A stretch of 64,000 bases of DNA, from contig NC_057737.1 of the NCBI RefSeq assembly GCF_004010195.1, forward strand, positions 11,532,290-11,596,289, read 5' to 3'. Source of the DNA: Chiloscyllium plagiosum. Lineage: Eukaryota. Numbering within the stretch: position 1 is the stretch's first letter; each line of letters starts with the position of its first letter. Below are positions 1 through 64,000 of this stretch, in pieces. Position numbers and translations under genes: made by a program. The notes under the pieces are model-generated. The model ran no database searches, was not told the origin of the DNA, and was given only the letters and a program-made list of their open reading frames with translations.

Positions 1-278
1 ATCAAAGATTATAATTTAATCTAGCCCACTATATCCTAATGATTATTAATTATGCAAATTAGTCATAATATCATCAAGCAATCCATGGTGCTATTTCATG
101 TGCATTGTCATTTGTTTATGATGTGCATTTCTTCCATGACGTAACCTGTGAAATATGCAGCACAACGAGAAGGTTCAACCAGTGTCAAAATAATCTTTTT
201 TCATGTAAAATAAATCTCTAATTATAAAAGTGGAATGTTTATTCATATTCATACATAATGTTAATTTTGAAAGTTAAT

Positions 279-299
279 TGTGTGTGTGTGTGTGTGTGT
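279..299. repeat. (TG)n microsatellite
   Basis: Direct TG run in the sequence. Confidence 0.9.
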
Positions 300-1409
300 T
301 TATGTATGTGTATTTGTGTATGGAGTTGGGGGTTTATGCAACGCTGTATGTTCAACTAGAGAATCCGACATCAGCCCATGATTGAACGTGTGTGGGTCAT
401 TCCCTGGGAATGGTCACGTCTTCAACCCAAAAGATAGTACACAACATCAAGCTCAATCGTATTATAAACAACTGTACATGTAGCATAGTGTATTAAATTT
501 TGCCTCTGCCAAATAAAATTATATAGCTACAACCAGTAAGGTCTCAGTGTTAAATAGTTGAACACACAACCCAAAAAGGAAAACAGTATGTAATGTAATT
601 TCTGGTGATCTTGCTCAGTTTTATTTTTTTTTGCTCTGGCAGTTCTATTATTATTCATGCTGGTGTTCACACAGAGTAATTTTCGAACAGCAGTTCCTGG
701 AGAGAAATATCCTTTACAACGGGGAGTATTTCCTCTGTGATGTACTCAGACACAGCAATTGTAACATGGAAAATAGAGAGTCAGAGTCATGCACAGTTAA
801 GGAGCCGGTGAGGTATGAAATTTACCTTGTTGGCTTAACATTGTAGATTATAACTTTGAAAACTTGAGAACTTCTTAATATCACTTCTTTTAGAGTGGTA
901 CATTTGCATTTAAAACTGTGTTTTAATGATTTTTTTTTCACTCCCATGAATACAGCAGACACACTTTTGAGAAGTTCTCAAAGTGTATCTACTGACTCAT
1001 GAGAAACCCTGACTGGTGAGCAATCAAAATGGAAAATATCATTTAAGAGGATACTGAACAGTTGAGAGTTTTTTTTTAGAAATGGGCAGAGGAAGTCCAA
1101 GTTGCTGCAAAGACGGCATCTGTGACCGTCAAAGTGCAGCTGCTTTAGAGATGCTGCTAAAGTCCATTCCTGATCCTTGGAAGGAGACAAAAGAGTGTGC
1201 ATATGAGGCCACAGTGATAGAGACTGACAGGGTAATATGACCAGCACTGTGGAAAGCTACAGTCTCCTGTGGCTTCTCAGTCATCCGTAGTTAGTTCTAT
1301 CTTCATCCCAAAAAGTCTTCCAAAAGATAAGCAAATTAACTCTGAAACTGTACTCTCTCTCTTTTAGCTTTGCTAACTGTTAGGGAGAAAATTATGCATC
1401 TTACTTTGA

Positions 1410-1650
1410 CTGACACTTCAGCGAAATGCTATGGGAAAGCTACATTGTCAGATGTGCTACACTGATGCCCAATCTTCCTGTTTATTGGCTTTAACAGAAT
1501 CCCATGGCACTTTTCAAAGACCAGAGGAGTTACAACAAGCATTTATCTCTCACCAATACCACTCAATCAGTTTAATCTCTTATCATTGACTGGGGATGCT
1601 CCTGAATACAAATTGCCTGCAAAAAGACCATGACAGCAATTCAGACTTCA
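1410..1650 (+). mobile_element. Decayed SINE with Deu-domain-like core
   Basis: Contains CCCATGGCACTTTTCAAAGA, similar to copies at ~7.7 kb and ~31.9 kb. Family assignment is from recall. Confidence 0.4.
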
Positions 1651-2329
1651 CAAAATCAGTGTTATGGTGTAGAAGAAGGTCACTTGGCCTGCCTTATCTG
1701 CACCAAACAAATGACATGTCCTAGTGAAAGGAAAGATATCAATGCAGACCCTTTAACTGACTGAGAGAAGTGACACTGCTTCCTCTGAATCAAACAAGAA
1801 TAACAGGCAGTCATTAATTTAAAAAACAATAAAAATAGAGGTGGCAACAGTATCTCCTGGGTGAAGAAAAACACTTGCTGGATAACAGTGATTACCCCAA
1901 GGTCCAGTCTCCCTGTGTCTCACCTGATACTCCCCTGAAAAACCAACATCACCAAAAACGACCTGTGTCAAATCTTGATATGAACAAAAATAGCTGTATT
2001 TGTATACGTAACAAGAAGTTTTTCTGGGAGTCGTCAGAGTTGTCACAAACTGAAATATTTTTCAGGTTGGATAGTAATACATTAGTTGTCATGTTCAAAA
2101 CAAGTTTTTTTAATGATGAAAACACATTAATTTCTGATTCTGGAGTTCTGAAACCCCAGCCACTAGTCAAACTAAAACTGGAATTTACAAGATAACAGAA
2201 GTAGTGGAATTAACTATTGCGGCGAAGACTTGTTGAGAACTTACTGAATTTAACTTAAATTGCTAGCTGGCCCTAAAGGTTTCCAATAAACATTTGTGTG
2301 CCTGTACAATAAATCATCCTGTCTGAACA

Positions 2330-2730
2330 TATTTAATTGGCACCTCCTCTGCCTCCTTAAACATTCATTCCCATCAACATCCAATAGCAGCATGTACCAT
2401 CTTCAAGATGCACTGCAACAACTCACCACGCTTCCTTCAACAGCACCTTCAAACCTGCAGCCTTTATCACTGGAAGGTCAAGGGCAGCAGACACAAGGGA
2501 ACACCAACATCCCCAGGTTCCCTTCCAGGCCATTCGCAATCCTGACTTGGAACGATATTGCCATTCCTTTACTGTCACTGGGTCAAAGTCCTGAAGCTTT
2601 CTCCCCGAAACAGCATGGCGAGTGTCCCTTGTGATTGGGAAGGCAGCTCAACACCACCTTTCAAGGGCAGTTATGGTTGGGGAATAAATGCTAGATTGGC
2701 CAAAAATGCCCACATTCCATGATAGAATAA
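2330..2730 (+). mobile_element. LINE 3' end fragment (CR1/L2 clade)
   Basis: Shares CCTGACTTGGA...GGGTCAAA.TCCTG...GGCAGCTCA.CACCACCTT.TCAAGGGCA with inverted copies at ~28.7 kb and ~49.8 kb. Confidence 0.55.
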
Positions 2731-5139
2731 AAATAACTCATTATAGATTGGAATATGTTGTCCAGCCATTAGTGTTAACATGCAGTGTTTTGGTTTGCTC
2801 CTTTCCACATCACATAATATTCCTTATGCTGTGTATAACCCTACATCTACCTGCCACAACGGAGTATGAAGCAGAAAATCTATTCATATTCCTTCTGTCA
2901 GAAGGCTCCTGACCTGAAATACTAAATCTGTTTCTCTTTCCATAGATATTGCCTGATCTATTGAGTATTTCCAACATTTTTCTATTCAGGTTTCCACCAT
3001 CTGAAGTATTTTACCATTTGTAATAAATGAGCATTTTAACTTTATTAGCAATTACAATGTGTTTAAATTTTCATGAAAGGCTCCAGTCAAAAATAGATGT
3101 AACCTTTAACAAGAACGTGCTATATATTCCAAATTAGCACAGCAAGCCTGTATAATTTTAATAGTAATGTGCATTTTTGAGATTGTCCTTTGAATTTCAT
3201 GGAGGGTTTGGCAGAAACCCAAGAGAAATAGCTGTAAATAGCCATTGGTAGTAATCCTGGCAGGTGGAAATTAACAGACAGGGGTCCTGTCCCTGTGAAG
3301 CAGTAAAACCCATGGATTAAGTATTCTTCCATTTAAACATACTGTCAGGAGGAGGACAATGTAAAGCTGGTAGAGTTACTGATACTTGTATTGCAAATGA
3401 TGTTCGTGTTTCAGTTAACAGTGAAGACTGGTGGACTGCTAAAGTTGTAGCAGTCCACCAATGTATTTGATGTCTAGATCCCCAGGCATTCTTTATCTGA
3501 TTCTGTTTCCCAAGGGCTCTTGAGCAAATTAACTAGAGCAGGAGTCCACTGTCTTAAAACCTACCCTCGCACCTCCAGGAGTAGATTACAAAACCTAAGC
3601 TGAATGAAAGTTTTCTTGGCTTGATGGGGAAAATTAGGGAAAGTGACCAGAGTTTCGTTAATGCCATGTAATTTATTAAACAATTGGTCAAGGAACAGGG
3701 AGAAGTAGAGGACTTCAGACAGGAATTTCCAAGCAGCAGAGCCTTGATTCTGAGCCAGGAATTGTAGATACTGGAAATGGCAATGCTATCTGCATGCTGG
3801 TTCCCTGATCCCATCCCGCACACATGCCATATTCCCAGAGGCACAGCTGGGGAATAGCAGAGCTAAGCACCTACACGTAGTCCATTAACCTAATGAATAG
3901 ACACTTAAAGCCAGTTAACGGAGGCTGACTGGGATTTTCCAGTTGGGCTCCAGGTTCCAACGACAGCAGGGGCCAGTTCAGCTGCTGTCTGAGGTAACCT
4001 TCCAATGACAGACTAGGATTGGGAATGGGGGGAGTTGTGAATGGAGGGGTGTGGTAGAGGAGTTGGGTGTGTGGTGGTAGGAGTGCAGATGGGGTCAGGG
4101 TGGTGATAATGGTGGTTTGGCAATGTGCAGGTAAGGGTTATAGTGATGCAGTACCAAGTCTATAAGCCTTCCTCATCTGCAAAGTGTTTGATTGTGCCCC
4201 TCTGCTGCAAAAGGCCATCGATAAATTAGATCCAAAGGATGCCTTGATTTTAAAGAAGCCTCTTGCTCATTTGCCTCTACCTGTTAACTCGGAATCACAA
4301 AAGTGTTAACATACAGCCCATCATGACTGCACCAGCTCATTAAATCAGCATTATTACCCAGTGCCAATTTTCTGTTGTTTCCCCACACACTTGGACATTA
4401 TGTTTTGACCAAATAATCATGCAATACCCTCTGTTTCTCTTTCCAATGATGCTGCCTGATGTACTGAATATTTCCACCATTTTCTGTTTTGTGTCTGATT
4501 CCTAGCCATGTTTTCCATCTGTAACAGGTTTATTATCTTTGATTGGACATAGTCCTGGAGGTTGTATCAAATGTTCCCAATGGCATAGCCCAGTCAAATA
4601 ACTTTAATTTTCCCACATCTGTATAGTCCTGAAAGTTGATATTTTAAGATGTGTCCATGGGTTATGGGCTAGGCCAGCGTTTAGTGCCCATCCCCCATTG
4701 CCCGGAGGACAATTAAGAGTTAGCTACATTGCTTTAGCTCTGGAGTCACATGTAGGCCAGACCAAATGAGGGGGCTGATTTCCTTCACTAACCAGATGGC
4801 ATTTTTTAAAATCAAAATTGATAGTTACGTGTTACCATTAAACTAGATTTTTAATCCAGATTTTTATTGAATACAAATTTCACCATCTCTCATGCTGGGA
4901 TTTGAAGCCATGTCTAATTCCTGGCTCCATCACATTACTGTGAACATTCACAGCTGTGTCTACCAGACCCCCGCCTCCTTAAAAATATAAATGCAATTTT
5001 AATATCAATGTTTCACCCACCACCCAAAAAATAAGATGCCCATAGCCGGGGCTTAATTCCATCCGTAATTCCTAGAGAGCAACAACTTGTTTAAATGGCA
5101 CCGTTAACTTTGTCAAGAGCCCACAGGTGTTTAAGGGTC

Positions 5140-5580
5140 ATAGAATCAAGGTGAATATACAGCATGGAAACAGACTCTTCAGTCCAATTTACCTATGCTG
5201 ACCAGAAATCCTAAATTAATCTGGTCCCATTTTCCAGTACTTGGCCCATATCCCTCCAAACCCTTCCTATTCATATACCCATCCAGATGCCTTTTAAATG
5301 TGATAATTGTACCAGTCTCCACAACTTCCTCTGGCAGTTCATTCCATACACGTACCACCTTCTGCGTGAAAAAGTTGCATCTCAGGCCCCTTTTGTATCT
5401 TTCCCCTCTCACTCTAAACCTATGCCCTCTAGTTCTAGACTCACCCATCCCAGAGAAAAGACCTTGTCTATTTATTCTATCCATGACCTCTCATGATTCT
5501 ATAAACCTCTATAAGGTCACCCCCTCAGCCTCCAACACTCCAGGGAAAATAGCCCCAGCCTATTCAGCCTCTCTCTATAG
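5140..5580 (-). mobile_element. CR1-like LINE 3' fragment
   Basis: Minus-strand translation ESRTRGHRFRVRG...NFFTQKVVRVWNELP...FKRHLD is the typical CR1 ORF2 C-terminus. Confidence 0.9.
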
Positions 5581-5791
5581 CGGTTTTCAGCTGTGATTAT
5601 CAAAATAAACTCAAGCTGATCCTCGATACATGTTAAAACACAAGTTCAGAGTCCCTCAGACTGGCTGGAGTCACACGTGTTCACTTTGAAAAGAGTTTAT
5701 AGGCTATTTAACAAAATTGAGCGTTTATTAATCCCGGAGAAATAAACAGAAATTGCTAGAGGAACTCAGTATGTCTGGTAGCATCTTGGGA

Positions 5792-5969
5792 TCCATGATT
5801 TGGAGATGCCGGTGTGGACAAAGTTAAAAAACAAAAATCACACAATACCAGATTGTAGTCCAACAGGTTTATTTGGAAATACAAGCTTTCGAAGCGCTGC
5901 TACTTCATCAGCTACAGCTTCCAAATAAACCTGCTGGACTATAACCTGGTGTTGTGCGATTTTTAACAC
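5792..5969. mobile_element. Short fold-back Penelope-like element (family A) with hammerhead motif on - strand (5880-5914)
   Basis: Inverted arms GTTAAAAA..TCACACAATACCAG..GTCCAACAGGTTTATTTGGAA / TTCCAAATAAACCTGCTGGACTATAACCTGGTGTTGTGCGATTTTTAAC. Minus-strand core CTGATGA-AGTAGCAGCGCTTC-GAAAGCTT. Flanked by CATCT(G)TGGGA at 5782-5791 and 5970-5980. Confidence 0.7.
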
Positions 5970-6019
5970 CATCTGTGGGAGGAGGAGCGGGTGAGCTTCA
6001 GATCCCTAACAGCCGCTGT

Positions 6020-6153
6020 TCATTGATCACACATCAGTCTGAGGTTGGTACATACTACATTACCCCGCCTTCCCTCAGCGAGCCAATCGCTTCCCAAACC
6101 GGGACGAGCTGATGTCAGGCGATTCTTCCTTCACCAATCCCACAGAGAGCACC
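6020..6153 (+). promoter_or_regulatory. TMEM97 proximal promoter / 5' UTR
   Basis: Local CpG enrichment, GC-box-like CCCCGCC (~6064), CCAAT boxes (~6083, ~6134), strong Kozak ACCATGG at 6151-6157. Confidence 0.55.
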
Positions 6154-6273
6154 ATGGCGTCTTACAGCCGTTTGCTCGAGTGGGTCTTTGCCTGCTATTT
6201 TTTCACACACATCCCCATCACTTTAGCCATCGACCTGCAGGCTCTGCTGCCCGGGGACTTGTACCTGCCCGCG
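6154..6273 (+). CDS. TMEM97: TMEM97 (sigma-2 receptor / MAC30) coding exon 1
   Basis: MASYSRLLEWVFACYFFTHIPITLAIDLQALLPGDLYLPA (EXPERA domain HIPIT..IDLQ motif). Donor GTGAGT at 6274, phase 0. Confidence 0.95.
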
Positions 6274-6469
6274 GTGAGTGTTACCTTCCCCCCCGAGCTG
6301 GATGAACTGTCAATATGGATAGGATTCACGGCTCTCACTTAGACTGTGCGAGCCCGTGACTCCCTTTCTGATCCGGAATAAAAACCTCGTGAATTCGTGT
6401 GTTCCCCACACAATCCCTGAGCATCATTTACCCGAGTTCTGAGGTAGAGTCACAAGAGGACTCAACTGT

Positions 6470-7075
6470 GACAGAAACAGAAATTACTGACAAAGTCAGC
6501 AAGACTCTTCTGAAGAAGGGTCACTAGACTCATCGAGTCAGAGAATCATACAGCAGAGAAAAAGACCCTTCGGTCCAACTGATCCATGCCTACCAGATAT
6601 CCTAAATTAATCTAGTCCCATTTGTCAGCATTTGGCCCATATCCCTCTTAAACCCTTCCTATTCATATACCCATCCAGATGCCTTTTAAATGTTGTAATT
6701 ATTCCAGCCTCCACCAATTCCTCTGGCACTCATCCCATACATGTACAACCCTCTGCATGAAAAAGTTGCCCCTTAAGTCCCTTTTATATCTTGCCCCCCC
6801 CCCCCCCCCACCTCCTCACCCTAAACCTTGGCTATTCACCAAACTGAACGCGATATTCGAAAATACTCAAAAGGTTAACTTTGTTTTTCTCTCTCCATGG
6901 ATGCTGCCAGACTTGCTGAGTTTATCAAGCAATTTCTGTTTTTTGTTTCAGATTTCCAACATCTGCAGTTCTATGTTTTATTTTAGTGTTTAACTCGGTC
7001 TCTATCTCTGCAGATGCTGCTTGACATGTTGAGTTTCTGCAGCATTCTCTGTATTTATTTTAGATTTTGAACATT
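6470..7075. mobile_element. Penelope-like short element (family B) interrupted by a CR1 3' fragment (~6533-6850, - strand)
   Basis: CTGAAGAAGGGTCACTAGACTC at 6510 resumes as AAAAGGTTAACT..GATGCTGCCAGACTTGCTGAG after the CR1 piece. The CR1 piece closely resembles 5160-5410. Confidence 0.6.
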
Positions 7076-7579
7076 CCTTTTATTAACCTGGGGATGTTGC
7101 ATTGAAGAAAAGATGGGGCAGCAGTTCCAGTTGAATAAGTTTCCATTGAATAAATTTGAACTGGTTCCAGTTGGGCTGCCACCAATTGGATTTGCTTCTG
7201 TTGCTCCAGTTCCCATCACATTGGTTCCTATTGAACTTTCTGACCTTGTACAGGGATTCATTACCTTCAGTTGCCCCATTTCCTGTTGAGGCAGTTTTCA
7301 CTGGACCGGTTATCATTGCACAGTGAGCGTGTTCTGGATTTGATAGTGTCACTGAGCTCCAGCAATAAAACAGTGCATGTATCCACCATTCTTCGAGACA
7401 CTAATCTTGGACCTGGTTCACAGAAACTCAGGTTTATTCATTTTTTGAGGGACTTGTGTTTAGTTCACATCGCAGTTAATAACTATCCAGCAAACCCCAG
7501 TGGAGTGATTGTCTTATGACCTTGGGTAGTTTTTACACCATGCAGTCGGGCCCTAATATTCCAAACAACATTATTTTCC

Positions 7580-7965
7580 CCCCAGTCACACTTCAGTAAC
7601 TAAATGCAAACATCAACATTGATGCAGCACTAAGTGAGTGCCACACTGCCGGAGGTGCTGACCTTTGGATGAGGCATTTAACCACAGTTCCTCTTGGTTG
7701 GATGTGGAAGATCCTATGGCACTAATTGAAAAAGAGCGAGCGAATTACCCATGTGATGTGACCGTCAATATTTAACTCTCATTCAACAGCATAGGAATGG
7801 ACAGACTATTTGGTCATGCTTAAATCATTGTGGGAGCTTGCTGTACAAAAACTTGCTGTTTCATTACCTACATTATATCAGTGATAACACTTGGAGTAAT
7901 TTGTCAGCTTTAAAGTGCTTTTTGTGAAAGGTACTATATATAAATGAAGGTCATTCTTTCATTTA
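7580..7965 (+). mobile_element. Decayed Deu-domain-like SINE
   Basis: GAAGATCCTATGGCACTAATTGAAAAAGAGC and TTGTGGGAGCTTGCTGTACAAA blocks shared with 31790-32110. Confidence 0.45.
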
Positions 7966-7994
7966 AGCATTGAGTAATTGGTTTAAGGTGCCGT

Positions 7995-8309
7995 GGGCGG
8001 CACGGTGGCACAGTGGTTAGCACTGCTGCCTCACAGCGCCAGAGACTCGGGTTCAATTCCCGCCTCAGGCGACTGACTGTGTGGAGTTTGCACATTCTCC
8101 CCGTGTCTGCGTGTGTTTCCTCTGAGTGCTCCGGTTTCCTCCCACAGTCCAAAGATGTGTAGGTAAGGTGAATTGGCCATACTAAATTGCCTGTAGTGTT
8201 AGGTAAGGGGTAAATGTAGGGGTATGGGTGGGTTGCGCTTCGGTGGGGTGGTGTGGACTTGTTGGGCCGAAGGGCCTGTTTCCACACTGTAAGTAATCTA
8301 AAAAAAAAA
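7995..8309 (+). mobile_element. tRNA-derived V-SINE (HE1-like)
   Basis: A box TGGCACAGTGG, B box GGTTCAATTCC, V-domain GGAGTTTGCACATTCTCCCCGTGTCTGCG...CCGGTTTCCTCCCACAGTCCAAAGA, A-rich tail. Confidence 0.9.
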
Positions 8310-9302
8310 TAATTTGTGATGTTTTAGGGTAATTTTAGTTCAGTGACAAAAAGCTGTGAATGGACTGTTTAAAACTTCCATGTTGCTGTGATATCCAATG
8401 CAGCATTGAAGGCATAGCTTTAAAATGGACAGATGACTATTGGGAGGTACTACTGGGTTATTTCCACGCAACTGTGGGTACAAGGTAAGTACAGCTGGCA
8501 GCATTCACAACTTGAAACCTGATAGACAGCCTGAATTCAGCCAAGGGCAGTAGAGACCAAGGTCTCTTGTCGAACTAAGACTTCCTCAAATACCTGTTAA
8601 TGTACTGAATTAGTCTATTTCACCTGTGATTCCCAGTGTGGGCTTGAGTAACTTTACAGCAAATTGACAAGTGGCAATCCAGGACATTCTTTGGTGAGAA
8701 TGAAATTGACATTGAATACACACATTTATTTTAAATTTGGTTTGCCCTTCTCATGAACGTAAAAATGTTCCTTCAAACACTCATTGCTTGGTATATAAGA
8801 AAACCTCTCCACACTGTAACAAAGGCAACGCTACACTCTCACTGTGCTCGATATCTAAGGAAATTCCACTACATTCACTTGTTGCCTAGTATTTAAGGAA
8901 CCTTTCACACCAAACAATAGCTAACAAAATCCTTCATACCCTGACTGCTCAATAGGGAATGTCATCAATATCTGGTGATATTTGTGCAACTTAATCCATA
9001 CCAGTATTCAGCTCTGTGCAGTTTCTAAGGTCTTTTGATATTTTGATCTTATCTGTTGGACCAAAAGAGGCTGACCCCAGTGAAAATCTTCAGGCATAGT
9101 TGCATTAGTTTTATGCTTTTGCTGATAGCATTTTGAATGGTTAAACAGGGAAAGCATGCAGCAGTCGGTCTTGTCTAACAATGACAATTTCTGAACAATG
9201 GTTCTTAAATATCAAATGGTGACCCTGAAAGTGGAATGCATAAGAAAGGTTTTGATTACAGTTCCAAAGGAAACTATTTTTAAACTATATTTCTTTCCTC
9301 AG

Positions 9303-9447
9303 CTGCAAGATTTATTAAAATGGTACGCAGCTCGATTCAAAGATCCGATGATGTTGGACCCTCCAGCATGGTTTAAAGCATTTATTCTTTGTGAGGCATT
9401 GCTGCAGTTACCTTTTTTTCCTGTTGCAGCTTATGCTTTCTACAAAG
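9303..9447 (+). CDS. TMEM97: TMEM97 coding exon 2
   Basis: TTTCCTCAG acceptor. [48 protein letters not shown]+G. Donor GTCAGT; 145 nt. Confidence 0.95.
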
Positions 9448-10504
9448 GTCAGTATGATAATTACTCATGTTTGAAAGTTTTTTTTGTAATGCCCATCACA
9501 CAACTATATTAGCATTGTTCACTGCAATGTCATCAGGATTGTGCCATTATAATGTATTATATATTAAGTAGTGTGGATTTTTGTCTTACTGTGGCCTATT
9601 AATACTATATGAAAATTATGGAACAATAAACAGGATTTTCTTTCTCCAACAATTTCATGGGACACTTTGGTTGCAATAATTATATTATGATTATGTTCAG
9701 TTACATCACATTTGGTACACTTCCCAATCCTAGAGAGAAATTCTAAACTAATAGAAGTCATTAGCCAATAAAGCCATCAATCCTAAGCCCAGTTCCCTGT
9801 ATCTTTTAACATTTTTATTTTTCCTGCAAAATGTTGTGATTGACTTGTCTTTTTAATCACCTATGGTAACGAATTCTGCCTTTCAATTCACATGAAAATA
9901 AATCTTCAGACGTCTCCCTTTATTGCTCTAATATTGATTCTAAGAAGAAAACATAAATTTAGATTCACTGATACTGAAGTATTTTGCTACTTGCTGTCTC
10001 AAACTCTTTCATTATTTTGAATACTTCTCTTTGATACCGCTCTTCATGCCTGACACTTCATGAACAGGTCTCTGCCTTTCTCATCATAAATATCTATTCT
10101 AACTTTGGGAAAGATCCAAGTGATTGTTGCACCTTTTACCCTGGCCATAAAATCTTTTCATAAATGCAACTTCTAAAACTGCTCCAGTTCACTCATCAAA
10201 ACCAGATCTTGTATAGGTTCACCACCACCTCCTTGTTTTTGTATTCAGTGCCACCCTCTATATGAGAAGACTTTGCAGATGAAAATGACGTTGACCGGTT
10301 TGAGGTGCAGCACTGTCAGAACCAGGAATCTGACTCCATTGTGCTTTAAATCAGGAGTGAAATGGACAGCAGTTTATTGGATTACCAATTCTGCACCCTC
10401 CAGCATGGTCCAAATCGTTTATTCTTCATGAAAGAACATCCTTCATGTTTGATGGACAGTTTTTAAATTTCACCTTCATATATTAGGGCTGAATTTTGTC
10501 TTTA

Positions 10505-11712
10505 AAAATGGCTGTTTGCTACTTATCGAGTTTTTTGAAGAAGTAATAAAGAGGATTGATGAAGGCAGGGTGGTGGACATGATCTATATGGATTTCAGTA
10601 AGGCGTTCGACAAGGGAGACTGGTTAGCAAGGTTAGATCACATGGAATACAGGGAAAACTAGCCATTTGGATACAGATCTGGCTCAATAAGGGTGGAGGA
10701 TTATTTTTCAGACTGGAGGCCTGTGACCAGTGGAGTGCCACAAGGATCGGTGCATTTACATAAATAATTTGGATGTGAGCATAAGAGGTATAGTTAGTAA
10801 GTTTGCAGATGACATCAAAATTGGAGATGTTGTGGACAGCGAAGAAGGTTACCTCAGATTACAATGGGATCTTGATCAGATGGGCCAATGGGCTGAGAAG
10901 TGGCAGATGGAGTTTCATTTAGATAAATGCGAGGTGCTGCACTGTGGGAAAGCAAATTTTAGCAGGACATACACTTAATGGTAAGGTCCTGGGGAGTGTT
11001 GCTGAACAAAGAGACCTTGGAGTGCAGGTTCATAGCTCCTTGAAAGTGAAGTCACAGGTAGATAGGATAGTGAAGAATGCGTTTGGTATGCTTTCCTTTA
11101 TTGGTCAGAGTATTGAGTACAGGAGTTGGGAGATCATGTTGCGGCTGTACAGGGCATTGGTTAGGCCATTGTTGGAATATTGCGTGCAATTCTGGTCTCC
11201 TTCCTAGTGGAAGGATGTAGTAAAATTGAAAGGGTTCAGAAAAGATTTACAAGGATGTTGCCAGGGTTGGAGGATTTGAGCTATAAGGAGAAGTTGAATA
11301 GGCTGGGGCTGTTTTCCCTGGTGGGTCGGAGGCTGAGGGGTGACCTTATAGAGATTTACAAAATCATGAGGGGCATGGATAGGATAAAAGACAAAGTCTC
11401 TTCCCTGGTGTGGGGGAGTACAGAACTAAAGGGCTTAGGTTTAGGGTGAGAGGGGAAAGATATAAAAGAGACCCGAAGGACAACATTTTCATGCAGAGGG
11501 TGGTACGTGTATGAAATGAGCTAAGCAAGTGGTGGAGGCTAGTACGATTGCAACATTTAAAAGGCATCTGGATGGATATATGAATAGGAAGGGTTTAGAG
11601 GGATATGGGCCAGGTGCTGGCAGATGGGACTAGATTGGGTTGGGATAGCTGGTCAGCAAGGACAAGTTGGATCAAAGGGTCTGTTTCTGTGCTGTACAGC
11701 TCTATGACTCTA
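10505..11712 (+). mobile_element. CR1-like LINE ORF2 (RT) remnant with 3' end
   Basis: Fragments SKFADDIKIG, WAEKWQMEF, RPLLEYCVQFWSP, IERVQKRFTRMLPG, with frameshifts and stops. Confidence 0.92.
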
Positions 11713-12915
11713 AGATGAGAGTGAGAGTAGATCATTTGATACTTTGAGTCTGCTCTGCCATTCAGAAGATCACGGCTGATCTGAATGGCAGAGCATATCT
11801 GACTGCCACTGCACCTTCCCCTCCCCAATGTAACCCTTGATTTCATTATCTCCTTTACGTAACACAGTTTTTAGGTATAGGTCCATTGTTTTCCACTAGC
11901 AACAAGTCTTTATAAACATTAATGCACAAGTATATAGATGATTGGTCTAATTTCAACAGATTTTCACCTAACATTGCACATCTGTTAGGATCTTAACTTC
12001 TAATCTCTAATCAGACTGGTGCCATGTACATCCGGAGGAACTCCTATTGCTAATTTCCTGTAACCACACTACACTGATTACCTTGGTTCCCAATCTCAAA
12101 ACGGGATCTTTCGCTCCTCAAAGCTTTTCAAATTCAGGGATTTCTCCCAGATAGTCCACTTAGGTCTTCTGCAGCTTGGTCATTCAACTACTACTTCCCC
12201 ACTTCCTAGTTCTTGTCAGTGGCTATGGTCTGCACTGTTTATGGCGTTGGTTTCTTCAATAAGCTCAACGATACCTCATTTATTATAAGCAAAATGATTC
12301 TTAACTAGTTGCACTACTTATTGTTTAAATCAAAACTAAGCTACTACTCAGATTTAAACTATGTCTCTTTAATCCAAATGTATACAATCATATGACAGAT
12401 GAGACAGTACAAATCTGGAGAGTTTTTAAAAATATAAATGGGTGAAACACCCCGATGGATCAAGGATCTGAACTCAAAGGATAGAAGAAGTGAAGATTTC
12501 TCATGGTCCAGTCAAATTTCCAGTTGATCCAATTGTAATGCAGTGACAGCAGCAATGGAAAATCTTTAGATGAGAGTTGTTTCGATGAGTGTGAATTAGA
12601 AATAACAGATCAATTTTAATTAAGTTTAAAATGCAGATTTATGGAACTTTGTTGAATTGCCAGAAGATATTTTATTAAAAGAGATATTTATGAAGCTTGC
12701 CCAGCTGTATAGAGAGATGTTTCTTGTTGCTGCTAGCATCTTGGTGGTTTGTTCCTTTAGCTGGTGTGTTCTGAAAGCAGCAACTTTAGTTCAGATGTTG
12801 TTTCTAGGGACTCTTCCAAATGATCCTATCCAGTTAAAGCCATAAGACACATCTCTTTTGTTTCTCAAAAACTTTGACTGTCTGCTTTTCACAAAGCCAT
12901 TTAACTTATCAAACA

Positions 12916-13012
12916 AAAACAAATTTCTGGTGAATCTCAGCAATATTTGGCAGAATCTATGGGAAGAAAACAGAGTTAACATTTCGGGTCCAGTGACTCT
13001 TCATCAGAACTG
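12916..13012 (-). mobile_element. Single-arm Penelope-like short element (family B) with hammerhead motif (12974-13011)
   Basis: Minus strand AGTT-CTGATGA-AGAGTCACTGGACCC-GAAATGTT-AACT. Possible duplication ACTT(A/T)TCAAACA at 12904-12915 and 13013-13024. Confidence 0.65.
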
Positions 13013-13049
13013 ACTTTTCAAACAGTTTCATATTCCTGTTACTTGTGGT

Positions 13050-13630
13050 CCTTAAATAAAAACTGTATCCGCAACAAAACTACTCCTGCAAGTAACCTCT
13101 TATTTTTCCTATTGCTTATCTTTACCCAAATTGATTTGACGACTTGCTCTTTCAAGCTAAGGTAATCCCTCTCCATTACATAATGTCATGTTTAATTGAC
13201 AGAAGTACTCCAACACCTTTTTCAACTTCATGTCATTTCAATATGTCAGATATCCATCAATATTCAGGTTCCAGCCTTGGTCAACTTGCAGTAATGCCTC
13301 CGTAATGGTGATTGCTTCACACATATTTATTTCTATCTGTGCCAACAATGCATCCTTTTTTTTGCAATTGCTGCGTTCATTTTGATATAACCTTTGTCCT
13401 TTTTCTTTAACTATTTTTGCAATCTTTGGTTTTATGTGCTGGTGCACTTGTTTGCATGTTCTGCCTCTTCCTGGTTATCATTACCCAAATTATCAACTTG
13501 CTGCATTACTTTCTTGATTCCTTTTAATTCACATCATCCCTCACATGATTCCATCCCACTGCTTAGCTTAAACCCTTCTGTACTGCCCTAGTTAGACAAC
13601 TCACCAGAACCCAATGTCTTGAACATAAAC
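13050..13630 (-). mobile_element. Old CR1-like LINE endonuclease-region remnant
   Basis: LLAQIEINMCEAITITEALLQVDQGWNLNIDGY resembles the CR1 APE N-terminus (AITETWL). Confidence 0.55.
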
Positions 13631-14666
13631 CAATCTAAAATTTATGGAGTTTAATTGTGGCCTAAATGTTGCTTCTCAATGAAATTCCCTTCACTTTAAC
13701 CCATCACTGTTGTGTTGTTGGAGGGGGATGACTGACAAAATTGCCATTATTGCCACTGCATTGGGAAGGAGTAGGAAGCTATTCTGAGCTATGGCAGCTC
13801 ATTTCTCATTAATTGTCAGAGCAGCACTTCAAAATCTTGAGTTATTTGGCAGCCCTCTTGACCACAGTCAGTGACTTCGTGATGATCAAGGAACAGCAGT
13901 TGAAAAAATACAAATGATTGAATCAATATCAGTCATGCCATTTTGGATTTCGTAGATAAACTACTTGAGGTTTGCTTGTCATTTATTATGATGCACGAAT
14001 GCTTCAATAAGTCTGCATCAGAAAAAACATTGAAAGTAAATATTTAATCCTACAGACTGCAGAAAATGGCATTTCTGAAGATATTCTGTTTGCTTTAGGG
14101 ACTTTAGAATTGTTGGGATTGGCTGTACAATAGTTATGACAGTTATCTTCCTATTTGTATTGTATATCAATTACATGATTTAGCAGTATCCTACCATATA
14201 CCCTGAGAGCGTGAAACAAAAATGACCATTTCGAACTAGTTGAAACGAGTGCTATAAAGACGGCTGAGTTCATTTGCTTTCTCCGACAGAGATAAATCAT
14301 TTGAGTCACTCAGGCTGGCATTGGAAAAAACAGACAACAGTGTTGTTTGTAATCTGACAAACCACAAAGTCAGGAATATCAGATCTACTGGGTCTAAGGA
14401 ATTAAGGGTTATGGTGAGTGGGTGAGTAAGTGGAGCTGAGTCCATGAAAAGATCAGCCAGGATCTTATTGAATGAAGGAGCAGGCTCGAAGGGCCAGTTA
14501 GCCTACTCCTGTTCCTGCTTGTCATGTTCTTATATTCGTGCTTTGCTTTTCCCTGTCAAGAGTTTTTCTGCAGAGCAAACTTTACTGTTTCAAGCAGACT
14601 GCAGGTTTACTCCCTGGTGTCAACCACTGTTTGGATGGCTGTCAGCTTGGATTCACAAGATTTCCC

Positions 14667-14710
14667 ACATGTTGCCACACGAGACATGTTGCCACACGAG
14701 ACATGTTGCC
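14667..14710. repeat. 17-bp tandem repeat ACATGTTGCCACACGAG x2.6
   Basis: Direct reading; copies start at 14667, 14684 and 14701. Confidence 0.9.
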
Positions 14711-14952
14711 TTCACCCAATAATGAAACAGGATCAGACTTGCCCTATGTGAACTAGTCAGTCTGAAGTCAAGTCCTGTCCCTTCAAGGGTGTCTTGGAAA
14801 TTGAGTTGCTGTACTTTTGAAAAATTTCAAATAATTACCATCTGTACAATGTAACGTTTTATTTTGCATTTCAAGTGTTATGCCTGGGATAACCCACACA
14901 TAATGAAGTATGATCAACAATATAACATATTTTGTATTATTTTTATATGCAG

Positions 14953-15203
14953 GAAATTGTTCATGGATAAGGACACCCGCTATCATATACTCCACACATG
15001 TGACTACAACAGTTATTGCCATCCTCACACATATTTTGTTTAATGACTTCTCAAAATCGATGTATCCAGGACCAAAATCCACATCAGAACGTTTAACTCT
15101 CTCAGCTATTTACATCCCCTATTTATTAATCCCTGTTTTGATCCTAATATCTATGCTTTTCAACAAAAGATACAATCCTGATGAGGAAAAGAAGAGACAG
15201 TAA
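14953..15203 (+). CDS. TMEM97: TMEM97 coding exon 3 (to stop)
   Basis: TTTTTTATATGCAG acceptor. (G)NCSWIRTPAIIYSTHVTTT...ERLTLSAIYIPYLLIP...EEKKRQ*, with a basic C-terminal ER-retrieval-like tail. Total CDS 516 nt, in frame. Confidence 0.95.
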
Positions 15204-15285
15204 CTGCTACCACTTGAGAATGATTTCCCATTTATTTCAGTGCTTGATTTGAAATTACTGTCTCGTAATTTGATGACATTGCTCC

Positions 15286-15291
15286 AATAAA
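15286..15291 (+). terminator. Candidate TMEM97 poly(A) signal
   Basis: AATAAA about 80 nt after the stop codon. Confidence 0.55.
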
Positions 15292-15699
15292 ATTGTAAAT
15301 TTGAATTAAATCAGATGTGTGCGAAGATTTGTCAGAGATGGGTTGCTGTTTGTTTAGTAGGAGTATTTTCACTTAAAATTGACAGGATTCCAAAGTTCAA
15401 GCATTTTTCTTTGAATCATTAATGAGCGTGTCATGGAGATTCAGGAAGTCACCAAAGTCAAATCCACATTCCTATCTATTAATATGTATCTTGGGTGGCT
15501 GATACTAATACATGTTGGTATTCTGATTTACCAATCAGGATAAGACCAACCTGTCCCAATTGCCTAGGCCAATAAATTCAAATAGAGCTTTTAGGCACAC
15601 TATGTCACAATGAATTTTGACAGGCAGATTTCCAACACAGAGAAATTGCTTGTGGTCCTAGGACTATGGGTTGGACTCTGATTTAACTCTCTTGATTTT

Positions 15700-15998
15700 G
15701 GGCGGCACGGTGGCACATTGGTTAGCACTCCTGCCTCACAGCGCCCGAGACCCAGGTTCAATTCCCGCCTCAGGCGACTGACTGTGTGGGGTTTGCATGT
15801 TCTCCCAGTGTCTGCGTGGGTTTCCTCCGGGTGCTCCGGTTTCCTCCCACAGTCCAAAGGCGTGCAGGTCAGGTGAATTGGCCATGCTAAATTGCCCGTA
15901 GTGTTAGGTAAGGGGTAACTGTAGGGGTATGGGTGGGTTGCGCTTCAGTGGGTCGGTGTAGGCCGAAGGGCCTGTTTCCACACTTATGTAATCTAATC
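15700..15998 (+). mobile_element. tRNA-derived V-SINE (HE1-like)
   Basis: Near-identical to 7995-8309; TAATC-type tail. Confidence 0.9.
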
Positions 15999-16929
15999 AA
16001 TTTTGGAAATCCACCTTCAACTTCTGCCCTTAAATTATCCTATTTTCCTGCCCTCAACCAATCAGCTTTGCAACTTTCTGTTTAGAGAAATGATTTCGGC
16101 CCTGAGTTTTTTGTTCATTACTTTGACTATTCATCACTGATGTTTCAATTGTTTTGTATAGATTTTGTTTCACAATCAGGAGCAGAATTAATTTTTTTAA
16201 ATGCTTATTAACAACATGTTTTACATTCAGAAAGTCTTTTTACCTGGCCAGTGGGAAGATAAACAATTATTGGGCTGGATATTGTGTGCTCATAGGGGTG
16301 TACTTTTGGCTTTGGGGCACAAAGTAGGTTGGGTGCTAGCCCATCAAAATCTGGCTCATCCCTATTACACAAAAGGTGTGCAAGTGCATAATTTATATGT
16401 AAGGAAGGGTTAATTGAGTTTCAAAGCTCAAATGAACCCAGTACTACCCTGCCTATGCTAAAAAACAGTTGACACGAGCATAGAGCTTTACAGCATGAAA
16501 AGAGGCCCTTCGGCCAGTTATCTCCACACCAATCATCAAGTATCTATTTACTCCAATCCTATTTTCCAGCATTTGGCCATAGCCTTGTTTGCTATGACAT
16601 TTCTAATCTTCACCTGTTCATCTAAATACCTAATATAGCTTAAATACTTATGAGAAGTACATTGCTTGTCACAGGCCACTCGGGTGTTTCCTTTCTTCCT
16701 GGTGGTAGAAATTGAATAAAGATTTGTACAGTTGTCTTTCACTGTGTCTCACACCTATGCACACACGCAACATGGGTGCTGGGGGAATATAAACACTACC
16801 ATAGTTAGGTGGTAGTGTGGGGGTTAAAAAAAGAAAAATTATATAACCAGGAGATATAGAGTCTCCTCAGTTTAGGGTACGGACTCTGTGCTAAAAGAAA
16901 GAAAAAATACTTCGATATATGCAGAAGCA

Positions 16930-18850
16930 GAGATGAGGTGCCACAGTAAGAGATTAGGGAGTAAAGTCACAGATTGAAAAGCAGGACCTCAAGGTTGTAA
17001 TCTCTGGATTATTCCCAGTGCCACATACTAGTCAGTATAGGAATAGGTAGATAGAGTAGGTGAATGCACAGTTGAAAAGTTGGTTCAGGAGAGAGATTTT
17101 TAGATTCCAAGATCACTGGTCCATTTCTGGAGAAGGTTGAAAACCTGTGCAAGTCAGACAGGAGCCACCTGAACCAGAATGGGAACAACATCTCTGCAGC
17201 TGGGCTCTCTAGTACTACTGTTGGGGTTTAATTTGGCAGGGGTGGGTTAGGATGCAGAGTAAAAGTACAGTAAGGGGGTGATCCTCAAGACAGGTGTAGG
17301 GGAACCAGTTAGTTTGGAAGACCAAGCATATATAGTCAAGGCACAATGGGGCATGACAAAGCTAGATGTCACTTATTTAAATGCAGGTAATCTTGCAACA
17401 AGAGAGGAGTTAAGGGTGCTGATTACTACATGGGAAAACAAAATCCATGTCTTAATTATTTCTGAGTATAGTCTCTTCAAGTCTGTCTGGTAGCAGGACA
17501 GGGAGGGATGAGGTTGTCAAAGTATTGCTCAAGGAGTCAATTGCTACAATAGAGATGGATGATAATTAGTGGCTTCCTCAAATTATGCCATTTGGGTAGA
17601 ACATAAAAACAAACAAATCATATTTCTGCAAGTGTATAAACCAATAGTCAGTAAAACAGATAGCAAGATAAATCTGTAGGCAAACTTCAAGTATGCATGC
17701 CCATAGATCCAAAGGTGGCATATGGGATACATTTATTAGTCAAGGCATTGAATTTAACAGCCAGGAGGGCTCTTGTGGTTCAGTGATAGATCAGAGGTAG
17801 GGACACTATCTCTGAACAAGCTGATTATTTAAAAAAGCAAGATGGTTATAATGGAACTGTATACAGGTATTTAATTTATTGTAGTCATATGTATCTAAGT
17901 ACAGTAAAAGGTTTTAGCAAGCAGTACAGGCGGATCATAGTGTGCTGAGACAGAGTGAGGGATACAAGGTTGTGACTGCACAGGAGGTTCTCAAAGTCAG
18001 ATCAACATTATTTGAAGTTAGACACATACATGCAGCAGTCTAATAACAGCAGGAAAGAAATTGTTCTTGAACCTGTTGGTACATGTGTTCAACCTTCAGT
18101 ATCTTCTACCTAACAGAAGAGGTGGAAGAGAACATTACTGGGTTAAGAGGGGCCTTTGAAGATGGGAGCCATTCTGCAGCAACGAGAAATGTAAATGGAT
18201 TCCAAGGAATGGAGGTTGGCTTGCGTGATAGTCTGGCCCGTGCACACAATATCCTGTAGTTTTTGGGTAGAGCAGATACCATACCAGGTCATGATACAAC
18301 CAGATAGAATACTTGTTATGATGCATCTTCCAGACATGCTGAATTTCCTAAGCCACCTGAAGAGGAGTTGTTGTACTTTCTTGACCATCGCATCTACGTG
18401 GGAGTCCAGGACAGATAGTCAATTATCGTCACTCAGAGGAACTTGATGCTCTTGACACTCACATCCTCAGCTCGGTTGATATAGATAAGGATGTGTACTC
18501 CTCCTATGTAATGTTAGTTAGGCCACAGCTGGAGTAATGTGTTCAGTTTTGATCACCACATTATAGGATTCGTGTAACTGCACTAGAGATTCACGAGCGT
18601 GTTGTCAGAGCTGAAGCGAATCAACTGTGAAGAGACGAGATCAGTTTGGGTTGTTTTCCTTAAAGCAGAGATCTGATTAAAGTGTATGAAGTTCTGAGGG
18701 GCAGAGACAGGGTAGGTAGGGAGAAGCTTTTCCCTTGGTAGAGGGGTCAATAATCAGGGGGCACAGTTCAATAGTAAGGAAGAGGTTTAAAGGGGATTAG
18801 AGTATTTGTTTTCACCCAGAATGTGCCAGATAGCTGGAAGTCTGCATCTT
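16930..18850 (+). mobile_element. Highly decayed CR1-like LINE, interrupted by a Rex1-like piece
   Basis: Residual CR1 blocks such as GTTAGGCCACAGCTGGAGTA..GTGTTCAGTTTTGATCACCACATTATAGG at ~18515. Confidence 0.5.
17870..18505 (-). mobile_element. Rex1/Babar-like LINE 3' fragment
   Basis: MVKKVQQLLFRWLRKFSMS...SILSGCIMTWYG resembles the Rex1 ORF C-terminus; similar to 33850-34400. Confidence 0.7.
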
Positions 18851-20626
18851 TACCATAATTTCAAGCAATTTTAAAAATAGTTTAAAACAATAGGAAGGTG
18901 GGTACTCTATTTAAAAAAAGAGCACTATGCACAGAGACGAGCCCTAAATTCTTTAGAGTTCAGAATAATGATGAGCAAAATCATAGTGACTTACAGTTAT
19001 TAAAAGGATAGACAACAGACAGAAAGATTGTCCTGGGTCTAGAACTGGATGTAAGGAGAACAATCTCAAAATAAAAAAAACAAGCCACTTAGGACCGAGA
19101 TGAGGAGGAAACTCTTCATTGAGTAGTGAACCGTTGTAATTTTCTATCCCAAAGGACCTTGAAAATTCACTCATTAAATAAGTTGAAGACCGAGAATGAT
19201 AGATTTCTGTTACCACTGACCTCAAGGAACAGTATGGGAAACTGACATTGAGGTAGACAACCAGCCATTATTTGGAGCAGACTCAAAGGGGCTAAATAGC
19301 ACACTCCTGCATCTCTGTTCTTCCCACAAGTAGGCACACTCTCCCTGCCTATAACCATCCAACTTACCTTGCACTGGGATTCCTGGTTGCTCTCTTTATG
19401 GGTCTGCCCGAGGTCACAGTAATGCCTACTACTGAACTCTGGCACTACCTGCCAATCAGATCAGCTTGGGTGAAGCTTTTATTCTATTCAGTAAAATATT
19501 GATGTTTTATTGCAGTCACAACAGGTTCAACTCATGACAACATTCATTGACAAAAAAAAGTATTGACAGAGGTAAATGCGTATTACTATAAAGGAAAACA
19601 ACAAATAGAAAACAATTGTATGAAGAAAAGTCAAAGATGTTAATGCTATTTTCAACAAAGTTAGGACAAGAAAACCTTTTATTTGTTTTTAGGATATGGG
19701 TGATACAGTGTTTCTCAATTGTATTGTATTAATTGTCTATAACTAATTACCTTGAAACACTGCAATCCTTATGGTGTTGGTACTGACAGAGTTGTATTCA
19801 GCTGGACATTCTGCAACTTTAATTAAACAAACAGCAAAGGGCAATGGTACATATTCAACTCAGGACACGGTGCACCCTGGAGTGGACATTGCAAGAGTTT
19901 TTGTTTCCATGATATGCTACTCACGCTTCTACCAGAGAAATATTGTTAAAGTAAGAGCTATAAAATGGACCACTACTTGGCCCATTGACGCATTCAGAAG
20001 AATTTTTTCCCAAATTCCAGAGTCTGACCAGAGGGGTCAGATTAAGACAAAAAACTACAGTTGATTGGGTCCTGGAATACTGTGTTGGCTGAATATTCTT
20101 TCATAACAGTATGATACTCAAGTGCTCTTTGCTTAATTTAAAAATGTGAACACAAAAAAACCCATTAAAATAGTTTCTACAGCTGTATGTAAAGGCACTG
20201 TGTATAATACAAATTGAGAAACACTGAAAAATAGATATTTTGGCATTCTTTAAGCACAATTACTATTGCAGTATATAATCAAAGCTAAGTGAAATTCTGT
20301 TGGAAAACTCTGGATGAGGAAGGCATTTAGTTTGAGACAACAATATATATTATTGGACCAACTGAAATGCTTACTAATTGTGTATTCACCACTAGGTTAA
20401 AAGTGAATCTGTCATCCTCGATAAAGGAGCATTGGCTATATTAAATATGCATTAGTGTGACAGATAGTAAGTGAATTTCCACAAGATTGCTGTGAAATAG
20501 TTATCCTAACAATTTACTTCAGGAAGGGTGATTGAATTTTCATTCACACTAGTATCATGATCCTCAAACCTACATGTTTGTGGCTATTCCCGAGAGGAAT
20601 TGATCAGATTTATTTTTTTTAAATAA

Positions 20627-21000
20627 GTGTTGGGATGTCATGTTGAGATGTACTGGACATTGGTGAAAAGTCTTCTGGAATACTGTGTGCAGTTCTGGTC
20701 TTCCTGCTATAGGAAGGTTATTATTGAATTGGAGAGGGTTAGAAAAGATTTACAAAGATATTGCTGGGAGTGGAATGTCTTCAGTTATAAAAATAGGCTG
20801 GATGGTGAGTGTGGTTAGTGTGTGGAATGAACTGCTAGAGGAAGTGATGAATGCAGGCACAGTTACAACATTTAAAAGACATTTAGATAAGTACATGAAT
20901 AGGAAATGTTTGGAGGGAGATGGGCTAAATGCAGTCAAGCTGTACTCATTTAGTTTGGGAACATGGTCGGTGTGGACTAATTGGACCATGCTGTATGCCT
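20627..21000 (+). mobile_element. CR1-like LINE 3' fragment (internally deleted)
   Basis: LLEYCVQFWS and VWNELLEEVMNAGTVTTFKRHLD motifs. Confidence 0.85.
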
Positions 21001-21534
21001 CTAAGTGGAATATTTCCAAGAATTTTCTACACTGAAACAGATCCAGCACCTGATGTGAACTAATTTTGAAACAGATGTAGTTGAGTAATAATAAAAGGGA
21101 AAGACATGCAGATTGGCTTTGCACTATGCCAAATCTGTTTCTTTCATATCACAAGAATGCTAACAATGAGGAAAGCATGCATATGCTTCACATATATGTG
21201 AAATTACTCTAAAATAATCTCTCCCACTTCATGGATAAGGCCATAAAACATCTATAGTGTTGAGGATAGAGAGGGAGAATGTAGTTCAAAGTAAGCCAGC
21301 AACATTGAAACTACATTAATTCCTTTAAATAAGAGGTTGACAGGTCAGTCAAACCCAATTACAGCCCAATGTCAAATATGGATATTTCCTGATGGGGGTT
21401 GCATATTAAACCCTTACTCCGGCTAGTTTTGCTGAAAGTTTGTTTTCAGCATCCATTGTATCAGAGGCAACTATGTAGTGCACAGTATCACCCAAAAGGG
21501 CTGCGAGAGGTAAGACTCAGCTTCAACAATCAGT

Positions 21535-21540
21535 TTTATT
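21535..21540 (-). terminator. Candidate IFT20 poly(A) signal
   Basis: TTTATT on + (AATAAA on -), about 400 nt past the IFT20 stop. Confidence 0.5.
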
Positions 21541-21934
21541 AATTCTGACAAAAGACTACTCAAATGAAAACTTTATAGACCATGGTCTCACAAGTTGAAG
21601 GAGCTATTTATGTATGATAACAAATATATATATATATAATAATCTGAGCTAACAAAATATTTACATGTGAATTAGTGTTTTGATGCTTATGGAAATGTCA
21701 TCCTAAAAATGTAGTTATTAAAATTGTGCATTCAAAATTGTTTATGTAGTTGGAATAAACCACATATAAATCTGCATTATAGAAATAACTGCTTGATATA
21801 TATTCAATAAATATGAAAAGGCAATGCAAGATTACACATTGTGTAAAATCACTGTTTTGAAGGAATGTCATAATGGAATAGTCACTGCAACATTACAGTT
21901 AAAACGCTTCTTGTTAGGGTGTCTTGTTCCCACT

Positions 21935-22016
21935 TCATTTCTGAAGAATGAACTGATCAATGAACTCATTTTGTTCAGCTTCTACTTTTGACAGTGCATC
22001 ATATTCTATCCGGTAC
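21935..22016 (-). CDS. IFT20: IFT20 coding exon 4 (to stop)
   Basis: TTGCAG acceptor. (R)[29 protein letters not shown]. Not in the ORF track. Confidence 0.95.
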
Positions 22017-23356
22017 CTGCAAAGAAAATGATCCCATAACATACTGTAGGCAAAAAGAATTTATTGTAGCATTTATGCAAGTGATTCTATATTTATTAGT
22101 CCAGTCTAACAGCTGCAACTTTATGCATTTCTGTAAGTTGAGCTCTATTATGGAGGACTAGAGTGCTGTGTGTATCATTGCCAGTGATAACAGTAGTAAA
22201 TTGAGAGAAAAAAAAAACTCAAATTCAGTTCAGAACTTTATCTTTACATGTATCTAAGTTTTTATGGTTGTTGAAGAATATGAATGATAAAAATGAGCAA
22301 GAACCTTTTGCAAAAAGTTAAGAGGTTGTGGAGCTGGATGTAAATAGTTAGTTCTTCTTTGGCTTTAAATGGTTTAGTCCGGTTAAATAATCTTCACCAT
22401 ACAGACATAACTTGTGGGATATTATCACCCATTCCTCCACAATAAAAAATAATTCTTATTTTTACGTCCATACCCCACCCCTCCTCTCCCTATTTCCAAA
22501 CTCCTCCATCCCTGCAACCTCCAAAGACTTTGATGCTATAACTCTGGCCTGTTGTACAGCCTCACTTCTTTCACAGCCCCATTAACGGTCATGCATCTAG
22601 GATCTAAACTCTGCAATTCGTGCCAAGACTGCTTTAGCTCCACACGACCTTAAAACCAATCTGTTCTATTAAGTGTTTGGTCAGTAATCCTCCTGTTTAC
22701 TTACCTCAGTTGCAATTTTTGTGTTTACTCTCCTGTGAAGACCTCAAAATGGCTCACTGTTGAGGATCCATTTATAATCACCTCGTTGGCTATCTTCAAA
22801 GTGAGAATTTAAAATCTCTATTTACTTTATTCTAAAGTAGACATGCCAAGAAAAGTGACTCAGCTTGCTGTAATTTCTCACAGCTTTTTCAGAATGAAGG
22901 AAGCAAAAGAATTTAAGTTTTTAGAAGTCATAATCTAATATTTTGCCAGCACTTCAGAGCAATGTGTTGGCCAGTAACTGAGAAATTGTTATCCCCTTGG
23001 TCAGGGAATAGTGCACCAATTTTGAAATAAAGAGGATTTTGATTTTAAAAACATAATATGGCTAGCCACTTATCTTGCATTCTTCCAATCCTTGATCTGG
23101 TAGGTATACAGAAGTACCTGATACAGACTCAGCTTTTTAGACCAAGTTCCACACTGTTTGCATGTGGCTTAAGACAACGAACATTTCAATCTCTTTAGTT
23201 AACAATAGTGGTACAAAATATAAAATAAGAATGCATGATGGACATTTTAACAGCAAAACTATAGCTGCAAAAAAATGGCTGTATTTAACAGTACCATTAC
23301 AGCTTTTAATGCAATTCTCTTTTAGTATTAGTAAAAGATACAAGACTCTGACAAAC

Positions 23357-23460
23357 CTTTCAAGCTGCATTTTCTTTTCAGCTATTAAAGCTTGGAGCTG
23401 CTGCTGTTGAGCTTCTCTTTGCTTAGCAACTGATTTCAGAAGATTTCGAGCACCTATGGC
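23357..23460 (-). CDS. IFT20: IFT20 coding exon 3
   Basis: CTACAG acceptor. [34 protein letters not shown]+AG. Donor GTTTGT; 104 nt. Confidence 0.95.
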
Positions 23461-23972
23461 CTGTAGATGAGAGGAGAATTAATCAAAAACCCTATGAGAT
23501 CTTTAACAATGCTCTGAATCAGTTATTTCTCTTACTCTATTAGATTCTCCAAAATGGAGATCATTCTTATTCCACACTACATAGCACAGAAGTATAGTGT
23601 GCAAACAAGTGGAGCCATTCCATTACGTTATTTAGAGAATTATGTACCATAAACAATAAAGGTGGATACTTCTTTTCCTAGCCCCATTACATTTGCCCCA
23701 TATTACAAAGCAATTTAACTTATAATCAACCTTCATGGGTAATTATTGCAATTAATGTTATCTTAGAAACACCAGCTGGAATACGTTCCATCAAGTTACA
23801 CTTAAGGAATGCATAATAACCAGACCTGTACGTTCCTAATAGGGATAAAATTACCAGACATCATTATTCCAGCTGATTGTTCAAAGTTTCATAAAATTTA
23901 AATATCAGTTTGAATTCATGTTGAAAAGTTGATATGTATACAATTTCAAAACTACATCTAGAGGAACATTAC

Positions 23973-24058
23973 CTTCATCTTTTCATTTTCTGCTTCTTTA
24001 GCAAGTTGATCGACTATCTCAATTAAACCACCAACAATTTTTTGGAACTGGCCTATTT
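23973..24058 (-). CDS. IFT20: IFT20 coding exon 2
   Basis: Poly-T CAG acceptor. (K)[28 protein letters not shown]. Donor GTAATG; 86 nt. Confidence 0.95.
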
Positions 24059-26484
24059 CTGAAAAAAAAATGATTTAAAAGTTATTGCCAAATTTCACAT
24101 AAGAACTATACGACATAATTGCCTTTCACATGTCCGTACATGAATTGTTCTTCAGCTGCTGGTGAGAATTCAATTTTTGTTGTTGTCTAAAAGTGCATCC
24201 AACCTCCAGAACACACCCACTACCAAAGTCTTAAGCCATTGCTCTCAAGAATCCGACCCTCTGTACTGCCTTCATTGTTCCTTTAACACTGTTTTGGCCT
24301 AACCTTACTGTTTAAATCTCTAGATGTTATGCTGCATTTGCAATACATGACAACAAAGCTTTAAACACTGGCTTCATTAATTCTTGTTTAGGTAAAAGCA
24401 AAACTATCAATAATCCATAATCCGGTGGAAAACAACAATCTCTTGCATTCACACAATGAAATGAAAGCACTGCCGGACAAATTTTGTCATTTTGTCAAAC
24501 CTAGCAATATTAGTCTTGCACAAAACTCTAACATAATGATATTGAATTTTCCATGTATTTTCTAAAACAGAATTCCAAAATTAGAGTTTCTTACCTGAAA
24601 CTATTCTACATATTTAAATAAGTTTAATTGTTTAATGCTTCTCAACAATTAATACCTTGAATTCCTGATGATCTAAAGCAAGAAATGAATGACAATCCGT
24701 GAACAGCATAGCATCTGGAAAATCCTGAATTCTACTTGGGAGGTTTTGGTATGCTTGTTTATGTTCATAAATTCTCATAACTGATTTTAGAATGCATTTG
24801 TTATTACACATTGTTGAGAAATGAAGTGAGGCACACAGAGATATTTATCTTGGGTTGAAATTATCATTTGCCAATGAGTGAAAAGGTTTTCATTTTACCT
24901 GTCTAGACAATCTTTCAATTTAGCCAAAATAATCAAACCACATCCTTCCTGTATTTCACTCCCATCACAGATGGAAAACATGAAGAGGATGTGGTTCGAC
25001 AGTCAATCTGCCACTGATCTCCATATTAACATTAAGTAGAAAACTTAATTTGGGTTACCAATTCACAATGTATTTTCCTTAAAGAAGAGCACTATTTAAA
25101 TGTAGAAGATAGTTTAACGCAGCAAAAATAGAACGTTTTATAGAAGAACATTCTCGACACTAAACTTACGCCGCTGGTCTATATTTAAACCTTCTGTTGC
25201 TCATGTTATTAATCGTTTAATTAAATACATTGTGCATACAGTAAGCTTTCCTGTGATTGTATTGTAAATCACAATCAATTCAGATTGACAAACTCCCCAA
25301 CATTTTGTCTCTTTTGCTAATTAATCCAATTGTTACTTGTAGTTAGCATTTTTTGAGATCTGGTATCTGTTCCTCATTAGTACAGTATCTGTTCTCGTTA
25401 TTTTTAAATCATCCATTAATATTTTAGACGTTGCAAGAAACTGCCAAATTCCAAACCAAGCCCACTTCTACTTATTTTACATGGACGGCAAAATCTTGGA
25501 CTAAGTTTTGTTTGTTTCAAACAAAACTTCAAATTAGATTACCCCCAGTTGGGCGCTGTAACAAAAAGCAACCAAACAGTGAACAAAACCTTGTAAAAAA
25601 AGTGAACAGAAACTTATTAAACTAAATTACTATCAGGGATGATAATGCACCCTATTACCAACAGGTATCTAAAGGCCAGTGGACACTGCATGCTCCCTCT
25701 CAATAGACACCAGAGTGTGAACGTAACTGTGAAAGACGGACAGACAGACAGTCAGGCACTATAACCCCTCCACGAGAAAGTTGGTAACCTTACATCTGCT
25801 AAGGAGATGCGACCACGGAGGGGGGGAACATCTGTTCAGAAGAATTGGGACATCAGTTCTTAGTGTCAATGGATCAGTGTAAATAAGGTGATAACATTTG
25901 TTCACTTGTGGAATGTGTGGCAGTACCTCCTTTTCATGCCAGAGGCTGGAGGCACGCATATTTCACAGTTGGATGTGTTAGTTTATATCAAAGACTCTTA
26001 ACAAAACTCATGCTCAATAGGAAAATAACTTGTAATTTAATAAGCTGAGTGGAATATGTATGCAATAGAACAATCCTAATATATTTTCATGTATACCACA
26101 TTGAGCAGATTTGAGTTTATGAAGCTCAGCTCCCTCATCTTTACTGGTCTGGGAAGTGAATGTCTCATTACCCTTACAGGGTAGGAAAACACTAAGGCTA
26201 AAAGTTGGAAGATGTTCATTTGTGAGTGAGAGACACAGAAAACATTCTTCTGTAAATTACATTCACTGATTTAAGGGTTCAAGGGACACAGAGAGAGGGA
26301 GAGACAGACAGACAGGACGGAACCTGGTGGAAAGTTTAACTCTTTATGGTCTGATTTGAGTGTGCACTGGCTTGTCATGGATGGATTCTTTGTATGTTGT
26401 TCTCTGGAGCTCAAGATCTGGGAAGGTTATGAATTTAATTTGCATTCTGGGAATCTAAGATGATTTTAAAAGAAAAAGCCATTT

Positions 26485-27204
26485 TGTAGGACAATGATAT
26501 TGGGCATGTTAGCTGAGCAAGGTTACCTCATGACCTTCCCACATAGTTTAGACTAGTCCCTCATTATGATGTACTATTAAAAGGGAAGATTATCTAGCCA
26601 ATGAAATTGGCTATTTGGCCTGGGTTGATCAGGGTTCCCACTTTGATGTACATGTAGCTTAATTGGTCAAGCGGACACAGACCTGCCTACGAGCTTCACT
26701 TCCTCTGCAAACTTTTGCCTTTTTATTGCTGCTAATCTGATTAAGGACATGTAGCATTTTTGTAATTTTAATGTGGATTTCTGTACAAAGATAGCTTGTT
26801 TGCAGCAATAAGGGGAGTAGCCTGAGAGCGCTCTTAGGGGCAAGAGCTGGTTTTAGAACATTAGCTCAAGCCTGGCTTGTAGGTATCTATGTTATAATGT
26901 AAAATTGATGCCATTGGTAAATAAAGGTAATACTTTAAACCAAATTGTCTGTAAGAGTTTTATATTCCAGACGACCAGAGCACGATCTCCGGGATGAACC
27001 AAGAGAGGCTACAGGTCGAGTCCATCAAGGATTCCCTGAGCCACCTCAAATAGGTACTTTAACACACAGGCCTCTGCCTGGGACTATGAAAAACCCAGGA
27101 GCTGATCCACAAGGAGTTCCTCTGTCCTGCCTGACCCTCCCTGCACAGTCTACCCATTCATTAGGAACGTGGGGCTAAAGTACAATCTAGTAGCAACCCC
27201 TACA
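26485..27204 (+). mobile_element. Candidate LTR (~720 bp)
   Basis: Terminal inverted TGTAGG...CCTACA, purine run just upstream, internal CCAAT, TATAAT and AATAAA. No matching TSD. Confidence 0.35.
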
Positions 27205-27442
27205 AAGTAAACTAAAGCAAGGCTGCAAATGAAAATGATCAACATAAGATTTGCTTTCTAGGTTTATTAAGAGGAGGGATCCATGCTGAAAGTAATTGAA
27301 TCGATACTTTTAGTGAGGTCAAGTCAAAGGAAAGAGTCCCCTAGTCAGCCTCCAACACTGATTTATTTTGAAACTCTGCCACCTGTGTTTCTCTGTGATA
27401 GATTAGAAAGATTGTCTGCAAAGTCTCTCTCATAAATCACCA

Positions 27443-28200
27443 TAGAGTCATAAGAGATGTACAGCACGGACACAGACCCTTCGATCCAATCCGTCCATGC
27501 CGACCAGATAACCCAACCCAATCTAGTCCCACCTGTCAGCACCCGGCCCATACCCCTCCAATTCATATACCCATCCAAATGCCTTTTAAATGTTGCAATT
27601 GTACTAGCCTCCACCACTTCCTCTGGCAGCTTATTCCAAATTCGTACCATTCTCTGCGTGAAAAAGTTGCCCCTTAGGTCTCTTTTATATCTTTCCCCTC
27701 TCACCCCAAACCTATGCCCTCTAGTTCTGGACTCCCCGACGCCAGGGAAAATACCTTGTCTATTTATCCTATCCATGCTCCTCATGATTTTGTAAACCTC
27801 TGTAAGGTCACCCCTCAGCCTCCGACACTCCAGGGAAAACAATCCCAGCCTGTTCAGCCTCTCCCTATAGCTCAAATCCTCCAACCCTGGCAACATCTTT
27901 GTAAATCTTTTCTAAACCCTTTCAAGTTTCACAATATCTTTCTGATAGGAAGGAGACCAGAATTGCATGCAATATTCCAGCAGTGGCCTAACCAATGCCC
28001 TGCACAGCCACAACATGACCTCCCAACTCCTGTACTCAAATACTCTGACCAATAAAGGAAAGCATACCTAACGCCTTCTATACTATCCTATCGACCTGCG
28101 ACTCCACTTATAAGGAGCTATGAACCTGCACTCTTAAGGTCTCTGTTCAGCAACACTCCCTGGGTCCTCACCATTAAGCGTACAAGTCCTGGTAAGAATT
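27443..28200 (-). mobile_element. CR1-like LINE 3' fragment
   Basis: MLPGLEDLSYRERLNRLGLFSLECRRLRGDL...FKRHLD; same family as 10505-11712. Confidence 0.92.
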
Positions 28201-28855
28201 GCCAATCTTCAGTGGCCCTCTGTTCTCAATGTATTGAGTTAAAAACTTTCAACATCAATTAAAAAGACCTCAATAGTCTGATCCCATCCACCATACCCAG
28301 GTAATCTTCCCAAGCCCTACTTCCCTGTTAAGCATTCCAACATTCAATCTGTACTTCATGCTCTCATGCACTCTTTCCCGCCACTTCAAAATATTTTTTG
28401 AAACTAACAATGCTACAAGACTGGGCTCCTTCTACTTTTGTCCCTTTTAGCATATCCCACTCTCTTCATCCATCAATGGCTCAAGCTAGCTAGGTACCCC
28501 ACAAGTTCAAGCATTCTCTCCTTAAATCTCTTCCAGTTCTAATGTCTTTAAAACTCCTCTTAAAAACCCACTGCCCAGCAAGCTTTTAGTATCTACTCCT
28601 AAAATCCTCCTTTAGTTCAGTTTTCTTTTATTCAGTCAGGCACAGCTGACAAGGACAGCCAGTTTATTCAATGCCCATCTGTGGATGCTCTTGAGAAGTT
28701 GGTAGTTAGCCACCTTCTTGAACTGGTGTAGTCTGTATGGCGCAAGTAACACCCACAGTACTATTAAGGAGGAAATTTTAGAAACTTGACACAGCAATGA
28801 AGAAATGGTTCTACATTTACAAGTTAGAGTGGTGTATGTTAGAATAACAGGACCT

Positions 28856-29064
28856 GAAAAATGTGTTGCTGGAAAAGCGCAGCAGGTCAGGCAGCAAAGG
28901 AGCAGGAGAATCGACGTTTCAGGCATAAGCCCTTCTTCAGGAAGAAGGGCTTATATCCGAAACGTTGATTCTCCTGCTCCTTTGATGCTGCCTGACCTGC
29001 TGCGCTTTTCCAGCAACACATTTTTCAGCTCTGATCTCCAGCATCTGCAGTCCTCACTTTCTCC
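28856..29064. mobile_element. Short fold-back Penelope-like element (family C) with hammerhead motif on - strand (28911-28943)
   Basis: ~85-bp inverted arms centred near 28940 and a one-sided tail at 29030-29064. TSD TAGAATAA(C/A)AGGACCT at 28840-28855 and 29065-29080. Core CTGAAGA-AGGGCTTATGCCT-GAAACGTC. Confidence 0.85.
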
Positions 29065-30149
29065 TAGAATAAAAGGACCTACAAGAATTAGGAGGATCAT
29101 TCCCTTTGACCCCTCAAGCCTGTGCCATCTAGCTGTGGTCTTAACTCCACTTTTCTGTCAGCCCCATAACCTTTGATGATCAAAAATGTACGTAACTCAG
29201 CCTTGAATATATTCAATGATCCAGCCTTCATTGTTCTTTACGGAAGAAAATTGTGCAGACTAATAGCCTTCAGAAAAATGTCTCATCTCAGTCTTAAATG
29301 GGAGACCCCTTAACTTTTAAGCTGCGAGCCCTAGATCTAGATTTCTTCATGACAAAAAACACCTTCTTGACATCTGCTCATGCAAGCCCCCTCATTCCAG
29401 TATGTTTCAAATAACAGCTTCTCTCACCCTTCTAAATTCTAATGTGTACAAGCCCAACCTTCCTCAAAATAATCCTTTCAATCCAGGGATAAATTGAGTG
29501 AATGAGCTCTGCAAAACACAGTTTTCTATATTTCCTTTGTGCTATCTGCAAAATTATCCACCACACATTTGGCCCCTTCATCCAAAGTCACTGTAACTGA
29601 TCTGAAGACTGAAGTAAAGACACAGGTAGCTCAAGCAACTATGATGGTTAACCCACCAAGAAGGTGCAAATTTCTTTTTGATTTTCACATAAAAGGGTGG
29701 TAGTTTGGGGAGTGCCAACGATATATCAAGTTATAAAGAATGATAAACCAAAGCTGATAGTGCCTTACAGCCAAAGAAGCTTTCAAGCCTTGTCACTGTT
29801 GTAAAAACAATTTCCAAACAGCAATGTATAGTTCCAATTCCCATAACACTAAGATACTTCAACAAGATCAACTCTCAAGTACTGAATAACAGCAGAGGGT
29901 TTTCGAACTTTCTTCATGAAGTCAGAACTTTAACAGAGGGAGATAGGCCTTGTAGCACTTCTCTGCACTGCTTTCAGCACTTCCATGTTCCAGTGACCAG
30001 AGGTGGACACATACAGAAAATTCGAACTGAGATATTAGAGAATCATGAAAACTTATGTATTCATTATACAAACGTTTGATGCAAGTACAGAAATCGGGGG
30101 CAGGACAGTAATATACTTAAATTAATTAGCATTGAGAGAAGGTATTAGC

Positions 30150-31260
30150 AGCTTTAACATGGGATAGATTTCCAAGATCAAATGAAATGTGAGGTGGTGC
30201 ACTTTTGAAGAAGGAACAAGACGAGAGTGCTCAATAAATGACAAGGATCTAGGAAGACAGTAATTTTGGTGTGCTTGTTGTAGGGTAGGTTGTAGGTGGC
30301 TTTATGGGACACTTGCTATAATATATTCCTCAAATGATAATAAAAGCAGGAAGGTTATGTTGGTGCTGTCCAGAATTTTGGTCAGACCACAACTGGAGTA
30401 GTGTGTACAGTTCTGGTCACCATACTATAGAAAGGATGTGATTGCACTGGAGGAGATTCAGAGGAGATTCATCAGGATGATGAGAGCATTTTAGCGACAA
30501 AGAGAGGTTGGCTAAGCTCAGGTTGTTTTCTTTGGAGCAGAGAAGATTGGGGGGCACCTGATAAACTTATAGAGCTCTATCAGGGGCATGGCCTCTGCCC
30601 TTTGTGAACTTATACAGCTCTATCAGGTGATAAAAAGCAGAATTCCCCTTAGATGAAGGGAATAATAGGATACTGATTAAAAGTGAAAGGCAAGAGGTTC
30701 AGAGGGAATTTGAGGAAACATTTGTACTAGAAACTGGGATTAGAATAGATCGATGTTTGATGACCAGCACAAACACAATGGGCCTCTCTCTGTGCTGTTA
30801 AATCCTCTGATCTGCCATTCATCAGTAAGCATTTATATATAAGCTCAAATCTTTTTCAAGTCTCTAATTAACCATGGATGGTGGATCTTCCCTTTAGAAT
30901 TTTGCTTTATAGTAGAAATGAAAATATTTTCAGTATTCTGAAATATCCCCTTAAATTTCTGCCACTGCATCTCCATTATTCTAAATGGGAAGAATTCAAA
31001 AGTCTGAAGTGCAAAGAAATGGCAGCCAGTGACATATGGTATTCCACAAGGCTCAATGTTGGGACCACAATGTTTCACATTATATTTTAATGATACAGAT
31101 GAAGGAACTGAGGGCATTCTAGCTAAGTTTGCAGACGATACAAAGATAGGGCAACGAACAGGTAACATTGAGGAGATAAGGAGGCTGCAAAAGCATTTGG
31201 ACAGGTTAGGATAGTGGACAAAGAATGGCAGATGGAATACAACATGGGAAAATGGGAGGT
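30150..31260 (+). mobile_element. Cluster of decayed CR1-like fragments
   Basis: GIPQGSMLGP...AKFADDTKIG (31029-31214) and CAGACCACAACTGGAGTAGTGTGTACAGTTCTGGTCACC (~30385). Confidence 0.7.
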
Positions 31261-31311
31261 CAGTACATCAGACAAGAACACCACCCTTGTCAGCAGGAAA
31301 GATTACAAAGT

Positions 31312-31399
31312 TGAAACTTTATTGCTGGAACAGCACAGCAGGTCAGGCAGCATCCAGGGAACAGGAGATTCGACGTTTCGGGCACAGGCCCTTCTTCAG
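31312..31399 (-). mobile_element. Single-arm Penelope-like short element (family C) with intact hammerhead motif (31368-31402)
   Basis: Minus strand TTC-CTGAAGA-AGGGCCTGTGCCC-GAAACGTC-GAA. Flanking direct repeat CAGGAAAGATTACAAAGT at 31294-31311 and 31397-31414. Confidence 0.8.
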
Positions 31400-31789
31400 G
31401 AAAGATTACAAAGTCTGGATTGGATTTGAATGGATTGGAGGGTGAATGGTAATGGCAGCTGATGTCACATTGACAATTCCGAATGAATACATCAAGTGCA
31501 GGTAGGTAAAAGGCCATAGGAAGGAGTCCAAGTTGGGGAAGAGTGTTGGAGGCAGGTGAAGGGGTGTCTGTTGGTCAGGGAGTGAACTCTTGTCCAACTG
31601 AATAGGCATGGAGGCAAAGGCAATGGCAGAAAAATTCAATGTCATGTTGTCCGATTGAGGCAGGGATACAAAGAGGTAAAACTAAGTCCTTTGTTGACTA
31701 CAGAATGTTCAGCACATAACAGGAGGTCAGAATAGATAGTAAATGCTCGACAAGAGCTGGGGTCATGGGAAAGGCATAATTTAGGCTAC

Positions 31790-32110
31790 TAGCCCAACGT
31801 AGTACAAAGGGAGCACCGTCGGAGATGTTATCTTTCATATGAGAAGGCTGACAGCTTCAGTTTAACGTCTCAATTCCATACGAAAGGACCCATGGCACCA
31901 TTTTGAAGAATAGGGCAACGCTCCTTAACGACAGTTACCTCTTGACCAACAATATGCTGTTTGTGGGATCTTGTTGTGCACAAAAACCATTACCACGCGC
32001 CCCGCATTACGACAGGGCACAAACATCAAAGTAGTATTCAACAGGGCGCAAATCAAAGAGGGCTTCGAAAAGTCCCGAGCTGCTGAGAGGGGTTGTATAA
32101 GTAGATTTTC
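31790..32110 (+). mobile_element. Decayed Deu-domain-like SINE
   Basis: GGACCCATGGCACCATTTTGAAGAATAGGG and GCTGTTTGTGGGATCTTGTTGTGCACAAA blocks. Confidence 0.45.
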
Positions 32111-32168
32111 TTTCGAACCGAGTCTTCCTCCCTCCCCCCGGTGACAGAAATCCGGCCCCTGCACCTAC

Positions 32169-32289
32169 TTTCTATAAAGTCCTTGCACTCCTCCTTCAGT
32201 TCTGTTGTGCTTTGCGCCACTTCAGGGTCCAAGACCCGGAGTTTGTTGAGTTCGTCGAAGTGCAGGCCGGCCTCCCCCAGGGCTTCCAT
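32169..32289 (-). CDS. IFT20: IFT20 (intraflagellar transport 20) coding exon 1
   Basis: [40 protein letters not shown]+A. Donor GTAGGT. The four exons total 393 nt (130 aa). Confidence 0.96.
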
Positions 32290-32900
32290 CGCTACCACAA
32301 TCAACAGGGTCCTGCCGTCCCCTATCCCGCTGCCACGGCGACAGCGACGGCTCTCTTCCCCGCGCTACCGCGCATGAGCAGTCCGTGAGGGGGTGGGACC
32401 ATTCCAGAAGCCGCGCATGCTCAGTATCAAATCTCCCGATTGTCTCTCAACGCAGTGTGGGCTCGTGCAACATTCTTTATTTTTGATCTCTCTCAGCAGA
32501 CAGAGCGGTGAACTTTCGTTTGCCTTATTTCGAAATTTTAGGAGACAGAAGGATTTTTTAAAATGACTCACTTCAGCACAACATAGAATAGCGATTTAAG
32601 CAATCGTACCTCGCTCTTTTGTCATATTAAATGATAAATTTACCGGTGGACCTGCTAAGAATGGCACCAACCATTTAACGTCGCTCCGGCTGTATTGTCA
32701 GTGCAAGACGACGGCGGGAAATATTTGTGCGCGTGTACAGTGAGTCGGGTGCCGGCGGGGGAGGCCTGCGCAGTAAGACAGGTGCCGGCGGGGGTCGAAG
32801 TCACGTGCGACCACCCTCGCGCCGGAAGTGGAGGAGGAGCGGCCGCGGCGGTGGTGGTTTGGATGGTCGGCACGGTAACTCCTGCAGGTACTGGGCCTAC
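32290..32900. promoter_or_regulatory. CpG-rich bidirectional promoter IFT20/TNFAIP1
   Basis: Strongest CpG cluster in the window. X-box-like GCTGCCACGGCGAC (32329-32342), two CGCGCATG NRF1-like sites (~32370, ~32412), E2F-like GGCGGGAAA (32713), E-box TCACGTG (32801), ETS CCGGAAGTG (32822). Confidence 0.75.
32825..32874 (+). other. TNFAIP1: Probable non-coding first exon of TNFAIP1
   Basis: GC-rich stretch after the ETS site ending in ACG|GTAACT (alternative donor CAG|GTACTG at 32888). Inferred because the first coding exon has an upstream acceptor at 46333. Confidence 0.45.
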
Positions 32901-33273
32901 TTCGGAGGGGGTGGATGGGTGGGGAGTGAATTACCTGACTAAAACAATCTAACTCGCTGTGGACGGTGCTGTGAGAACGCGAGTTCAGCAAAACGGACTG
33001 GGCGCCCATCGACAAAGGGATGGACATGTCAGCAACCGTCTCAACAGAAGCGAGTTCACGTTCCTCATGGCAGCTGGAAGAAATGATCGTAGAGGTTGGC
33101 ACTCTCTCAGACTGACCGGAGACCTTTAACTGAACCGTTTAACTGGGCTAGGCTATTGGTAAAGGGTGGAACTGGATATTCCCAAGGCTGCATCGGTTTC
33201 AACACGTTCTCCCCTTGGCCTCACCAATACTGCTGAGCATCCCCACTGTTTCTAAATGACCAGACTGTACTCA

Positions 33274-33388
33274 CGATGTGGAGGTGCCAGTATTGGACTG
33301 GGGTGCACAGAGTTAAAATTTGCACAACATCAGGTTCCAAATAAATCTGCTGGACTATAACCCGATGTTGTGTGATTTTTAACTTTGT
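33274..33388. mobile_element. Short fold-back element (family A), centre deleted, no hammerhead core
   Basis: Arms match 5792-5969. Perfect 14-bp TSD CCAGACTGTACTCA at 33260-33273 and 33389-33402. Confidence 0.8.
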
Positions 33389-33849
33389 CCAGACTGTACT
33401 CAGCAACAGCAATTTCTACTAATGTTGGAAAGATGAAAGAAGCCTTCAGCTTTTGTTGCTTTCAGTCCCTTTGTTACTGGTTCCACTCCTCCTTAGTAAT
33501 TGTCTGCAGTTGAATCTGGCTATTTCCAACATTAACATTCAATTTGACTTCAATAAAAGACTCCCAAACAAAGACTGCCTAGTTCCACCCCTGAAACATA
33601 GCCTGACCCTGGTTCAGTTCATCTGCTGAAACAAATTCATGTGTTTGTTATCTTCAGACACTGCTATTCCAATGTGTCTCAGCTTCCCATGATTTACCCT
33701 TCAAAACTTGTCATTCTGCCATATGTTGTACGTGTACCAAGTCCCTTTCAGTGTCCATTCTGCCCAATTAAGTGATATTGCATTTTGAAGTTTTCATCCT
33801 TATTTTCAGATTTTGCCAGAACTTTATCCTTCCTTATCTGATTTTGATC

Positions 33850-34985
33850 TTATTTGATTTATTTTTGTCTCATACCCAAGTAACAAAAAGTATTGCTTTG
33901 CATGCTAGCCAGACAAATCATACCTTATGTAAGTATATTAGGGTATAGAATAAAGCGAAAATGCAGAGAATGATCAACACTGATACATGAGAGGTCTGCT
34001 CATAAATCTGGTAATAGCAGGGAAGAAGCTGTCCTTAAATCTGCTGTTATGTGTTTTGAAACTTTTGCGTCTTCTGTCCAATGGAAGAGATTATAACCAG
34101 GGTGGGAGGGGTCATAGATTATGTTGGCTGCTTTCTGAATCAACAGAATTATAGACTTTGTCAATGTAAGGAAAGCTGATGTGTGTGATGGACTGTGGTG
34201 CGTTCACAACTCTGTAATTTTTTGTGGTCTTGCGCAGGGCCCTACCAAGCTGTGAAGCATTCGATAAGATGTTTTCAATGGTGCATTCATAAAAAATGGT
34301 AAAAGCCATTGTGGACATGCTGAATTTCCTTAGCCTTCAAGGGAAGTAGAGGCACACCAGTCAAGTGGAATGGATGGACTAGGATAAATTGTTGGTGATA
34401 TTTATTCCTAGGAGATTGAAGCTCTTGACTATCTCCCCTCAGCACCATTGGTACAGACAGGGCATGTCCTTCATACTGCTTCCTGAAGTCAATGATCAGC
34501 TGTTTTGTTTTGCTGACATTGAGAGAGAGATTGTAGTCTTTATACCATACCACTATGCTCTCTATCTCTTTCCTGTACTCTGTCTCATTATTGATTGAGA
34601 TCCAACGCAATACAATTGTGTCAGCAAATTTGTAAATAGAGTTAGAGATGAATTTGGTCACACAGTCGTGTCAGCATTAGGAATATCGCAAGAGGCTGAA
34701 TATGCAGCCTTGTAGGGCACTGGTGTTGAGGATTATCATGGAGGTGATGTTGTCGCCCGTCTTTACTGATTGTGATCTGTGGGTCGGGAAGCCAAGGATC
34801 CAATTGCAGAGGGTGAAGCAGAATTCTGGATCTGGGTTTGGAGATGTGGTTGGTTGGAATTATGGTGTTGAAGGTGGAGCTGAAGTCAACAAACAGGAGT
34901 CTGATGTACGGGTCCTTGTTATCCACATGTTCCAAGCATGAGTGTAGGGCCAGGAAAATAGCATCTGCCGTGGGCCTGTTGCCGT
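33850..34985 (-). mobile_element. Rex1/Babar-like LINE RT remnant
   Basis: [25 protein letters not shown]; KFADT...NLSLNVSKTKQLIIDFRK; FYECTIENILS. Confidence 0.85.
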
Positions 34986-35270
34986 GTGCAATTTCCTGCA
35001 GACTCTAACTCCCCAACATGTCTATAATGTTCATACTCTGGTCACTTGAATTTAATTCCTCTGTTGTTGGTGACTATGTCTTTACCAGTCTCATTCCCTT
35101 CCGAAAGATTTCTATACTGCTGTTTGTCTTTTAAGACACTTAAACCTACTGCTTTGATAAAGCTTTTGGTCATCTACCATCTCATTCTTGTGGCTCGGCA
35201 TCAAATTTTGGTTCTTGGCTCTCCTATGAAATGTGCCTTGGAACATGTTACTGTGTTAAAGTCGTATGTA

Positions 35271-38200
35271 GACTTGGCAAGAAGGCAGCGATTCAGTAGA
35301 ACTGCCTTGGATAGCTCTGCCTAACAGCCAAGGCATATTGGTGGGTTTTTTTTTAACAATCCCTGGCCAACTTCTATGGAGAAATTGTTAATTTAAAAAC
35401 ATGAAGAACACATATTCATTGACAATTTGGAGTCTGACGGATGCCAAAAGGAAAAGGAGCAAGCAAACAGCAGTATGAAGGACACTCCCCCACAGCAGCA
35501 GCCTCTCCCGAACACCCGGGGGACCTGACAGACTCACAGAAATTGGCAGCAGCAATGGCGAGACTTACCATGAAGGTTAAGGCTGTGATTGAGGCGATCC
35601 GTGCCCAAGTCCAACCCATCGTGTCCATGTTGCAGAAGCATGAACGGGGAGCTCCAGGTCCTCGGGGAGCGGATAGAGGAGGTGGAGGGTTGAACCACAG
35701 GCTTGGAAGTGGCTATCGGGTCCTTGTCCGGACGGATGCAGGTACTGAAGCAGGAAGTGCAGGCCTTGCGTGATCAGGTCGACGACCTCGAAAGTCAAGG
35801 TAGGAGGACGAATCTTTGGATTGTTGGGCTCACAGAGGGTGAAGATGGTGGGTAGCCAGTCAGCTTGTTTGAAAACTGGCTGCCGCAGTTCCTGGGCCTT
35901 CAAATTGAATCTGGACGGCTGCACATTGAGGGGCTGGGCCTGTACAGTGCCCCACCTGGTCCTATCGCACTTCCTCACATACAGGTACAAGCATAGAAGC
36001 CTCCAGATTACTGGGGAAAGATCCACAGGCACTGCTGCACAAGGGGTCAAAGATCATGTTTTTCCAGGACTTCTCAGCTGCTATAATTTGAGAGAGGAAA
36101 TCCTTCGATGAAGTTAAAAAAAAAGCTGAGGAACCTGGGCATCCAGTACTCCATGAGGTACCCCGCGGTGCTCCATTTCAGCCACGCAGATTCAGTTTAT
36201 ATGTTTGACTGCGGATAAAGCCAAGAACTTTGTAGACACTTTAAAATTATCCAATTAGTCTGAAGAATACGGTTAATGTTCCTCCTGTTTTCCTTCTATC
36301 CCTGTGTTTTCCCTTTCCCTTTTTTCTCTTTCCATAATTTTTAAAAAATTCTTGGAATATATTGTTCCTATTATATTTTTATAACTGGATTTTATCACAG
36401 AATTTTGTGGGTGCCTTTTGTTGTTTTCCCCTTTTTTTATTCTTTTAGTCACAAGTTGGGTGATATGGAACCGGGGATAGGAGTGCTTATTCTGACTTTG
36501 TCGTCTTTTGTTGACTTAAGGGTCATCTCCTTGTTTATTTATTTATTTTTGCCTAAGGCTGTGGCACAGTCCAGGCCTGAAGGAGCTGTGCAGGAGGGAA
36601 TGGGTAGGGCATGTGCCCCCTGTCGGCAGGGGGGAGAGTCTCCTGTTCAAGATTTTATGTTTGGTTTCTTTGTAGTTTTTTGGTAGCAATAGTTGTTTGT
36701 AGTTAGGATAGGGTATTTTTGTATACACAATTTTGCGACTCTTCATTTACTTGTGCTCGGCACATTGCAAGCAGGGTTCTCCTCGGGGGTTCAAGGATCT
36801 CTGAAAGGGGATAGGGCTAAGTGTCTTGTTAAATGATGCACCTGGAACATCAAGGGAAGTCATCCACCTGTTAAAGGAAAAAAGGTGCTAGCTTTAAGGG
36901 GAAATGTCTTGATATCGTCTGTTGCAGGAAACCCATCTTGATGATGGGGGACATCTGAAGTTATAACAGGGGATTATGATTGGTTATTCTTTTCATTCTT
37001 TACTACTAAAAGTAGTGAAGTGGCTGTACTTATCCAGAAAAATCTTCCATTCACATTATTAGAGTAGGTGAAAGATGAGCAAGGACAGTTTGTGATACTC
37101 AAGGCCTAATACGTGGGGAGGAATATAGCATTTTAAATGTCTACTGTCCTCTGGCACATCCCCTCAAATTTTTGATTATTGCCTTTTCTAAGTTGAGTGC
37201 CTTTGGAACACGGCACATTATTATGGGGGGGGGGATTTCAATTGTCCTTTGGATCCAACAGTGGACAGGATGCCTTGTGGGCCCTCAACTATTTCTTCGC
37301 AGGTCAAGCAGGTGGTTGATTTATGGGAGGAGTTGGGGCTGGTGGACATTTGGAGATATCTTCACTCTACCGGCGGGACTTCATTTTTTTTCAAACTCAC
37401 ATAAATGTCACACAAGGATTGGTATTTTTTGGCTCCCTCGACACTTCTGGATTCAATTATGGGTTGTAAAATTGGGAATATAGGTATCTCTGATCACACA
37501 ACGGTATATTTGGAGGTTAAGGCCAAGAGTGAGTGGCTAGGTTTGTGGCACTGGCATCTGGATCCTTTTCTCCTTAAGGATTCCAAATTTGTGGAATGCT
37601 TTTTGAGGGAGTTTCAGGACGACTTGACTATCAACTTGAGCACAGCTAGTAGTCCATCTATGCTATGGGAGACCGCTAAGGCCTCTGCTAGGGGATTAGC
37701 TATTTCCTGTTTGGCTAGCCGGAAATGACCGAGGGGAGAACAGCAGCGTCTACTTGAGACGTGGCCGAAAGCTGCTGAGATGGCATGTTTTGTGAGGCCT
37801 TTGGTAACCAAGCTACAGCAGATCACAGCCCTTTGGGCTGCCTTGAATTCAATACTTACACAAACCGCAAAGAAAGAACTTGCTTTTGTGAAACAAAGGC
37901 TGCTCGATATGGGGATAGGCCAGCGAAGTATTTAACATATCTGACTAGAAAAAAGCGTGCTCCTTAATCCATTACTGCAGTTAGAAACTGCGCCGGGGTC
38001 CTTACATACGATGTCAAAAGGATTAATGAGTCTTTTTGGTCTGAAGGTTGCGAGGATAGGAGAGCCAAGATGGAAGCTCTTTTTTTTAAGAGCCTGGACC
38101 TCCCCGGGGACAACCCTGGAAAAGGCCTCCCTCCTTAATGCCCCCTTGACGGTTCAGGAAATACAGGAGGCAGCTAGGCAACTTCAAAGTGGGAAAGCAC

Positions 38201-40897
38201 CTGGTCCTGATGGTATCCCGGGTGAGTTTTACAAGGAGTTTATAGGGATTCTGTCAGGGTCGATGCTAGAAATGTACAATCACTCCTATATGCATGATTG
38301 CCTACCACCATCTTTGGGAGAAGCTAATATTTCCTTCATTCTTAAGAAAGGAAGGGTTCCTGAAGATTGTGCCTCATACAGGTCCATCTCTCTATTAAAT
38401 TTAGATTTTAAGTTTCTGTCTAAGAGTTGGGCGCTAGGATTGGAGAAGGTATTTCCCCATATTGTCAAAGAGGGCCAGGCAGTTTTTATAAGGGGCTGTA
38501 GGTCTTCTAATAATATTAGAAGGTTGCTGAGTGTGAACCAAGCATGTCAGCAGCAATCGATCCAGGGGTTGGTGATTTCCTTAGCTGCAGAGAAAGCATT
38601 TGACCAGTACCTCTTTTATGCCTGAGAGCAGTTTGGGTTGGGTGGGGTCTTTGCTAGGTGGGCAGAGGTTTTATATTGCCACCCTCTAGCCACAGTCATA
38701 ACCAATGGGGTGAATTCTGGGAACTTTAGGATTGGCAGGGGTAGTCATCAAGGCTGCCCCCTCTCACTTGTTGTTTACGTTGGTGATAGAGCAGCTGGCA
38801 AAGGTCATTCGTCAGAATGTCCACATAACCACACTGGAAGTGGGATCGAGGGTACACAAGATTGCACTGTATGCGGATGATGTCCTTCTGTTTTTATCGG
38901 GCCTAATGACCTCCATACTCCATCTGATACATTGTATTAATTCATTTGAGGCTTTTTCAGGATGTAAGATCAACTTTGCAAAATTGGAGGCTATGCCTTT
39001 GGGGGACCTTAAGGAAATGCCAGTGGTTGAAGGTGACCCTAGGTTCCCCTTTAAGTGGTCAAGGGCAGGTTTCCAATACCGAGGAATCTTTATTACCTCC
39101 CATGTTTGATCGGTTATTTCGTACTAATTTTGCTCATCTGCTCAACAATATTTGGCAGGATCTTCAGAGATGGGAGGCTGTTCCAATTTTGTGGTTGGGC
39201 CAAATAGCCATTATTAAGATGAATGTCCTCCCTCATCTGCTTTATCCTATGCATATGCTCCCTATAATGTTTCCCAGGTCAACATTGCAGAAACGTATTG
39301 GTTGGTTTCATTCTTTCGTCCGGCGTTGAGTGGCCCCTCATCAAACTTACTAAATTGCAGTTGCCTCAAGGATGGGAACGAGTTGATTTCCCAGAATCAG
39401 GAGATATCAGTTGAATTCCCCACTGTCCTTTGTGTGCAATTGGGAAGGTAACAATCCAGGCTCAATGTGGCTGGATATCGAGGTCTCCCAGGGAAAGTGC
39501 CCTCTTATTAACCTGTTGCTCATGGATAAGATGAGGACAGTTACGGACCACTGCTGGAACCCCATTGTTATTAGTACAGTCAAGGCATGGAGAGCAATGC
39601 ATCAGAGTGAGGGTTGCTTATCCAAGACTTTGCTATTCACTCCATAGTTGCTATGCTGGGGTTCTGACCAGAGATGATGCACTCAGAGTTCAAACTTTGG
39701 GCAGCGAGAGGAGTTTCCAGCTTGGAAGATTTGTTTGAGGGTGAGATTGTGATGTTTTTCGAGAAACCGAGCTGAATATACGGGCTGCCCAGCAGAGATC
39801 TTTTCCATTTTCATCAGCTTAAGGATTTCATCCAGAAGGAAACTACGCTTCTCACTAAGCCCTATAAGCCCGATATAGAGAGGATGTTGCTACATGCCAC
39901 AAGCACCCTTTCGGTTAATGCCCTTTAATTGCCTGCTGGATGATAGGGCCTGGCAGAATATTAACCGGTTATGTGAGGTTTGGGAGCAAGAGCTAGGAGT
40001 GGAAATCTCTTCTGGAACGTGGGAGGACATGGGAGAACATGCGAAAGATCTCAATTTGTAATAGGGCATGCGGCTATGCAGTTAAAAGTTCTGCACAGGG
40101 TTCATTTGGCACTGGATTGTCTGGCCAAATTTTAAAAAGGGGCATCTCCAATGTGCCTCTAATGTAAAATAAGTGTAGGTACTCTTACCCATTGCTTCTG
40201 GACATGCCACAGGCTCCATGTTTATTGGAGCTGTGGTGGGAGAGGTAGGGTATTGAAGACTAAAGTTAGAGTAGACCCGATATCTCTCCTAGATCTATTG
40301 AATTTGTCATCTTTAGACGGGCATAGGAAGAAACTACTTAATATTCTTATTTACTGTGCACAGAAGAATATTCTGATGAATTAGGTGTCTGAGAACCCGC
40401 TAGGCTTGCTTTGATGGTGGAAATTAATTATGGCACACATTCTCGTGGATCTTTTCACAAATACGGTGCACCACATAACAGACATTTTTATTTATAAGGC
40501 ATGGCGGCCCTTTTTGAGTTATTTGGACACAGATCTGTCTGGTATGTTAACTAGGGCGTTTGTTTAACCAGGGTGGTTAGGTTTGCTGAGCCCTGGAGAG
40601 GGAGGGGGGCTCCTGAGTTAATACGGGTATATATACAACACTCCCGTTTTTTGTTTGGGAGCTTTACACTGAGCATTGTTATTTTGTGTTTTTTTTTGTA
40701 TTATTAGTCACTTATTTATTGGTATTGTTTTGCACAGTGTTTGGTTTTGTTTTGTATTATTGGGTAGGTTAGTAGACAGTAGTTGTATTGTAATTTGTGG
40801 GGTTTTTTGTTGTACTGGTATTTGTTAAATTTTCAATAACTTTATATTGTTGTAAAGTCAAAAGGTTTTTTCACTAATAAATGTATTTACACAAAAA
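35271..40897 (+). mobile_element. Full-length decayed L1/Tx1-clade LINE (ORF1 ~35441-36260, ORF2 ~36810-40570)
   Basis: Endonuclease motifs (TWNIKG, LQETHL, ISDH), RT motifs (GKAPGPDG, YRSISLLN, QGCPLS, LYADD), C-terminal C..C...H...C at ~40155-40207, T-rich 3' UTR, AATAAA plus short A tail. Putative TSD GTATGTA at 35264-35270 and 40898-40904. Many stops and frameshifts. Confidence 0.9.
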
Positions 40898-43249
40898 GTA
40901 TGTAAATATAAGTTAATGTTATATAATGCAAGCATTTAAACTTTGACCTTAAAAAATGCTTTTTCATTTGACTACGAAAGTGCCTGCTGATGTAGGAAAT
41001 TATGAAATGGCTAGAGTGAAATATTTGGCTTTTACTTTGCTTTGTTTCTATTAAGTACAGCACAAATTCCTACACTGGCTGAATTTTCAATCTAGTGTTG
41101 TGAACAATGAACTTAATGCGATTTGTTGAGATAATTGATATCTCATTGCTTTAATTTTGTTACCAATAGTTCTCCCTCAGATAACTTGGTAAGCACATTG
41201 ACATTCTGCTGAAATTGATCATTCAGTGTTGAAATGTATTTCTGCAACAATTAATGGTTTGGATACTACTATTCTCAACTGTATTGACGTAGATTTTTTT
41301 CAGCTTAGAAAGATTCCATTTGGCTTATCACACCTGTGATTTATTCCATTACCTGTTTTCAGTTTTATCCCTCAGTCCATTGTGACACTATTGGCCCCTC
41401 TATGAAATATTTGATTTTATTGTTAACCCACCAGGTAGCACTTTTCCAAGTACATTTGAGAATGGTGATTATTTCCATATAAATGAAATTATTAACTTCT
41501 CAAGTTTTGGACTGAAGTTGAAGACTGTGTTATAGTGATGGATTTGGAAATCTGCAGCGTATTTATTCTGTTTAAAAATACAATTCGTTTAGTTGGTGGT
41601 TTGGTGTTTTAACACTCATTTTAATGTGCCAATAATGTAAAGTACTTTTTTATTAGAATTTTAAAAATTCACTGGTGTACTACCTTCTAAAGAGTTAACA
41701 TGATTAAAGTTACAGCAGCAGATGAGTATGTAACTTTCAATTTATTCATAAATGATTCATTCCGAGTATGTATTTGAACTTAGAACTTTTGAATTCTTTA
41801 ACTTAAAACTTGGCCTGAAGTATTACATAGATGCATAGTCATCATACAAAAATTAACACAGTCCTTGGATGGCAATGACAGAAATGACCAGAAACTTAGT
41901 CAAAAATGTGGCTGAAGAAGGTGGTGGGTGAATGGGTTTCGGAACACAGAGATGTGACTGCGAGGATATTTTCCAGTGGTGTGCTTCAAGGATGGGGTAT
42001 GATATTAATGGTATTTTAATTGTATTGCTGAGATACATAATGAAAGCCATTGTTTATTTATGTACTTGGAGCACTGCTGTCATATGTTTATTGAGTTTAA
42101 TTTGGTTTGATTGAAATAGTATAGTGACATCTGAGACACTGGATTAGTATGTCAAAAGTAGGCATACAAAATGCTGCATTTTGTCAATAAACATATTATC
42201 TGGAAAAGTATCAGTGTCTAGTTTCATATTCTAATTGATTTGAGATCTGAATAAAACTGTAGAGCTGGAGGAAGAAAGAGATAGGAAATGGGAATGCCGT
42301 AAATTCAATGGCTAAAAATCCTGTGGATGTCAATATTAGGTGGTACTGCGAATGGCTGGTGTAAAGGGGACCACTACAAAATTTTGGACTGAGGTAAGAG
42401 GCAAAAGCAGTCTTCAAGCTGGCATTGCCATAAGTTCCAGCCAGAACTCAGTAGGACTCAGTTGCCCAACCCATAGACGAATTATGATGTATGTGTAGGT
42501 GCTTCCTACAACTTGCCCTGTTGTAGCTAGCTGCCACTAATATACAGTGTGTTATGGATAATCACTCCAAAATTCATTGGCCATCCTGTAATTTTATGAT
42601 ATACTCTGTTTAAAAAGTCTGTGACCGTTCATCATCAAATGCATAAGTCCTCCAGAGCATAGGAAAGGAATTGCTCATCAGTTGTAAATGGCTGACCCCA
42701 AATTCATCTCCCCCAGGGGATATATTGACTTAACATCCACACTATCTGTTTGAGAATTTAATATATTTCAATTAGATCACTCGTCGTTTCTTTGTAAGTT
42801 CCAGATGAAAGATTAGAGGAATTTAATGCCTGGGGTTTTTTTGGCCACAGTGGTTGCCCTTAAAACTAAACAGGAGTTCAAAACTGAAAGACAGCATTTT
42901 TCAGCGATACATTCTGTTGTGAAGTCCCTCAGCGCCTTGTCCTGTGTTTAATCTAATGTTATATATTAAGATTTAGGAAGTCACATTGTTTCTACCAAAT
43001 GCCATTAATGAGGCCTAATGCTGTTCATTCTGTACTGTAGAGGCAGTACAGGATATGCTTACTTCAGATTTACAGAGCTGAACTAAAAAAATTCTTTTAA
43101 AAAAATTAACCTATTTTTCTAATCAACCTGTACAGAAATGTTAGTAGACGCCTCTAGAGCTTGAATTTGGATCTCCAAGTCCGGGTGCGGTAGGGACATT
43201 AACATGGCACAAGAGGGCCCTTTTAAAGTATAGGCACTACTGAGATATT

Positions 43250-44212
43250 CAAAGTTTGGGTGAAGATTTGTAGCTTGGGTGCTCATTGTTGTGGTTCTGT
43301 TCGCCGAGCTGGAAATTTTTGTTGCAAATGTTTCGTCCCCTGTCTAGGTGACATCCTCAGTGCTTAGGTGCCTCCTGTGAAGCGCTTCTGTGGTGTTTCC
43401 TCCGGCATTTATAGTGGCCTGTCCCTGCCGCTTCCGGTTGTCAGTTTCAGCTGTCCGCTGTAGTGGCCGGTATACTAGGTCCAGGTCGATGTGTTTGTTG
43501 ATGGAGTTTGTGGATGAGTGCCATGCTTCTAGGAATTCCCTGGCTGTTCTTTGTTTGGCTTGCCCTATAATGGTAGTGTTGTCCCAGTCGAATTCATGTT
43601 GTTTGTCGTCTGCGTGTGTGGCAACTAGGGATAGCTGGTCGTGTCGTTTCGTGGCTAGTTGATGTTCATGGATGCGGATCGTTAGCTGTCTTTTGGGGGC
43701 CTCCTGCGAAGCGCTTCTTTGATGTTTCCTCCGGTGTTTATATTGGTCTGTCCCTGCCGCTTCCGGTTGTCAGTTTCAGCTGTCGGCTGTAGTGGCCGGT
43801 ATATTGGGTCCAGGTTGATGTGTTTGTTGATGGAGTTTGTGGATGAATGCCATGCCTCTAGGAATTCCCTGGCTGTTTTTGTTTCGCTTGCCCTATAATG
43901 GTAGTGTTGTAGTGGGACAACACTACCATTATAGGGCAAGCGAAACAAAGAACAGCCAGGGAATTCCTAGAAGCATGGCACTCATCCACAAACTCCATCA
44001 ACAAACACATCGACCTGAACCCAATATACCGCCCACTGTAGCGGACAGCTGGAACTGACAACCGGAAGCGGCAGGGACAGGCCACTATAAATGCCGGAGG
44101 AAACACCACAGAAGCGCTTCACAGGAGGCTCCCAAGCACTGAGGATGTCACCTAGACAGGGGATGAAACGTTTGCAACAAAAATTTCCAGCTCGGCGAAC
44201 AGAACCACAACA
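43250..44212. mobile_element. Penelope-like element remnant (family D): GIY-YIG 3' end plus pseudo-LTR in inverted arms, with hammerhead motifs at 43324-43363 (-) and 44136-44175 (+)
   Basis: AREFLEAWHSSTNSINKHINLDPIY (PLE GIY-YIG C-terminus). Two minus-strand segments followed by one plus-strand arm. Perfect TSD ACTACTGAGATATT at 43236-43249 and 44213-44226. Confidence 0.9.
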
Positions 44213-44724
44213 ACTACTGAGATATTTTACTGTATGATTGCTTAAGTAAAAAATATACAGTGATACTTTGTAGGAAGGAGCAGGTGCAGGGGTTCAAGCA
44301 GTGTTTACATTTGGTTAGTGTGATATGTTAGGTCAAGGAAGGCTGTGTTTTTCTGCCCAGTACTTTTTTAAAAGTCTGCCCATTTATTTGCATCTTTGTC
44401 AGTCTTCTGTTGCGTGGGTGTAATTGAACGTTAATATTTCAAAGAGTGTATGAGGCTGTCATCAGCATGATTAAATATTTGTTTCAACCTTGAGAAATCT
44501 TGCTGAGTCATTAGTCTGATTCAGCAATTCATTTAATAGGTGTGGAAGGACATTACTCATTGTATTGCATACAAAGTTCAGAACAAAAGTGTACTGTCCT
44601 CTTTTGTCCCTTCCCCATAACTTTGTTAGGTTTTGTTTCCTTTCATGAATAATAAAGAATCCACGTCCAGATATAAACTTACATATTCTCAGAATGTTTG
44701 ATTGTGGAACATTACTGACATATT

Positions 44725-44995
44725 ACGAGTCAGCTATTACGAGGGAGCATAGCTTTAAATTAAGGGGTGGTAGATATAGGACAGATGTTAGGCGTAGATT
44801 CTTTACTCAGCGAGTTGTGAGTTCATGGAATGCCCTGCCAGTAGCAGTGGTGGACTCTCCCTCTTTATGGGCATTTAAACGGGCATTGGATAGGCATATG
44901 GAGGATAGTGGGCTAGTGTAGGTTAGGTGGGCTTGGATCGGCGCAACATCGAGGGTCAAAGGGCCTGTACTGCGCTGTATTTTTCTATGTTCTAT
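44725..44995 (+). mobile_element. CR1-like LINE 3' fragment
   Basis: TREHSFKLRGGRYRTDVRRRFFTQRVVSSWNALP...FKRALD followed by a (TTCTA/TTCTATG) tail. Confidence 0.9.
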
Positions 44996-45827
44996 ACCCA
45001 ATGCTGTCCTCGATCTAAGAGGTAATTCAATAGTAAATAGAACCAAAAAATTTGCTTGTTCAATGGCCCAAATGCTATCCAGCCATGAGTAGCGCCCCAT
45101 GAAAAGTTAAATTTGACTTTGTTATTAGCAAGATTCAAACAAAAAAAACCTGAAAACTTGTATTTGCCTTGAGTCTTTCATAAACTCAGAAAAACACAGA
45201 ATATTGGTACTTTTAAAGTAAACACACTTTAAAAGTGTAACGTAACAGCCATTTGCACACAGCAAACCCTCAAACAACAATCTGCCCGCCACCTTAAGTA
45301 TTCATTGCCTCCACCATTGGTGCACACTGAATACTGCATCTTGTAAAAAGCCATTTGGTTTACTGTGTTCTTTCAGGATGAAAATCAGCCATCATTACCC
45401 AGTCTGATCTGTGAGGAGACTCAATGTCACAGCAATGTACTTGATTCTTAGCTACCCTATGAAATAGCCAAGCAAATCATTCATTTGTGTAAAACGTTTA
45501 AACTTGCAGGATTTCAAGAAGGTAGCTCGTCCTCTGTTTATAGAGGGGAATTACAGATGGACAATAGATGCACAGACATCCACATCCTGAGAATTATTTT
45601 TAAAATATCCACAATAGTCAGCAAATCATTCAAGAAAATTCAACTGAGAAATTGATCTATGTCACCAGCAGCTTTAATTTGAAACTCAAGTCTTCCTAGT
45701 AACCATCTTACAAATTTAAAATTTGTCATTTGTTTGAATTGTGAAACTTAATTCCTAAAATTATACATTTTGTTTGTTTTTATTACTGAATTGCTTTGTG
45801 TCCTCATCATTACATTGAATTTTTTAT

Positions 45828-45940
45828 GGGAGAAAGTGAGGACTGCAAATCAGAGCTGAAAATGTGTTGCTGGAAAAGCGCAGCAGGTCAGGCAGCATCC
45901 AAGGAGCAGGAGAATCGACATTTCGGGCATGAGCCCTTCA
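45828..45940 (-). mobile_element. Single-arm Penelope-like short element (family C), truncated inside the hammerhead core
   Basis: Matches 28856-29064. Perfect TSD ATTGAATTTTTTAT at 45814-45827 and 45941-45954. Confidence 0.85.
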
Positions 45941-46444
45941 ATTGAATTTTTTATACAAAGACAGGTCATCATTAATTACTGAATGCATATTCAAAAGTTT
46001 TCCAAATGCTGAAAGGTAAACAAAACTAAAATTTACCATTAGAATTCTAATTGAGGAAATCTGGAAGTCCTCATAGGGTTGAAGACCAATGGTTTTCATA
46101 ATGATCATTATTGGCCTGAATTATCCACTCCCTCCTTTATCTTACGTTTTAGTATTAGAATTGAAAACATTTCTTAAAGCACAGTCACCAGATTAACAAT
46201 TTCAATAATATTCATGTCTCAAGTAATGATAGCTTTGATAACCTATAATGCAACATATTTTCAGATTAAGTATAAAATACTGTTTGTTTCTAGTTATTCA
46301 TGTATTACAAAATAATTTTCCTTGTTTTTTCAGTGGTGCATATGTTAAGAGCATTTGTGAGTGTGGCCAGACCTTGGCTTGACGATCACGGCGGGACAGT
46401 TTAAGCCAACTGTGTGCAGAGTTACTATTTATCTACAGAGAGAA

Positions 46445-46658
46445 ATGTCTGGAGATACCTGCTTAACATCACTATACCCATCTTCTGGAGCCAAACCCAA
46501 AGCCCTCAGCTTTAAAGGAGGAAGCATGGGGAACAAATATGTCCGATTAAATGTTGGAGGCTCCTTGTACTATACCACTGTTCAGATTTTAACCAGACAT
46601 GATACTATGCTAAAGGCAATGTTTAGTGGAAGAATGGAAGTGCTTACTGACAAAGAAG
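46445..46658 (+). CDS. TNFAIP1: TNFAIP1 (BACURD2, BTB/KCTD adaptor) first coding exon; exon probably starts at 46334
   Basis: MSGDTCL...[42 protein letters not shown]+G. Donor GTGAAT. The N-terminus and synteny with IFT20 favour TNFAIP1 over KCTD10/KCTD13. Confidence 0.95.
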
Positions 46659-48299
46659 GTGAATATAATCTAACCACAAGTACCAGAAGTAACCAGAAAA
46701 CCAATTTTAGGTTTTCAGAGTTGTGATGCATATATTGATGTGTATTAATATACTGAAATCATTCCTCACATTTACCACAGTTTGGCAGGACTTGATGTTC
46801 CGCAAATAAAAGTTCTTTAGAAATAATTAAAATTGGAGATACAAGCAAGACCAGTTAACACTAATAACAACATGAATGCTGACCATCAATTTTACCCTTG
46901 GGAGTTCAGATAAAGCTGTGGCGCTCAACTTTCCAAAGCAAATTGTATTGTATAATGTCTAATTATGATGTCCCCACTACCAGCTAATTACCTTAAACTC
47001 AGCAAATAGAGAGGCTGTCACTTGGCTTCAGGGATTCACATTCATTAAATAAACAGATTTTATTTTTGAAACTGTAAACTTGATTTATTTTTGGAATTGT
47101 GCAATGTGTAGGTGTGATAAAAATCATGTCTAAAGTTGGGTCTCCGTAAACACAGCAAAATAAACAGTTAAATTTACATACCTGTATTTTAATAATTATA
47201 CATTTTCAAGATATGTTTTAAATTAGTACCACGTAGTTCTAATTGGATCATTTTCCTGAGATTTTGATTCAGGAAAAATTACACTTTGGTAAACTGTTAC
47301 TGCAAGCGAGAAAGGTTAGTGTGAAATCATTAATGTATAGTATGTACACGTACTAATTTATATCTATTACAAGTCTACCAGGTATTGTTGCATTGTCTAG
47401 TTGTCGTTTACTATTTTTGTACATTTAACATTTGAATGTTGTAATGCAGATGATAAATTCTTGAAGTCTGTATTGCATACAAAATAACTTCTCTGCGATG
47501 AGTGTGGGAACAAAAGGCTATTTTGTTAAATTGAGAAAATCGTTCAAGACCTAGTTTCACAGTGTAGCATACTGCCAGGTATGGAGAGAAGATGAACCAA
47601 ATTACATTTAGCTGATGCCAACCTTGGATGCGAAATGCTTAGAGATTCATGGATGCAGAGAAGACTGTGTGAGCACATTTTGAGATCTTATGATACACCA
47701 GAATACAAAATGGCTTTGAACTTGCTGCATCCAGTTTTGTGACCTAATCTGGTAATTTTCCATTTTTTCCTACAAGAAAATTATATATAAACTCAAACGT
47801 TCAACATCATTTTGAAATGACATTCCTTCGTGATCTTCTTGAAGGAGGTCTGGTTTCGTCAGGTGATACGACAAGTTTATTTGTAAATTATTGGAAAAAA
47901 ATGTTAAATGTCTCCAATTTTAATCCTGATTTCTTTGGATTATAATATTATTTAATGTTTCAGAGAATGCCTCTTTCTCTGTACATTTTCAATGCTTTCA
48001 TTTTAAAAACCAGATCTGATCCAGTTTTCTTTTAATACAAATTATTTATTACAGTGTTAACGAGCTAGCAAAGTTCTCATGGGCTTTGTGGTGCAAAAGT
48101 AACTTCTATTAAAGTGCTTCTTAAAGATGCATCTTATTATGTTTAATGTGATGAGACAATAACTTAATTGTACACATTTTACAGTTTAATTGTCACTACA
48201 GTGCATATCTCTTAAATTCCTGTCTTGGTCCATCACTATCAATTCGATTGAAAGAAAGCGACACGACAGATATTGAAGGGACATGGTTTTGTTGAAAAT

Positions 48300-49270
48300 A
48301 AATCTCTAACCAATGTGCAGTTTTAGGTTGTATCTAATGAAATCATAGTGTATATGTTTGACATGGCAACTAAATCACTGGACCAAATTAGTGTAACTCA
48401 ATGTCTGAACTAGTTGAATTTTTAGGTAATTTTCAATGAAATTCCATATGGAATGCTTGTGGGATTAGAATTATAGAATATGGTATATTAACCAACAAAA
48501 ACAAATCAGACATGGAAGAGTATGCCGGGGATGAGGAGTGGGGAGAGAAAGAGAGACAGACGGTGACTAATGGAATTCATATGAATCTATTCTTGGTTGC
48601 CTTATGATTCACACATCAGCAAACAAAACAAAGGAGCTCACTTTATGGTGTTAAAAGATTTGACGAGGTAATAAGTGAGAGAGTGATGGCATTTATTGAA
48701 CTCTGAACCACTTAAGAACAACAAACAGGTTTTAATGTAGATAATGTATCACTTTGCATATTGGAATAGGAAATGTGACAAGGCGCCCTTTAGCTAAAGT
48801 GAAAATGAATTTGGCTGAGCTGTATCTCTCAAATAGAAGCAGTTGTACATTCAAATAGCACAGTTCTTTGCTGAATAAATTGGGCTTATACTCTTTAGAG
48901 TTGAGGAGAATGAGAGGTGATCTCATCGAAACATAATTTATTCTGAAGGGGCTCTTCAGGGTAGACATGAGGTTCTTCTCTCCTCCTCCTCCACCCCACC
49001 CCCACTAAACTGCAGTGTCGCGAGCACAGGAACAATCTCAGGATAATGAGCTGATCATTTTGGACCGAGAAGAGAGCTTTCTTCACTCTGAGAGTTCTAA
49101 ATCTTTGGGATTGTCTATCCCAGAGCATTGTAGATATCAGAAAGAATTGAAGAACATAGAGAGCAAACAGGAAGGAGGAATTGAGGAATAAGGATTGGCC
49201 AGGATTGTGTTGAATGGCAAAGATGTCTTAAGGAGCCATATGTCTACTACTACTAATTTTTACATTCTCA
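48300..49270 (+). mobile_element. Old CR1-like LINE remnant
   Basis: GGGCTTATACTCTTTAGAGTTGAGGAGAATGAGAGGTGATCTCATCGAAAC (LGLYSLELRRMRGDLIE). Confidence 0.6.
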
Positions 49271-50374
49271 TATCTGGCATGCAGCAGTTATTGTTGTTTG
49301 AGAGAGAATTGTTGGCTGTGGTATAGAAGAGATATTTGCTCCTCTCTGAATAATTCTAGATTATCTTTTGATCTTCATCAGAACCATTGAGACCTCAATT
49401 CAATGGTTGACCCTAAGGGTGGTACATCTGGTCTTTTGAAGGACTTCCTCATTTTTGTATTGAACTGTCTTCCTGGTTCTGTCCTGAAATTCTGGAATAT
49501 GGATTAACCTATAAGCTTCATATGTAAGATTACTGTCAACTGAGTCAGGTTGACTCCGTGATGGGTAGAATATAATTTAATAATACCAAGGCATCATCTT
49601 GAAGCTAAAGAAATTTGCATAACATGTTTCTAAAATTCAGTATGCTCAAGATTTACTCATTGTTAAGGGATCGGAAGAAACCTTGGTGAGCTTTCTTGTA
49701 GAAATTAATAATGTGTTTTTTTTTAAAACTTCATTCATTGGATGTGGGGATTACTGGCTTGGCTGGCACATTTTGCCCATGCTTATTTACCCTTGAGAAA
49801 GTGATGCTAAGTTGCCCCATTGAACCACTGTATTGCAACTGATATAGGTAGACTGACTGCTTCAGGGGAGTTCCAGGATTTTGACCCAGGAATACTGAAG
49901 GAAAAGTGCTACATCTCCAAGTCAGGATGCTGAGTGCTTTGGAGGGGAGATTTGCACCTTCTGGTATTTCCTATGTACCTGCTGCTCTTGCCTTCAATAT
50001 TGTACTGTTCTTAGATTTGAAAGGTGCTGTATAAGGGCCTCAGAACTTCTGCAGCCCATCTTGTAGATAGTAACAGCCACATGTACTATGTGCATTTGTG
50101 AATGTGCTGCCAAACAAGCAGACTGTATTGTCCTGGGTGTTGTCAACTTCGGATGTGTTATGGGAGCTGCATTCATCCAGGCAAGTGGGGAGTATGTGAA
50201 AGTAAACAGATTTTGCATGGAGGGGTTTGAAGACTCAAATAGTCTTTTTAACCACAGAATCTTGTGTTAATTTAAGTAATTTAGAGGGGGTACAGAATTT
50301 GATTCTGCATGGTGTGTAATCTTGCCTTGAATCACACCCCTCTACAATGGAATATTTGCTGTTTTTCCAAGCAG

Positions 50375-50544
50375 GTTGGATTCTTATTGACCGTTGTGGC
50401 AAACATTTTGGCACAGTTTTGAATTATCTGAGGGATGACTCGATTATTCTTCCAAAGAGTAGACGGGAAATTAAAGAACTGTTGGCAGAGGCTAAATATT
50501 ATCTCATTCAGGGCCTGGTGGATATGTGTCAGACTGCATTGCAG
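50375..50544 (+). CDS. TNFAIP1: TNFAIP1 coding exon 2
   Basis: (G)[21 protein letters not shown]...[26 protein letters not shown] sites; 170 nt. Confidence 0.95.
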
Positions 50545-50769
50545 GTAATTTGCAGCAGATACACTCTCTTTAGCACAACATATTAGTTTTTCCAAAGTTT
50601 TTTCAGTTGTGAAAGATAGGTGTAAAGTGTATTACTAGAGCATTGCTGTATTAGTAAACATCCTGTTGTCTCAGTCTTCATTAACATACTCTCTAATGGC
50701 AGCACAAGCATTAAACCCAAAGTAAAAGTTGTACCTTGAATAGTCCTCTGACAGAAAATCTAATTCTGC

Positions 50770-52340
50770 CAAACTATACCTTCAAAAGCCATGAGTACAT
50801 GATCTGCATTAGTACATTATCAGCTCCACACCCACCCCAGCCCACCCCAGCCTTAACCTTCCTATGAATAATGAATGTTATCTTTCCTATGATAAGGAGA
50901 CCAAAGCTGCGCACAGTACTGCAGGTGTAGTCCAACCAATCATCTGTACTTTCGAAGCAAAGTTTTCTGTTAGATTCTGACAGATTAGCCTCTGTCCTCA
51001 AATTGCCTTTTGATAAAGGCTAGCACTTCATTATTTTTCCTAATAGCTTGTTGCATTTACACATTAGCCATCAGTGACTTACTGACGACACCCAAGTCTC
51101 TTTGCACATCTACTCTTTCCAATCTCTCACCATTTTAAAGAGTAGAATCATACCCTTCAGTTCAACCAGTTCACGCTTTACATGTTCCCTAACTAAACTA
51201 GTTTCACCTGCCTGCGCTTGACCTATGTCCCTCCAAACCTTTCTTACTCGTGAAATAGTCTGCACCTCTGTTCTTCCTATAAAAGTGTATAATGTTTCAT
51301 TTTTCGCATTACGTTCCATCTGCTATGTTCTTGCCCTAACATTAAAACTGTCCAAATCGTTCTGAAAATATTTTAGCTTTGTACCATCTGCAAATTTGAA
51401 AATATTGTGTCACAGCCACATCATGGATATGGGTGAACAGCTGAGACCCAAGTACTGACCCTTGCCAGATTCTGCTAGTTACAGTCTGCCAACAAGACAA
51501 TGACCTGTTTATTCTTAAAATTTTCTGTCTGTTAGTCAATCTTTGATCTATGTTACTACAATATCTCTAGTACTATGTGTTTTAATTTTGTTAACCAAGT
51601 TTTTGTGGCGGACCTTATAAAAAGCTTTCTGAAAATCTAAATGTACAACATCCATTGACTGCACTTTATCAATTTTGTTAGCAACATAGTCAGAAAAATT
51701 AAGCTGGTTAAATACTGTTTTCTATTGGCCAATCAATTTTGACCATGCCCAAATAGACGATTTTTAAAATTCAACATCCTTTATGATAGATTCTAGTATT
51801 TTCTGTACTAATGACGCAAGGCTGACTGGTTCCATTTTATCCCTTTCTCCTTTCTTAAATAGTGAGGTGATATTTGCAAGCTTCCACTCTGCAGGGATCA
51901 TTCTAGAATCTGGAATACAGTTACCAGTGCATCGACATTCTGTAGTTACTTTTGTCAATGCTCTGGACTGTACACTATCAAATTCTGAGGCTTTGTCAAC
52001 TGTCAGCCCATTAACTCCAGTACAGCTTTCTTACTAGTACTAATTTCCTTCAGCTCCTCATTCTCCCTAGTCACTTAGATCTCTAATCCTTTATTCTTCC
52101 TGTATTTTCCTCACTGAAAACACATACGGAGCAGTGATTCAGCCCCTCTGCCCACTTCTTTATTCCCCAGTAAAAATTCAGCAAATTCTGCTTTAGTGGA
52201 CCCATATTCATCTTAGCCAAACATTTTTGTTTTTATGTATCTGCAGAAGCTTTTATAATCCTTTTTTTGGCATTTATATTCAATTCTTCATATCCTTATC
52301 AGTTTCTTAATTCTTGAATTTCCATAATTTTTATATCATT
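50770..52340 (-). mobile_element. Old CR1-like LINE RT remnant
   Basis: IPAEWKLANITSLFKKG...PVSLASLVQKILESIIK and WQTVTSRIWQGSVLGSQLF. Confidence 0.75.
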
Positions 52341-52443
52341 TTTCTTTGCTTCTAAAGTACAATTGTGTGAAGAATGATATGATTGCTTTCATTCACTGGT
52401 GACCTCTTTCATCCTCTGTATTTGTAATTTGATTTCTTTTTAG

Positions 52444-52533
52444 GAAAAGAATGAATGCTGTGAAGTTGCATGCACAATTCCCATGATCACCTCTCCTAAA
52501 GAGGAAGAACGACTAATTGAAACGTGTGCAAAG
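52444..52533 (+). CDS. TNFAIP1: TNFAIP1 coding exon 3
   Basis: EKNECCEVACTIPMITSPKEEERLIETCAK. TTTTTAG acceptor, GTCACA donor; 90 nt. Confidence 0.9.
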
Positions 52534-52643
52534 GTCACAACATTTTTGTGTTTTTTTTGTAATGGAAGATTTTTTTTTTAGATTTGCCACTAATTCTCCA
52601 TATCACTTAATAAAAGCTAACTGCCTTCATTCTTTACCAACAG

Positions 52644-52696
52644 CCTGTTGTGAAGCTGCTACATAACAGAAGCAACAACAAATATTCCTATACTAG
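52644..52696 (+). CDS. TNFAIP1: TNFAIP1 coding exon 4
   Basis: PVVKLLHNRSNNKYSYT+AG. CAG acceptor, GTACGA donor; 53 nt. Confidence 0.95.
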
Positions 52697-53923
52697 GTAC
52701 GATAATTTGCATTGGGCTACACCTTGTTGATGTATGTAACCTTACCAGCTTTTGGAGACTTATTAAAAAAAATTATTGCTTTGAATCATATCCATCTCAC
52801 ATACAGTACAATTTTCGAGATGCTTAATGAAAGGTTGGGCAAGATCATTGGGGAGCAGGTGGAACCAGTGAGATTCTTTGTCAGGCGTAAGGTTTAATCT
52901 GCTCATTGTGAACTACATTGTTTGAAAAGATTAAGTTCTAATAATTTAGAAAGGGAGCTTAACAGTAGGCAGTTACCTCACAGTTTCTCTAGTACCTGAC
53001 TTTCCAATGACTACTAGTGATATGCTTCACCAATCCGTTTAAGCCACATAACAATGAGTTTTGATGTTTGGTTCCAGAGCTAGATATTTGGTCATTGTCC
53101 TCCAGTGTGCACACAATTATTAGAAAAAGAGTGAACTTAAAATTTGACTTGATAAAAGACACTATACACTATTGCAAAGAACTGCACAATAGGCGTGGTC
53201 TTTTCCATATCCCGTTTCTTTTGTTTGAAAGAAATGCAAGTTGGATGAAATAAGTTATTGCCTTTGGTTGCTGGATGTCCAGGTGATGGTCTGTAGGCCA
53301 CATGAAACCTGTAGCCCCTGATAGTTTGTTTCTTTTTTGTTTGAATCTTATGGGCTTGCAAGTTGGAGAAGGACTGTTCTTAATGCTGTTGCCTTATTGG
53401 TCAATAAATCCTAAATCAGATCAGATCTGTTTATATTCACAGCTTGAGATGTATCCAAGCTGATTGAAATTTGATTGAAACTTTGTATGAGTCCCAAGGG
53501 ACTCTATGGAATGCCTCTGTGCAACTCTCAAAAATATAAGTCTGCAAAGCTCCTGTTGTATTCAAATGTGTCCAGTATACAACTGCATTTTGAAAAGTCT
53601 CTAAGCCCAAATGCACAAATATTTAGGTAAATTCACCACGTCCACGATCATAATTTATGCGTTTTCTTCATTCCCTATTTTGAACTAAGCCAAATTTCAA
53701 AACTTAAACTGATTCATAAGAGATGAGGTTTAGCATTATTTATGAAACACCTGCTAAAATAGACTCACTTGGGTTATCGTAAATTAATGAATGTACAGTA
53801 CTGTCAAATCAAGCCTTTGAAGATCTTGAAAAGCCTGTTATAATAAAATGCTTCACACAATTGTATGTGTTCCTGCACTTTTGCTAGTGAACGCTGTTTA
53901 ATTTAAGTCATTCTGTATCCCAG

Positions 53924-54119
53924 CAATTCTGATGACAATTTGTTGAAGAACATTGAGCTGTTTGACAAGTTATCCCTGCGATTTAATGGAAGAGTGCTTT
54001 TTATGAAGGATGTCTTGGGAGATGAGATTTGCTGCTGGTCATTTTATGGGCAGGGACGCAAACTTGCAGAGGTTTGCTGTACTTCCATCGTGTATGCAAC
54101 AGAAAAGAAGCAAACCAAG
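53924..54119 (+). CDS. TNFAIP1: TNFAIP1 coding exon 5
   Basis: (S)[65 protein letters not shown]; 196 nt. Confidence 0.96.
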
Positions 54120-54754
54120 GTACGTGAAAGGTGACCACCATTTTTTAAAAAAAACTGATGTAAGAGTAAAATTCCTTTAGTAATACTTGACTTTAAAAAG
54201 TGTATTTTTTTGTGCCTGGTCTCCTGATACAAAGTTATTTAAACTATGTCCAGTGGTACCCTGAAATGCCATCAGAATTTGGCAAGTCCTTTCTTTTGTA
54301 CAGGATGGATATCAAAGGAAGACTTTGAGTTGGCATTCAGCTGTAATCCCAGAAGAAGGAAGGAGAAAGAAAAGAGAATAGCAACATAATTATCCTGGGG
54401 ACATTCTTGGACACATTCAAAGCTAGCAGACAACATTTATAAAGCTTGGCGACAACATTTCAGTCATCATCTTTGTCTTGGGATTGGCAGATTATATAGA
54501 TACATTCATAGGATCTAGGGTATTTCAAAGCAGTCAAACATTGTCCCTTCACCTCTGAGACTTAGTTTCTTGAAATGGAGTTGAACCCAAGGTGAATGCA
54601 TTCCTTGTACTGAGTTTCCTGAAAACATTAATTTGAAATGTTTCACCTTGTTAATTATAAGCATGAAAGGAAAATTACACGTTGACAATATGCCCGATTC
54701 ACCACATGGCAACATTGCAATTCTAATTGTTTACATTTTCTTCTAATTATATAG

Positions 54755-54991
54755 GTTGAATTTCCAGAAGCGCGAATTTATGAAGAGACATTAAATGTCT
54801 TGCTTTATGAAACTCCACGTGTACCTGATAACTTGTTGTTGGAAGCCACTAGTCGAACCTCTGGTCAGGGATCACACAGTGAAGATGAAGAGGCATTGGA
54901 AGTTAGAGATCGTGTGCGTCGAATACATGTGAAAAGATACAGCTCCTATGATGACAGACCTCTTGGACACCAGGCTACCTATAGAGATTAA
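54755..54991 (+). CDS. TNFAIP1: TNFAIP1 last coding exon
   Basis: [34 protein letters not shown]...[26 protein letters not shown]. Total CDS 960 nt (319 aa). Confidence 0.96.
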
Positions 54992-57900
54992 CATTGTAAT
55001 CAGATGGATAGGTGTGAACAGTATTTACATTTTAAAACACTTTTTATCTACTAATGATCATCAGATGGGTTATCATGGAACATGAAGGCAACTGACTGAA
55101 GAGAGAAAAAAACCTGCGCTTTCAAGGTTAATTTTCTTTCATTTGTTATAATGTTGATTTTTGTTTGTTTAAAAAAAAAAGCCTTTGAGCTGAAATGCTT
55201 GTCAAAAGTTGTGAATTAATTGGCCTTAACTCCATTATAGGTTGTCTTTCTGTTGATCTTAAAGTAGTTTCAAAAATCTGAAACCTCAATTTGATGGAAT
55301 TCTGGCTTACCTCTAGCAATGGAGGTGAAGTTTGATGCCAGTGCCATTGCATACTCCATAGAGGGAGGAAACAATAACAATGAGAATTTTCCTCTCATGA
55401 TTGCTACATGCCTTTTGCTTCAGACCATGAAGGCCTGGGATTGAGTGCACCTCTCCCCTTTTTTGTCACTGTTTTTGGCTTTGGACATTAAGAGGATTCA
55501 TCCTCAAATATCAGAAGAGTACATTTGAGTCGAAACCTGTCTGCTAATTTCATACTCGTTTTGCTCCTATTTCTGTTCAATATGGATCAAGATACTACAG
55601 TGCAATTACTTTCTGAACCATTGAGTGTGCCTTAGTTTACAACTCTTAAGTTCATCATTCATTCGTTTTTTTTCATTCATTCATTTTTACATTCAATGTT
55701 TTAGGAGTGCAGGAGGAGAAAACCGTTTTAGTTACCATTCTTCTCCAAGAATAATTCTTCCACACCAACTATGTCAGCACCTTTATCATTTCAGACACCT
55801 AACATAGCATTTATAAAATGGTGCATTGCATAGTGTTTGGAGGTGAGGTCTAGTCAAAATCTATCTGAAATCCTAGTGTTTAATACCTTTATTTCCAAGT
55901 CTTAATGAACTATGATTCTCAACTCTTTAATATGTGATGTTTGTTTTTTATTTGTGTTATGGTGAAATATATTTTACATGGTGTGTTTTTAATGGAACCT
56001 CCAAGGAAAATCTTTTAATAAGTAGCATTGGCAGTCTGGGAAGATAATGTGTTTACTTATCATTTTAAAATAATGGAATTGGATTTGCATCTGAAAATTA
56101 TGTTAACTGGACCAAAATGTTAAGTTTCTATTTTTGTATGTGTACACTGCCCATTGCTTATCTTTGTGTGAACTTGAGATGGTATATTTGACACTACAGT
56201 GCACTGTTTGCATCAGATAATGGTATGTTGGCTGAAACTGACTTTATGTAATGTTTGTGAAACTAACTGAACATTAGTCATATATGAATTGATGAATTAT
56301 GTGAGTAATTCAAGTTAGACTTTCAATCGGAGAAATTTTATGGGCTTGTGACTTAGCCAAGATGCAAGTCAGGATTAGACTGTTTTCAGATTGTGGTGAG
56401 ATTCTTCCTTTTTCACTTGCCCCTGCCCTGAATCATACCAGTTGCTGGCTGACTATAGAGTGGATTTGACAACAACTGAAGCTGTGATTAAGAATCAAGT
56501 CTGCACTCTTAAGTCTGGAATTGAGCTCCTTTTACCTTCATCTAAACAAAATAACTTCCTTTCAGTGTGGCTTTCTGCTTCACTAGGAACTGTTTCTAGG
56601 ATGCACTTTCTTTCATTATAATACTTTATCATGTTATGCAATTTATATCAGAAGAAAACATGCCCTCAAGGGAAATCCTCTTCATGGCTCAGACAAAACA
56701 GCCTAGAACTTTAATCCCAACTATCTTGAGGATGACCATACACAGTGAGGGCCATTGGCAGGCCTACAGTAAACTAATTCACTGCCCTCATTAGGATGGT
56801 ACTGCTGCATGTGAGTGCTAGTAATGGCCCCAGAGGTTCTCTGAGAGAGCAAGAAAACATAGGAGTTGAACATGAGCAATAGTCAACAACAGCCTGTAAA
56901 AGGGTGATTGGAACATTCTTGCTCCAGAAGGCAGGTTTTGCTTTAAAGTTGACATGCTGCAGGGTCACAACCTCCAGTCACACTTTTTAAGGGTTGATGG
57001 TATACGTGTTGAGGCCCTGAAATACTTTTAGCCATGAGCCTGTGGGTTTAACATCAGAGAATATATACAAACCCTAAACATATATTGACCAGTCCTAACT
57101 AGAGTGCGTGATGCAATTTTAGCAGAGGAAGAGCATATGCTTATCACCTGCAATTTTCAAACATTAGGTACACATTTTAACCTACTGAATTTCTAGGCTA
57201 GTGCCAAATACTATGTCATCTCAGTACTGTTTAAATGGCTGTACGGGTTTTACTGCCAGCCATCATATCTGACCGATAGTGTTGACTAAACTCAGTCACT
57301 CATCAACAGCGGTGCAAAATCTCCAAAGTTGTTTGTATTTCACTTCTTCAGTCAAAATTGTGTGAGAAGGGATAAACAAATCATCTCAAAGATGTAAAAA
57401 TTGATGCCAAAGTATCTGCTAAATTGCTTGACCACCAATCTTTGATCCCCCCCCTCAAATGTAAATAAATTTGAATGCATATCCAAGATGAGTTTCGATT
57501 GTGTACAATCACAGGATATAAGTAATTTCTTTAGAAAGGATAGTTTTTGTTTGCTTCAATGATAAATGGTCTGGCATTATCACTTTTATTATAAATTGGT
57601 TTCAAAGTTTACATTTTGGTTTCCTAAGCAACATGTAGATAGCTGTCACAATCCAATAAACAAATCTGGATTATCACTACATGTAACTGATCTCTAACTT
57701 CTGCAGTTCATTGGTCCTGTAGATGAAATATCCCAGTATTTCATAGTTGCAACTCAAGAAGGTTTACATGCTAACCTAAACACCAGTTTTGCAGTATTTT
57801 AATCAATGAATTATATCAATGATTGACACGCAGGATAAGAGAAGCAGTTGAGGAAAAGGGAACTTTTTAGAGTCAATATTGATTTTTGTCTTATAATTTG

Positions 57901-58385
57901 AATGCAAATATATTGATGTCTACTTACATTTCAGTCCTGTGTGAATTTCCAAGTCTTTTTTTTTAATGAGCTAATTTGCAAAATCTTCGAAGGCACAAAT
58001 ATTGCAGTGATTGAGGTGCTGCTTGCGTCTGTGAATATTGTAACATCAAATATTGCAATTAAGCTGTGAAATGGTTGTTTAAATTGTGGTTGCTGAAAGG
58101 CTTACAGTGAGCCCAGTTGATTAACTAACACTGGAATACTCACCCACGAAACCACTGTGTAAATAAAACTGCTCAGAATTTTTGACACTGTGATGGATTT
58201 TTTTTCCCCACAAAGTTGCTGTATCGCACATATTTAAAACAACCTGTAGCAACACTATTTGTAAGGAATAACTTTCTGGAAGGGTACTTCTACTTCTAGA
58301 CCAGAGTGTTGCTCCTTTTTAAATATTGTACTAAAAAATTAAATATTTACTAACATTAATAAAATGTGGTGTTGCTTGAGTGTAG
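54992..58385 (+). other. TNFAIP1: Probable long (~3.4 kb) TNFAIP1 3' UTR with several poly(A) signals
   Basis: Repeat-poor AT-rich stretch. AATAAA at 57655, 58162 and 58358, the last followed by GT-rich sequence. Extent inferred. Confidence 0.55.
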
Positions 58386-58734
58386 TCTGTCTTTTAAATA
58401 CAATTGTGATTCTAATCTGTGTACCTTTTGTAAACATTTCAGTATTTCAACAGAATCAAGTTATCAGCTTAATTCTGGATTAGGCATAATAAAGATAGCA
58501 AGATCATTTTTCAGCTTTAAGAATGTAAATAATGTCCATGTAAATTCATCCATGATAGTGAATGTAAATGTTATCTAATGCCAAAAACTAATCATTTAGG
58601 TTGCAGACCATTAGAAGATTCTTCAATTTTGTTTCAAAATGTGATAGTTACAACTTCAGCTGAGCACTGTCTACCAACATGAAAATTGTTGAAATTTTAT
58701 CATTGGTATTGAATCCCTGTAATGTGGAAACAGG

Positions 58735-59748
58735 ATGTCGGTTTGCTCGCTGAGCAAGATTTGTATTTCAGATGTTTCATCAACGTACTAGGTAACATCA
58801 TCAGTGAGGCAAAAGTGAGTACTGCAGATGCTGGAAATCAGAGTCTAGATTAGAGTGGTGCTGGAAAAGCACAGCAGGTCAGGCAGCATCTGAGGAGCAG
58901 GAAAATCGACATTTCAGGCAAAAGCCCTTAATCAGGAATCAGGTTTTTTTTCCCCGAAATCCATCACAGTGTCAAAACTTCTGAGCAGTTTTATTTACAC
59001 AGTGGTTTCTTCAGTTTTCCTGCTCCTCGGATGCTGCCTGACCTGCTGTGTTTTTCCAGCAGCACTCTAATCTAGGCCCCAACATCATCAGTGAGCCTCT
59101 GGATGAAGCACTGGTGGCATGGCCTGCTTTCTATTTGTGTTTAGGTTCCTTGGGTTGGTGACGTCATTTACTGTTATTTTTCTCGGGGGGGTGGTAAATG
59201 CAATCTAAGTCAATGTGTTGGTCGATAGAGTTCTGGTTGGAATGCCATGCTTCTAGGAATTCTCGTGCATGTCTCTGGCTTGTCCTAGGATGGATGTGTT
59301 GTCCCAGTTGAAGTGGTGTCCTTCCTCATCTGTATGTAAGGATACTAGTGAGAGTGGGTCATGTCTTTTTGTGGCTAGTTGATGATAGTATCCTTACATA
59401 CAGATGAGGAAGGACACCATTTCGACTGGGACAACACATCTATCCTAGGACAAGCCAAACAGAGACACGTACGATAATTCCTAGAAGCATAGCATTTCAC
59501 CCCGAACTCTATTGACAAACACATTAACTTGGATCCCATTTACTACCCTCTAACAAAAATGACATCACCCACCCAAGGAAACCTAAATACAAAAGAAAGT
59601 GGGCCATGCCACCAGTGCTTCATCTGGAGGCTCACTGATGATGTTACCTAGTATTGTGACAAAAGGTCTAAAAATGAACTTTCCAGCTCAGTGAGCAAAC
59701 CTACATCCCGAACCTCAACCTGAGCTAAAAATCTTCTCAAAACTCGCT
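58735..59748. mobile_element. Penelope-like fold-back element (family D-related) inserted into a V-SINE
   Basis: Plus arm translates TDEEGHHFDWDNTSILGQAKQRHVR*FLEA*H...SIDKHINLDPIY; turn near 59385. Hammerhead motifs at 58768-58807 (-) and ~59632-59670 (+, mutated). Duplication A(A/G)TG(T/A)GGAAACAGG at 58721-58734 and 59749-59762. Confidence 0.85.
58809..59080. mobile_element. Nested short fold-back element (family C variant) containing captured host sequence
   Basis: Inverted arms CTAGATTAGAGTGGTGCTGGAAAAGCACAGCAGGTCAGGCAGCATC / GATGCTGCCTGACCTGCTGTGTTTTTCCAGCAGCACTCTAATCTAG. Perfect TSD AACATCATCAGTGAG at 58794-58808 and 59081-59095. Confidence 0.85.
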
Positions 59749-59762
59749 AGTGAGGAAACAGG

Positions 59763-60072
59763 CCCTTCATCCCAACAAGTCCACACCGACCCTCTGAAGA
59801 ATAACCCCCCCCCACTCACCCACTATTCTATTTTTACCCCTGCCTAATGCAGCTAACCTAAACATCCCTGAACATTATGGGCAATTTAGCACAGCTAATT
59901 TATCTAACCTGCACATCTTTGCATTGTGGGAGGAAACCAGTGCGCCCAGAAGGGATCCACGCTGACACACAGAGAATGTGTGAAGTTTTCACAGTTGCCC
60001 GAGGCTGGAATCAAACCTGGGTCCTTGGTCCTGTGAGGCAGCAGTGCTAACCACTCAGCCACTGTGCCACCT
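59763..60072 (-). mobile_element. tRNA-derived V-SINE (its 3' tip is displaced to ~58708-58734)
   Basis: Reverse complement of the 7995 SINE family, more diverged. Confidence 0.85.
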
Positions 60073-60134
60073 ATGAAAAATACAGAGCGTGAAAGCATGG
60101 GAAGGGTTAAAGCATGAAGACCACTGACAGCGTG

Positions 60135-60722
60135 TGTTCTGTGGAAGGCAGGATGGGAGAATCATAGTGGAACATTCTTACACCAATTAGCAGAGTAAGG
60201 TTAAGGCTGAAGGGTCACTATGGCGCGATGAGATAACACAAGTAATAAAGCAAGATTCTCTAAGTGTTATGACAGGATTGAGACAATAAGTATTTGGGAC
60301 ATGACATTAAAATATCTAATTAATAGTAGAGTCAGCTTGAGACAGGAGACTGTTATAACAGATGGAATAGCTAAATATCTATTACGACAGGTTAGTCTGG
60401 AATGGAAAGATCACTGTAGCACAGTTAGCAATAAATATCTAACCATGACATTAGAGTAACATTAAGTAGAATGTACAACTAAAGAGATAATGGGAACTAA
60501 CATCACTGGTTATTGTGTAGCTAGAGTGAGGTACTTTGATTAATATAGTTGGACATGCTGATAAGCTAACAGAAACATGAAAAGAAATATAAAAATCCAC
60601 GGACCCTGAGGTTCATGGTCATTCAAGAATCTGCTTTCTCAGTGTCAGTTTGAAAATAAAAGACCTACTTCTTGAAGAACTCTCTGCATCACCTGGTGGT
60701 TCTCTATATTTTCTCCACAACA
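60135..60722 (+). mobile_element. 5' LTR of an endogenous retrovirus (start approximate)
   Basis: TATAAAA (~60588), AATAAA (60655-60660), ends ...CCACAACA immediately before the PBS. Confidence 0.7.
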
Positions 60723-60726
60723 AATT

Positions 60727-60744
60727 TGGCGCTGCGAGCAGGGT
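60727..60744 (+). promoter_or_regulatory. Primer-binding site, tRNA-Ser-like
   Basis: TGGCGCTGCGAGCAGGGT. From memory, this is one mismatch from the complement of the vertebrate tRNA-Ser(TGA) 3' end. Confidence 0.75.
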
Positions 60745-61071
60745 CGTGCAGAGACCCACCTGGACAGAGGGCGGCAGTAACAGGGTGTTTCTTGGTCCAC
60801 TGAAGGCACACCCGAGACTGACAGAATAAGGGTACCCAACAAAAAAAAGTTAGCATTTTTGCAGTGAATTTGGACTATATTCTGTTGGCTTGAAGTGGTC
60901 CTTGAGGACTCAGAGGTGCAGGAACCTGCCAGAGTGTGTCTCCGATCCAAGATCCAAAGGCGAGGGGTAAATTGCTGCTGAAGGAGACGTGGAGAATTGG
61001 TCAAGAAAACTGCACAGTGGGGTAAGGGGTGAGTAAGAATAAAAAGTAGCAAAAATTCCATGTGGTGTATG

Positions 61072-61252
61072 TAAGACCCTATAGATAAATAGGGCAGAAA
61101 TATAAGACCCTATAGATAGATAGGGCAGAATAAAGAAGGGGAAATTGTTTTATAAGACCCTATAGATAGATAGGGCAGAATAAAGCAGGGGAAATTGTTT
61201 TATAAGATCCTATAGATAGAAAGGGCAAAATAAAGAAGAGGAAATTGTTTTA
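61072..61252 (+). repeat. 50-bp tandem repeat x3 plus 31-bp partial unit in the ERV leader
   Basis: Unit TAAGACCCTATAGATAGATAGGGCAGAATAAAGAAGGGGAAATTGTTTTA at 61103, 61153 and 61203. Confidence 0.92.
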
Positions 61253-61435
61253 CTGGAAGCGCTGATAGACCTGTTTAGAAAGCCGGCAAATTGGTAGTGG
61301 ATGATTAAAAGTAAAATAGCAGAGAATAGTCATAGTGCTATAGTGTTACTAGACTGTTAAATGTTTTAGATAAGGCCTGTAGGATAATAGGATTTTTGGA
61401 AATGAACAAAGGGTCTGTTTAAGTAAGGCTCTGGC

Positions 61436-61520
61436 TGTGTGTGTGTGTGTGAGAGAGAGAGAGAGCGCGAGCAGCTGCAGCTTGCAGAATGTTTGTGTGT
61501 GTCTGTGTGTGAGAGAGAGT
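61436..61520. repeat. (TG)n(AG)n compound microsatellites
   Basis: Direct reading; two blocks. Confidence 0.85.
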
Positions 61521-61937
61521 TTATAGTTTGATCATTGTGATCTGATTTGTATGCATAATTGTAAGATTGTGGTTAAATGTTTGTGTTTTGTTTCCCTGGA
61601 TCTCAAGATCCAGGGGTATTTTGATTTTATTTTGCACTGTAAGAATTTAAGATAGTTTTTTTGAGAGAGAAATTTCCCAAGAAACCATTAGTGATTGGTG
61701 CAATTTGAAGGTGCAGTGAAGGATTGATTTAGGCTGAATGAATGAGAATAGGTTGTTTGTATTAACTAGCTGCAATTGAGGACGTTTAGAAATTGATAGA
61801 TTGGTACGGGACAATTGCAAGTTATAAAGTTAGGAATTGCTTATACTATTGAACAAAGCACTCCAGGCTTGATGGTATGAGGAAGTGATTTATGAGAGCA
61901 AAGATAATGCATTAGTTGGACTGAAATATATCGTAGG

Positions 61938-63925
61938 ATGGATAAAGGGACTGCAATTGAGATACTGAGTAAGAAATTTCCAGTGGCAAGAAATGATATT
62001 GTAAAAATTTCTGAGAAATGGGAAAAAAGAACTAAGGATTCATTGACTAAATGGACAAAAGAAGGTAACTTTGATGTACATATGTGCAATGAGATGGAAG
62101 GATTAATTAAGATCTATAAGTCGAAAGATAAATCTAAAAATAGAAATCAAAACAGGAATCAGGAGGTGGAAATATTGAAACTTTTCAGGAAAGAGAGTGA
62201 GGAACTGAAGGTAGCTTGTCAGGCACCTGTGGTGACTAGGAAAGCTGCAAAAGAACAAGCTGAGCAGTTATGGGAAACAGAAAAGGAGGAATCAGCATCC
62301 CTTCTATACCCAGATGTGGAGGAGTTGAATAGACCTCGTCCCTACTTGACTGAAGTGGCATTGAAGCAGTGTCCAATAATAAAGGGAACAGTAGAAATAG
62401 AGAGACTGTTAGAATGGGATAGAAGTGCAGAAGACAAAAATGAACTGAGGGAAAGAAGAGAAAGAGAGAAAAGGGACAGGCAGGAGCAAATAGAAGCTAT
62501 ACGATGAGAGCAAGAAAAGCTGAAACATGAGATTAGTGTGCTGCGTGGGCTAAGGGAACAAAAAGCAATTGAGGAATACTCATTGCGATACGAAAGGAGG
62601 GTCGAAGAGAAAAGCAGTGAAAGTGACGGAGAGCAAGCAGAAAGGGAGCATGAGGGACAAGGAAAGAAAAAGGCCCCAGTCCCTAAAAAAATGGGAGGAA
62701 TTATAAATAGCATTGGATTTAGAGCCCGAGGGGGATTTATTGAGAAGTAGTGTTAATAAAGGAAAATAGGGCCAACAGGGAAGGATGCTACTGCTCCTTG
62801 TAAAAGAGGGGAGAAACCGACAATACATTCCTTGGGGAACTCAGGATCTGGAAGGGCTGAAGAATGCGTTGCTCAGTTTACATGAGGGAGCGGGAAAGTG
62901 TATCAGGAGTTTTGAAGATGAAACCACAGGGCAGTTGCTGGCTATAGGAGACTTGAAGGCACGGCTGGTGAGGTCGGTAGGACTCCCAAAGTTAAAGGAA
63001 ATAATGGTCTGAGCCCGATTGAAAAATGTCGCAGACAATCCAATGATTGATGGGGTCAGGTTTGATCGAGTGAGACAGAAGGTATGGCAGGCCTTAAGAG
63101 TCTGTTATCCACCCAAAATGGACCCCCAGGCTCTGAGAGGGGATCCACTGGGAGAAAGTGAAAACCCAGCTGCTTATTTGGAGAAACAGTTAAAGAAGTG
63201 GAGGCTGGAAACAGAGCAAGACATAGAGACTAATCAGTTGCTGACCACAATGTTCCGAAATTCCATCATTGAGGCAATGCCCTTCCAAGTCAGGTCAAGG
63301 CTAGAGGAGGTGGTGGGTCTGACATCATCAATGAGCCACCAGGAATTTAAAGATCATGTAGTTCATGTAGTTGAAAGGTTTCGAAAAGACAAAGAGAAAC
63401 TGCCTGAACAGCAGGAGGAGGTGCAAAGGAAGCTGGCGCAAATGCAGCTCGAAGAGCTTAAAAAGAAAGATAAAGAGAAGGCTAAAAAGGTGTTGCCAGT
63501 AAGAACCGACACAGTAATCAACACTGGCATGAACCAAGAGCCGGCGCAAGGGGGGGTCCTATCAGGTAGCCAGACAGGGGCCAGAAAATCCCATGGCAGC
63601 AATGGAGGTTTTGAGAGAAGCTTTCCAGCAGGTGACGTATCCGGGGCAGGGCAGATTTAAACAACAGCCGAAAAAGAACTGAAGTCCCCAAGGACAGGGA
63701 CATAGGAATGGGTGACTGAGGTACATGATAAATAGTCAGGTTCAAGAGGGGCCAACAATAATGTGCTGGGGATGCCATCAACCAGGCCACTTTAGGAGGA
63801 ATTGCCCTTATTGGACTGGGCCCTCTCTGCCCTACAGCGGGCCTAGACGGCAGGAATCCCCAGTGGCCACTTCCCAGACACGCACAGGCCCAGCAGAACC
63901 TGTTAACCTGTATGGGATGTGTTAG
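61938..63925 (+). pseudogene. gag: Disrupted ERV gag
   Basis: Consecutive ORF pieces separated by in-frame TGA codons (62505, 63010) and at least two frameshifts. Charged coiled-coil region, capsid-like segment YIPWGTQDLEGL...AGKCIRSFEDET, and CCHC knuckle CWGCHQPGHFRRNC at 63764-63805. Confidence 0.85.
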
Positions 63926-64000
63926 AGATACCCTGAGAACCTGGGTGGGAAGGGGCACTACCCTGTAGCAGCATGGGAGGCTGATCAAGAACCAGTAATA
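63926..64000 (+). pseudogene. Start of ERV pro-pol, in frame after the gag TAG (runs off the window)
   Basis: RYPENLGGKGHYPVAAWEADQEPVI; QEP-hydrophobic resembles the N-terminus of retroviral proteases. Confidence 0.55.

Follow-up and report, generated by a model that had tools for sequence, protein, structure and literature searches.

Cap-like 5' ends of hammerhead-bearing Penelope-like element copies in Chiloscyllium plagiosum suggest an uncut RNA template

Minimal hammerhead ribozymes (min-HHRs) of Penelope-like elements (PLEs) were described by Cervera and De la Pena (2014, PMC4209133), who found about 4,000 in the coelacanth and about 9,000 in Xenopus with descriptors that differ from those used here; one supplement of that paper contains no shark term. 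These ribozymes have a type I core with an extra nucleotide after A9 and a G10.1-C11.1 pair, a palindromic 15.2-16.2 segment, and a short stem I. Many families occur in one genome, and most motifs are single and come from truncated PLEs, with some opposite-strand pairs. Non-LTR retrozymes have also been reported from one chondrichthyan genome (Li et al. 2026, bioRxiv 10.64898/2026.07.22.740005). All of the min-HHR features listed above recur in the Chiloscyllium plagiosum genome, of which a stretch of 64,000 nucleotides (NC_057737.1, positions 11,532,290 to 11,596,289) is the window analysed here, and the scale in a random genome sample is about 90 family cores per 980 kb, or roughly 3 x 10^5 per genome by extrapolation. 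Since this kind of ribozyme was already described in 2014, finding it is ordinary, and the value of the case lies in mechanism. How pseudo-LTRs (pLTRs) form in PLEs and what the hammerhead does are questions on which the cDNA ends of a genome bear, and such ends are preserved here by the tens of thousands, at base resolution. The 5' ends, unmapped in PMC4209133, are mapped here.

The motifs in the window are minimal type I hammerheads of the pseudo-LTRs of five PLE families (A to E), a known arrangement. All seven sites named in the first-pass annotation were found at their coordinates with the letters it described, and its predicted cut after 44172 is at the correct position. With a strict descriptor, the window gave 4 sites, whereas Markov controls gave 0.07-0.12 (maximum 1 in 60 simulations for each order), and a relaxed descriptor detected 7 against a mean of 0.43 (30 simulations, maximum 3); the latter comprise six of the named sites and one hit at 62857 outside the families. 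Both descriptors miss the site at 5880-5914, as it has G.G for the first pair of stem I, at a fold-back junction. Energy minimisation of monomers or dimers, a method uninformative for a non-canonical core, returned the hammerhead fold at 0 of 7 sites.

Stem pairing was examined in 157 copies found by BLAST, independently of the descriptor. For the base-pair counts the core served as anchor, since MAFFT misaligned D and E against A, B, and C. The core is fully intact in 86 of the 157 copies, and each position of CUGANGA, GAAA, and NUH, in type I order, is retained in 118-154 of them. The unpaired base after A9 and the G10.1-C11.1 pair are present, matching the PLE min-HHR definition. The covariation previously claimed for the stems stands for five of seven pairs, in which pairing reached 0.82-0.90 against shuffled means of 0.49-0.68 (maxima 0.60-0.75). 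It does not stand for stem I pair 3 (0.45 against 0.37, maximum 0.46), which is U.U in most A copies, or for G10.1-C11.1, which is invariant and shows no gain over shuffles. Stem I pair 1 is C-G in A and B, U-A in C, and A-U in D and E, while pair 2 is U-A in A and C, A-U in B, and C-G in D and E; stem II pairs 2-4 likewise change between families. Since the shuffle takes no account of relatedness, the real covariation evidence amounts to about five family-level states. Helix III is a palindrome as had been described (ACGU in A, C, D, and E; AGCU in B), with CpG decay.

The same annotation had proposed at least four unrelated-looking families that sit in PLE pseudo-LTRs and depend on GIY-YIG PLE enzymes. 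Placement and dependence are both borne out: every family runs upstream into a PLE ORF, and ORF pieces (RT and C-terminal GIY-YIG) were recovered for all five. The number of families is likewise confirmed, but they are not all unrelated: A and C have a common tail and fall into one cluster, and D and E are kin. Families A and C extend into the RT thumb, Cys linker, and GIY-YIG domain, and B does likewise, although the stretch seen for C is the EN tail only. At E<=1e-30, a 443-aa stretch of A matched 387 proteins, 777-2215 aa long, and among the matches listed RT Pfam marks were present, often with GIY-YIG too. The endonuclease piece of B matched 113 of 120 homologs of this stretch at E<1e-3, while the EN of D, which extends into VVY..YVG..RIHEH..FLEAWH, matched none of 120 Neptune-like homologs at that threshold. 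The Cys-rich linker reads CHRRNCKTC in A, a Cys motif is present in B, and 113 of 120 homologs carry CX2-5CxxC. By this Zn-finger-like RT-EN linker, A, B, and C are probably Neptune-like, although Nematis has the same linker. Families D and E are probably Poseidon-like, by a start codon at stem II and an EN unlike the Neptune set. Their linker region fell in a gap, and the Penelope/Poseidon clade label is tentative. The frames of D and E open from the ATG at stem II. The ORF of A starts about 140 nt past the cut site; it was reached beyond the long tail, where its residues 1-67 align with the same residues of a 909-aa RT protein. Among 15 loci with long open frames, none had an intact full-length ORF, the long frames being assembly gaps. 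The RT and GIY-YIG pieces scored under the Pfam cut-off, and there was no match among solved structures.

Family B forms a head-to-head insertion at 5795..5967 (both strands), for which no TSD was found. Its minus arm (5795-5911) carries the hammerhead 5880-5914, whose first stem I pair is broken at the junction, and its plus arm (5910-5967) has no core. A second family B fold-back (33271..33391, both strands, 17-bp TSD) consists of tails only, without a core. A family C stub on the minus strand (12915..13013) starts at its hammerhead (12974-13011) and has a 12-bp TSD (12904-12915/13013-13024); old remnants of C lie at 2900..2980 (+), 5744-5786 (-), and 6875-6941 (+), with no convincing TSD. 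Family A is represented by a fold-back at 28855..29065 (both strands, 16-bp TSD 28840-28855/29065-29080), in which the minus arm has the hammerhead 28911-28943 and a short 3' end, while the plus arm begins at 28944 inside the core and has a long tail. A minus-strand stub of the youngest A subfamily (31306..31405, 0.4% divergence) holds an intact hammerhead (31368-31402) with a 4-bp stem II and a GUC triplet, and its TSD (31293-31311/31396-31414) overlaps the first bases of the element. Another minus-strand A stub (45829..45940, 15-bp TSD) is truncated within the core.

The family D insertion (43255..44213, both strands, 15-bp TSD 43236-43250/44213-44227) is composed of a minus copy at 43255-43692 with the hammerhead 43324-43363, a partial tandem at 43693-43910, and an inverted arm at 43913-44213 with the hammerhead 44136-44175. 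A remnant of the C-terminal GIY-YIG endonuclease of D lies at 43344..43769 (-), with its stop codon within the stem II/loop of the hammerhead. Family E forms a head-to-head insertion with GIY-YIG remnants (58733..59749, 12-bp TSD 58723-58734/59751-59762), one hammerhead at 58768-58807 (-), and a decayed second one near 59635-59670 (+). Nested in the E hammerhead is a family A fold-back (58808..59075), whose 16-17-bp TSD (58794-58810/59081-59097) duplicates the CUGAUGA box and whose own core near 58912-58943 is decayed.

TSDs of 12-19 bp were found at 8 of the 12 window loci tested, whereas 40 random control pairs gave 11 at most. In a random genome sample of 980 kb, we found a strict core about every 11 kb and a locus every 4.1 kb, which bears out the dense population suggested before (about one per 6 kb), and family loci occupied about 4.5% of the bases sampled. 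The suggested size of about 100-270 bp fits most arms (median 99.5 bp, 95% at most 270 bp), but the D and E copies in the window measure 300-1000 bp and hold GIY-YIG coding remnants, which qualifies the description of the copies as mostly non-coding. Two alternative 3' ends 35-40 nt apart make up the PLE tail, and 39 of 50 inverted pairs of A or B combine one long and one short 3' end. Partial tandems, found by a targeted search, vary in length and junction. Inverted 5'-truncated copies, a one-sided tail, partial tandems, and TSDs are thus all present, as in EN+ PLEs. The window contains no head-to-tail hammerhead arrays of the tandem kind that defines retrozymes. Since only 3 same-strand core pairs within 400 bp occur among 309 arms and inverted arms lie on opposite strands, dimer cleavage in cis is unavailable to most copies.

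We mapped 5' ends relative to the cut site (position 0) as rates per 100 nt at risk; 17 of the 53 references were removed by a filter and one by hand, as inverted arms cause false peaks near -150. In A, B, and C, ends are enriched about 10-fold where the hammerhead begins, at its 5' edge, but not at the cut site. Rates at -26..-40 were 5.9 in A, 5.3 in B, and 8.7 in C, where ends may be underestimated because there was one long reference only. In A and B, the core is flanked by lower rates (0.2-0.9 on its upstream side, 0.2-0.5 on its downstream side), and at +1..+10 the rate was only 0.4-0.6. Young non-inverted A copies still had a rate of 3.0. Copies starting at the edge do not share flanks, and their ends range over about ten bases (-10..+6 around C3) rather than one. 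Depth at the edge drops by a factor of about 4 in X19 (RNA reads) and of about 6 in X15 and X1 (contigs), in part because subfamilies diverge upstream of it. No pile-up is seen in D and E, for which 285 nt at risk contained 0 ends (20 arms only). In the single RNA run with reads, neither read starts nor read ends accumulated at any point; the reads came from both strands, and 94% of those aligned continue into unlike sequence.

Some A copies carry an extra G at this end. Counting exact matches over the whole genome within one A subfamily, we found 35,633 cores, 15,396 preceded by CATTC, that is, reaching at least one base beyond the proposed start, and 5,724 preceded by ATTC with another base in place of the C. 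Among these 5,724, which end at the A four bases before the core, the adjoining base is G in 3,444 (60% against a background of 26%). One base over, G was found in 13 of the first 100 of 6,146 control copies (hand count). In a second A subfamily with 2,214 such copies, 44 of the first 100 had G (hand count; p=8e-5), and B had a weak excess at the one position tested (38 of the first 100; p=0.006). In the first 48 A loci, G remained in 15 of 28 once bases that an arm or TSD could supply were removed (p=0.002), and arm junctions unexplained by the arm had G in 7 of 8. We rejected the stem I 3' strand as a chimeric source of the G, as the core lies upstream in 0 of 30 G loci. According to a passage of PMC4534009, an unencoded 5' G is a known mark of RT copying a cap. 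The extra G in A is thus likely a cap signature that marks a capped RNA start.

The stubs of A, B, and C mostly start at the hammerhead 5' edge, and we consider it probable that this is because RT copied an uncut RNA and ran off at its capped start. The A-family RNA would be transcribed by Pol II and capped, with the A four bases before the core as its first base, so that the hammerhead would be its first 31 nt or so. RT would prime on nicked target DNA, like that of the anole PLE in vitro, at either of two tail sites that lie about 90 and 130 nt from the RNA start. It would then read through the uncut hammerhead, copy the cap as well, and need a jump to go on. Landing on the target would give a solo stub, joining of a second cDNA or fold-back a head-to-head form, and a jump downstream on the RNA a partial tandem. 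Most stubs would be dead ends, and the ribozyme would be selected in master elements, where it may cut as a dimer or with protein help.

Alternatively, RT primed in the 3' pLTR may stall or fold back after reading a structured hammerhead, dimeric or protein-bound, so that the pile-up marks a pause site. The spread of the ends over about 10 nt, a rise already within the core (1.1-1.5 per 100 nt at -13..-25), and stem I 5' bases complementary to core bases, which give recurrent snap-back junctions, agree with this. However, a structure should halt RT on its 3' side, where there is no excess; the longer stem II of D and E comes without a pile-up; and a G excess confined to one position is unexplained. 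We therefore regard pausing as unlikely.

We also doubt that the stubs are non-autonomous SINE- or retrozyme-like elements, re-mobilised by PLE proteins from an internal promoter of their own. Such stubs, beginning at the RNA start, would show the same pile-up and G; a passage of PMC2377424 places an internal promoter in D. virilis Penelope, copy number is very high, and small, old clusters lack long copies (three of the four C clusters, with 15 copies, and a 3-copy A cluster). Nevertheless, every B cluster and each of the five larger A clusters hold both long and short copies, junctions differ per locus, upstream flanks are unshared, and shared downstream sequence is mainly the ORF start. Moreover, the anole PLE template requires the first 172 nt of the ORF, which stubs lack (PMC11167929), and retrozyme-typical tandem arrays are rare (the 3 pairs above). 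The first-pass view of a separate non-coding population with its own life cycle is not supported, given these mixed subfamilies and locus-specific flanks and junctions, and the joining of every family to a PLE ORF upstream. The short copies are TSD-bounded, 5'-truncated, often head-to-head PLE ends rather than proven self-propagating elements.

It is highly improbable that self-cleavage creates the template 5' ends and that stubs are copies of cleaved RNA. The conserved core and the covarying stems would fit, but ends are then expected at +1, where the rate is at background, most stubs span the cut site, and ribozyme-dead anole RNA inserts normally in vitro (PMC11167929). That the seven sites are chance matches to a short motif is next to impossible: an Rfam scan at E<=10 found no hammerhead family, only hairpin look-alikes on fold-backs, and about 10 of 100 strict matches in the random sample belong to no family, but 41 descriptor matches in 393 kb against 1-5 in Markov controls, 87 of those 100 strict matches within four tail clusters, and the compensatory stem changes refute a chance origin for all seven.

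Run-off from a capped, uncut RNA is thus the reading we prefer. For a Neptune-like family, the ends indicate an uncut template with a likely cap four bases before the core; the Poseidon-like families seem to be organised differently, a contrast that rests on the 20 arms of D and E. The result supplies the exact start site, template, and cut site as predictions. More tentatively, Neptune-type PLEs might replicate like a minimal retrovirus. A capped RNA would open with a hammerhead, a strong-stop cDNA of 90-130 nt primed on target DNA at the tail would jump to the RNA 3' end, and cleavage of the second hammerhead there would leave a terminal redundancy of about 31 nt. If so, the several hundred thousand stubs would amount to a fossil CAGE library in which failed strand transfers are recorded, and the ribozyme would serve to cut the 3' end or to remove the cap.

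The families can be compared with Poseidon PAc of Anolis carolinensis (Frangieh et al. 2024, PMC11167929), which is known from in vitro tests, while the elements here are known from sequence. In PAc, two internal RT start sites give the tail, as here, and uncut RNA serves as template, as in our reading. The start codon of the PAc ORF lies where stem II begins, which is also its place in D and E. Family A differs, since its ORF lies about 140 nt past the cut site and the hammerhead is apparently first in the RNA.

Canonical EN+ PLEs, in the passages of Craig et al. (2021, PMC8557442) and Arkhipova et al. (2013, PMC3846280) considered here, have a pLTR, an inverted 5'-truncated copy, and a one-sided tail of 30-40 bp, with a Cys-rich linker in Neptune that is absent from Poseidon. 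Head-to-head arms, a one-end tail, partial tandems, TSDs, and microhomology junctions are common to those descriptions and our copies, whereas the fixed 5' boundary at the hammerhead and the cap-like G are found here and are absent from those passages. A passage of PMC3846280 attributes the head-to-head form to self-priming on an antisense template, while run-off on sense RNA fits our data. Finally, the non-LTR retrozymes of Li et al. are likewise short and non-coding, carry a type I hammerhead, and derive from PLE pLTRs. Retrozymes, however, are tandem repeats with a hammerhead per unit, whereas the copies here are solo or inverted and bounded by TSDs.

All seven minimal hammerhead motifs proposed in the first-pass annotation (at 5880, 12974, 28911, 31368, 43324, 44136 and 58768) have the sequences reported for them. 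A strict descriptor matched the window four times against 0.07-0.12 in Markov controls, and a relaxed one matched seven times against 0.43, six of the seven being named sites. Both descriptors missed the site at 5880 because its first stem I pair is disrupted at a fold-back junction, where two inverted arms (short end copies of the element) meet. No hammerhead model matched in an Rfam scan of the window. The search beyond the window that had been suggested also exceeded Markov controls. In a random genome sample of 100 stretches of 10 kb (980,332 called bases), the relaxed descriptor gave 100 matches, of which 87 group into four clusters defined by their downstream tail and about four further singletons resemble family members; 393 kb of this sample held 41 matches against 1-5 in the controls.

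Five families of hammerhead-bearing Penelope-like elements (PLEs) occur in the window: A at 28911, 31368, 45829 and 58808-59075, B at 5880 and 33271, C at 12974 and as old remnants, D at 43324 and 44136, and E at 58768 and 59635. At least four unrelated-looking families had been described; the number holds, but A and C have a tail in common. BLAST of the random sample with long natural copies as queries found 309 arms (172 of A, 59 of C, 58 of B, 11 of E and 9 of D), with a median length of 99.5 bp. They merge into 239 loci covering about 44 kb of 980 kb, or one per 4.1 kb, in line with the density of about one per 6 kb proposed earlier. By extrapolation the genome holds several hundred thousand loci, and a single exact 26-mer of family A occurs 35,633 times genome-wide. 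The window also contains a dispersed repeat family (5138-5581, 6529-6805, 10952-11718, 20629-20987 and 27437-28202) whose copies are 74-85% identical to one another, as well as a frame of 226 aa (37945-38625) that matches RVT_1 weakly; all are probably LINE remnants. The frames at 61908-62507 (199 aa) and 63013-63660 (215 aa) had no significant Pfam match.

The proposed tie to GIY-YIG Penelope elements is borne out by pieces of PLE ORFs adjoining the family copies. For D and E, the end of the GIY-YIG ORF lies within the window itself, and more of an ORF of this type is visible at L092, a locus elsewhere in the genome. Long A and C copies are preceded by coding sequence for an RT thumb, Cys linker and GIY-YIG domain; B is preceded by the same three, with a CA-rich UTR in between. 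At the family B loci L100-L124, a long CA-rich simple-repeat stretch separates the stop codon from the hammerhead. A 443-aa stretch of family A matched 387 long proteins at E<=1e-30, and CX2-5CxxC is present in 113 of the best 120 of these. Linkers of this type are described as marking Neptune and Nematis (Craig et al., PMC8557442). The open frame of D and E begins at stem II of the hammerhead, the same frame start as described for anole Poseidon (PMC11167929). A, B and C would thus be Neptune-like and D and E Poseidon-like, names that rest on linker and frame features rather than on a tree. In D, the ORF stop codon and the start codon of the next ORF, in another frame, both lie inside the hammerhead (43344; L092:4371-4390). 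At L099:430-1971, a 514-aa frame carries an LTR-type RT piece that continues in frame into the family A RT, probably a nested insertion.

Covariation was examined in the 157 copies that reach the 5' side of the core (158 minus one with an N). Pair identity switches between families at stem I pair 1 (C-G, U-A or A-U), at stem I pair 2 (U-A, A-U or C-G) and at stem II pairs 2-4. The compensated changes claimed earlier stand for five of the seven stem pairs, which exceed all 500 shuffles; the third pair of stem I and the unvarying G-C pair do no better than the shuffles. Because the copies are related, this evidence amounts to about five independent states. Each core position is retained in 118-154 of the 157 copies, and the core is fully intact in only 86. 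CpG decay affects G12 and helix III, as expected for dead copies of selected masters (full-length elements).

TSDs of 12-19 bp were found at 8 of the 12 window loci tested, while the maximum among 40 null trials was 11 bp. The 3' ends fall into two classes spaced 35-40 nt apart, and among 50 A/B head-to-head pairs, 39 had one end of each class, five had two alike and six had an unclassed end. These two-class ends correspond to the one-sided tail described for PLEs (PMC8557442, PMC3846280). Junctions differ from locus to locus. One family A fold-back (58794-59097) sits inside a family E hammerhead, whose CUGAUGA box is duplicated as a 16-17-bp TSD. Its junction (58957-59009) holds 53 bp of local unique DNA from 58148-58200, inverted, at 98% identity and about 800 bp away, which suggests a template jump onto local DNA. 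Same-strand hammerheads within 400 bp of each other formed only three pairs among the 309 arms; most stubs have no same-strand partner. Partial tandems at L197-L226 (e.g. L198, L203, L221 and L223) carry two same-strand A hammerheads at a spacing of about 200-350 nt, and some of them have three units; the source search gave 1,811 first-look candidates. Judged by sequence, they appear dimer-competent, and they could seed retrozyme-like arrays.

The 5' ends are not set by hammerhead cleavage. Counted from the predicted cut site (0) as ends per 100 nt at risk, the rate at -26 to -40 was 5.9 in A (68 ends), 5.3 in B (26) and 8.7 in C (25). In A and B it was 0.2-0.9 further upstream, 1.1-1.4 within the 5' half of the core and 0.2-0.5 from the cut site on; outside the peak, C was higher (0.6-2.1). 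The 20 D/E arms gave no 5' end across 285 nt at risk. Flanks of the 5'-edge copies are not common to different loci. Read and contig depth falls 4-6-fold at the same edge, a drop to which subfamily divergence contributes. RNA reads showed no pile of starts or ends and look like passive transcription.

The A four bases 5' of CUGA lies in a YCATTC context that we take to be initiator-like. One A subfamily has 5,724 cores that match the element to this A and then diverge, and the adjacent base is G in 3,444 (60%) against a 26% background; one base over, G was found in 13 of the first 100. In a second A subfamily, G was present in 44 of the first 100, and perfect palindromes account for 16 of the A's. 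The first 48 loci, two of which are one duplicated locus, gave 30 G, 11 A and 7 T; G was 22 of 36 after dropping bases supplied by inverted arms, and 15 of 28 after also dropping those supplied by TSDs. Family B, at the single position tested, had a weak excess (38 of 100). An unencoded G is a known mark of RT copying the cap (PMC4534009).

Four loci run on past the long tail into shared sequence, and a search with this sequence gave 30 loci. In these, the tail leads into an ATG and N-terminus aligned from residue 1 with a 909-aa RT protein; the N-terminal part ends at variable points, often followed by a second copy from the hammerhead edge. In the A element, the hammerhead and tail therefore make up the 5' leader, from which these insertions were copied. 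The long tail (e.g. 29035-29067) ends with a splice-acceptor-like pyrimidine tract and TAG, about 35 nt before the ORF ATG; the leader may contain an intron, as that of D. virilis Penelope does. We infer the priming sites, the cap and the jumps; the end distributions themselves are observed. Most likely, the template would be an RNA that is capped and uncut. RT would prime at its tail, close to the 5' end, and run off that end after 90-130 nt; the cDNA end would then join the target, a second cDNA or a downstream point on the RNA.

In the literature searched, no report came up of PLE hammerheads in sharks, of PLE copies bounded 5' at the hammerhead, or of such copies with a cap-like G. One of the two supplements of Cervera 2014 (PMC4209133) contains no shark term. 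A published list for the whale shark includes Penelope (PMC8455134), retrozymes are reported in one chondrichthyan (Li 2026, bioRxiv 10.64898/2026.07.22.740005), and related work includes PMC6155905, PMC3846280, PMC2377424 and PMC6765202. Minimal hammerheads in PLE pLTRs are described as widespread single motifs from truncated copies, weakly active as dimers (Cervera 2014, PMC4209133). The observation is real and hammerheads of this kind were already known, and the end data give a testable clue to PLE replication.

Follow-up and report, generated by a model that had tools for sequence, protein, structure and literature searches.

Why should short palindromic insertions in a shark genome be flanked by direct repeats of similar length and carry a tail at only one of their two ends? 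The question is raised by a 64,000-nt stretch of Chiloscyllium plagiosum DNA (the window), a single sample that provides six fold-back inserts and nine target-site duplications (TSDs) (Table 1). Judged from their sequence, the inserts are 5′-truncated ends of endonuclease-bearing Penelope-like elements (PLEs), that is, products of retrotransposition and not MITEs.

Table 1. Inserts in the window, with their flanking repeats and parts (strand in brackets)
Insert	Span	Repeat or TSD	Arms and tail	Other features
E1, fold-back	28840..29080	28840-28855 / 29065-29080, 16 nt, 1 mismatch	tail-less 28856-28944 (-); tailed 28941-29064 (+), tail about 29027-29064	centre at hammerhead core
E2, single tail-less arm	31294..31414 (-)	31294-31311 / 31397-31414, 18 nt	31312-31396	about 6 nt of element microhomology per end
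E3, fold-back, second family	33260..33402	14 nt (33260/33389)	tail 33274-33306; tailed arm to 33336 (-); tail-less 33337-33388 (+)	tail-less arm about 22 nt longer 5′
E4	43236..44226	14 nt (43236/44213)	tail 43250-43286; outer unit 43287-43692 (-); inner unit 43693-43910 (-), partial tandem; right arm 43913-44212 (+)	both arms: GIY-YIG C-terminus coding and hammerhead
E5, single tailed arm	45814..45954 (-)	14 nt (45814/45941)	45828-45940	11-nt deletion in tail
E6, fold-back	58794..59095	15 nt (58794/59081)	tail 58809-58844; tailed arm to about 58945 (-); host filler 58944-59009; tail-less 59015-59075 (+)	nested in hammerhead core of E7 left arm
E6 filler source	58148..58209			host DNA about 590 nt upstream; 12 nt direct and 53 nt inverted copied, 98%
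E7, fold-back, second ORF-bearing family	58721..59762	14 nt (58721/59749), 2 mismatches	tail-less 58735-59386 (-), interrupted by E6; tailed 59386-59748 (+), tail about 59707-59748	within SINE-like element; tail-less arm about 38 nt longer at 5′ end
W1, fold-back, E3 family	5782..5981	11-12 nt, one indel	one tailed arm	inside older PLE-like remnant
W2, old single arm	12904..13024 (-)	12 nt, 1 mismatch		hammerhead

Coding remnants and hammerhead motifs

In tblastn searches, E4 showed 90% identity to P0001, a shark protein of the RT + GIY-YIG type, over residues 349-463, and E7 showed 62-70% identity to the C-terminus of the same protein; this coding link holds for E4 and E7 only, and concerns a C-terminal remnant only. 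RVT_1 was found in P0001 at E 3e-6, below the Pfam cut-off, and above the cut-off in its homologue P0010, where GIY-YIG (E 0.008) remained below it; the 117-aa fragment of E4 matched no Pfam family. A motif scan, which also gives chance matches that were left aside by eye, located the hammerhead core CTGAnGA...GAAA with short stems in seven of the nine TSD-flanked inserts (E1, E2, E4, E6, E7, W1 and W2), E3 being truncated below the hammerhead and E5 at it. No hammerhead was matched in Rfam at the gathering score. In E4, positions 43693-43910 lie in tandem with 43250-43692, forming a partial tandem (pseudo-LTR, pLTR), and the features expected of PLEs are present: an inverted 5′-truncated copy with a tail at one end, a pseudo-LTR, a hammerhead motif and a TSD. 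The window copies of the short families (E1/E2/E5/E6, E3/W1 and W2) hold no ORF tying them to PLEs, and these families are provisionally assigned to PLEs by hammerhead, tail and architecture. From their motifs, the elements are presumably Poseidon-like. Insert sizes are stump-like (100-960 nt).

The first-pass annotation had taken these MITE-looking palindromes for products of retrotransposition, and the GIY-YIG coding ends, the hammerhead motifs, the outward 3′ ends and the asymmetric ends bear this out. Direct repeats around short palindromes are what MITEs, DNA-transposon derivatives with terminal inverted repeats, would also display. That origin is nevertheless extremely improbable here and is effectively refuted by the termini, the TSD spread and the coding remnants: the arms derive from the 3′ ends of retroelements and carry a hammerhead and a remnant of GIY-YIG coding sequence, and instead of symmetric terminal inverted repeats and a fixed TSD there are asymmetric ends, TSDs of 11-18 nt and single-arm copies. 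PLE palindromes of this sort are easily misfiled as MITEs.

Further copies were found neither in viral nor in metagenome contigs (0 matches in each). Of 72 metagenome candidates from a protein-alignment scan, 4 proved to be distant loci, and the 40 candidates from viral contigs gave none; the three distant metagenome loci inspected held no usable TSD-flanked insert.

Direct repeats as target-site duplications

A direct check of the window reproduced the positions, lengths and mismatches of all seven direct repeats reported by the first-pass annotation. Those of E1-E6 score 12-18 at the element boundaries, values equalled by none of 600 random boundary pairs. The E7 repeat, with a score of 9 equalled by 10 of the 600 pairs, is marginal on score alone; we accept it as a TSD because sister copies of the SINE-like element, near 8.2 and 16 kb, hold the 14-mer once, each of the two E7 repeat copies differing from the sister-copy 14-mer by one base. 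The 15-mer of E6 is likewise present once in the right arm of E7, a paralogous single-copy target. By the test on 600 pairs and by these paralogous targets of E6 and E7, the repeats behave as TSDs. The two cases already regarded as weaker fared unequally: W2 (12904/13013, score 8, equalled by 15 of 600 pairs) stays marginal, and W1 (5782/5970) is not significant when ungapped and reaches its 11-12 nt once one indel is allowed.

Within the window, a clear or probable TSD flanks 9 of 14 PLE-like inserts. None was detected at the five older PLE-like remnants (2.9, 4.4, 5.7, 6.9 and 7.0 kb), where the best exact repeats are 4-7 nt, and an unbiased census of the window, with a chance expectation of about 6.5 repeats of at least 12 nt, gave comparable repeats at none of eight CR1/SINE-like boundaries. 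Two other pairs from the census were rejected: 9358/10395 resembles a duplicated exon piece, and 45471/45620 has nothing recognisable between its copies.

Orthologous empty sites in related sharks had been proposed as a check, and contig ends offer indirect support for two of them. Two contigs of organism B, a related shark, start aligning exactly at 31397 (112 and 173 letters unaligned), where the right E2 repeat begins; this start was seen in 2 organism-B runs. For E4, an organism-B contig starts exactly at 44213 (1 run, 97 letters unaligned) and an organism-C contig at 44232 (149 letters unaligned). These alignment ends are consistent with the E2 and E4 sites being empty in organism B. The E1, E3 and E5 inserts are common to organisms B and C, and E1 contigs run into the insert to 28878-28881. 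Among the contig joints listed, mostly paralogue matches, none skips directly across any insert.

Length of the duplications

Repeat lengths across the TSD-bearing inserts are 11-18 nt, with a mode of 14. The range of 14-18 bp given by the first-pass annotation thus holds for the best inserts, and W1 and W2 widen it overall. Could this narrow range be an artefact of ascertainment, the eye catching only repeats of at least 12 nt, microhomology inflating them and the true staggers being broad? The 11-12 nt of W1 and W2, the five old remnants with no TSD and the overlap of several repeats with element sequence (1-6 nt) would all agree with this idea, but we find it unlikely, given that the six best-preserved inserts, picked via a homology census and not via their TSDs, all have repeats of 14-18 nt (mean 15.2, SD 1.6) and none of 5-10 nt. 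The nick spacing of 14-16 nt proposed by the first-pass annotation would be read from six to nine sites whose ends are blurred by microhomology. No shared motif was found among the target 14-18-mers, whose A+T content is 50-93%.

One tail per fold-back

The fold-backs are E1, E3, E4, E6, E7 and W1, and E2 and E5 have a single arm each. One arm extends beyond the other by 38 nt in E1, 33 in E3, 37 in E4, 36 in E6, 42 in E7 and about 34 in W1, so that the one-sided tail previously noticed is confirmed, with measured lengths of 33-42 nt in place of about 30-35. Exactly one tail is present in each of the six fold-backs, a result with a chance of 1/64 if arms chose independently, although this count may be biased because the one-sided tail helped to flag the fold-backs. 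The 3′ ends of E1-family tails cluster at 29064-29067, with 309-860 contigs per position among the positions listed, read depth in the contig comparison not being equal to copy number. RNA folding is significant for one of six tails, that of E7, an AC-rich stem-loop (z -3.2); the tails of E4 and E1 fold no better than shuffles.

Two primed cDNAs or one

How would two arms with a single tail be made? We think it probable that the inserts derive from twin-primed TPRT by PLEs of at least four families, the same 3′ segment being copied twice. The RT/GIY-YIG protein would nick the two strands of the target with a stagger of about 12-18 nt, mostly 14, and the 3′ overhangs would each prime reverse transcription on the element RNA, one primer starting at the distal site (the tail end) and the other some 35 nt upstream. 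Both cDNAs, each truncated, would meet centrally via microhomology, short snap-back or filler DNA, and the target would be duplicated by gap filling. Extension of one end only would give a single arm with or without a tail (E2, E5, W2).

Separate priming of two cDNAs would explain the arm haplotypes, the unequal 5′ ends and the host filler better than simple snap-back does. In E4, the right arm agrees with the outer-left unit at 11 sites versus 4 for the adjacent inner unit, and continues past the position at which the inner unit jumps. Each arm of E3 and of E7 contains sequence that its partner lacks, the tail-less one reaching further 5′, and in E6 the centre is occupied by host filler. Priming from both ends with a variable central join, as proposed by the first-pass annotation, is favoured by these arms and by this centre. 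Arm-to-arm conversion could also explain the E4 haplotypes, and non-nested arms could alternatively arise if a palindrome later lost sequence asymmetrically.

Under the competing account, single-primed TPRT would be followed by snap-back, the cDNA folding at its 3′ end and copying itself back, stopping some 35 nt before the end of the tail; self-priming was put forward for PLE inverted repeats in the accessible text of PMC3846280. The centres of E1 and E4 are near-perfect hairpins (offsets of 4-5 nt; 33 nt at 100% in E4), for which snap-back is the simpler account; in E6 and W1 the tailed arm is the longer one, and opposite-strand joints at the hammerhead occur in four of four runs. Still, we hold snap-back to be doubtful, and equally so its corollary that unequal centres come from later deletion in the palindrome. 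A self-copying cDNA should not have passed over the inner unit of E4 and its junction, nor left longer tail-less arms in E3 and E7 or host filler in E6. The inner site is a true RT start, because the single arm of E2 ends there, and a clean TSD beside both arms is a prediction of both-end priming in the accessible part of PMC11702581.

Palindromes could also be mobile as units, as non-autonomous palindromic retroposons or retrozyme-like RNAs using PLE proteins, with an asymmetry inherited from a master copy. The hammerhead centre of E1 does recur, the opposite-strand joint 28943/45939 being found in 4-18 contigs per run. This mode of origin is very unlikely, however, as centres within a family are unlike (E1 vs E6; E3 vs W1), either end can be found on a single arm and the centre of E6 carries DNA of the same locus from 590 nt away.

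More tentatively than twin priming itself, a concerted form of it is possible, in which a GIY-YIG/RT dimer would set the stagger of ~14 nt and the protomers would obligately use different RT start sites. Perfect-hairpin centres would then be short snap-backs making a sense-strand handle by which one cDNA anneals to its partner (E4). If this were true, the very numerous mini-insertions would be an in vivo record settling the origin of PLE inverted repeats and tails, and an unrelated nuclease would have converged on the L1 stagger.

Comparison with known systems

The first-pass annotation had considered this TSD pattern unexpected for PLEs. This view is not supported by the accessible text of PMC3846280, PMC8557442 and PMC2377424, which describes an inverted pLTR with one-sided tail and TSD as PLE architecture, with tails of 31 nt in Adineta and 34-37 nt in Drosophila virilis. 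Because the inverted arm with a one-sided tail of 30-40 nt is already a published PLE signature, the architecture is not new. As far as these sources extend, published EN+ PLEs share with the shark inserts the partial tandem, the inverted 5′-truncated copy, the optional one-end tail of 30-40 nt, the TSD, the palindromic head-to-head junction and the hammerhead in the pLTR. They differ in that TSDs of the rotifer Adineta are 8, 9 and 10 bp, whereas those of the shark are 11-18 (mode 14), and in that the shark junctions lean to two cDNAs while PMC3846280 favoured self-priming. No survey of PLE TSD lengths was found in the searchable literature, nor such lengths in the accessible portions of PMC8969392, PMC9977147, PMC4455052, PMC5718144, PMC6765202 and PMC12910113.

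The value of the present inserts is mechanistic and modest: TSDs of ~14 nt and unequal arms suggest copying from both cut chromosome ends. In their accessible text, PMC8557442 calls the making of the PLE inverted copy and tail undefined and PMC11167929 leaves the matter unvalidated. According to the latter, the Poseidon protein of Anolis (PAc) cuts and extends both strands in vitro, with two internal RT start sites bounding the tail and a predicted dimer. Both-strand priming, the two-start-site tail, the AC-rich stem-loop (here in the E7 tail) and the predicted dimer are thus alike, but the inverted arm is not derived there from two-ended priming, and the one-tail rule is left unexplained because the start sites are the same on both strands. 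The accessible text of PMC11167929 states neither a TSD length nor the distance between nicks; its supplementary figures may show the cut spacing. Short, abundant and flanked by TSDs, the shark copies allow the question to be approached by counting: tables of TSD length, of tail pairing and of haplotypes in the arms can be drawn up genome-wide.

L1 offers another parallel. Its twin-primed insertions have discrete TSDs of 12-18 bp (PMC11702581) and its TSDs a median of 13 with quartiles 10-15 (PMC12016303), in the portions available of both sources; alike are the priming of both target ends, the oppositely oriented cDNAs and the microhomology and templated filler at junctions. Unlike L1, the shark inserts have neither a poly(A) tail nor a T-rich L1 cut site, their nuclease being GIY-YIG rather than APE, and the arms cover the same 3′ segment, whereas L1 arms cover adjacent segments with a short overlap. 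Finally, the CTGAnGA...GAAA core is shared with the minimal hammerheads of PLE pLTRs (PMC4209133) and with animal retrozymes (10.64898/2026.07.22.740005), as given in the accessible text of both; the shark inserts are dispersed truncated ends, not arrays of tandem monomers.

Target-site duplications at the Penelope-like inserts

Re-checking the sequence recovered all seven direct repeats that the first-pass annotation had reported, each in its place. Repeats were scored at the element boundaries against a null of 600 random boundary pairs: E1–E6 scored 12–18, with 12 attained by 0/600 random pairs, E7 scored 9 (10/600) and the weak case W2 scored 8 (15/600). A homology census of the window added five further old remnants of Penelope-like elements (PLEs), at which no target-site duplication (TSD) was detectable, and the TSD is clear in seven of the 14 PLE-like inserts, probable in two (11–12 nt) and absent in five. 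Because eight boundaries in the window that we take to be CR1- or SINE-like carry repeats of at most 7 nt, the long repeats are, within the window, specific to the PLE-like class. Repeat length averages 15.2 (SD 1.6) in the six clean inserts and 14.2 (SD 2.0) in all nine, a stagger estimate blurred by microhomology: about 6 nt at each end of the E2 18-mer are shared with element sequence, and the overlap is 2–5 nt in E1, up to 3 nt in E3 and 1 nt in E4 and E5.

Since E6 and E7 landed inside other repeats, paralogous empty sites are on hand. The E6 15-mer occurs once in the other arm of E7, and the E7 14-mer once in each of two sister SINE-like copies, from whose version each E7 copy differs by one substitution. 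Contigs of two related organisms, B (about 4% diverged) and C, were aligned over 28500–46300, and E1, E3 and E5 are present in both. In at least two B contigs the alignment starts at 31397, the first base of the E2 right repeat, and leaves out 112 and 173 letters; in at least one it starts at 44213, the first base of the E4 right repeat (97 unaligned), and in at least one C contig at 44232, near that repeat (149 unaligned). Indirectly, these starts fit empty sites that would hold one target copy. B and C lack a presumably CR1-like 274-nt 3′ fragment, their contigs skipping exactly that stretch (44720–44993), which has no TSD beyond about 3 nt.

Identity and architecture

The translations of E4 and E7 are the end of a PLE protein, closest to proteins of Chiloscyllium (79–92%), Hemiscyllium, Rhincodon and Stegostoma, which marks the host as a bamboo-shark-like carpet shark. 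E4 is 90% identical to residues 349–463 of the shark protein P0001. Both P0001 and P0010 contain a reverse transcriptase (RT) and match GIY-YIG weakly at the C-terminus. Coding sequence is absent from the window copies of the short families, whose putative assignment to PLEs rests on hammerhead, tail and architecture. A motif scan found minimal hammerhead cores in E1, E2, E4, E6, E7, W1 and W2, resembling those that PMC4209133 describes in PLE pLTRs; an Rfam search detected none of them at the gathering score.

In all fold-backs the 3′ ends point outward, with the 5′-truncated ends of the arms brought together at a variable centre. A tail of 33–42 nt extends a single arm in 6/6 fold-backs, the two 3′ ends lying about 35 nt apart. 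Since single-arm copies are either tail-less (E2, W2) or tailed (E5), use of one 3′ end does not depend on the other. At each listed position within 29064–29067, several hundred contigs per run, in all four runs, broke off and went on into unrelated flanks, which makes the tail end sharp genome-wide. The inner tandem unit of E4 stops at 43693, some 4 nt to the 5′ side of the hammerhead core, and the short copies E1, E2, W1 and W2 start from this edge too. The inner unit is 8–10% diverged from both outer arms, which suggests that a second RNA template may have served in one event.

Caption: Features of the window (positions within the window; for E1–E7, W1 and W2, start of the insert)
Feature	Position	Remark
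E1	28840	
E2	31294	single arm, tail-less
E3	33260	
E4	43236	
E5	45814	single arm, tailed
E6	58794	
E7	58721	
W1	5782	weak case
W2	12904	weak case; single arm, tail-less
Old PLE-like remnant	2890–3010	no detectable TSD
Old PLE-like remnant	4430–4520	no detectable TSD
Old PLE-like remnant	5735–6010	no detectable TSD
Old PLE-like remnants	6860–7074	two in tandem; no detectable TSD
Coding exon	9330–9450	presumably TMEM97-like; degenerate partial duplicate ~1 kb downstream (about 10380–10430)
L1-like ORF2 pieces	37945–39329 (+)	broken; weak RVT_1 match
Exon	46361–46726 (+)	BTB/POZ domain (Pfam BTB_2); presumably KCTD10/13/TNFAIP1-like
Short tandem duplications	61072–61252	
Two ORFs	61908–63660 (+)	presumably gag-like region of an LTR element; Pfam search of second ORF gave weak unrelated matches only

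Origin of the two arms

How did the inverted arms arise? The TSDs would point to staggered nicks in the target, with priming presumably from both target ends. This mechanism, proposed in the first-pass annotation, extends published work and is the likeliest reading, one we hold with moderate confidence. Two separately primed cDNAs are somewhat favoured over snap-back of a single one by the E4 right arm, which agrees at 11 sites with the outer-left unit, the distant one, against 4 for the adjacent inner unit and does not have the latter's jump at 43693. The tail-less arm also reaches further 5′ than the tailed arm in E3 (~22 nt) and E7 (~38 nt), so neither arm duplicates the other, and the centre of E6 contains a 66-nt copy of host DNA from 58148–58209. 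However, both the E4 haplotype pattern and the unequal arms of E3 and E7 could also have come about through asymmetric deletion after insertion or through conversion between arms, the E1 and E4 centres are hairpins with offsets of 4–5 nt, and the central 33 nt of E4 are 100% complementary. A hybrid course would fit E4, in which one cDNA briefly snaps back and the sense strand made in this way pairs with the other cDNA. The E4 arms differ at 12/301 sites, equal to the difference between the source species and B, which would be at the limit for a source-specific insert. The E6 filler (58944–59009) is itself folded, with 12 nt direct and then 53 nt as an inverted copy of the nearby host DNA.

Comparison with known systems

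The pattern is real and was correctly observed, and its kind is already known. PMC3846280 describes an inverted pLTR with an optional 31-bp tail, 8–10 bp TSDs, for one of which an empty site was verified, and head-to-head junctions that are palindromic and are ascribed to self-priming, PMC2377424 a 34–37 bp repeat in Drosophila virilis, and PMC11167929 a lizard PLE protein that cleaves and extends both strands, two internal start sites that bound the tail and a predicted dimer. Architecture and tail were thus already known for PLEs, and the first-pass view that the pattern is unexpected for them holds at most for TSD length. Narrow TSDs with two-ended priming are likewise known for L1, from PMC11702581 (twin-primed insertions with discrete 12–18 bp TSDs) and PMC12016303 (TSD median 13). 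Our literature search surfaced no PLE TSD-length survey and no shark description of PLE insertions, though earlier PLE literature or Repbase/Dfam may hold them, nor twin priming applied to PLEs, which earlier PLE literature may have.

Two metagenome contigs carry distant matches to the PLE protein. L002 has a distant PLE-like fragment of an RT, and upstream of it lies a 33-nt inverted repeat (4–93), possibly an inverted pLTR junction. On L003 units of 59 nt (internally palindromic) and of 29 nt form tandem arrays at 2213–2743 and 3050–3699, downstream of a weak (27%) PLE-protein match.

Follow-up and report, generated by a model that had tools for sequence, protein, structure and literature searches.

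How does a piece of a neighbouring gene come to lie at the turn of a fold-back retroelement? In the stretch of shark DNA that we analysed (64,000 nucleotides, referred to below as the window), a short fold-back insertion, B, holds between its arms two abutting copies of sequence from the adjacent TNFAIP1 gene's 3′ UTR, one of which includes a poly(A) signal. An earlier reading made from the sequence alone (the sequence-only reading) had proposed that a template switch during integration, onto nearby DNA or onto the end of the local mRNA, produced this filler, and that the copy could mask the poly(A) site. We find it very probable that a local template, DNA or RNA, was captured during the sealing of the insertion. 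The more specific reading that we favour, template switching onto the opened donor DNA duplex while two cDNAs were sealed, has in our view an even chance of being correct.

B is a 272-bp fold-back Penelope-like insertion (58809–59080), nested in the left arm of an older copy, A. It consists, in order, of a 36-bp tail, arm 1, CAGG, T8C4, a single G, an inverted 53-mer, TTCAG, arm 2 and GCCCC, and it contains no ORF. The tail (58809–58844, minus strand) is present on arm 1 and not on arm 2. Arm 1 (58845–58939, minus strand) is a pseudo-LTR end with a degenerate hammerhead core that reads CTGATTA instead of CTGAnGA. Arm 2 (59015–59075, plus strand) comprises 61 bp, of which 58 are complementary to arm 1, so that 58845–58905 pairs with 59015–59075, and it ends 0–2 nt from the hammerhead cut as predicted from the core numbering. 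The flanking target-site duplications (TSDs) are 15 bp long and identical at all 15 positions; the left one (58794–58808) falls within the hammerhead core of A, and the right one (59081–59095) directly follows the GCCCC at 59076–59080. Within the duplicated 15-mer, A's CTGATGA is found as its reverse complement, and the 15-mer is similar to the CATCAGG end of B itself.

The inverted, 5′-truncated terminal repeats with a TSD, the tail of 30–40 bp on one end only and the dispersed, high-copy family are all features of Penelope-like elements (PLEs), whose published signature comprises inverted truncated ends, a one-sided 30–40-bp tail, a TSD and a hammerhead (PMC3846280, PMC8557442, PMC4209133). 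By this signature, B would be of the endonuclease-bearing type, and it shares its head-to-head truncated ends, its tail on one arm, its TSD and its repeat hammerhead with the PLE insertions of Arkhipova et al. (2013, PMC3846280) and Craig et al. (2021, PMC8557442). A minimal hammerhead descriptor of our own (CTGAnGA-stem-GAAA-CG-TC) matched family copies at 28940 and 31399; arm 1 of B was unmatched and has the same layout with one core change. An Rfam scan returned nine matches at E ≤ 1, mostly hairpin look-alikes over the fold-backs, with no hammerhead among them and none at the gathering score.

Element A (58735–59750) is itself a Penelope-like fold-back with a hammerhead core, bounded by a 12-bp TSD with one mismatch (58723–58734 and 59751–59762), and its inner arms are 83% alike. 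The right arm of A retains the uninterrupted target of B and thus provides the empty site. Contigs derived from other copies of the A family likewise skip B, with joints at 58808>59104, 58807>59102 and 58755>59081. A larger Penelope-like fold-back is found at 43286–44213; its left arm has a partial tandem, both of its arms have a hammerhead core, and it too retains coding remnants. The coding remnants in A and in this 43-kb copy gave no Pfam match; by their motif, we take them to resemble the C-terminus of the endonuclease. A third kind of short, old fold-back is located at 5833–5964, with arms that are 77% identical and no TSD found.

Further copies of B's own family occur at 28856–29064, 31312–31396 and 45828–45940, with TSDs of 16, 18 and 14 bp, respectively. 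The fold-back at 28856–29064 has a tail on only one arm, like B, and its arms meet without filler. Host sequence was captured at none of the four other fold-back turns in the window, where the longest flank matches were 8–15 nt and the 15-mer was a family paralogue, nor at two single-arm 5′ ends. A 19-nt family motif was also encountered in metagenome contigs at 48 loci; these were taken as chance, as the 15 best rows had no family match of more than 34 nt.

The two pieces of the filler are readily traced. The inverted piece (58957–59009, minus strand) matches the reverse complement of 58148–58200 at 52 of 53 positions (T58179 versus G; E = 1.2e-18 when the window was searched against itself with BLAST), as had been claimed, and 756 bp separate the two segments, in agreement with the spacing of about 750 bp given before. 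The forward piece, T8C4 plus one G at the turn (58944–58956, plus strand), is a direct copy of 58198–58209: TTTTTTTTCCCC occurs exactly twice in the window, at 58198–58209 and 58944–58955, against an expected 0.05 occurrences, and 0 of 100 shuffles gave two. The poly(A) signal AATAAA (58162–58167) does lie within the donor. The filler had also been placed exactly at the turn. It sits between the arms, but these are unequal, and the 109-nt loop also contains 34 nt of unpaired arm 1.

Three short joints were missing from the earlier account: CAGG (58940–58943, plus strand), which either belongs to the family sequence or arose when the end of arm 1 was duplicated by slippage, G58956, and TTCAG (59010–59014), which reads CTGAA on the minus strand. 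Together with the last AAAA of arm 2, the latter joint reads AAAACTG, a motif that occurs once in 57800–58793, inside the donor at 58165. G58956 may conceivably copy an ancestral G at 58210 that the donor has since lost by CpG decay. When each arm is read 5′ to 3′ from its own nick, the attached piece is plus-strand donor sequence in both cases, 58198–58209 for arm 1 and 58148–58200 for arm 2. The pieces thus abut in opposite orientation, meeting head to head over one G:C pair, and overlap by 3 nt in the donor. Microhomology at the switches ranges from 0 to 4 nt; where arm 1 joins, it amounts to 2 nt (GG, one A skipped), and upstream of 58148 there is none. The donor lies 585–646 bp from the target site.

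The donor (58148–58209, plus strand) is transcribed, single-copy TNFAIP1 3′ UTR. We compared four of 24 listed sequencing runs, using contig sets from three (X5, X7 and X18) and stranded reads from one (X21); word shares of 0.72–0.92 in the best 17 of the 24 cannot separate B present from B absent. X5 and X7 were picked as DNA but behave like RNA with background. Over 58101–58200, summed contig depth was 77.1 (X5), 51.7 (X7) and 136.3 (X18), compared to 77.1, 41.8 and 135.8 for one covering contig. In X7, the depth was slightly above that of the single contig throughout 58101–58300 (51.7 and 44.1 versus 41.8), which may reflect a T-run allele or a piece of the copy. A sensitive search with 58100–58260 gave only two matches above 24 bits in the window, the donor and its copy, and the 53-mer is absent from the five other family segments that were aligned. 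With the single-contig depth in X5 and X18, these results indicate that the 53-mer is neither a dispersed repeat nor part of the family consensus. In a relative (organism C, X18), the donor region is contained in one gap-free contig (57956–58306) with six differences, and the UTR copy is therefore the ancestral one. The divergence within B (4/141, or 2.8%, 95% interval 0.8–7.3%; 1/53 between donor and copy, 3/61 between the arms) resembles the 3.8% between the window and organism C, and for this reason the event is probably not fresh.

The gene upstream is TNFAIP1/BACURD2. Its last coding exon (54755–54991, plus strand, stop TAA at 54989–54991) has shark BACURD2 as its best matches, at 96% and 95%, and its BTB exons were recognised in a domain scan. 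A PDB search did not tell the BACURD paralogues apart, whereas the shark protein matches did. The 3′ UTR, as far as seen, covers 54992–58306 (plus strand): in the part compared with the runs (56401 onward), sense-only X21 reads reach into the 58201–58300 bin, the relative's contig spans 57956–58306, and 54992–56400 would be UTR as well. Five AATAAA occur in 54000–60000 (57464, 57655, 58162, 58358 and 58488). The third, 3.2 kb past the stop codon, is a candidate poly(A) signal, with TGTA just upstream, CA at 58187–58188 and a GT/T-rich stretch after it.

Across 56401–58300, X21 contains only first-mate-minus (sense) reads, equivalent to about 12 read-lengths over 57301–58300. Sense depth falls from 2.83 to 0.49 to 0 in the three bins of 58101–58400, with no pile of ends, a profile that is compatible with an RNA end near 58190–58250 without mapping that end. 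First-mate-plus depth was 0 in all 23 bins of 56401–58700, at low depth; with so few read-lengths of RNA over this region, the lack of antisense reads is weak evidence and is silent on the time of insertion. The contig from the relative, at depth 136, runs past the 58162 signal to 58306.

Could the filler be absent from the animal and reflect an assembly or library artefact? Complex PLE insertions are known to trouble short-read assemblies (PMC8557442), and family copies swamp the element here, with a summed contig depth of 0.8–9.5 million in the arm-1 bin (58801–58900) against 42–219 in the flank. Among the pieces listed, none spans the filler junctions, which counts against the duplex switch as well as in favour of an artefact. 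At 56647, 57248, 57475 and 57811, the window also disagrees with each of the three contig sets (and with X21 at the two of these positions that it covers), reflecting either private alleles or base errors in the assembly. However, the single mismatch between donor and copy (58179) falls where X5 and X7 agree with the donor in the window, their four differences each being elsewhere, and the small untemplated joints, the intact TSDs and the family-typical anatomy also speak against an artefact. We consider the chance of an artefact to be very slim.

The opposite orientation of the two pieces bears on the template. A single jump of the reverse transcriptase (RT) onto polyadenylated TNFAIP1 mRNA cleaved near 58200, with the T8 copied from the tail, has some points in its favour: the plus-strand 53-mer reads as cDNA of the mRNA, T8 precedes it and the donor has an AATAAA. 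Such a jump would explain the 53-mer, but not the T8C4, because sense RNA copied by RT gives each piece reversed; two abutting pieces in opposite orientation therefore cannot both result from it. Furthermore, the T8 is separated from the body by CCCCG, in which CCCC matches the next four genomic bases (a coincidence of about 9e-4 by chance), rather than being a poly(A)-derived tract at the cleavage site. If cleavage occurred at CA 58187–58188, one third of the captured bases would not be in the mRNA at all. The AATAAA itself is weak evidence of anything, since one is present in 171 of 1870 segments of 62 nt taken from up to 1 kb around the target site. The sequence thus leaves the plain jump onto the mRNA end, one of the two routes in the sequence-only reading, nearly excluded. 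Three geometries remain: side-by-side priming on the minus strand, a U-turn in the opened duplex, and one jump onto a free, self-primed plus-strand hairpin.

The first two geometries belong to the duplex switch. The anole element PAc nicks and extends both strands, starting at two tail-delimiting sites and without primer–template homology (PMC11167929). The building and closing of PLE inverted ends are described as still undefined (PMC8557442, PMC11167929). In the reading that we favour, the element protein would have nicked both strands 15 bp apart inside the older copy A, and both 3′ ends would have been extended on element RNA. The outer start site, with the tail, would have given arm 1, and the inner one arm 2. 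Two short cDNAs would then need to be sealed to each other by their 3′ ends. On the arm-2 side, the strand would halt close to the ribozyme cut and, possibly following a single failed attempt (AAAA-CTG), switch to the chromosomal minus strand some 0.6 kb upstream, where the end of TNFAIP1 is transcribed, and there copy 53 nt of the donor. For the adjoining 12–13 nt, this strand could have turned round to copy the displaced plus strand, or else the arm-1 strand could have primed beside the first stop, as in twin priming. The ends would then be joined with both TSDs kept, and the poly(A) signal would be carried along by its position, the copy having no function. The order of these events, the use of DNA as template and the nature of the polymerase, RT or host, are inferred.

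Several observations are consistent with this sequence of events. These include the perfect 15-bp TSD and the empty site in the other arm of A, the three family copies with TSDs of 14–18 bp and the matching one-arm tail at 28856–29064. Each arm also carries plus-strand donor sequence up to the 3-nt overlap. That the arm-2 strand copied the donor at the time of insertion is hinted at by the end of arm 2 near the predicted cut, estimated to occur by chance in about 5% of cases and seen in one copy, and by the recurrence of AAAACTG only inside the donor. A DNA template is favoured because X21 shows no antisense reads over the donor and because an RNA hairpin would need an unusual end and tail. 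On the other hand, microhomology is nearly absent where invasion of a duplex needs it, and the other fold-back turns in the window hold no host sequence. In addition, the minus strand that would serve as template is not the strand usually exposed: resection and R-loops would expose the plus strand here.

It is because of these weaknesses, in microhomology and in the exposed strand, that we assign some weight to the third geometry, although we consider it unlikely. In this case, a nascent transcript of TNFAIP1 with its end near 58210 (or a DNA flap of the plus strand) would fold a few A back onto its own U8 and be extended to 58148; the paired RNA would be degraded, leaving the loop and the new DNA (T8C4G-AAATCC...TTTC). 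The arm-2 RT would run off, add a few bases, jump to the free 3′ end of the fragment and copy it, and the product would be joined to arm 1. With material from the plus strand only, this accounts for the two pieces as well as for their opposite orientation and 3-nt overlap, and it needs no homology at the jump, where none is seen. Arm 2 ends at the predicted ribozyme cut as a run-off product would, and the donor is transcribed, with sense depth in X21 dropping across it. The usual RNA 3′ end, however, is 10–30 nt after AATAAA, and the hairpin requires one at 43–47 nt. A poly(A) tail should also have left more than three A, the donor has no stable snap-back (−1.7 to −4.6 kcal/mol, in the wrong register), and the relative's contig carries on to 58306. 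Self-priming has been proposed for Penelopes (PMC3846280), and one case of a nearby pre-mRNA co-inserted with L1 has been reported (Nam et al., PMC10191854). A broader version, which we regard as rather unlikely, is that the Penelope RT at a break in a transcription-termination zone captures self-primed nascent host RNA hairpins in cis, bridging the two cDNAs with them. If so, the centres of shark fold-backs would preserve, like fossils, where nascent RNAs ended, and from the strand and position of the captured pieces the sealing of PLE inverted repeats could be read out in vivo for the first time.

The asymmetry of the arms raises the question of whether the filler arrived later. Long palindromes are fragile, and B may have been inserted as a more symmetric fold-back and then broken at its palindromic centre, with loss of some of arm 2 and filling of the gap from a template close by. 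Consistent with such a repair, arm 2 is 34 nt shorter than arm 1 at the centre, while four other aligned family segments reach the 5′ half of the hammerhead, and the divergence between donor and copy is not above that between the arms. With so few changes, however, the two values are indistinguishable; the turn positions of the other family copies vary widely (a comparison biased by the reference used), and arm 2 ends at a meaningful position in the RNA. We find later repair distinctly unlikely. Side-by-side priming could also have taken place on RNA instead of the duplex, if both RTs came off the Penelope RNA and primed side by side on a transcript of the minus strand that extends from A through the donor. 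The pieces are arranged as twin priming on a minus-strand template would leave them (PMC11702581), PAc requires no primer–template homology (PMC11167929), and the left arm of A points leftwards. Nevertheless, antisense reads were missing from X21, at its low depth, and A was already old, with inner arms 83% alike, when B, with its 2.8% internal divergence, came, which makes such a transcript a highly unlikely source.

The filler shares features with several known systems. In rotifers, a few unrelated sequences have been captured between solo pLTRs, bounded by TSDs (Arkhipova et al. 2013, PMC3846280). These captures are not traced to an adjacent donor in the available excerpt, whereas in B the donor is 0.6 kb away and has left two abutting, opposite pieces. 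The priming of cDNA ends on nearby genomic DNA has been reported for L1 (PMC11702581, PMC10191854, bioRxiv 10.1101/2024.08.27.596794) and R2 (PMC11371274). Zumalave et al. (bioRxiv 10.1101/2024.08.27.596794) describe 22 templated insertions in L1, typically shorter than 250 bp and within 15 bp of the site, and twin-primed L1 breakpoints have deletions or duplications of 1–10 bp (Mendez-Dorantes et al., PMC11702581). Like these, B contains a short, local, non-element sequence, has kept its TSD and has an inversion junction with few duplicated bases; unlike them, it belongs to another element class, has no poly(A) tail and used a donor 585–646 bp away, a distance that counts against the duplex switch. 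In R2/PRINT, the snap-back and extra-template 5′ junctions similarly arise when the cDNA's 3′ end primes on nearby DNA or jumps to an RNA before closing (PMC11371274), but this is an engineered, site-specific R2 in human cells with one cDNA, and its extra templates are almost always U6.

Repair polymerases offer a second set of parallels. The sequence-only reading had called the insertion polymerase-theta-like, and templated insertions (TINS) made by Pol theta do resemble the filler in combining direct and inverted flank pieces, in taking several rounds of priming and in using an AT-rich template (Carvajal-Garcia et al., PMC7165422). In scale, the fit is poor. Pol theta templates lie about 30–50 bp away, tracts rarely exceed 10 bp and distal templates make up less than 0.1% of repair (PMC7165422), against 53 nt in one tract from 0.6 kb in B. 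With microhomology of 0–4 nt, the 12–13-nt and possibly the 3-nt pieces would fit TINS, while the 53-nt tract does not, and the donor is well outside the 50 bp or so from the break that defines a TINS template. Insertions of the MMBIR type share an inverted copy of a nearby template and several switches (PMC8421209), but are defined within 100 bp and have 2–12-bp microhomology in 80% of junctions; B drew on a more distant template with less microhomology, inside a retroelement join. Among the papers listed in a literature search, in which few subscription papers were covered, none dealt with fillers copied from local sequence, whether at the turns of Penelope fold-backs or in sharks. We regard the filler as a real-looking scar of a known copying slip, unusual in being an informative filler of two pieces. 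Taken alone, it is a single scar, and a neutral one. Any filler whose donor can be traced records what the joining polymerase could reach, and the two abutting, opposite pieces of this one rule out the simplest mRNA jump, which leaves either a snapped-back strand or a duplex that had been opened.

Whatever its origin, the copy had been proposed to pair with the 58162 signal in read-through RNA, mask it and shift cleavage downstream. For an RNA that stops at 59012, with arm 2 not yet made, a 53-bp helix is indeed predicted (−84.6 kcal/mol, pairing probability 1.0), and this helix could be kinetically trapped. Once arm 2 is present, however, the crossing helix between arm 1 and arm 2 (−120.1 kcal/mol) excludes that between donor and copy, and the predicted pairing of AAUAAA drops from 1.0 to 0.0. 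Two more AATAAA (58358 and 58488) precede the copy, and little RNA appears to reach it: X21 has no reads in 58301–58700, and contig depth falls from 77 to 3.6 (X5) and from 42 to 3.9 (X7) before the element. The relative's transcript, furthermore, extends past the 58162 signal. Masking is unsupported, and we believe it has hardly any chance of being real. Nothing found suggests that the filler controls TNFAIP1, and it would appear to be neutral.

Downstream of A, POLDIP2, which we take to be the expected neighbour from human synteny, was not found as an antisense gene when 59.8–64 kb was read and two ORFs were scanned; repeat and gag-like sequence was found there instead. The repeat at 59749–60097 matches 7996–8288 and 15679–15905 at 69–73% and presumably represents a SINE-like family. 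The purine-rich segment 60600–64000 contains gag-like frames (61908–62507 and 63013–63660), a CX2CX4HX4C knuckle near 63765 and a 50-bp tandem array (61101–61252), and is probably an LTR retroelement, though without a convincing Pfam match. Elsewhere in the window, a 226-aa frame at 37945–38625 has a weak RVT_1 match (E = 2e-4, below the cut-off) and resembles a LINE-like remnant, and a weak U6-like match (23 bits, E = 0.2) at 11199–11305 is possibly a decayed U6 copy.
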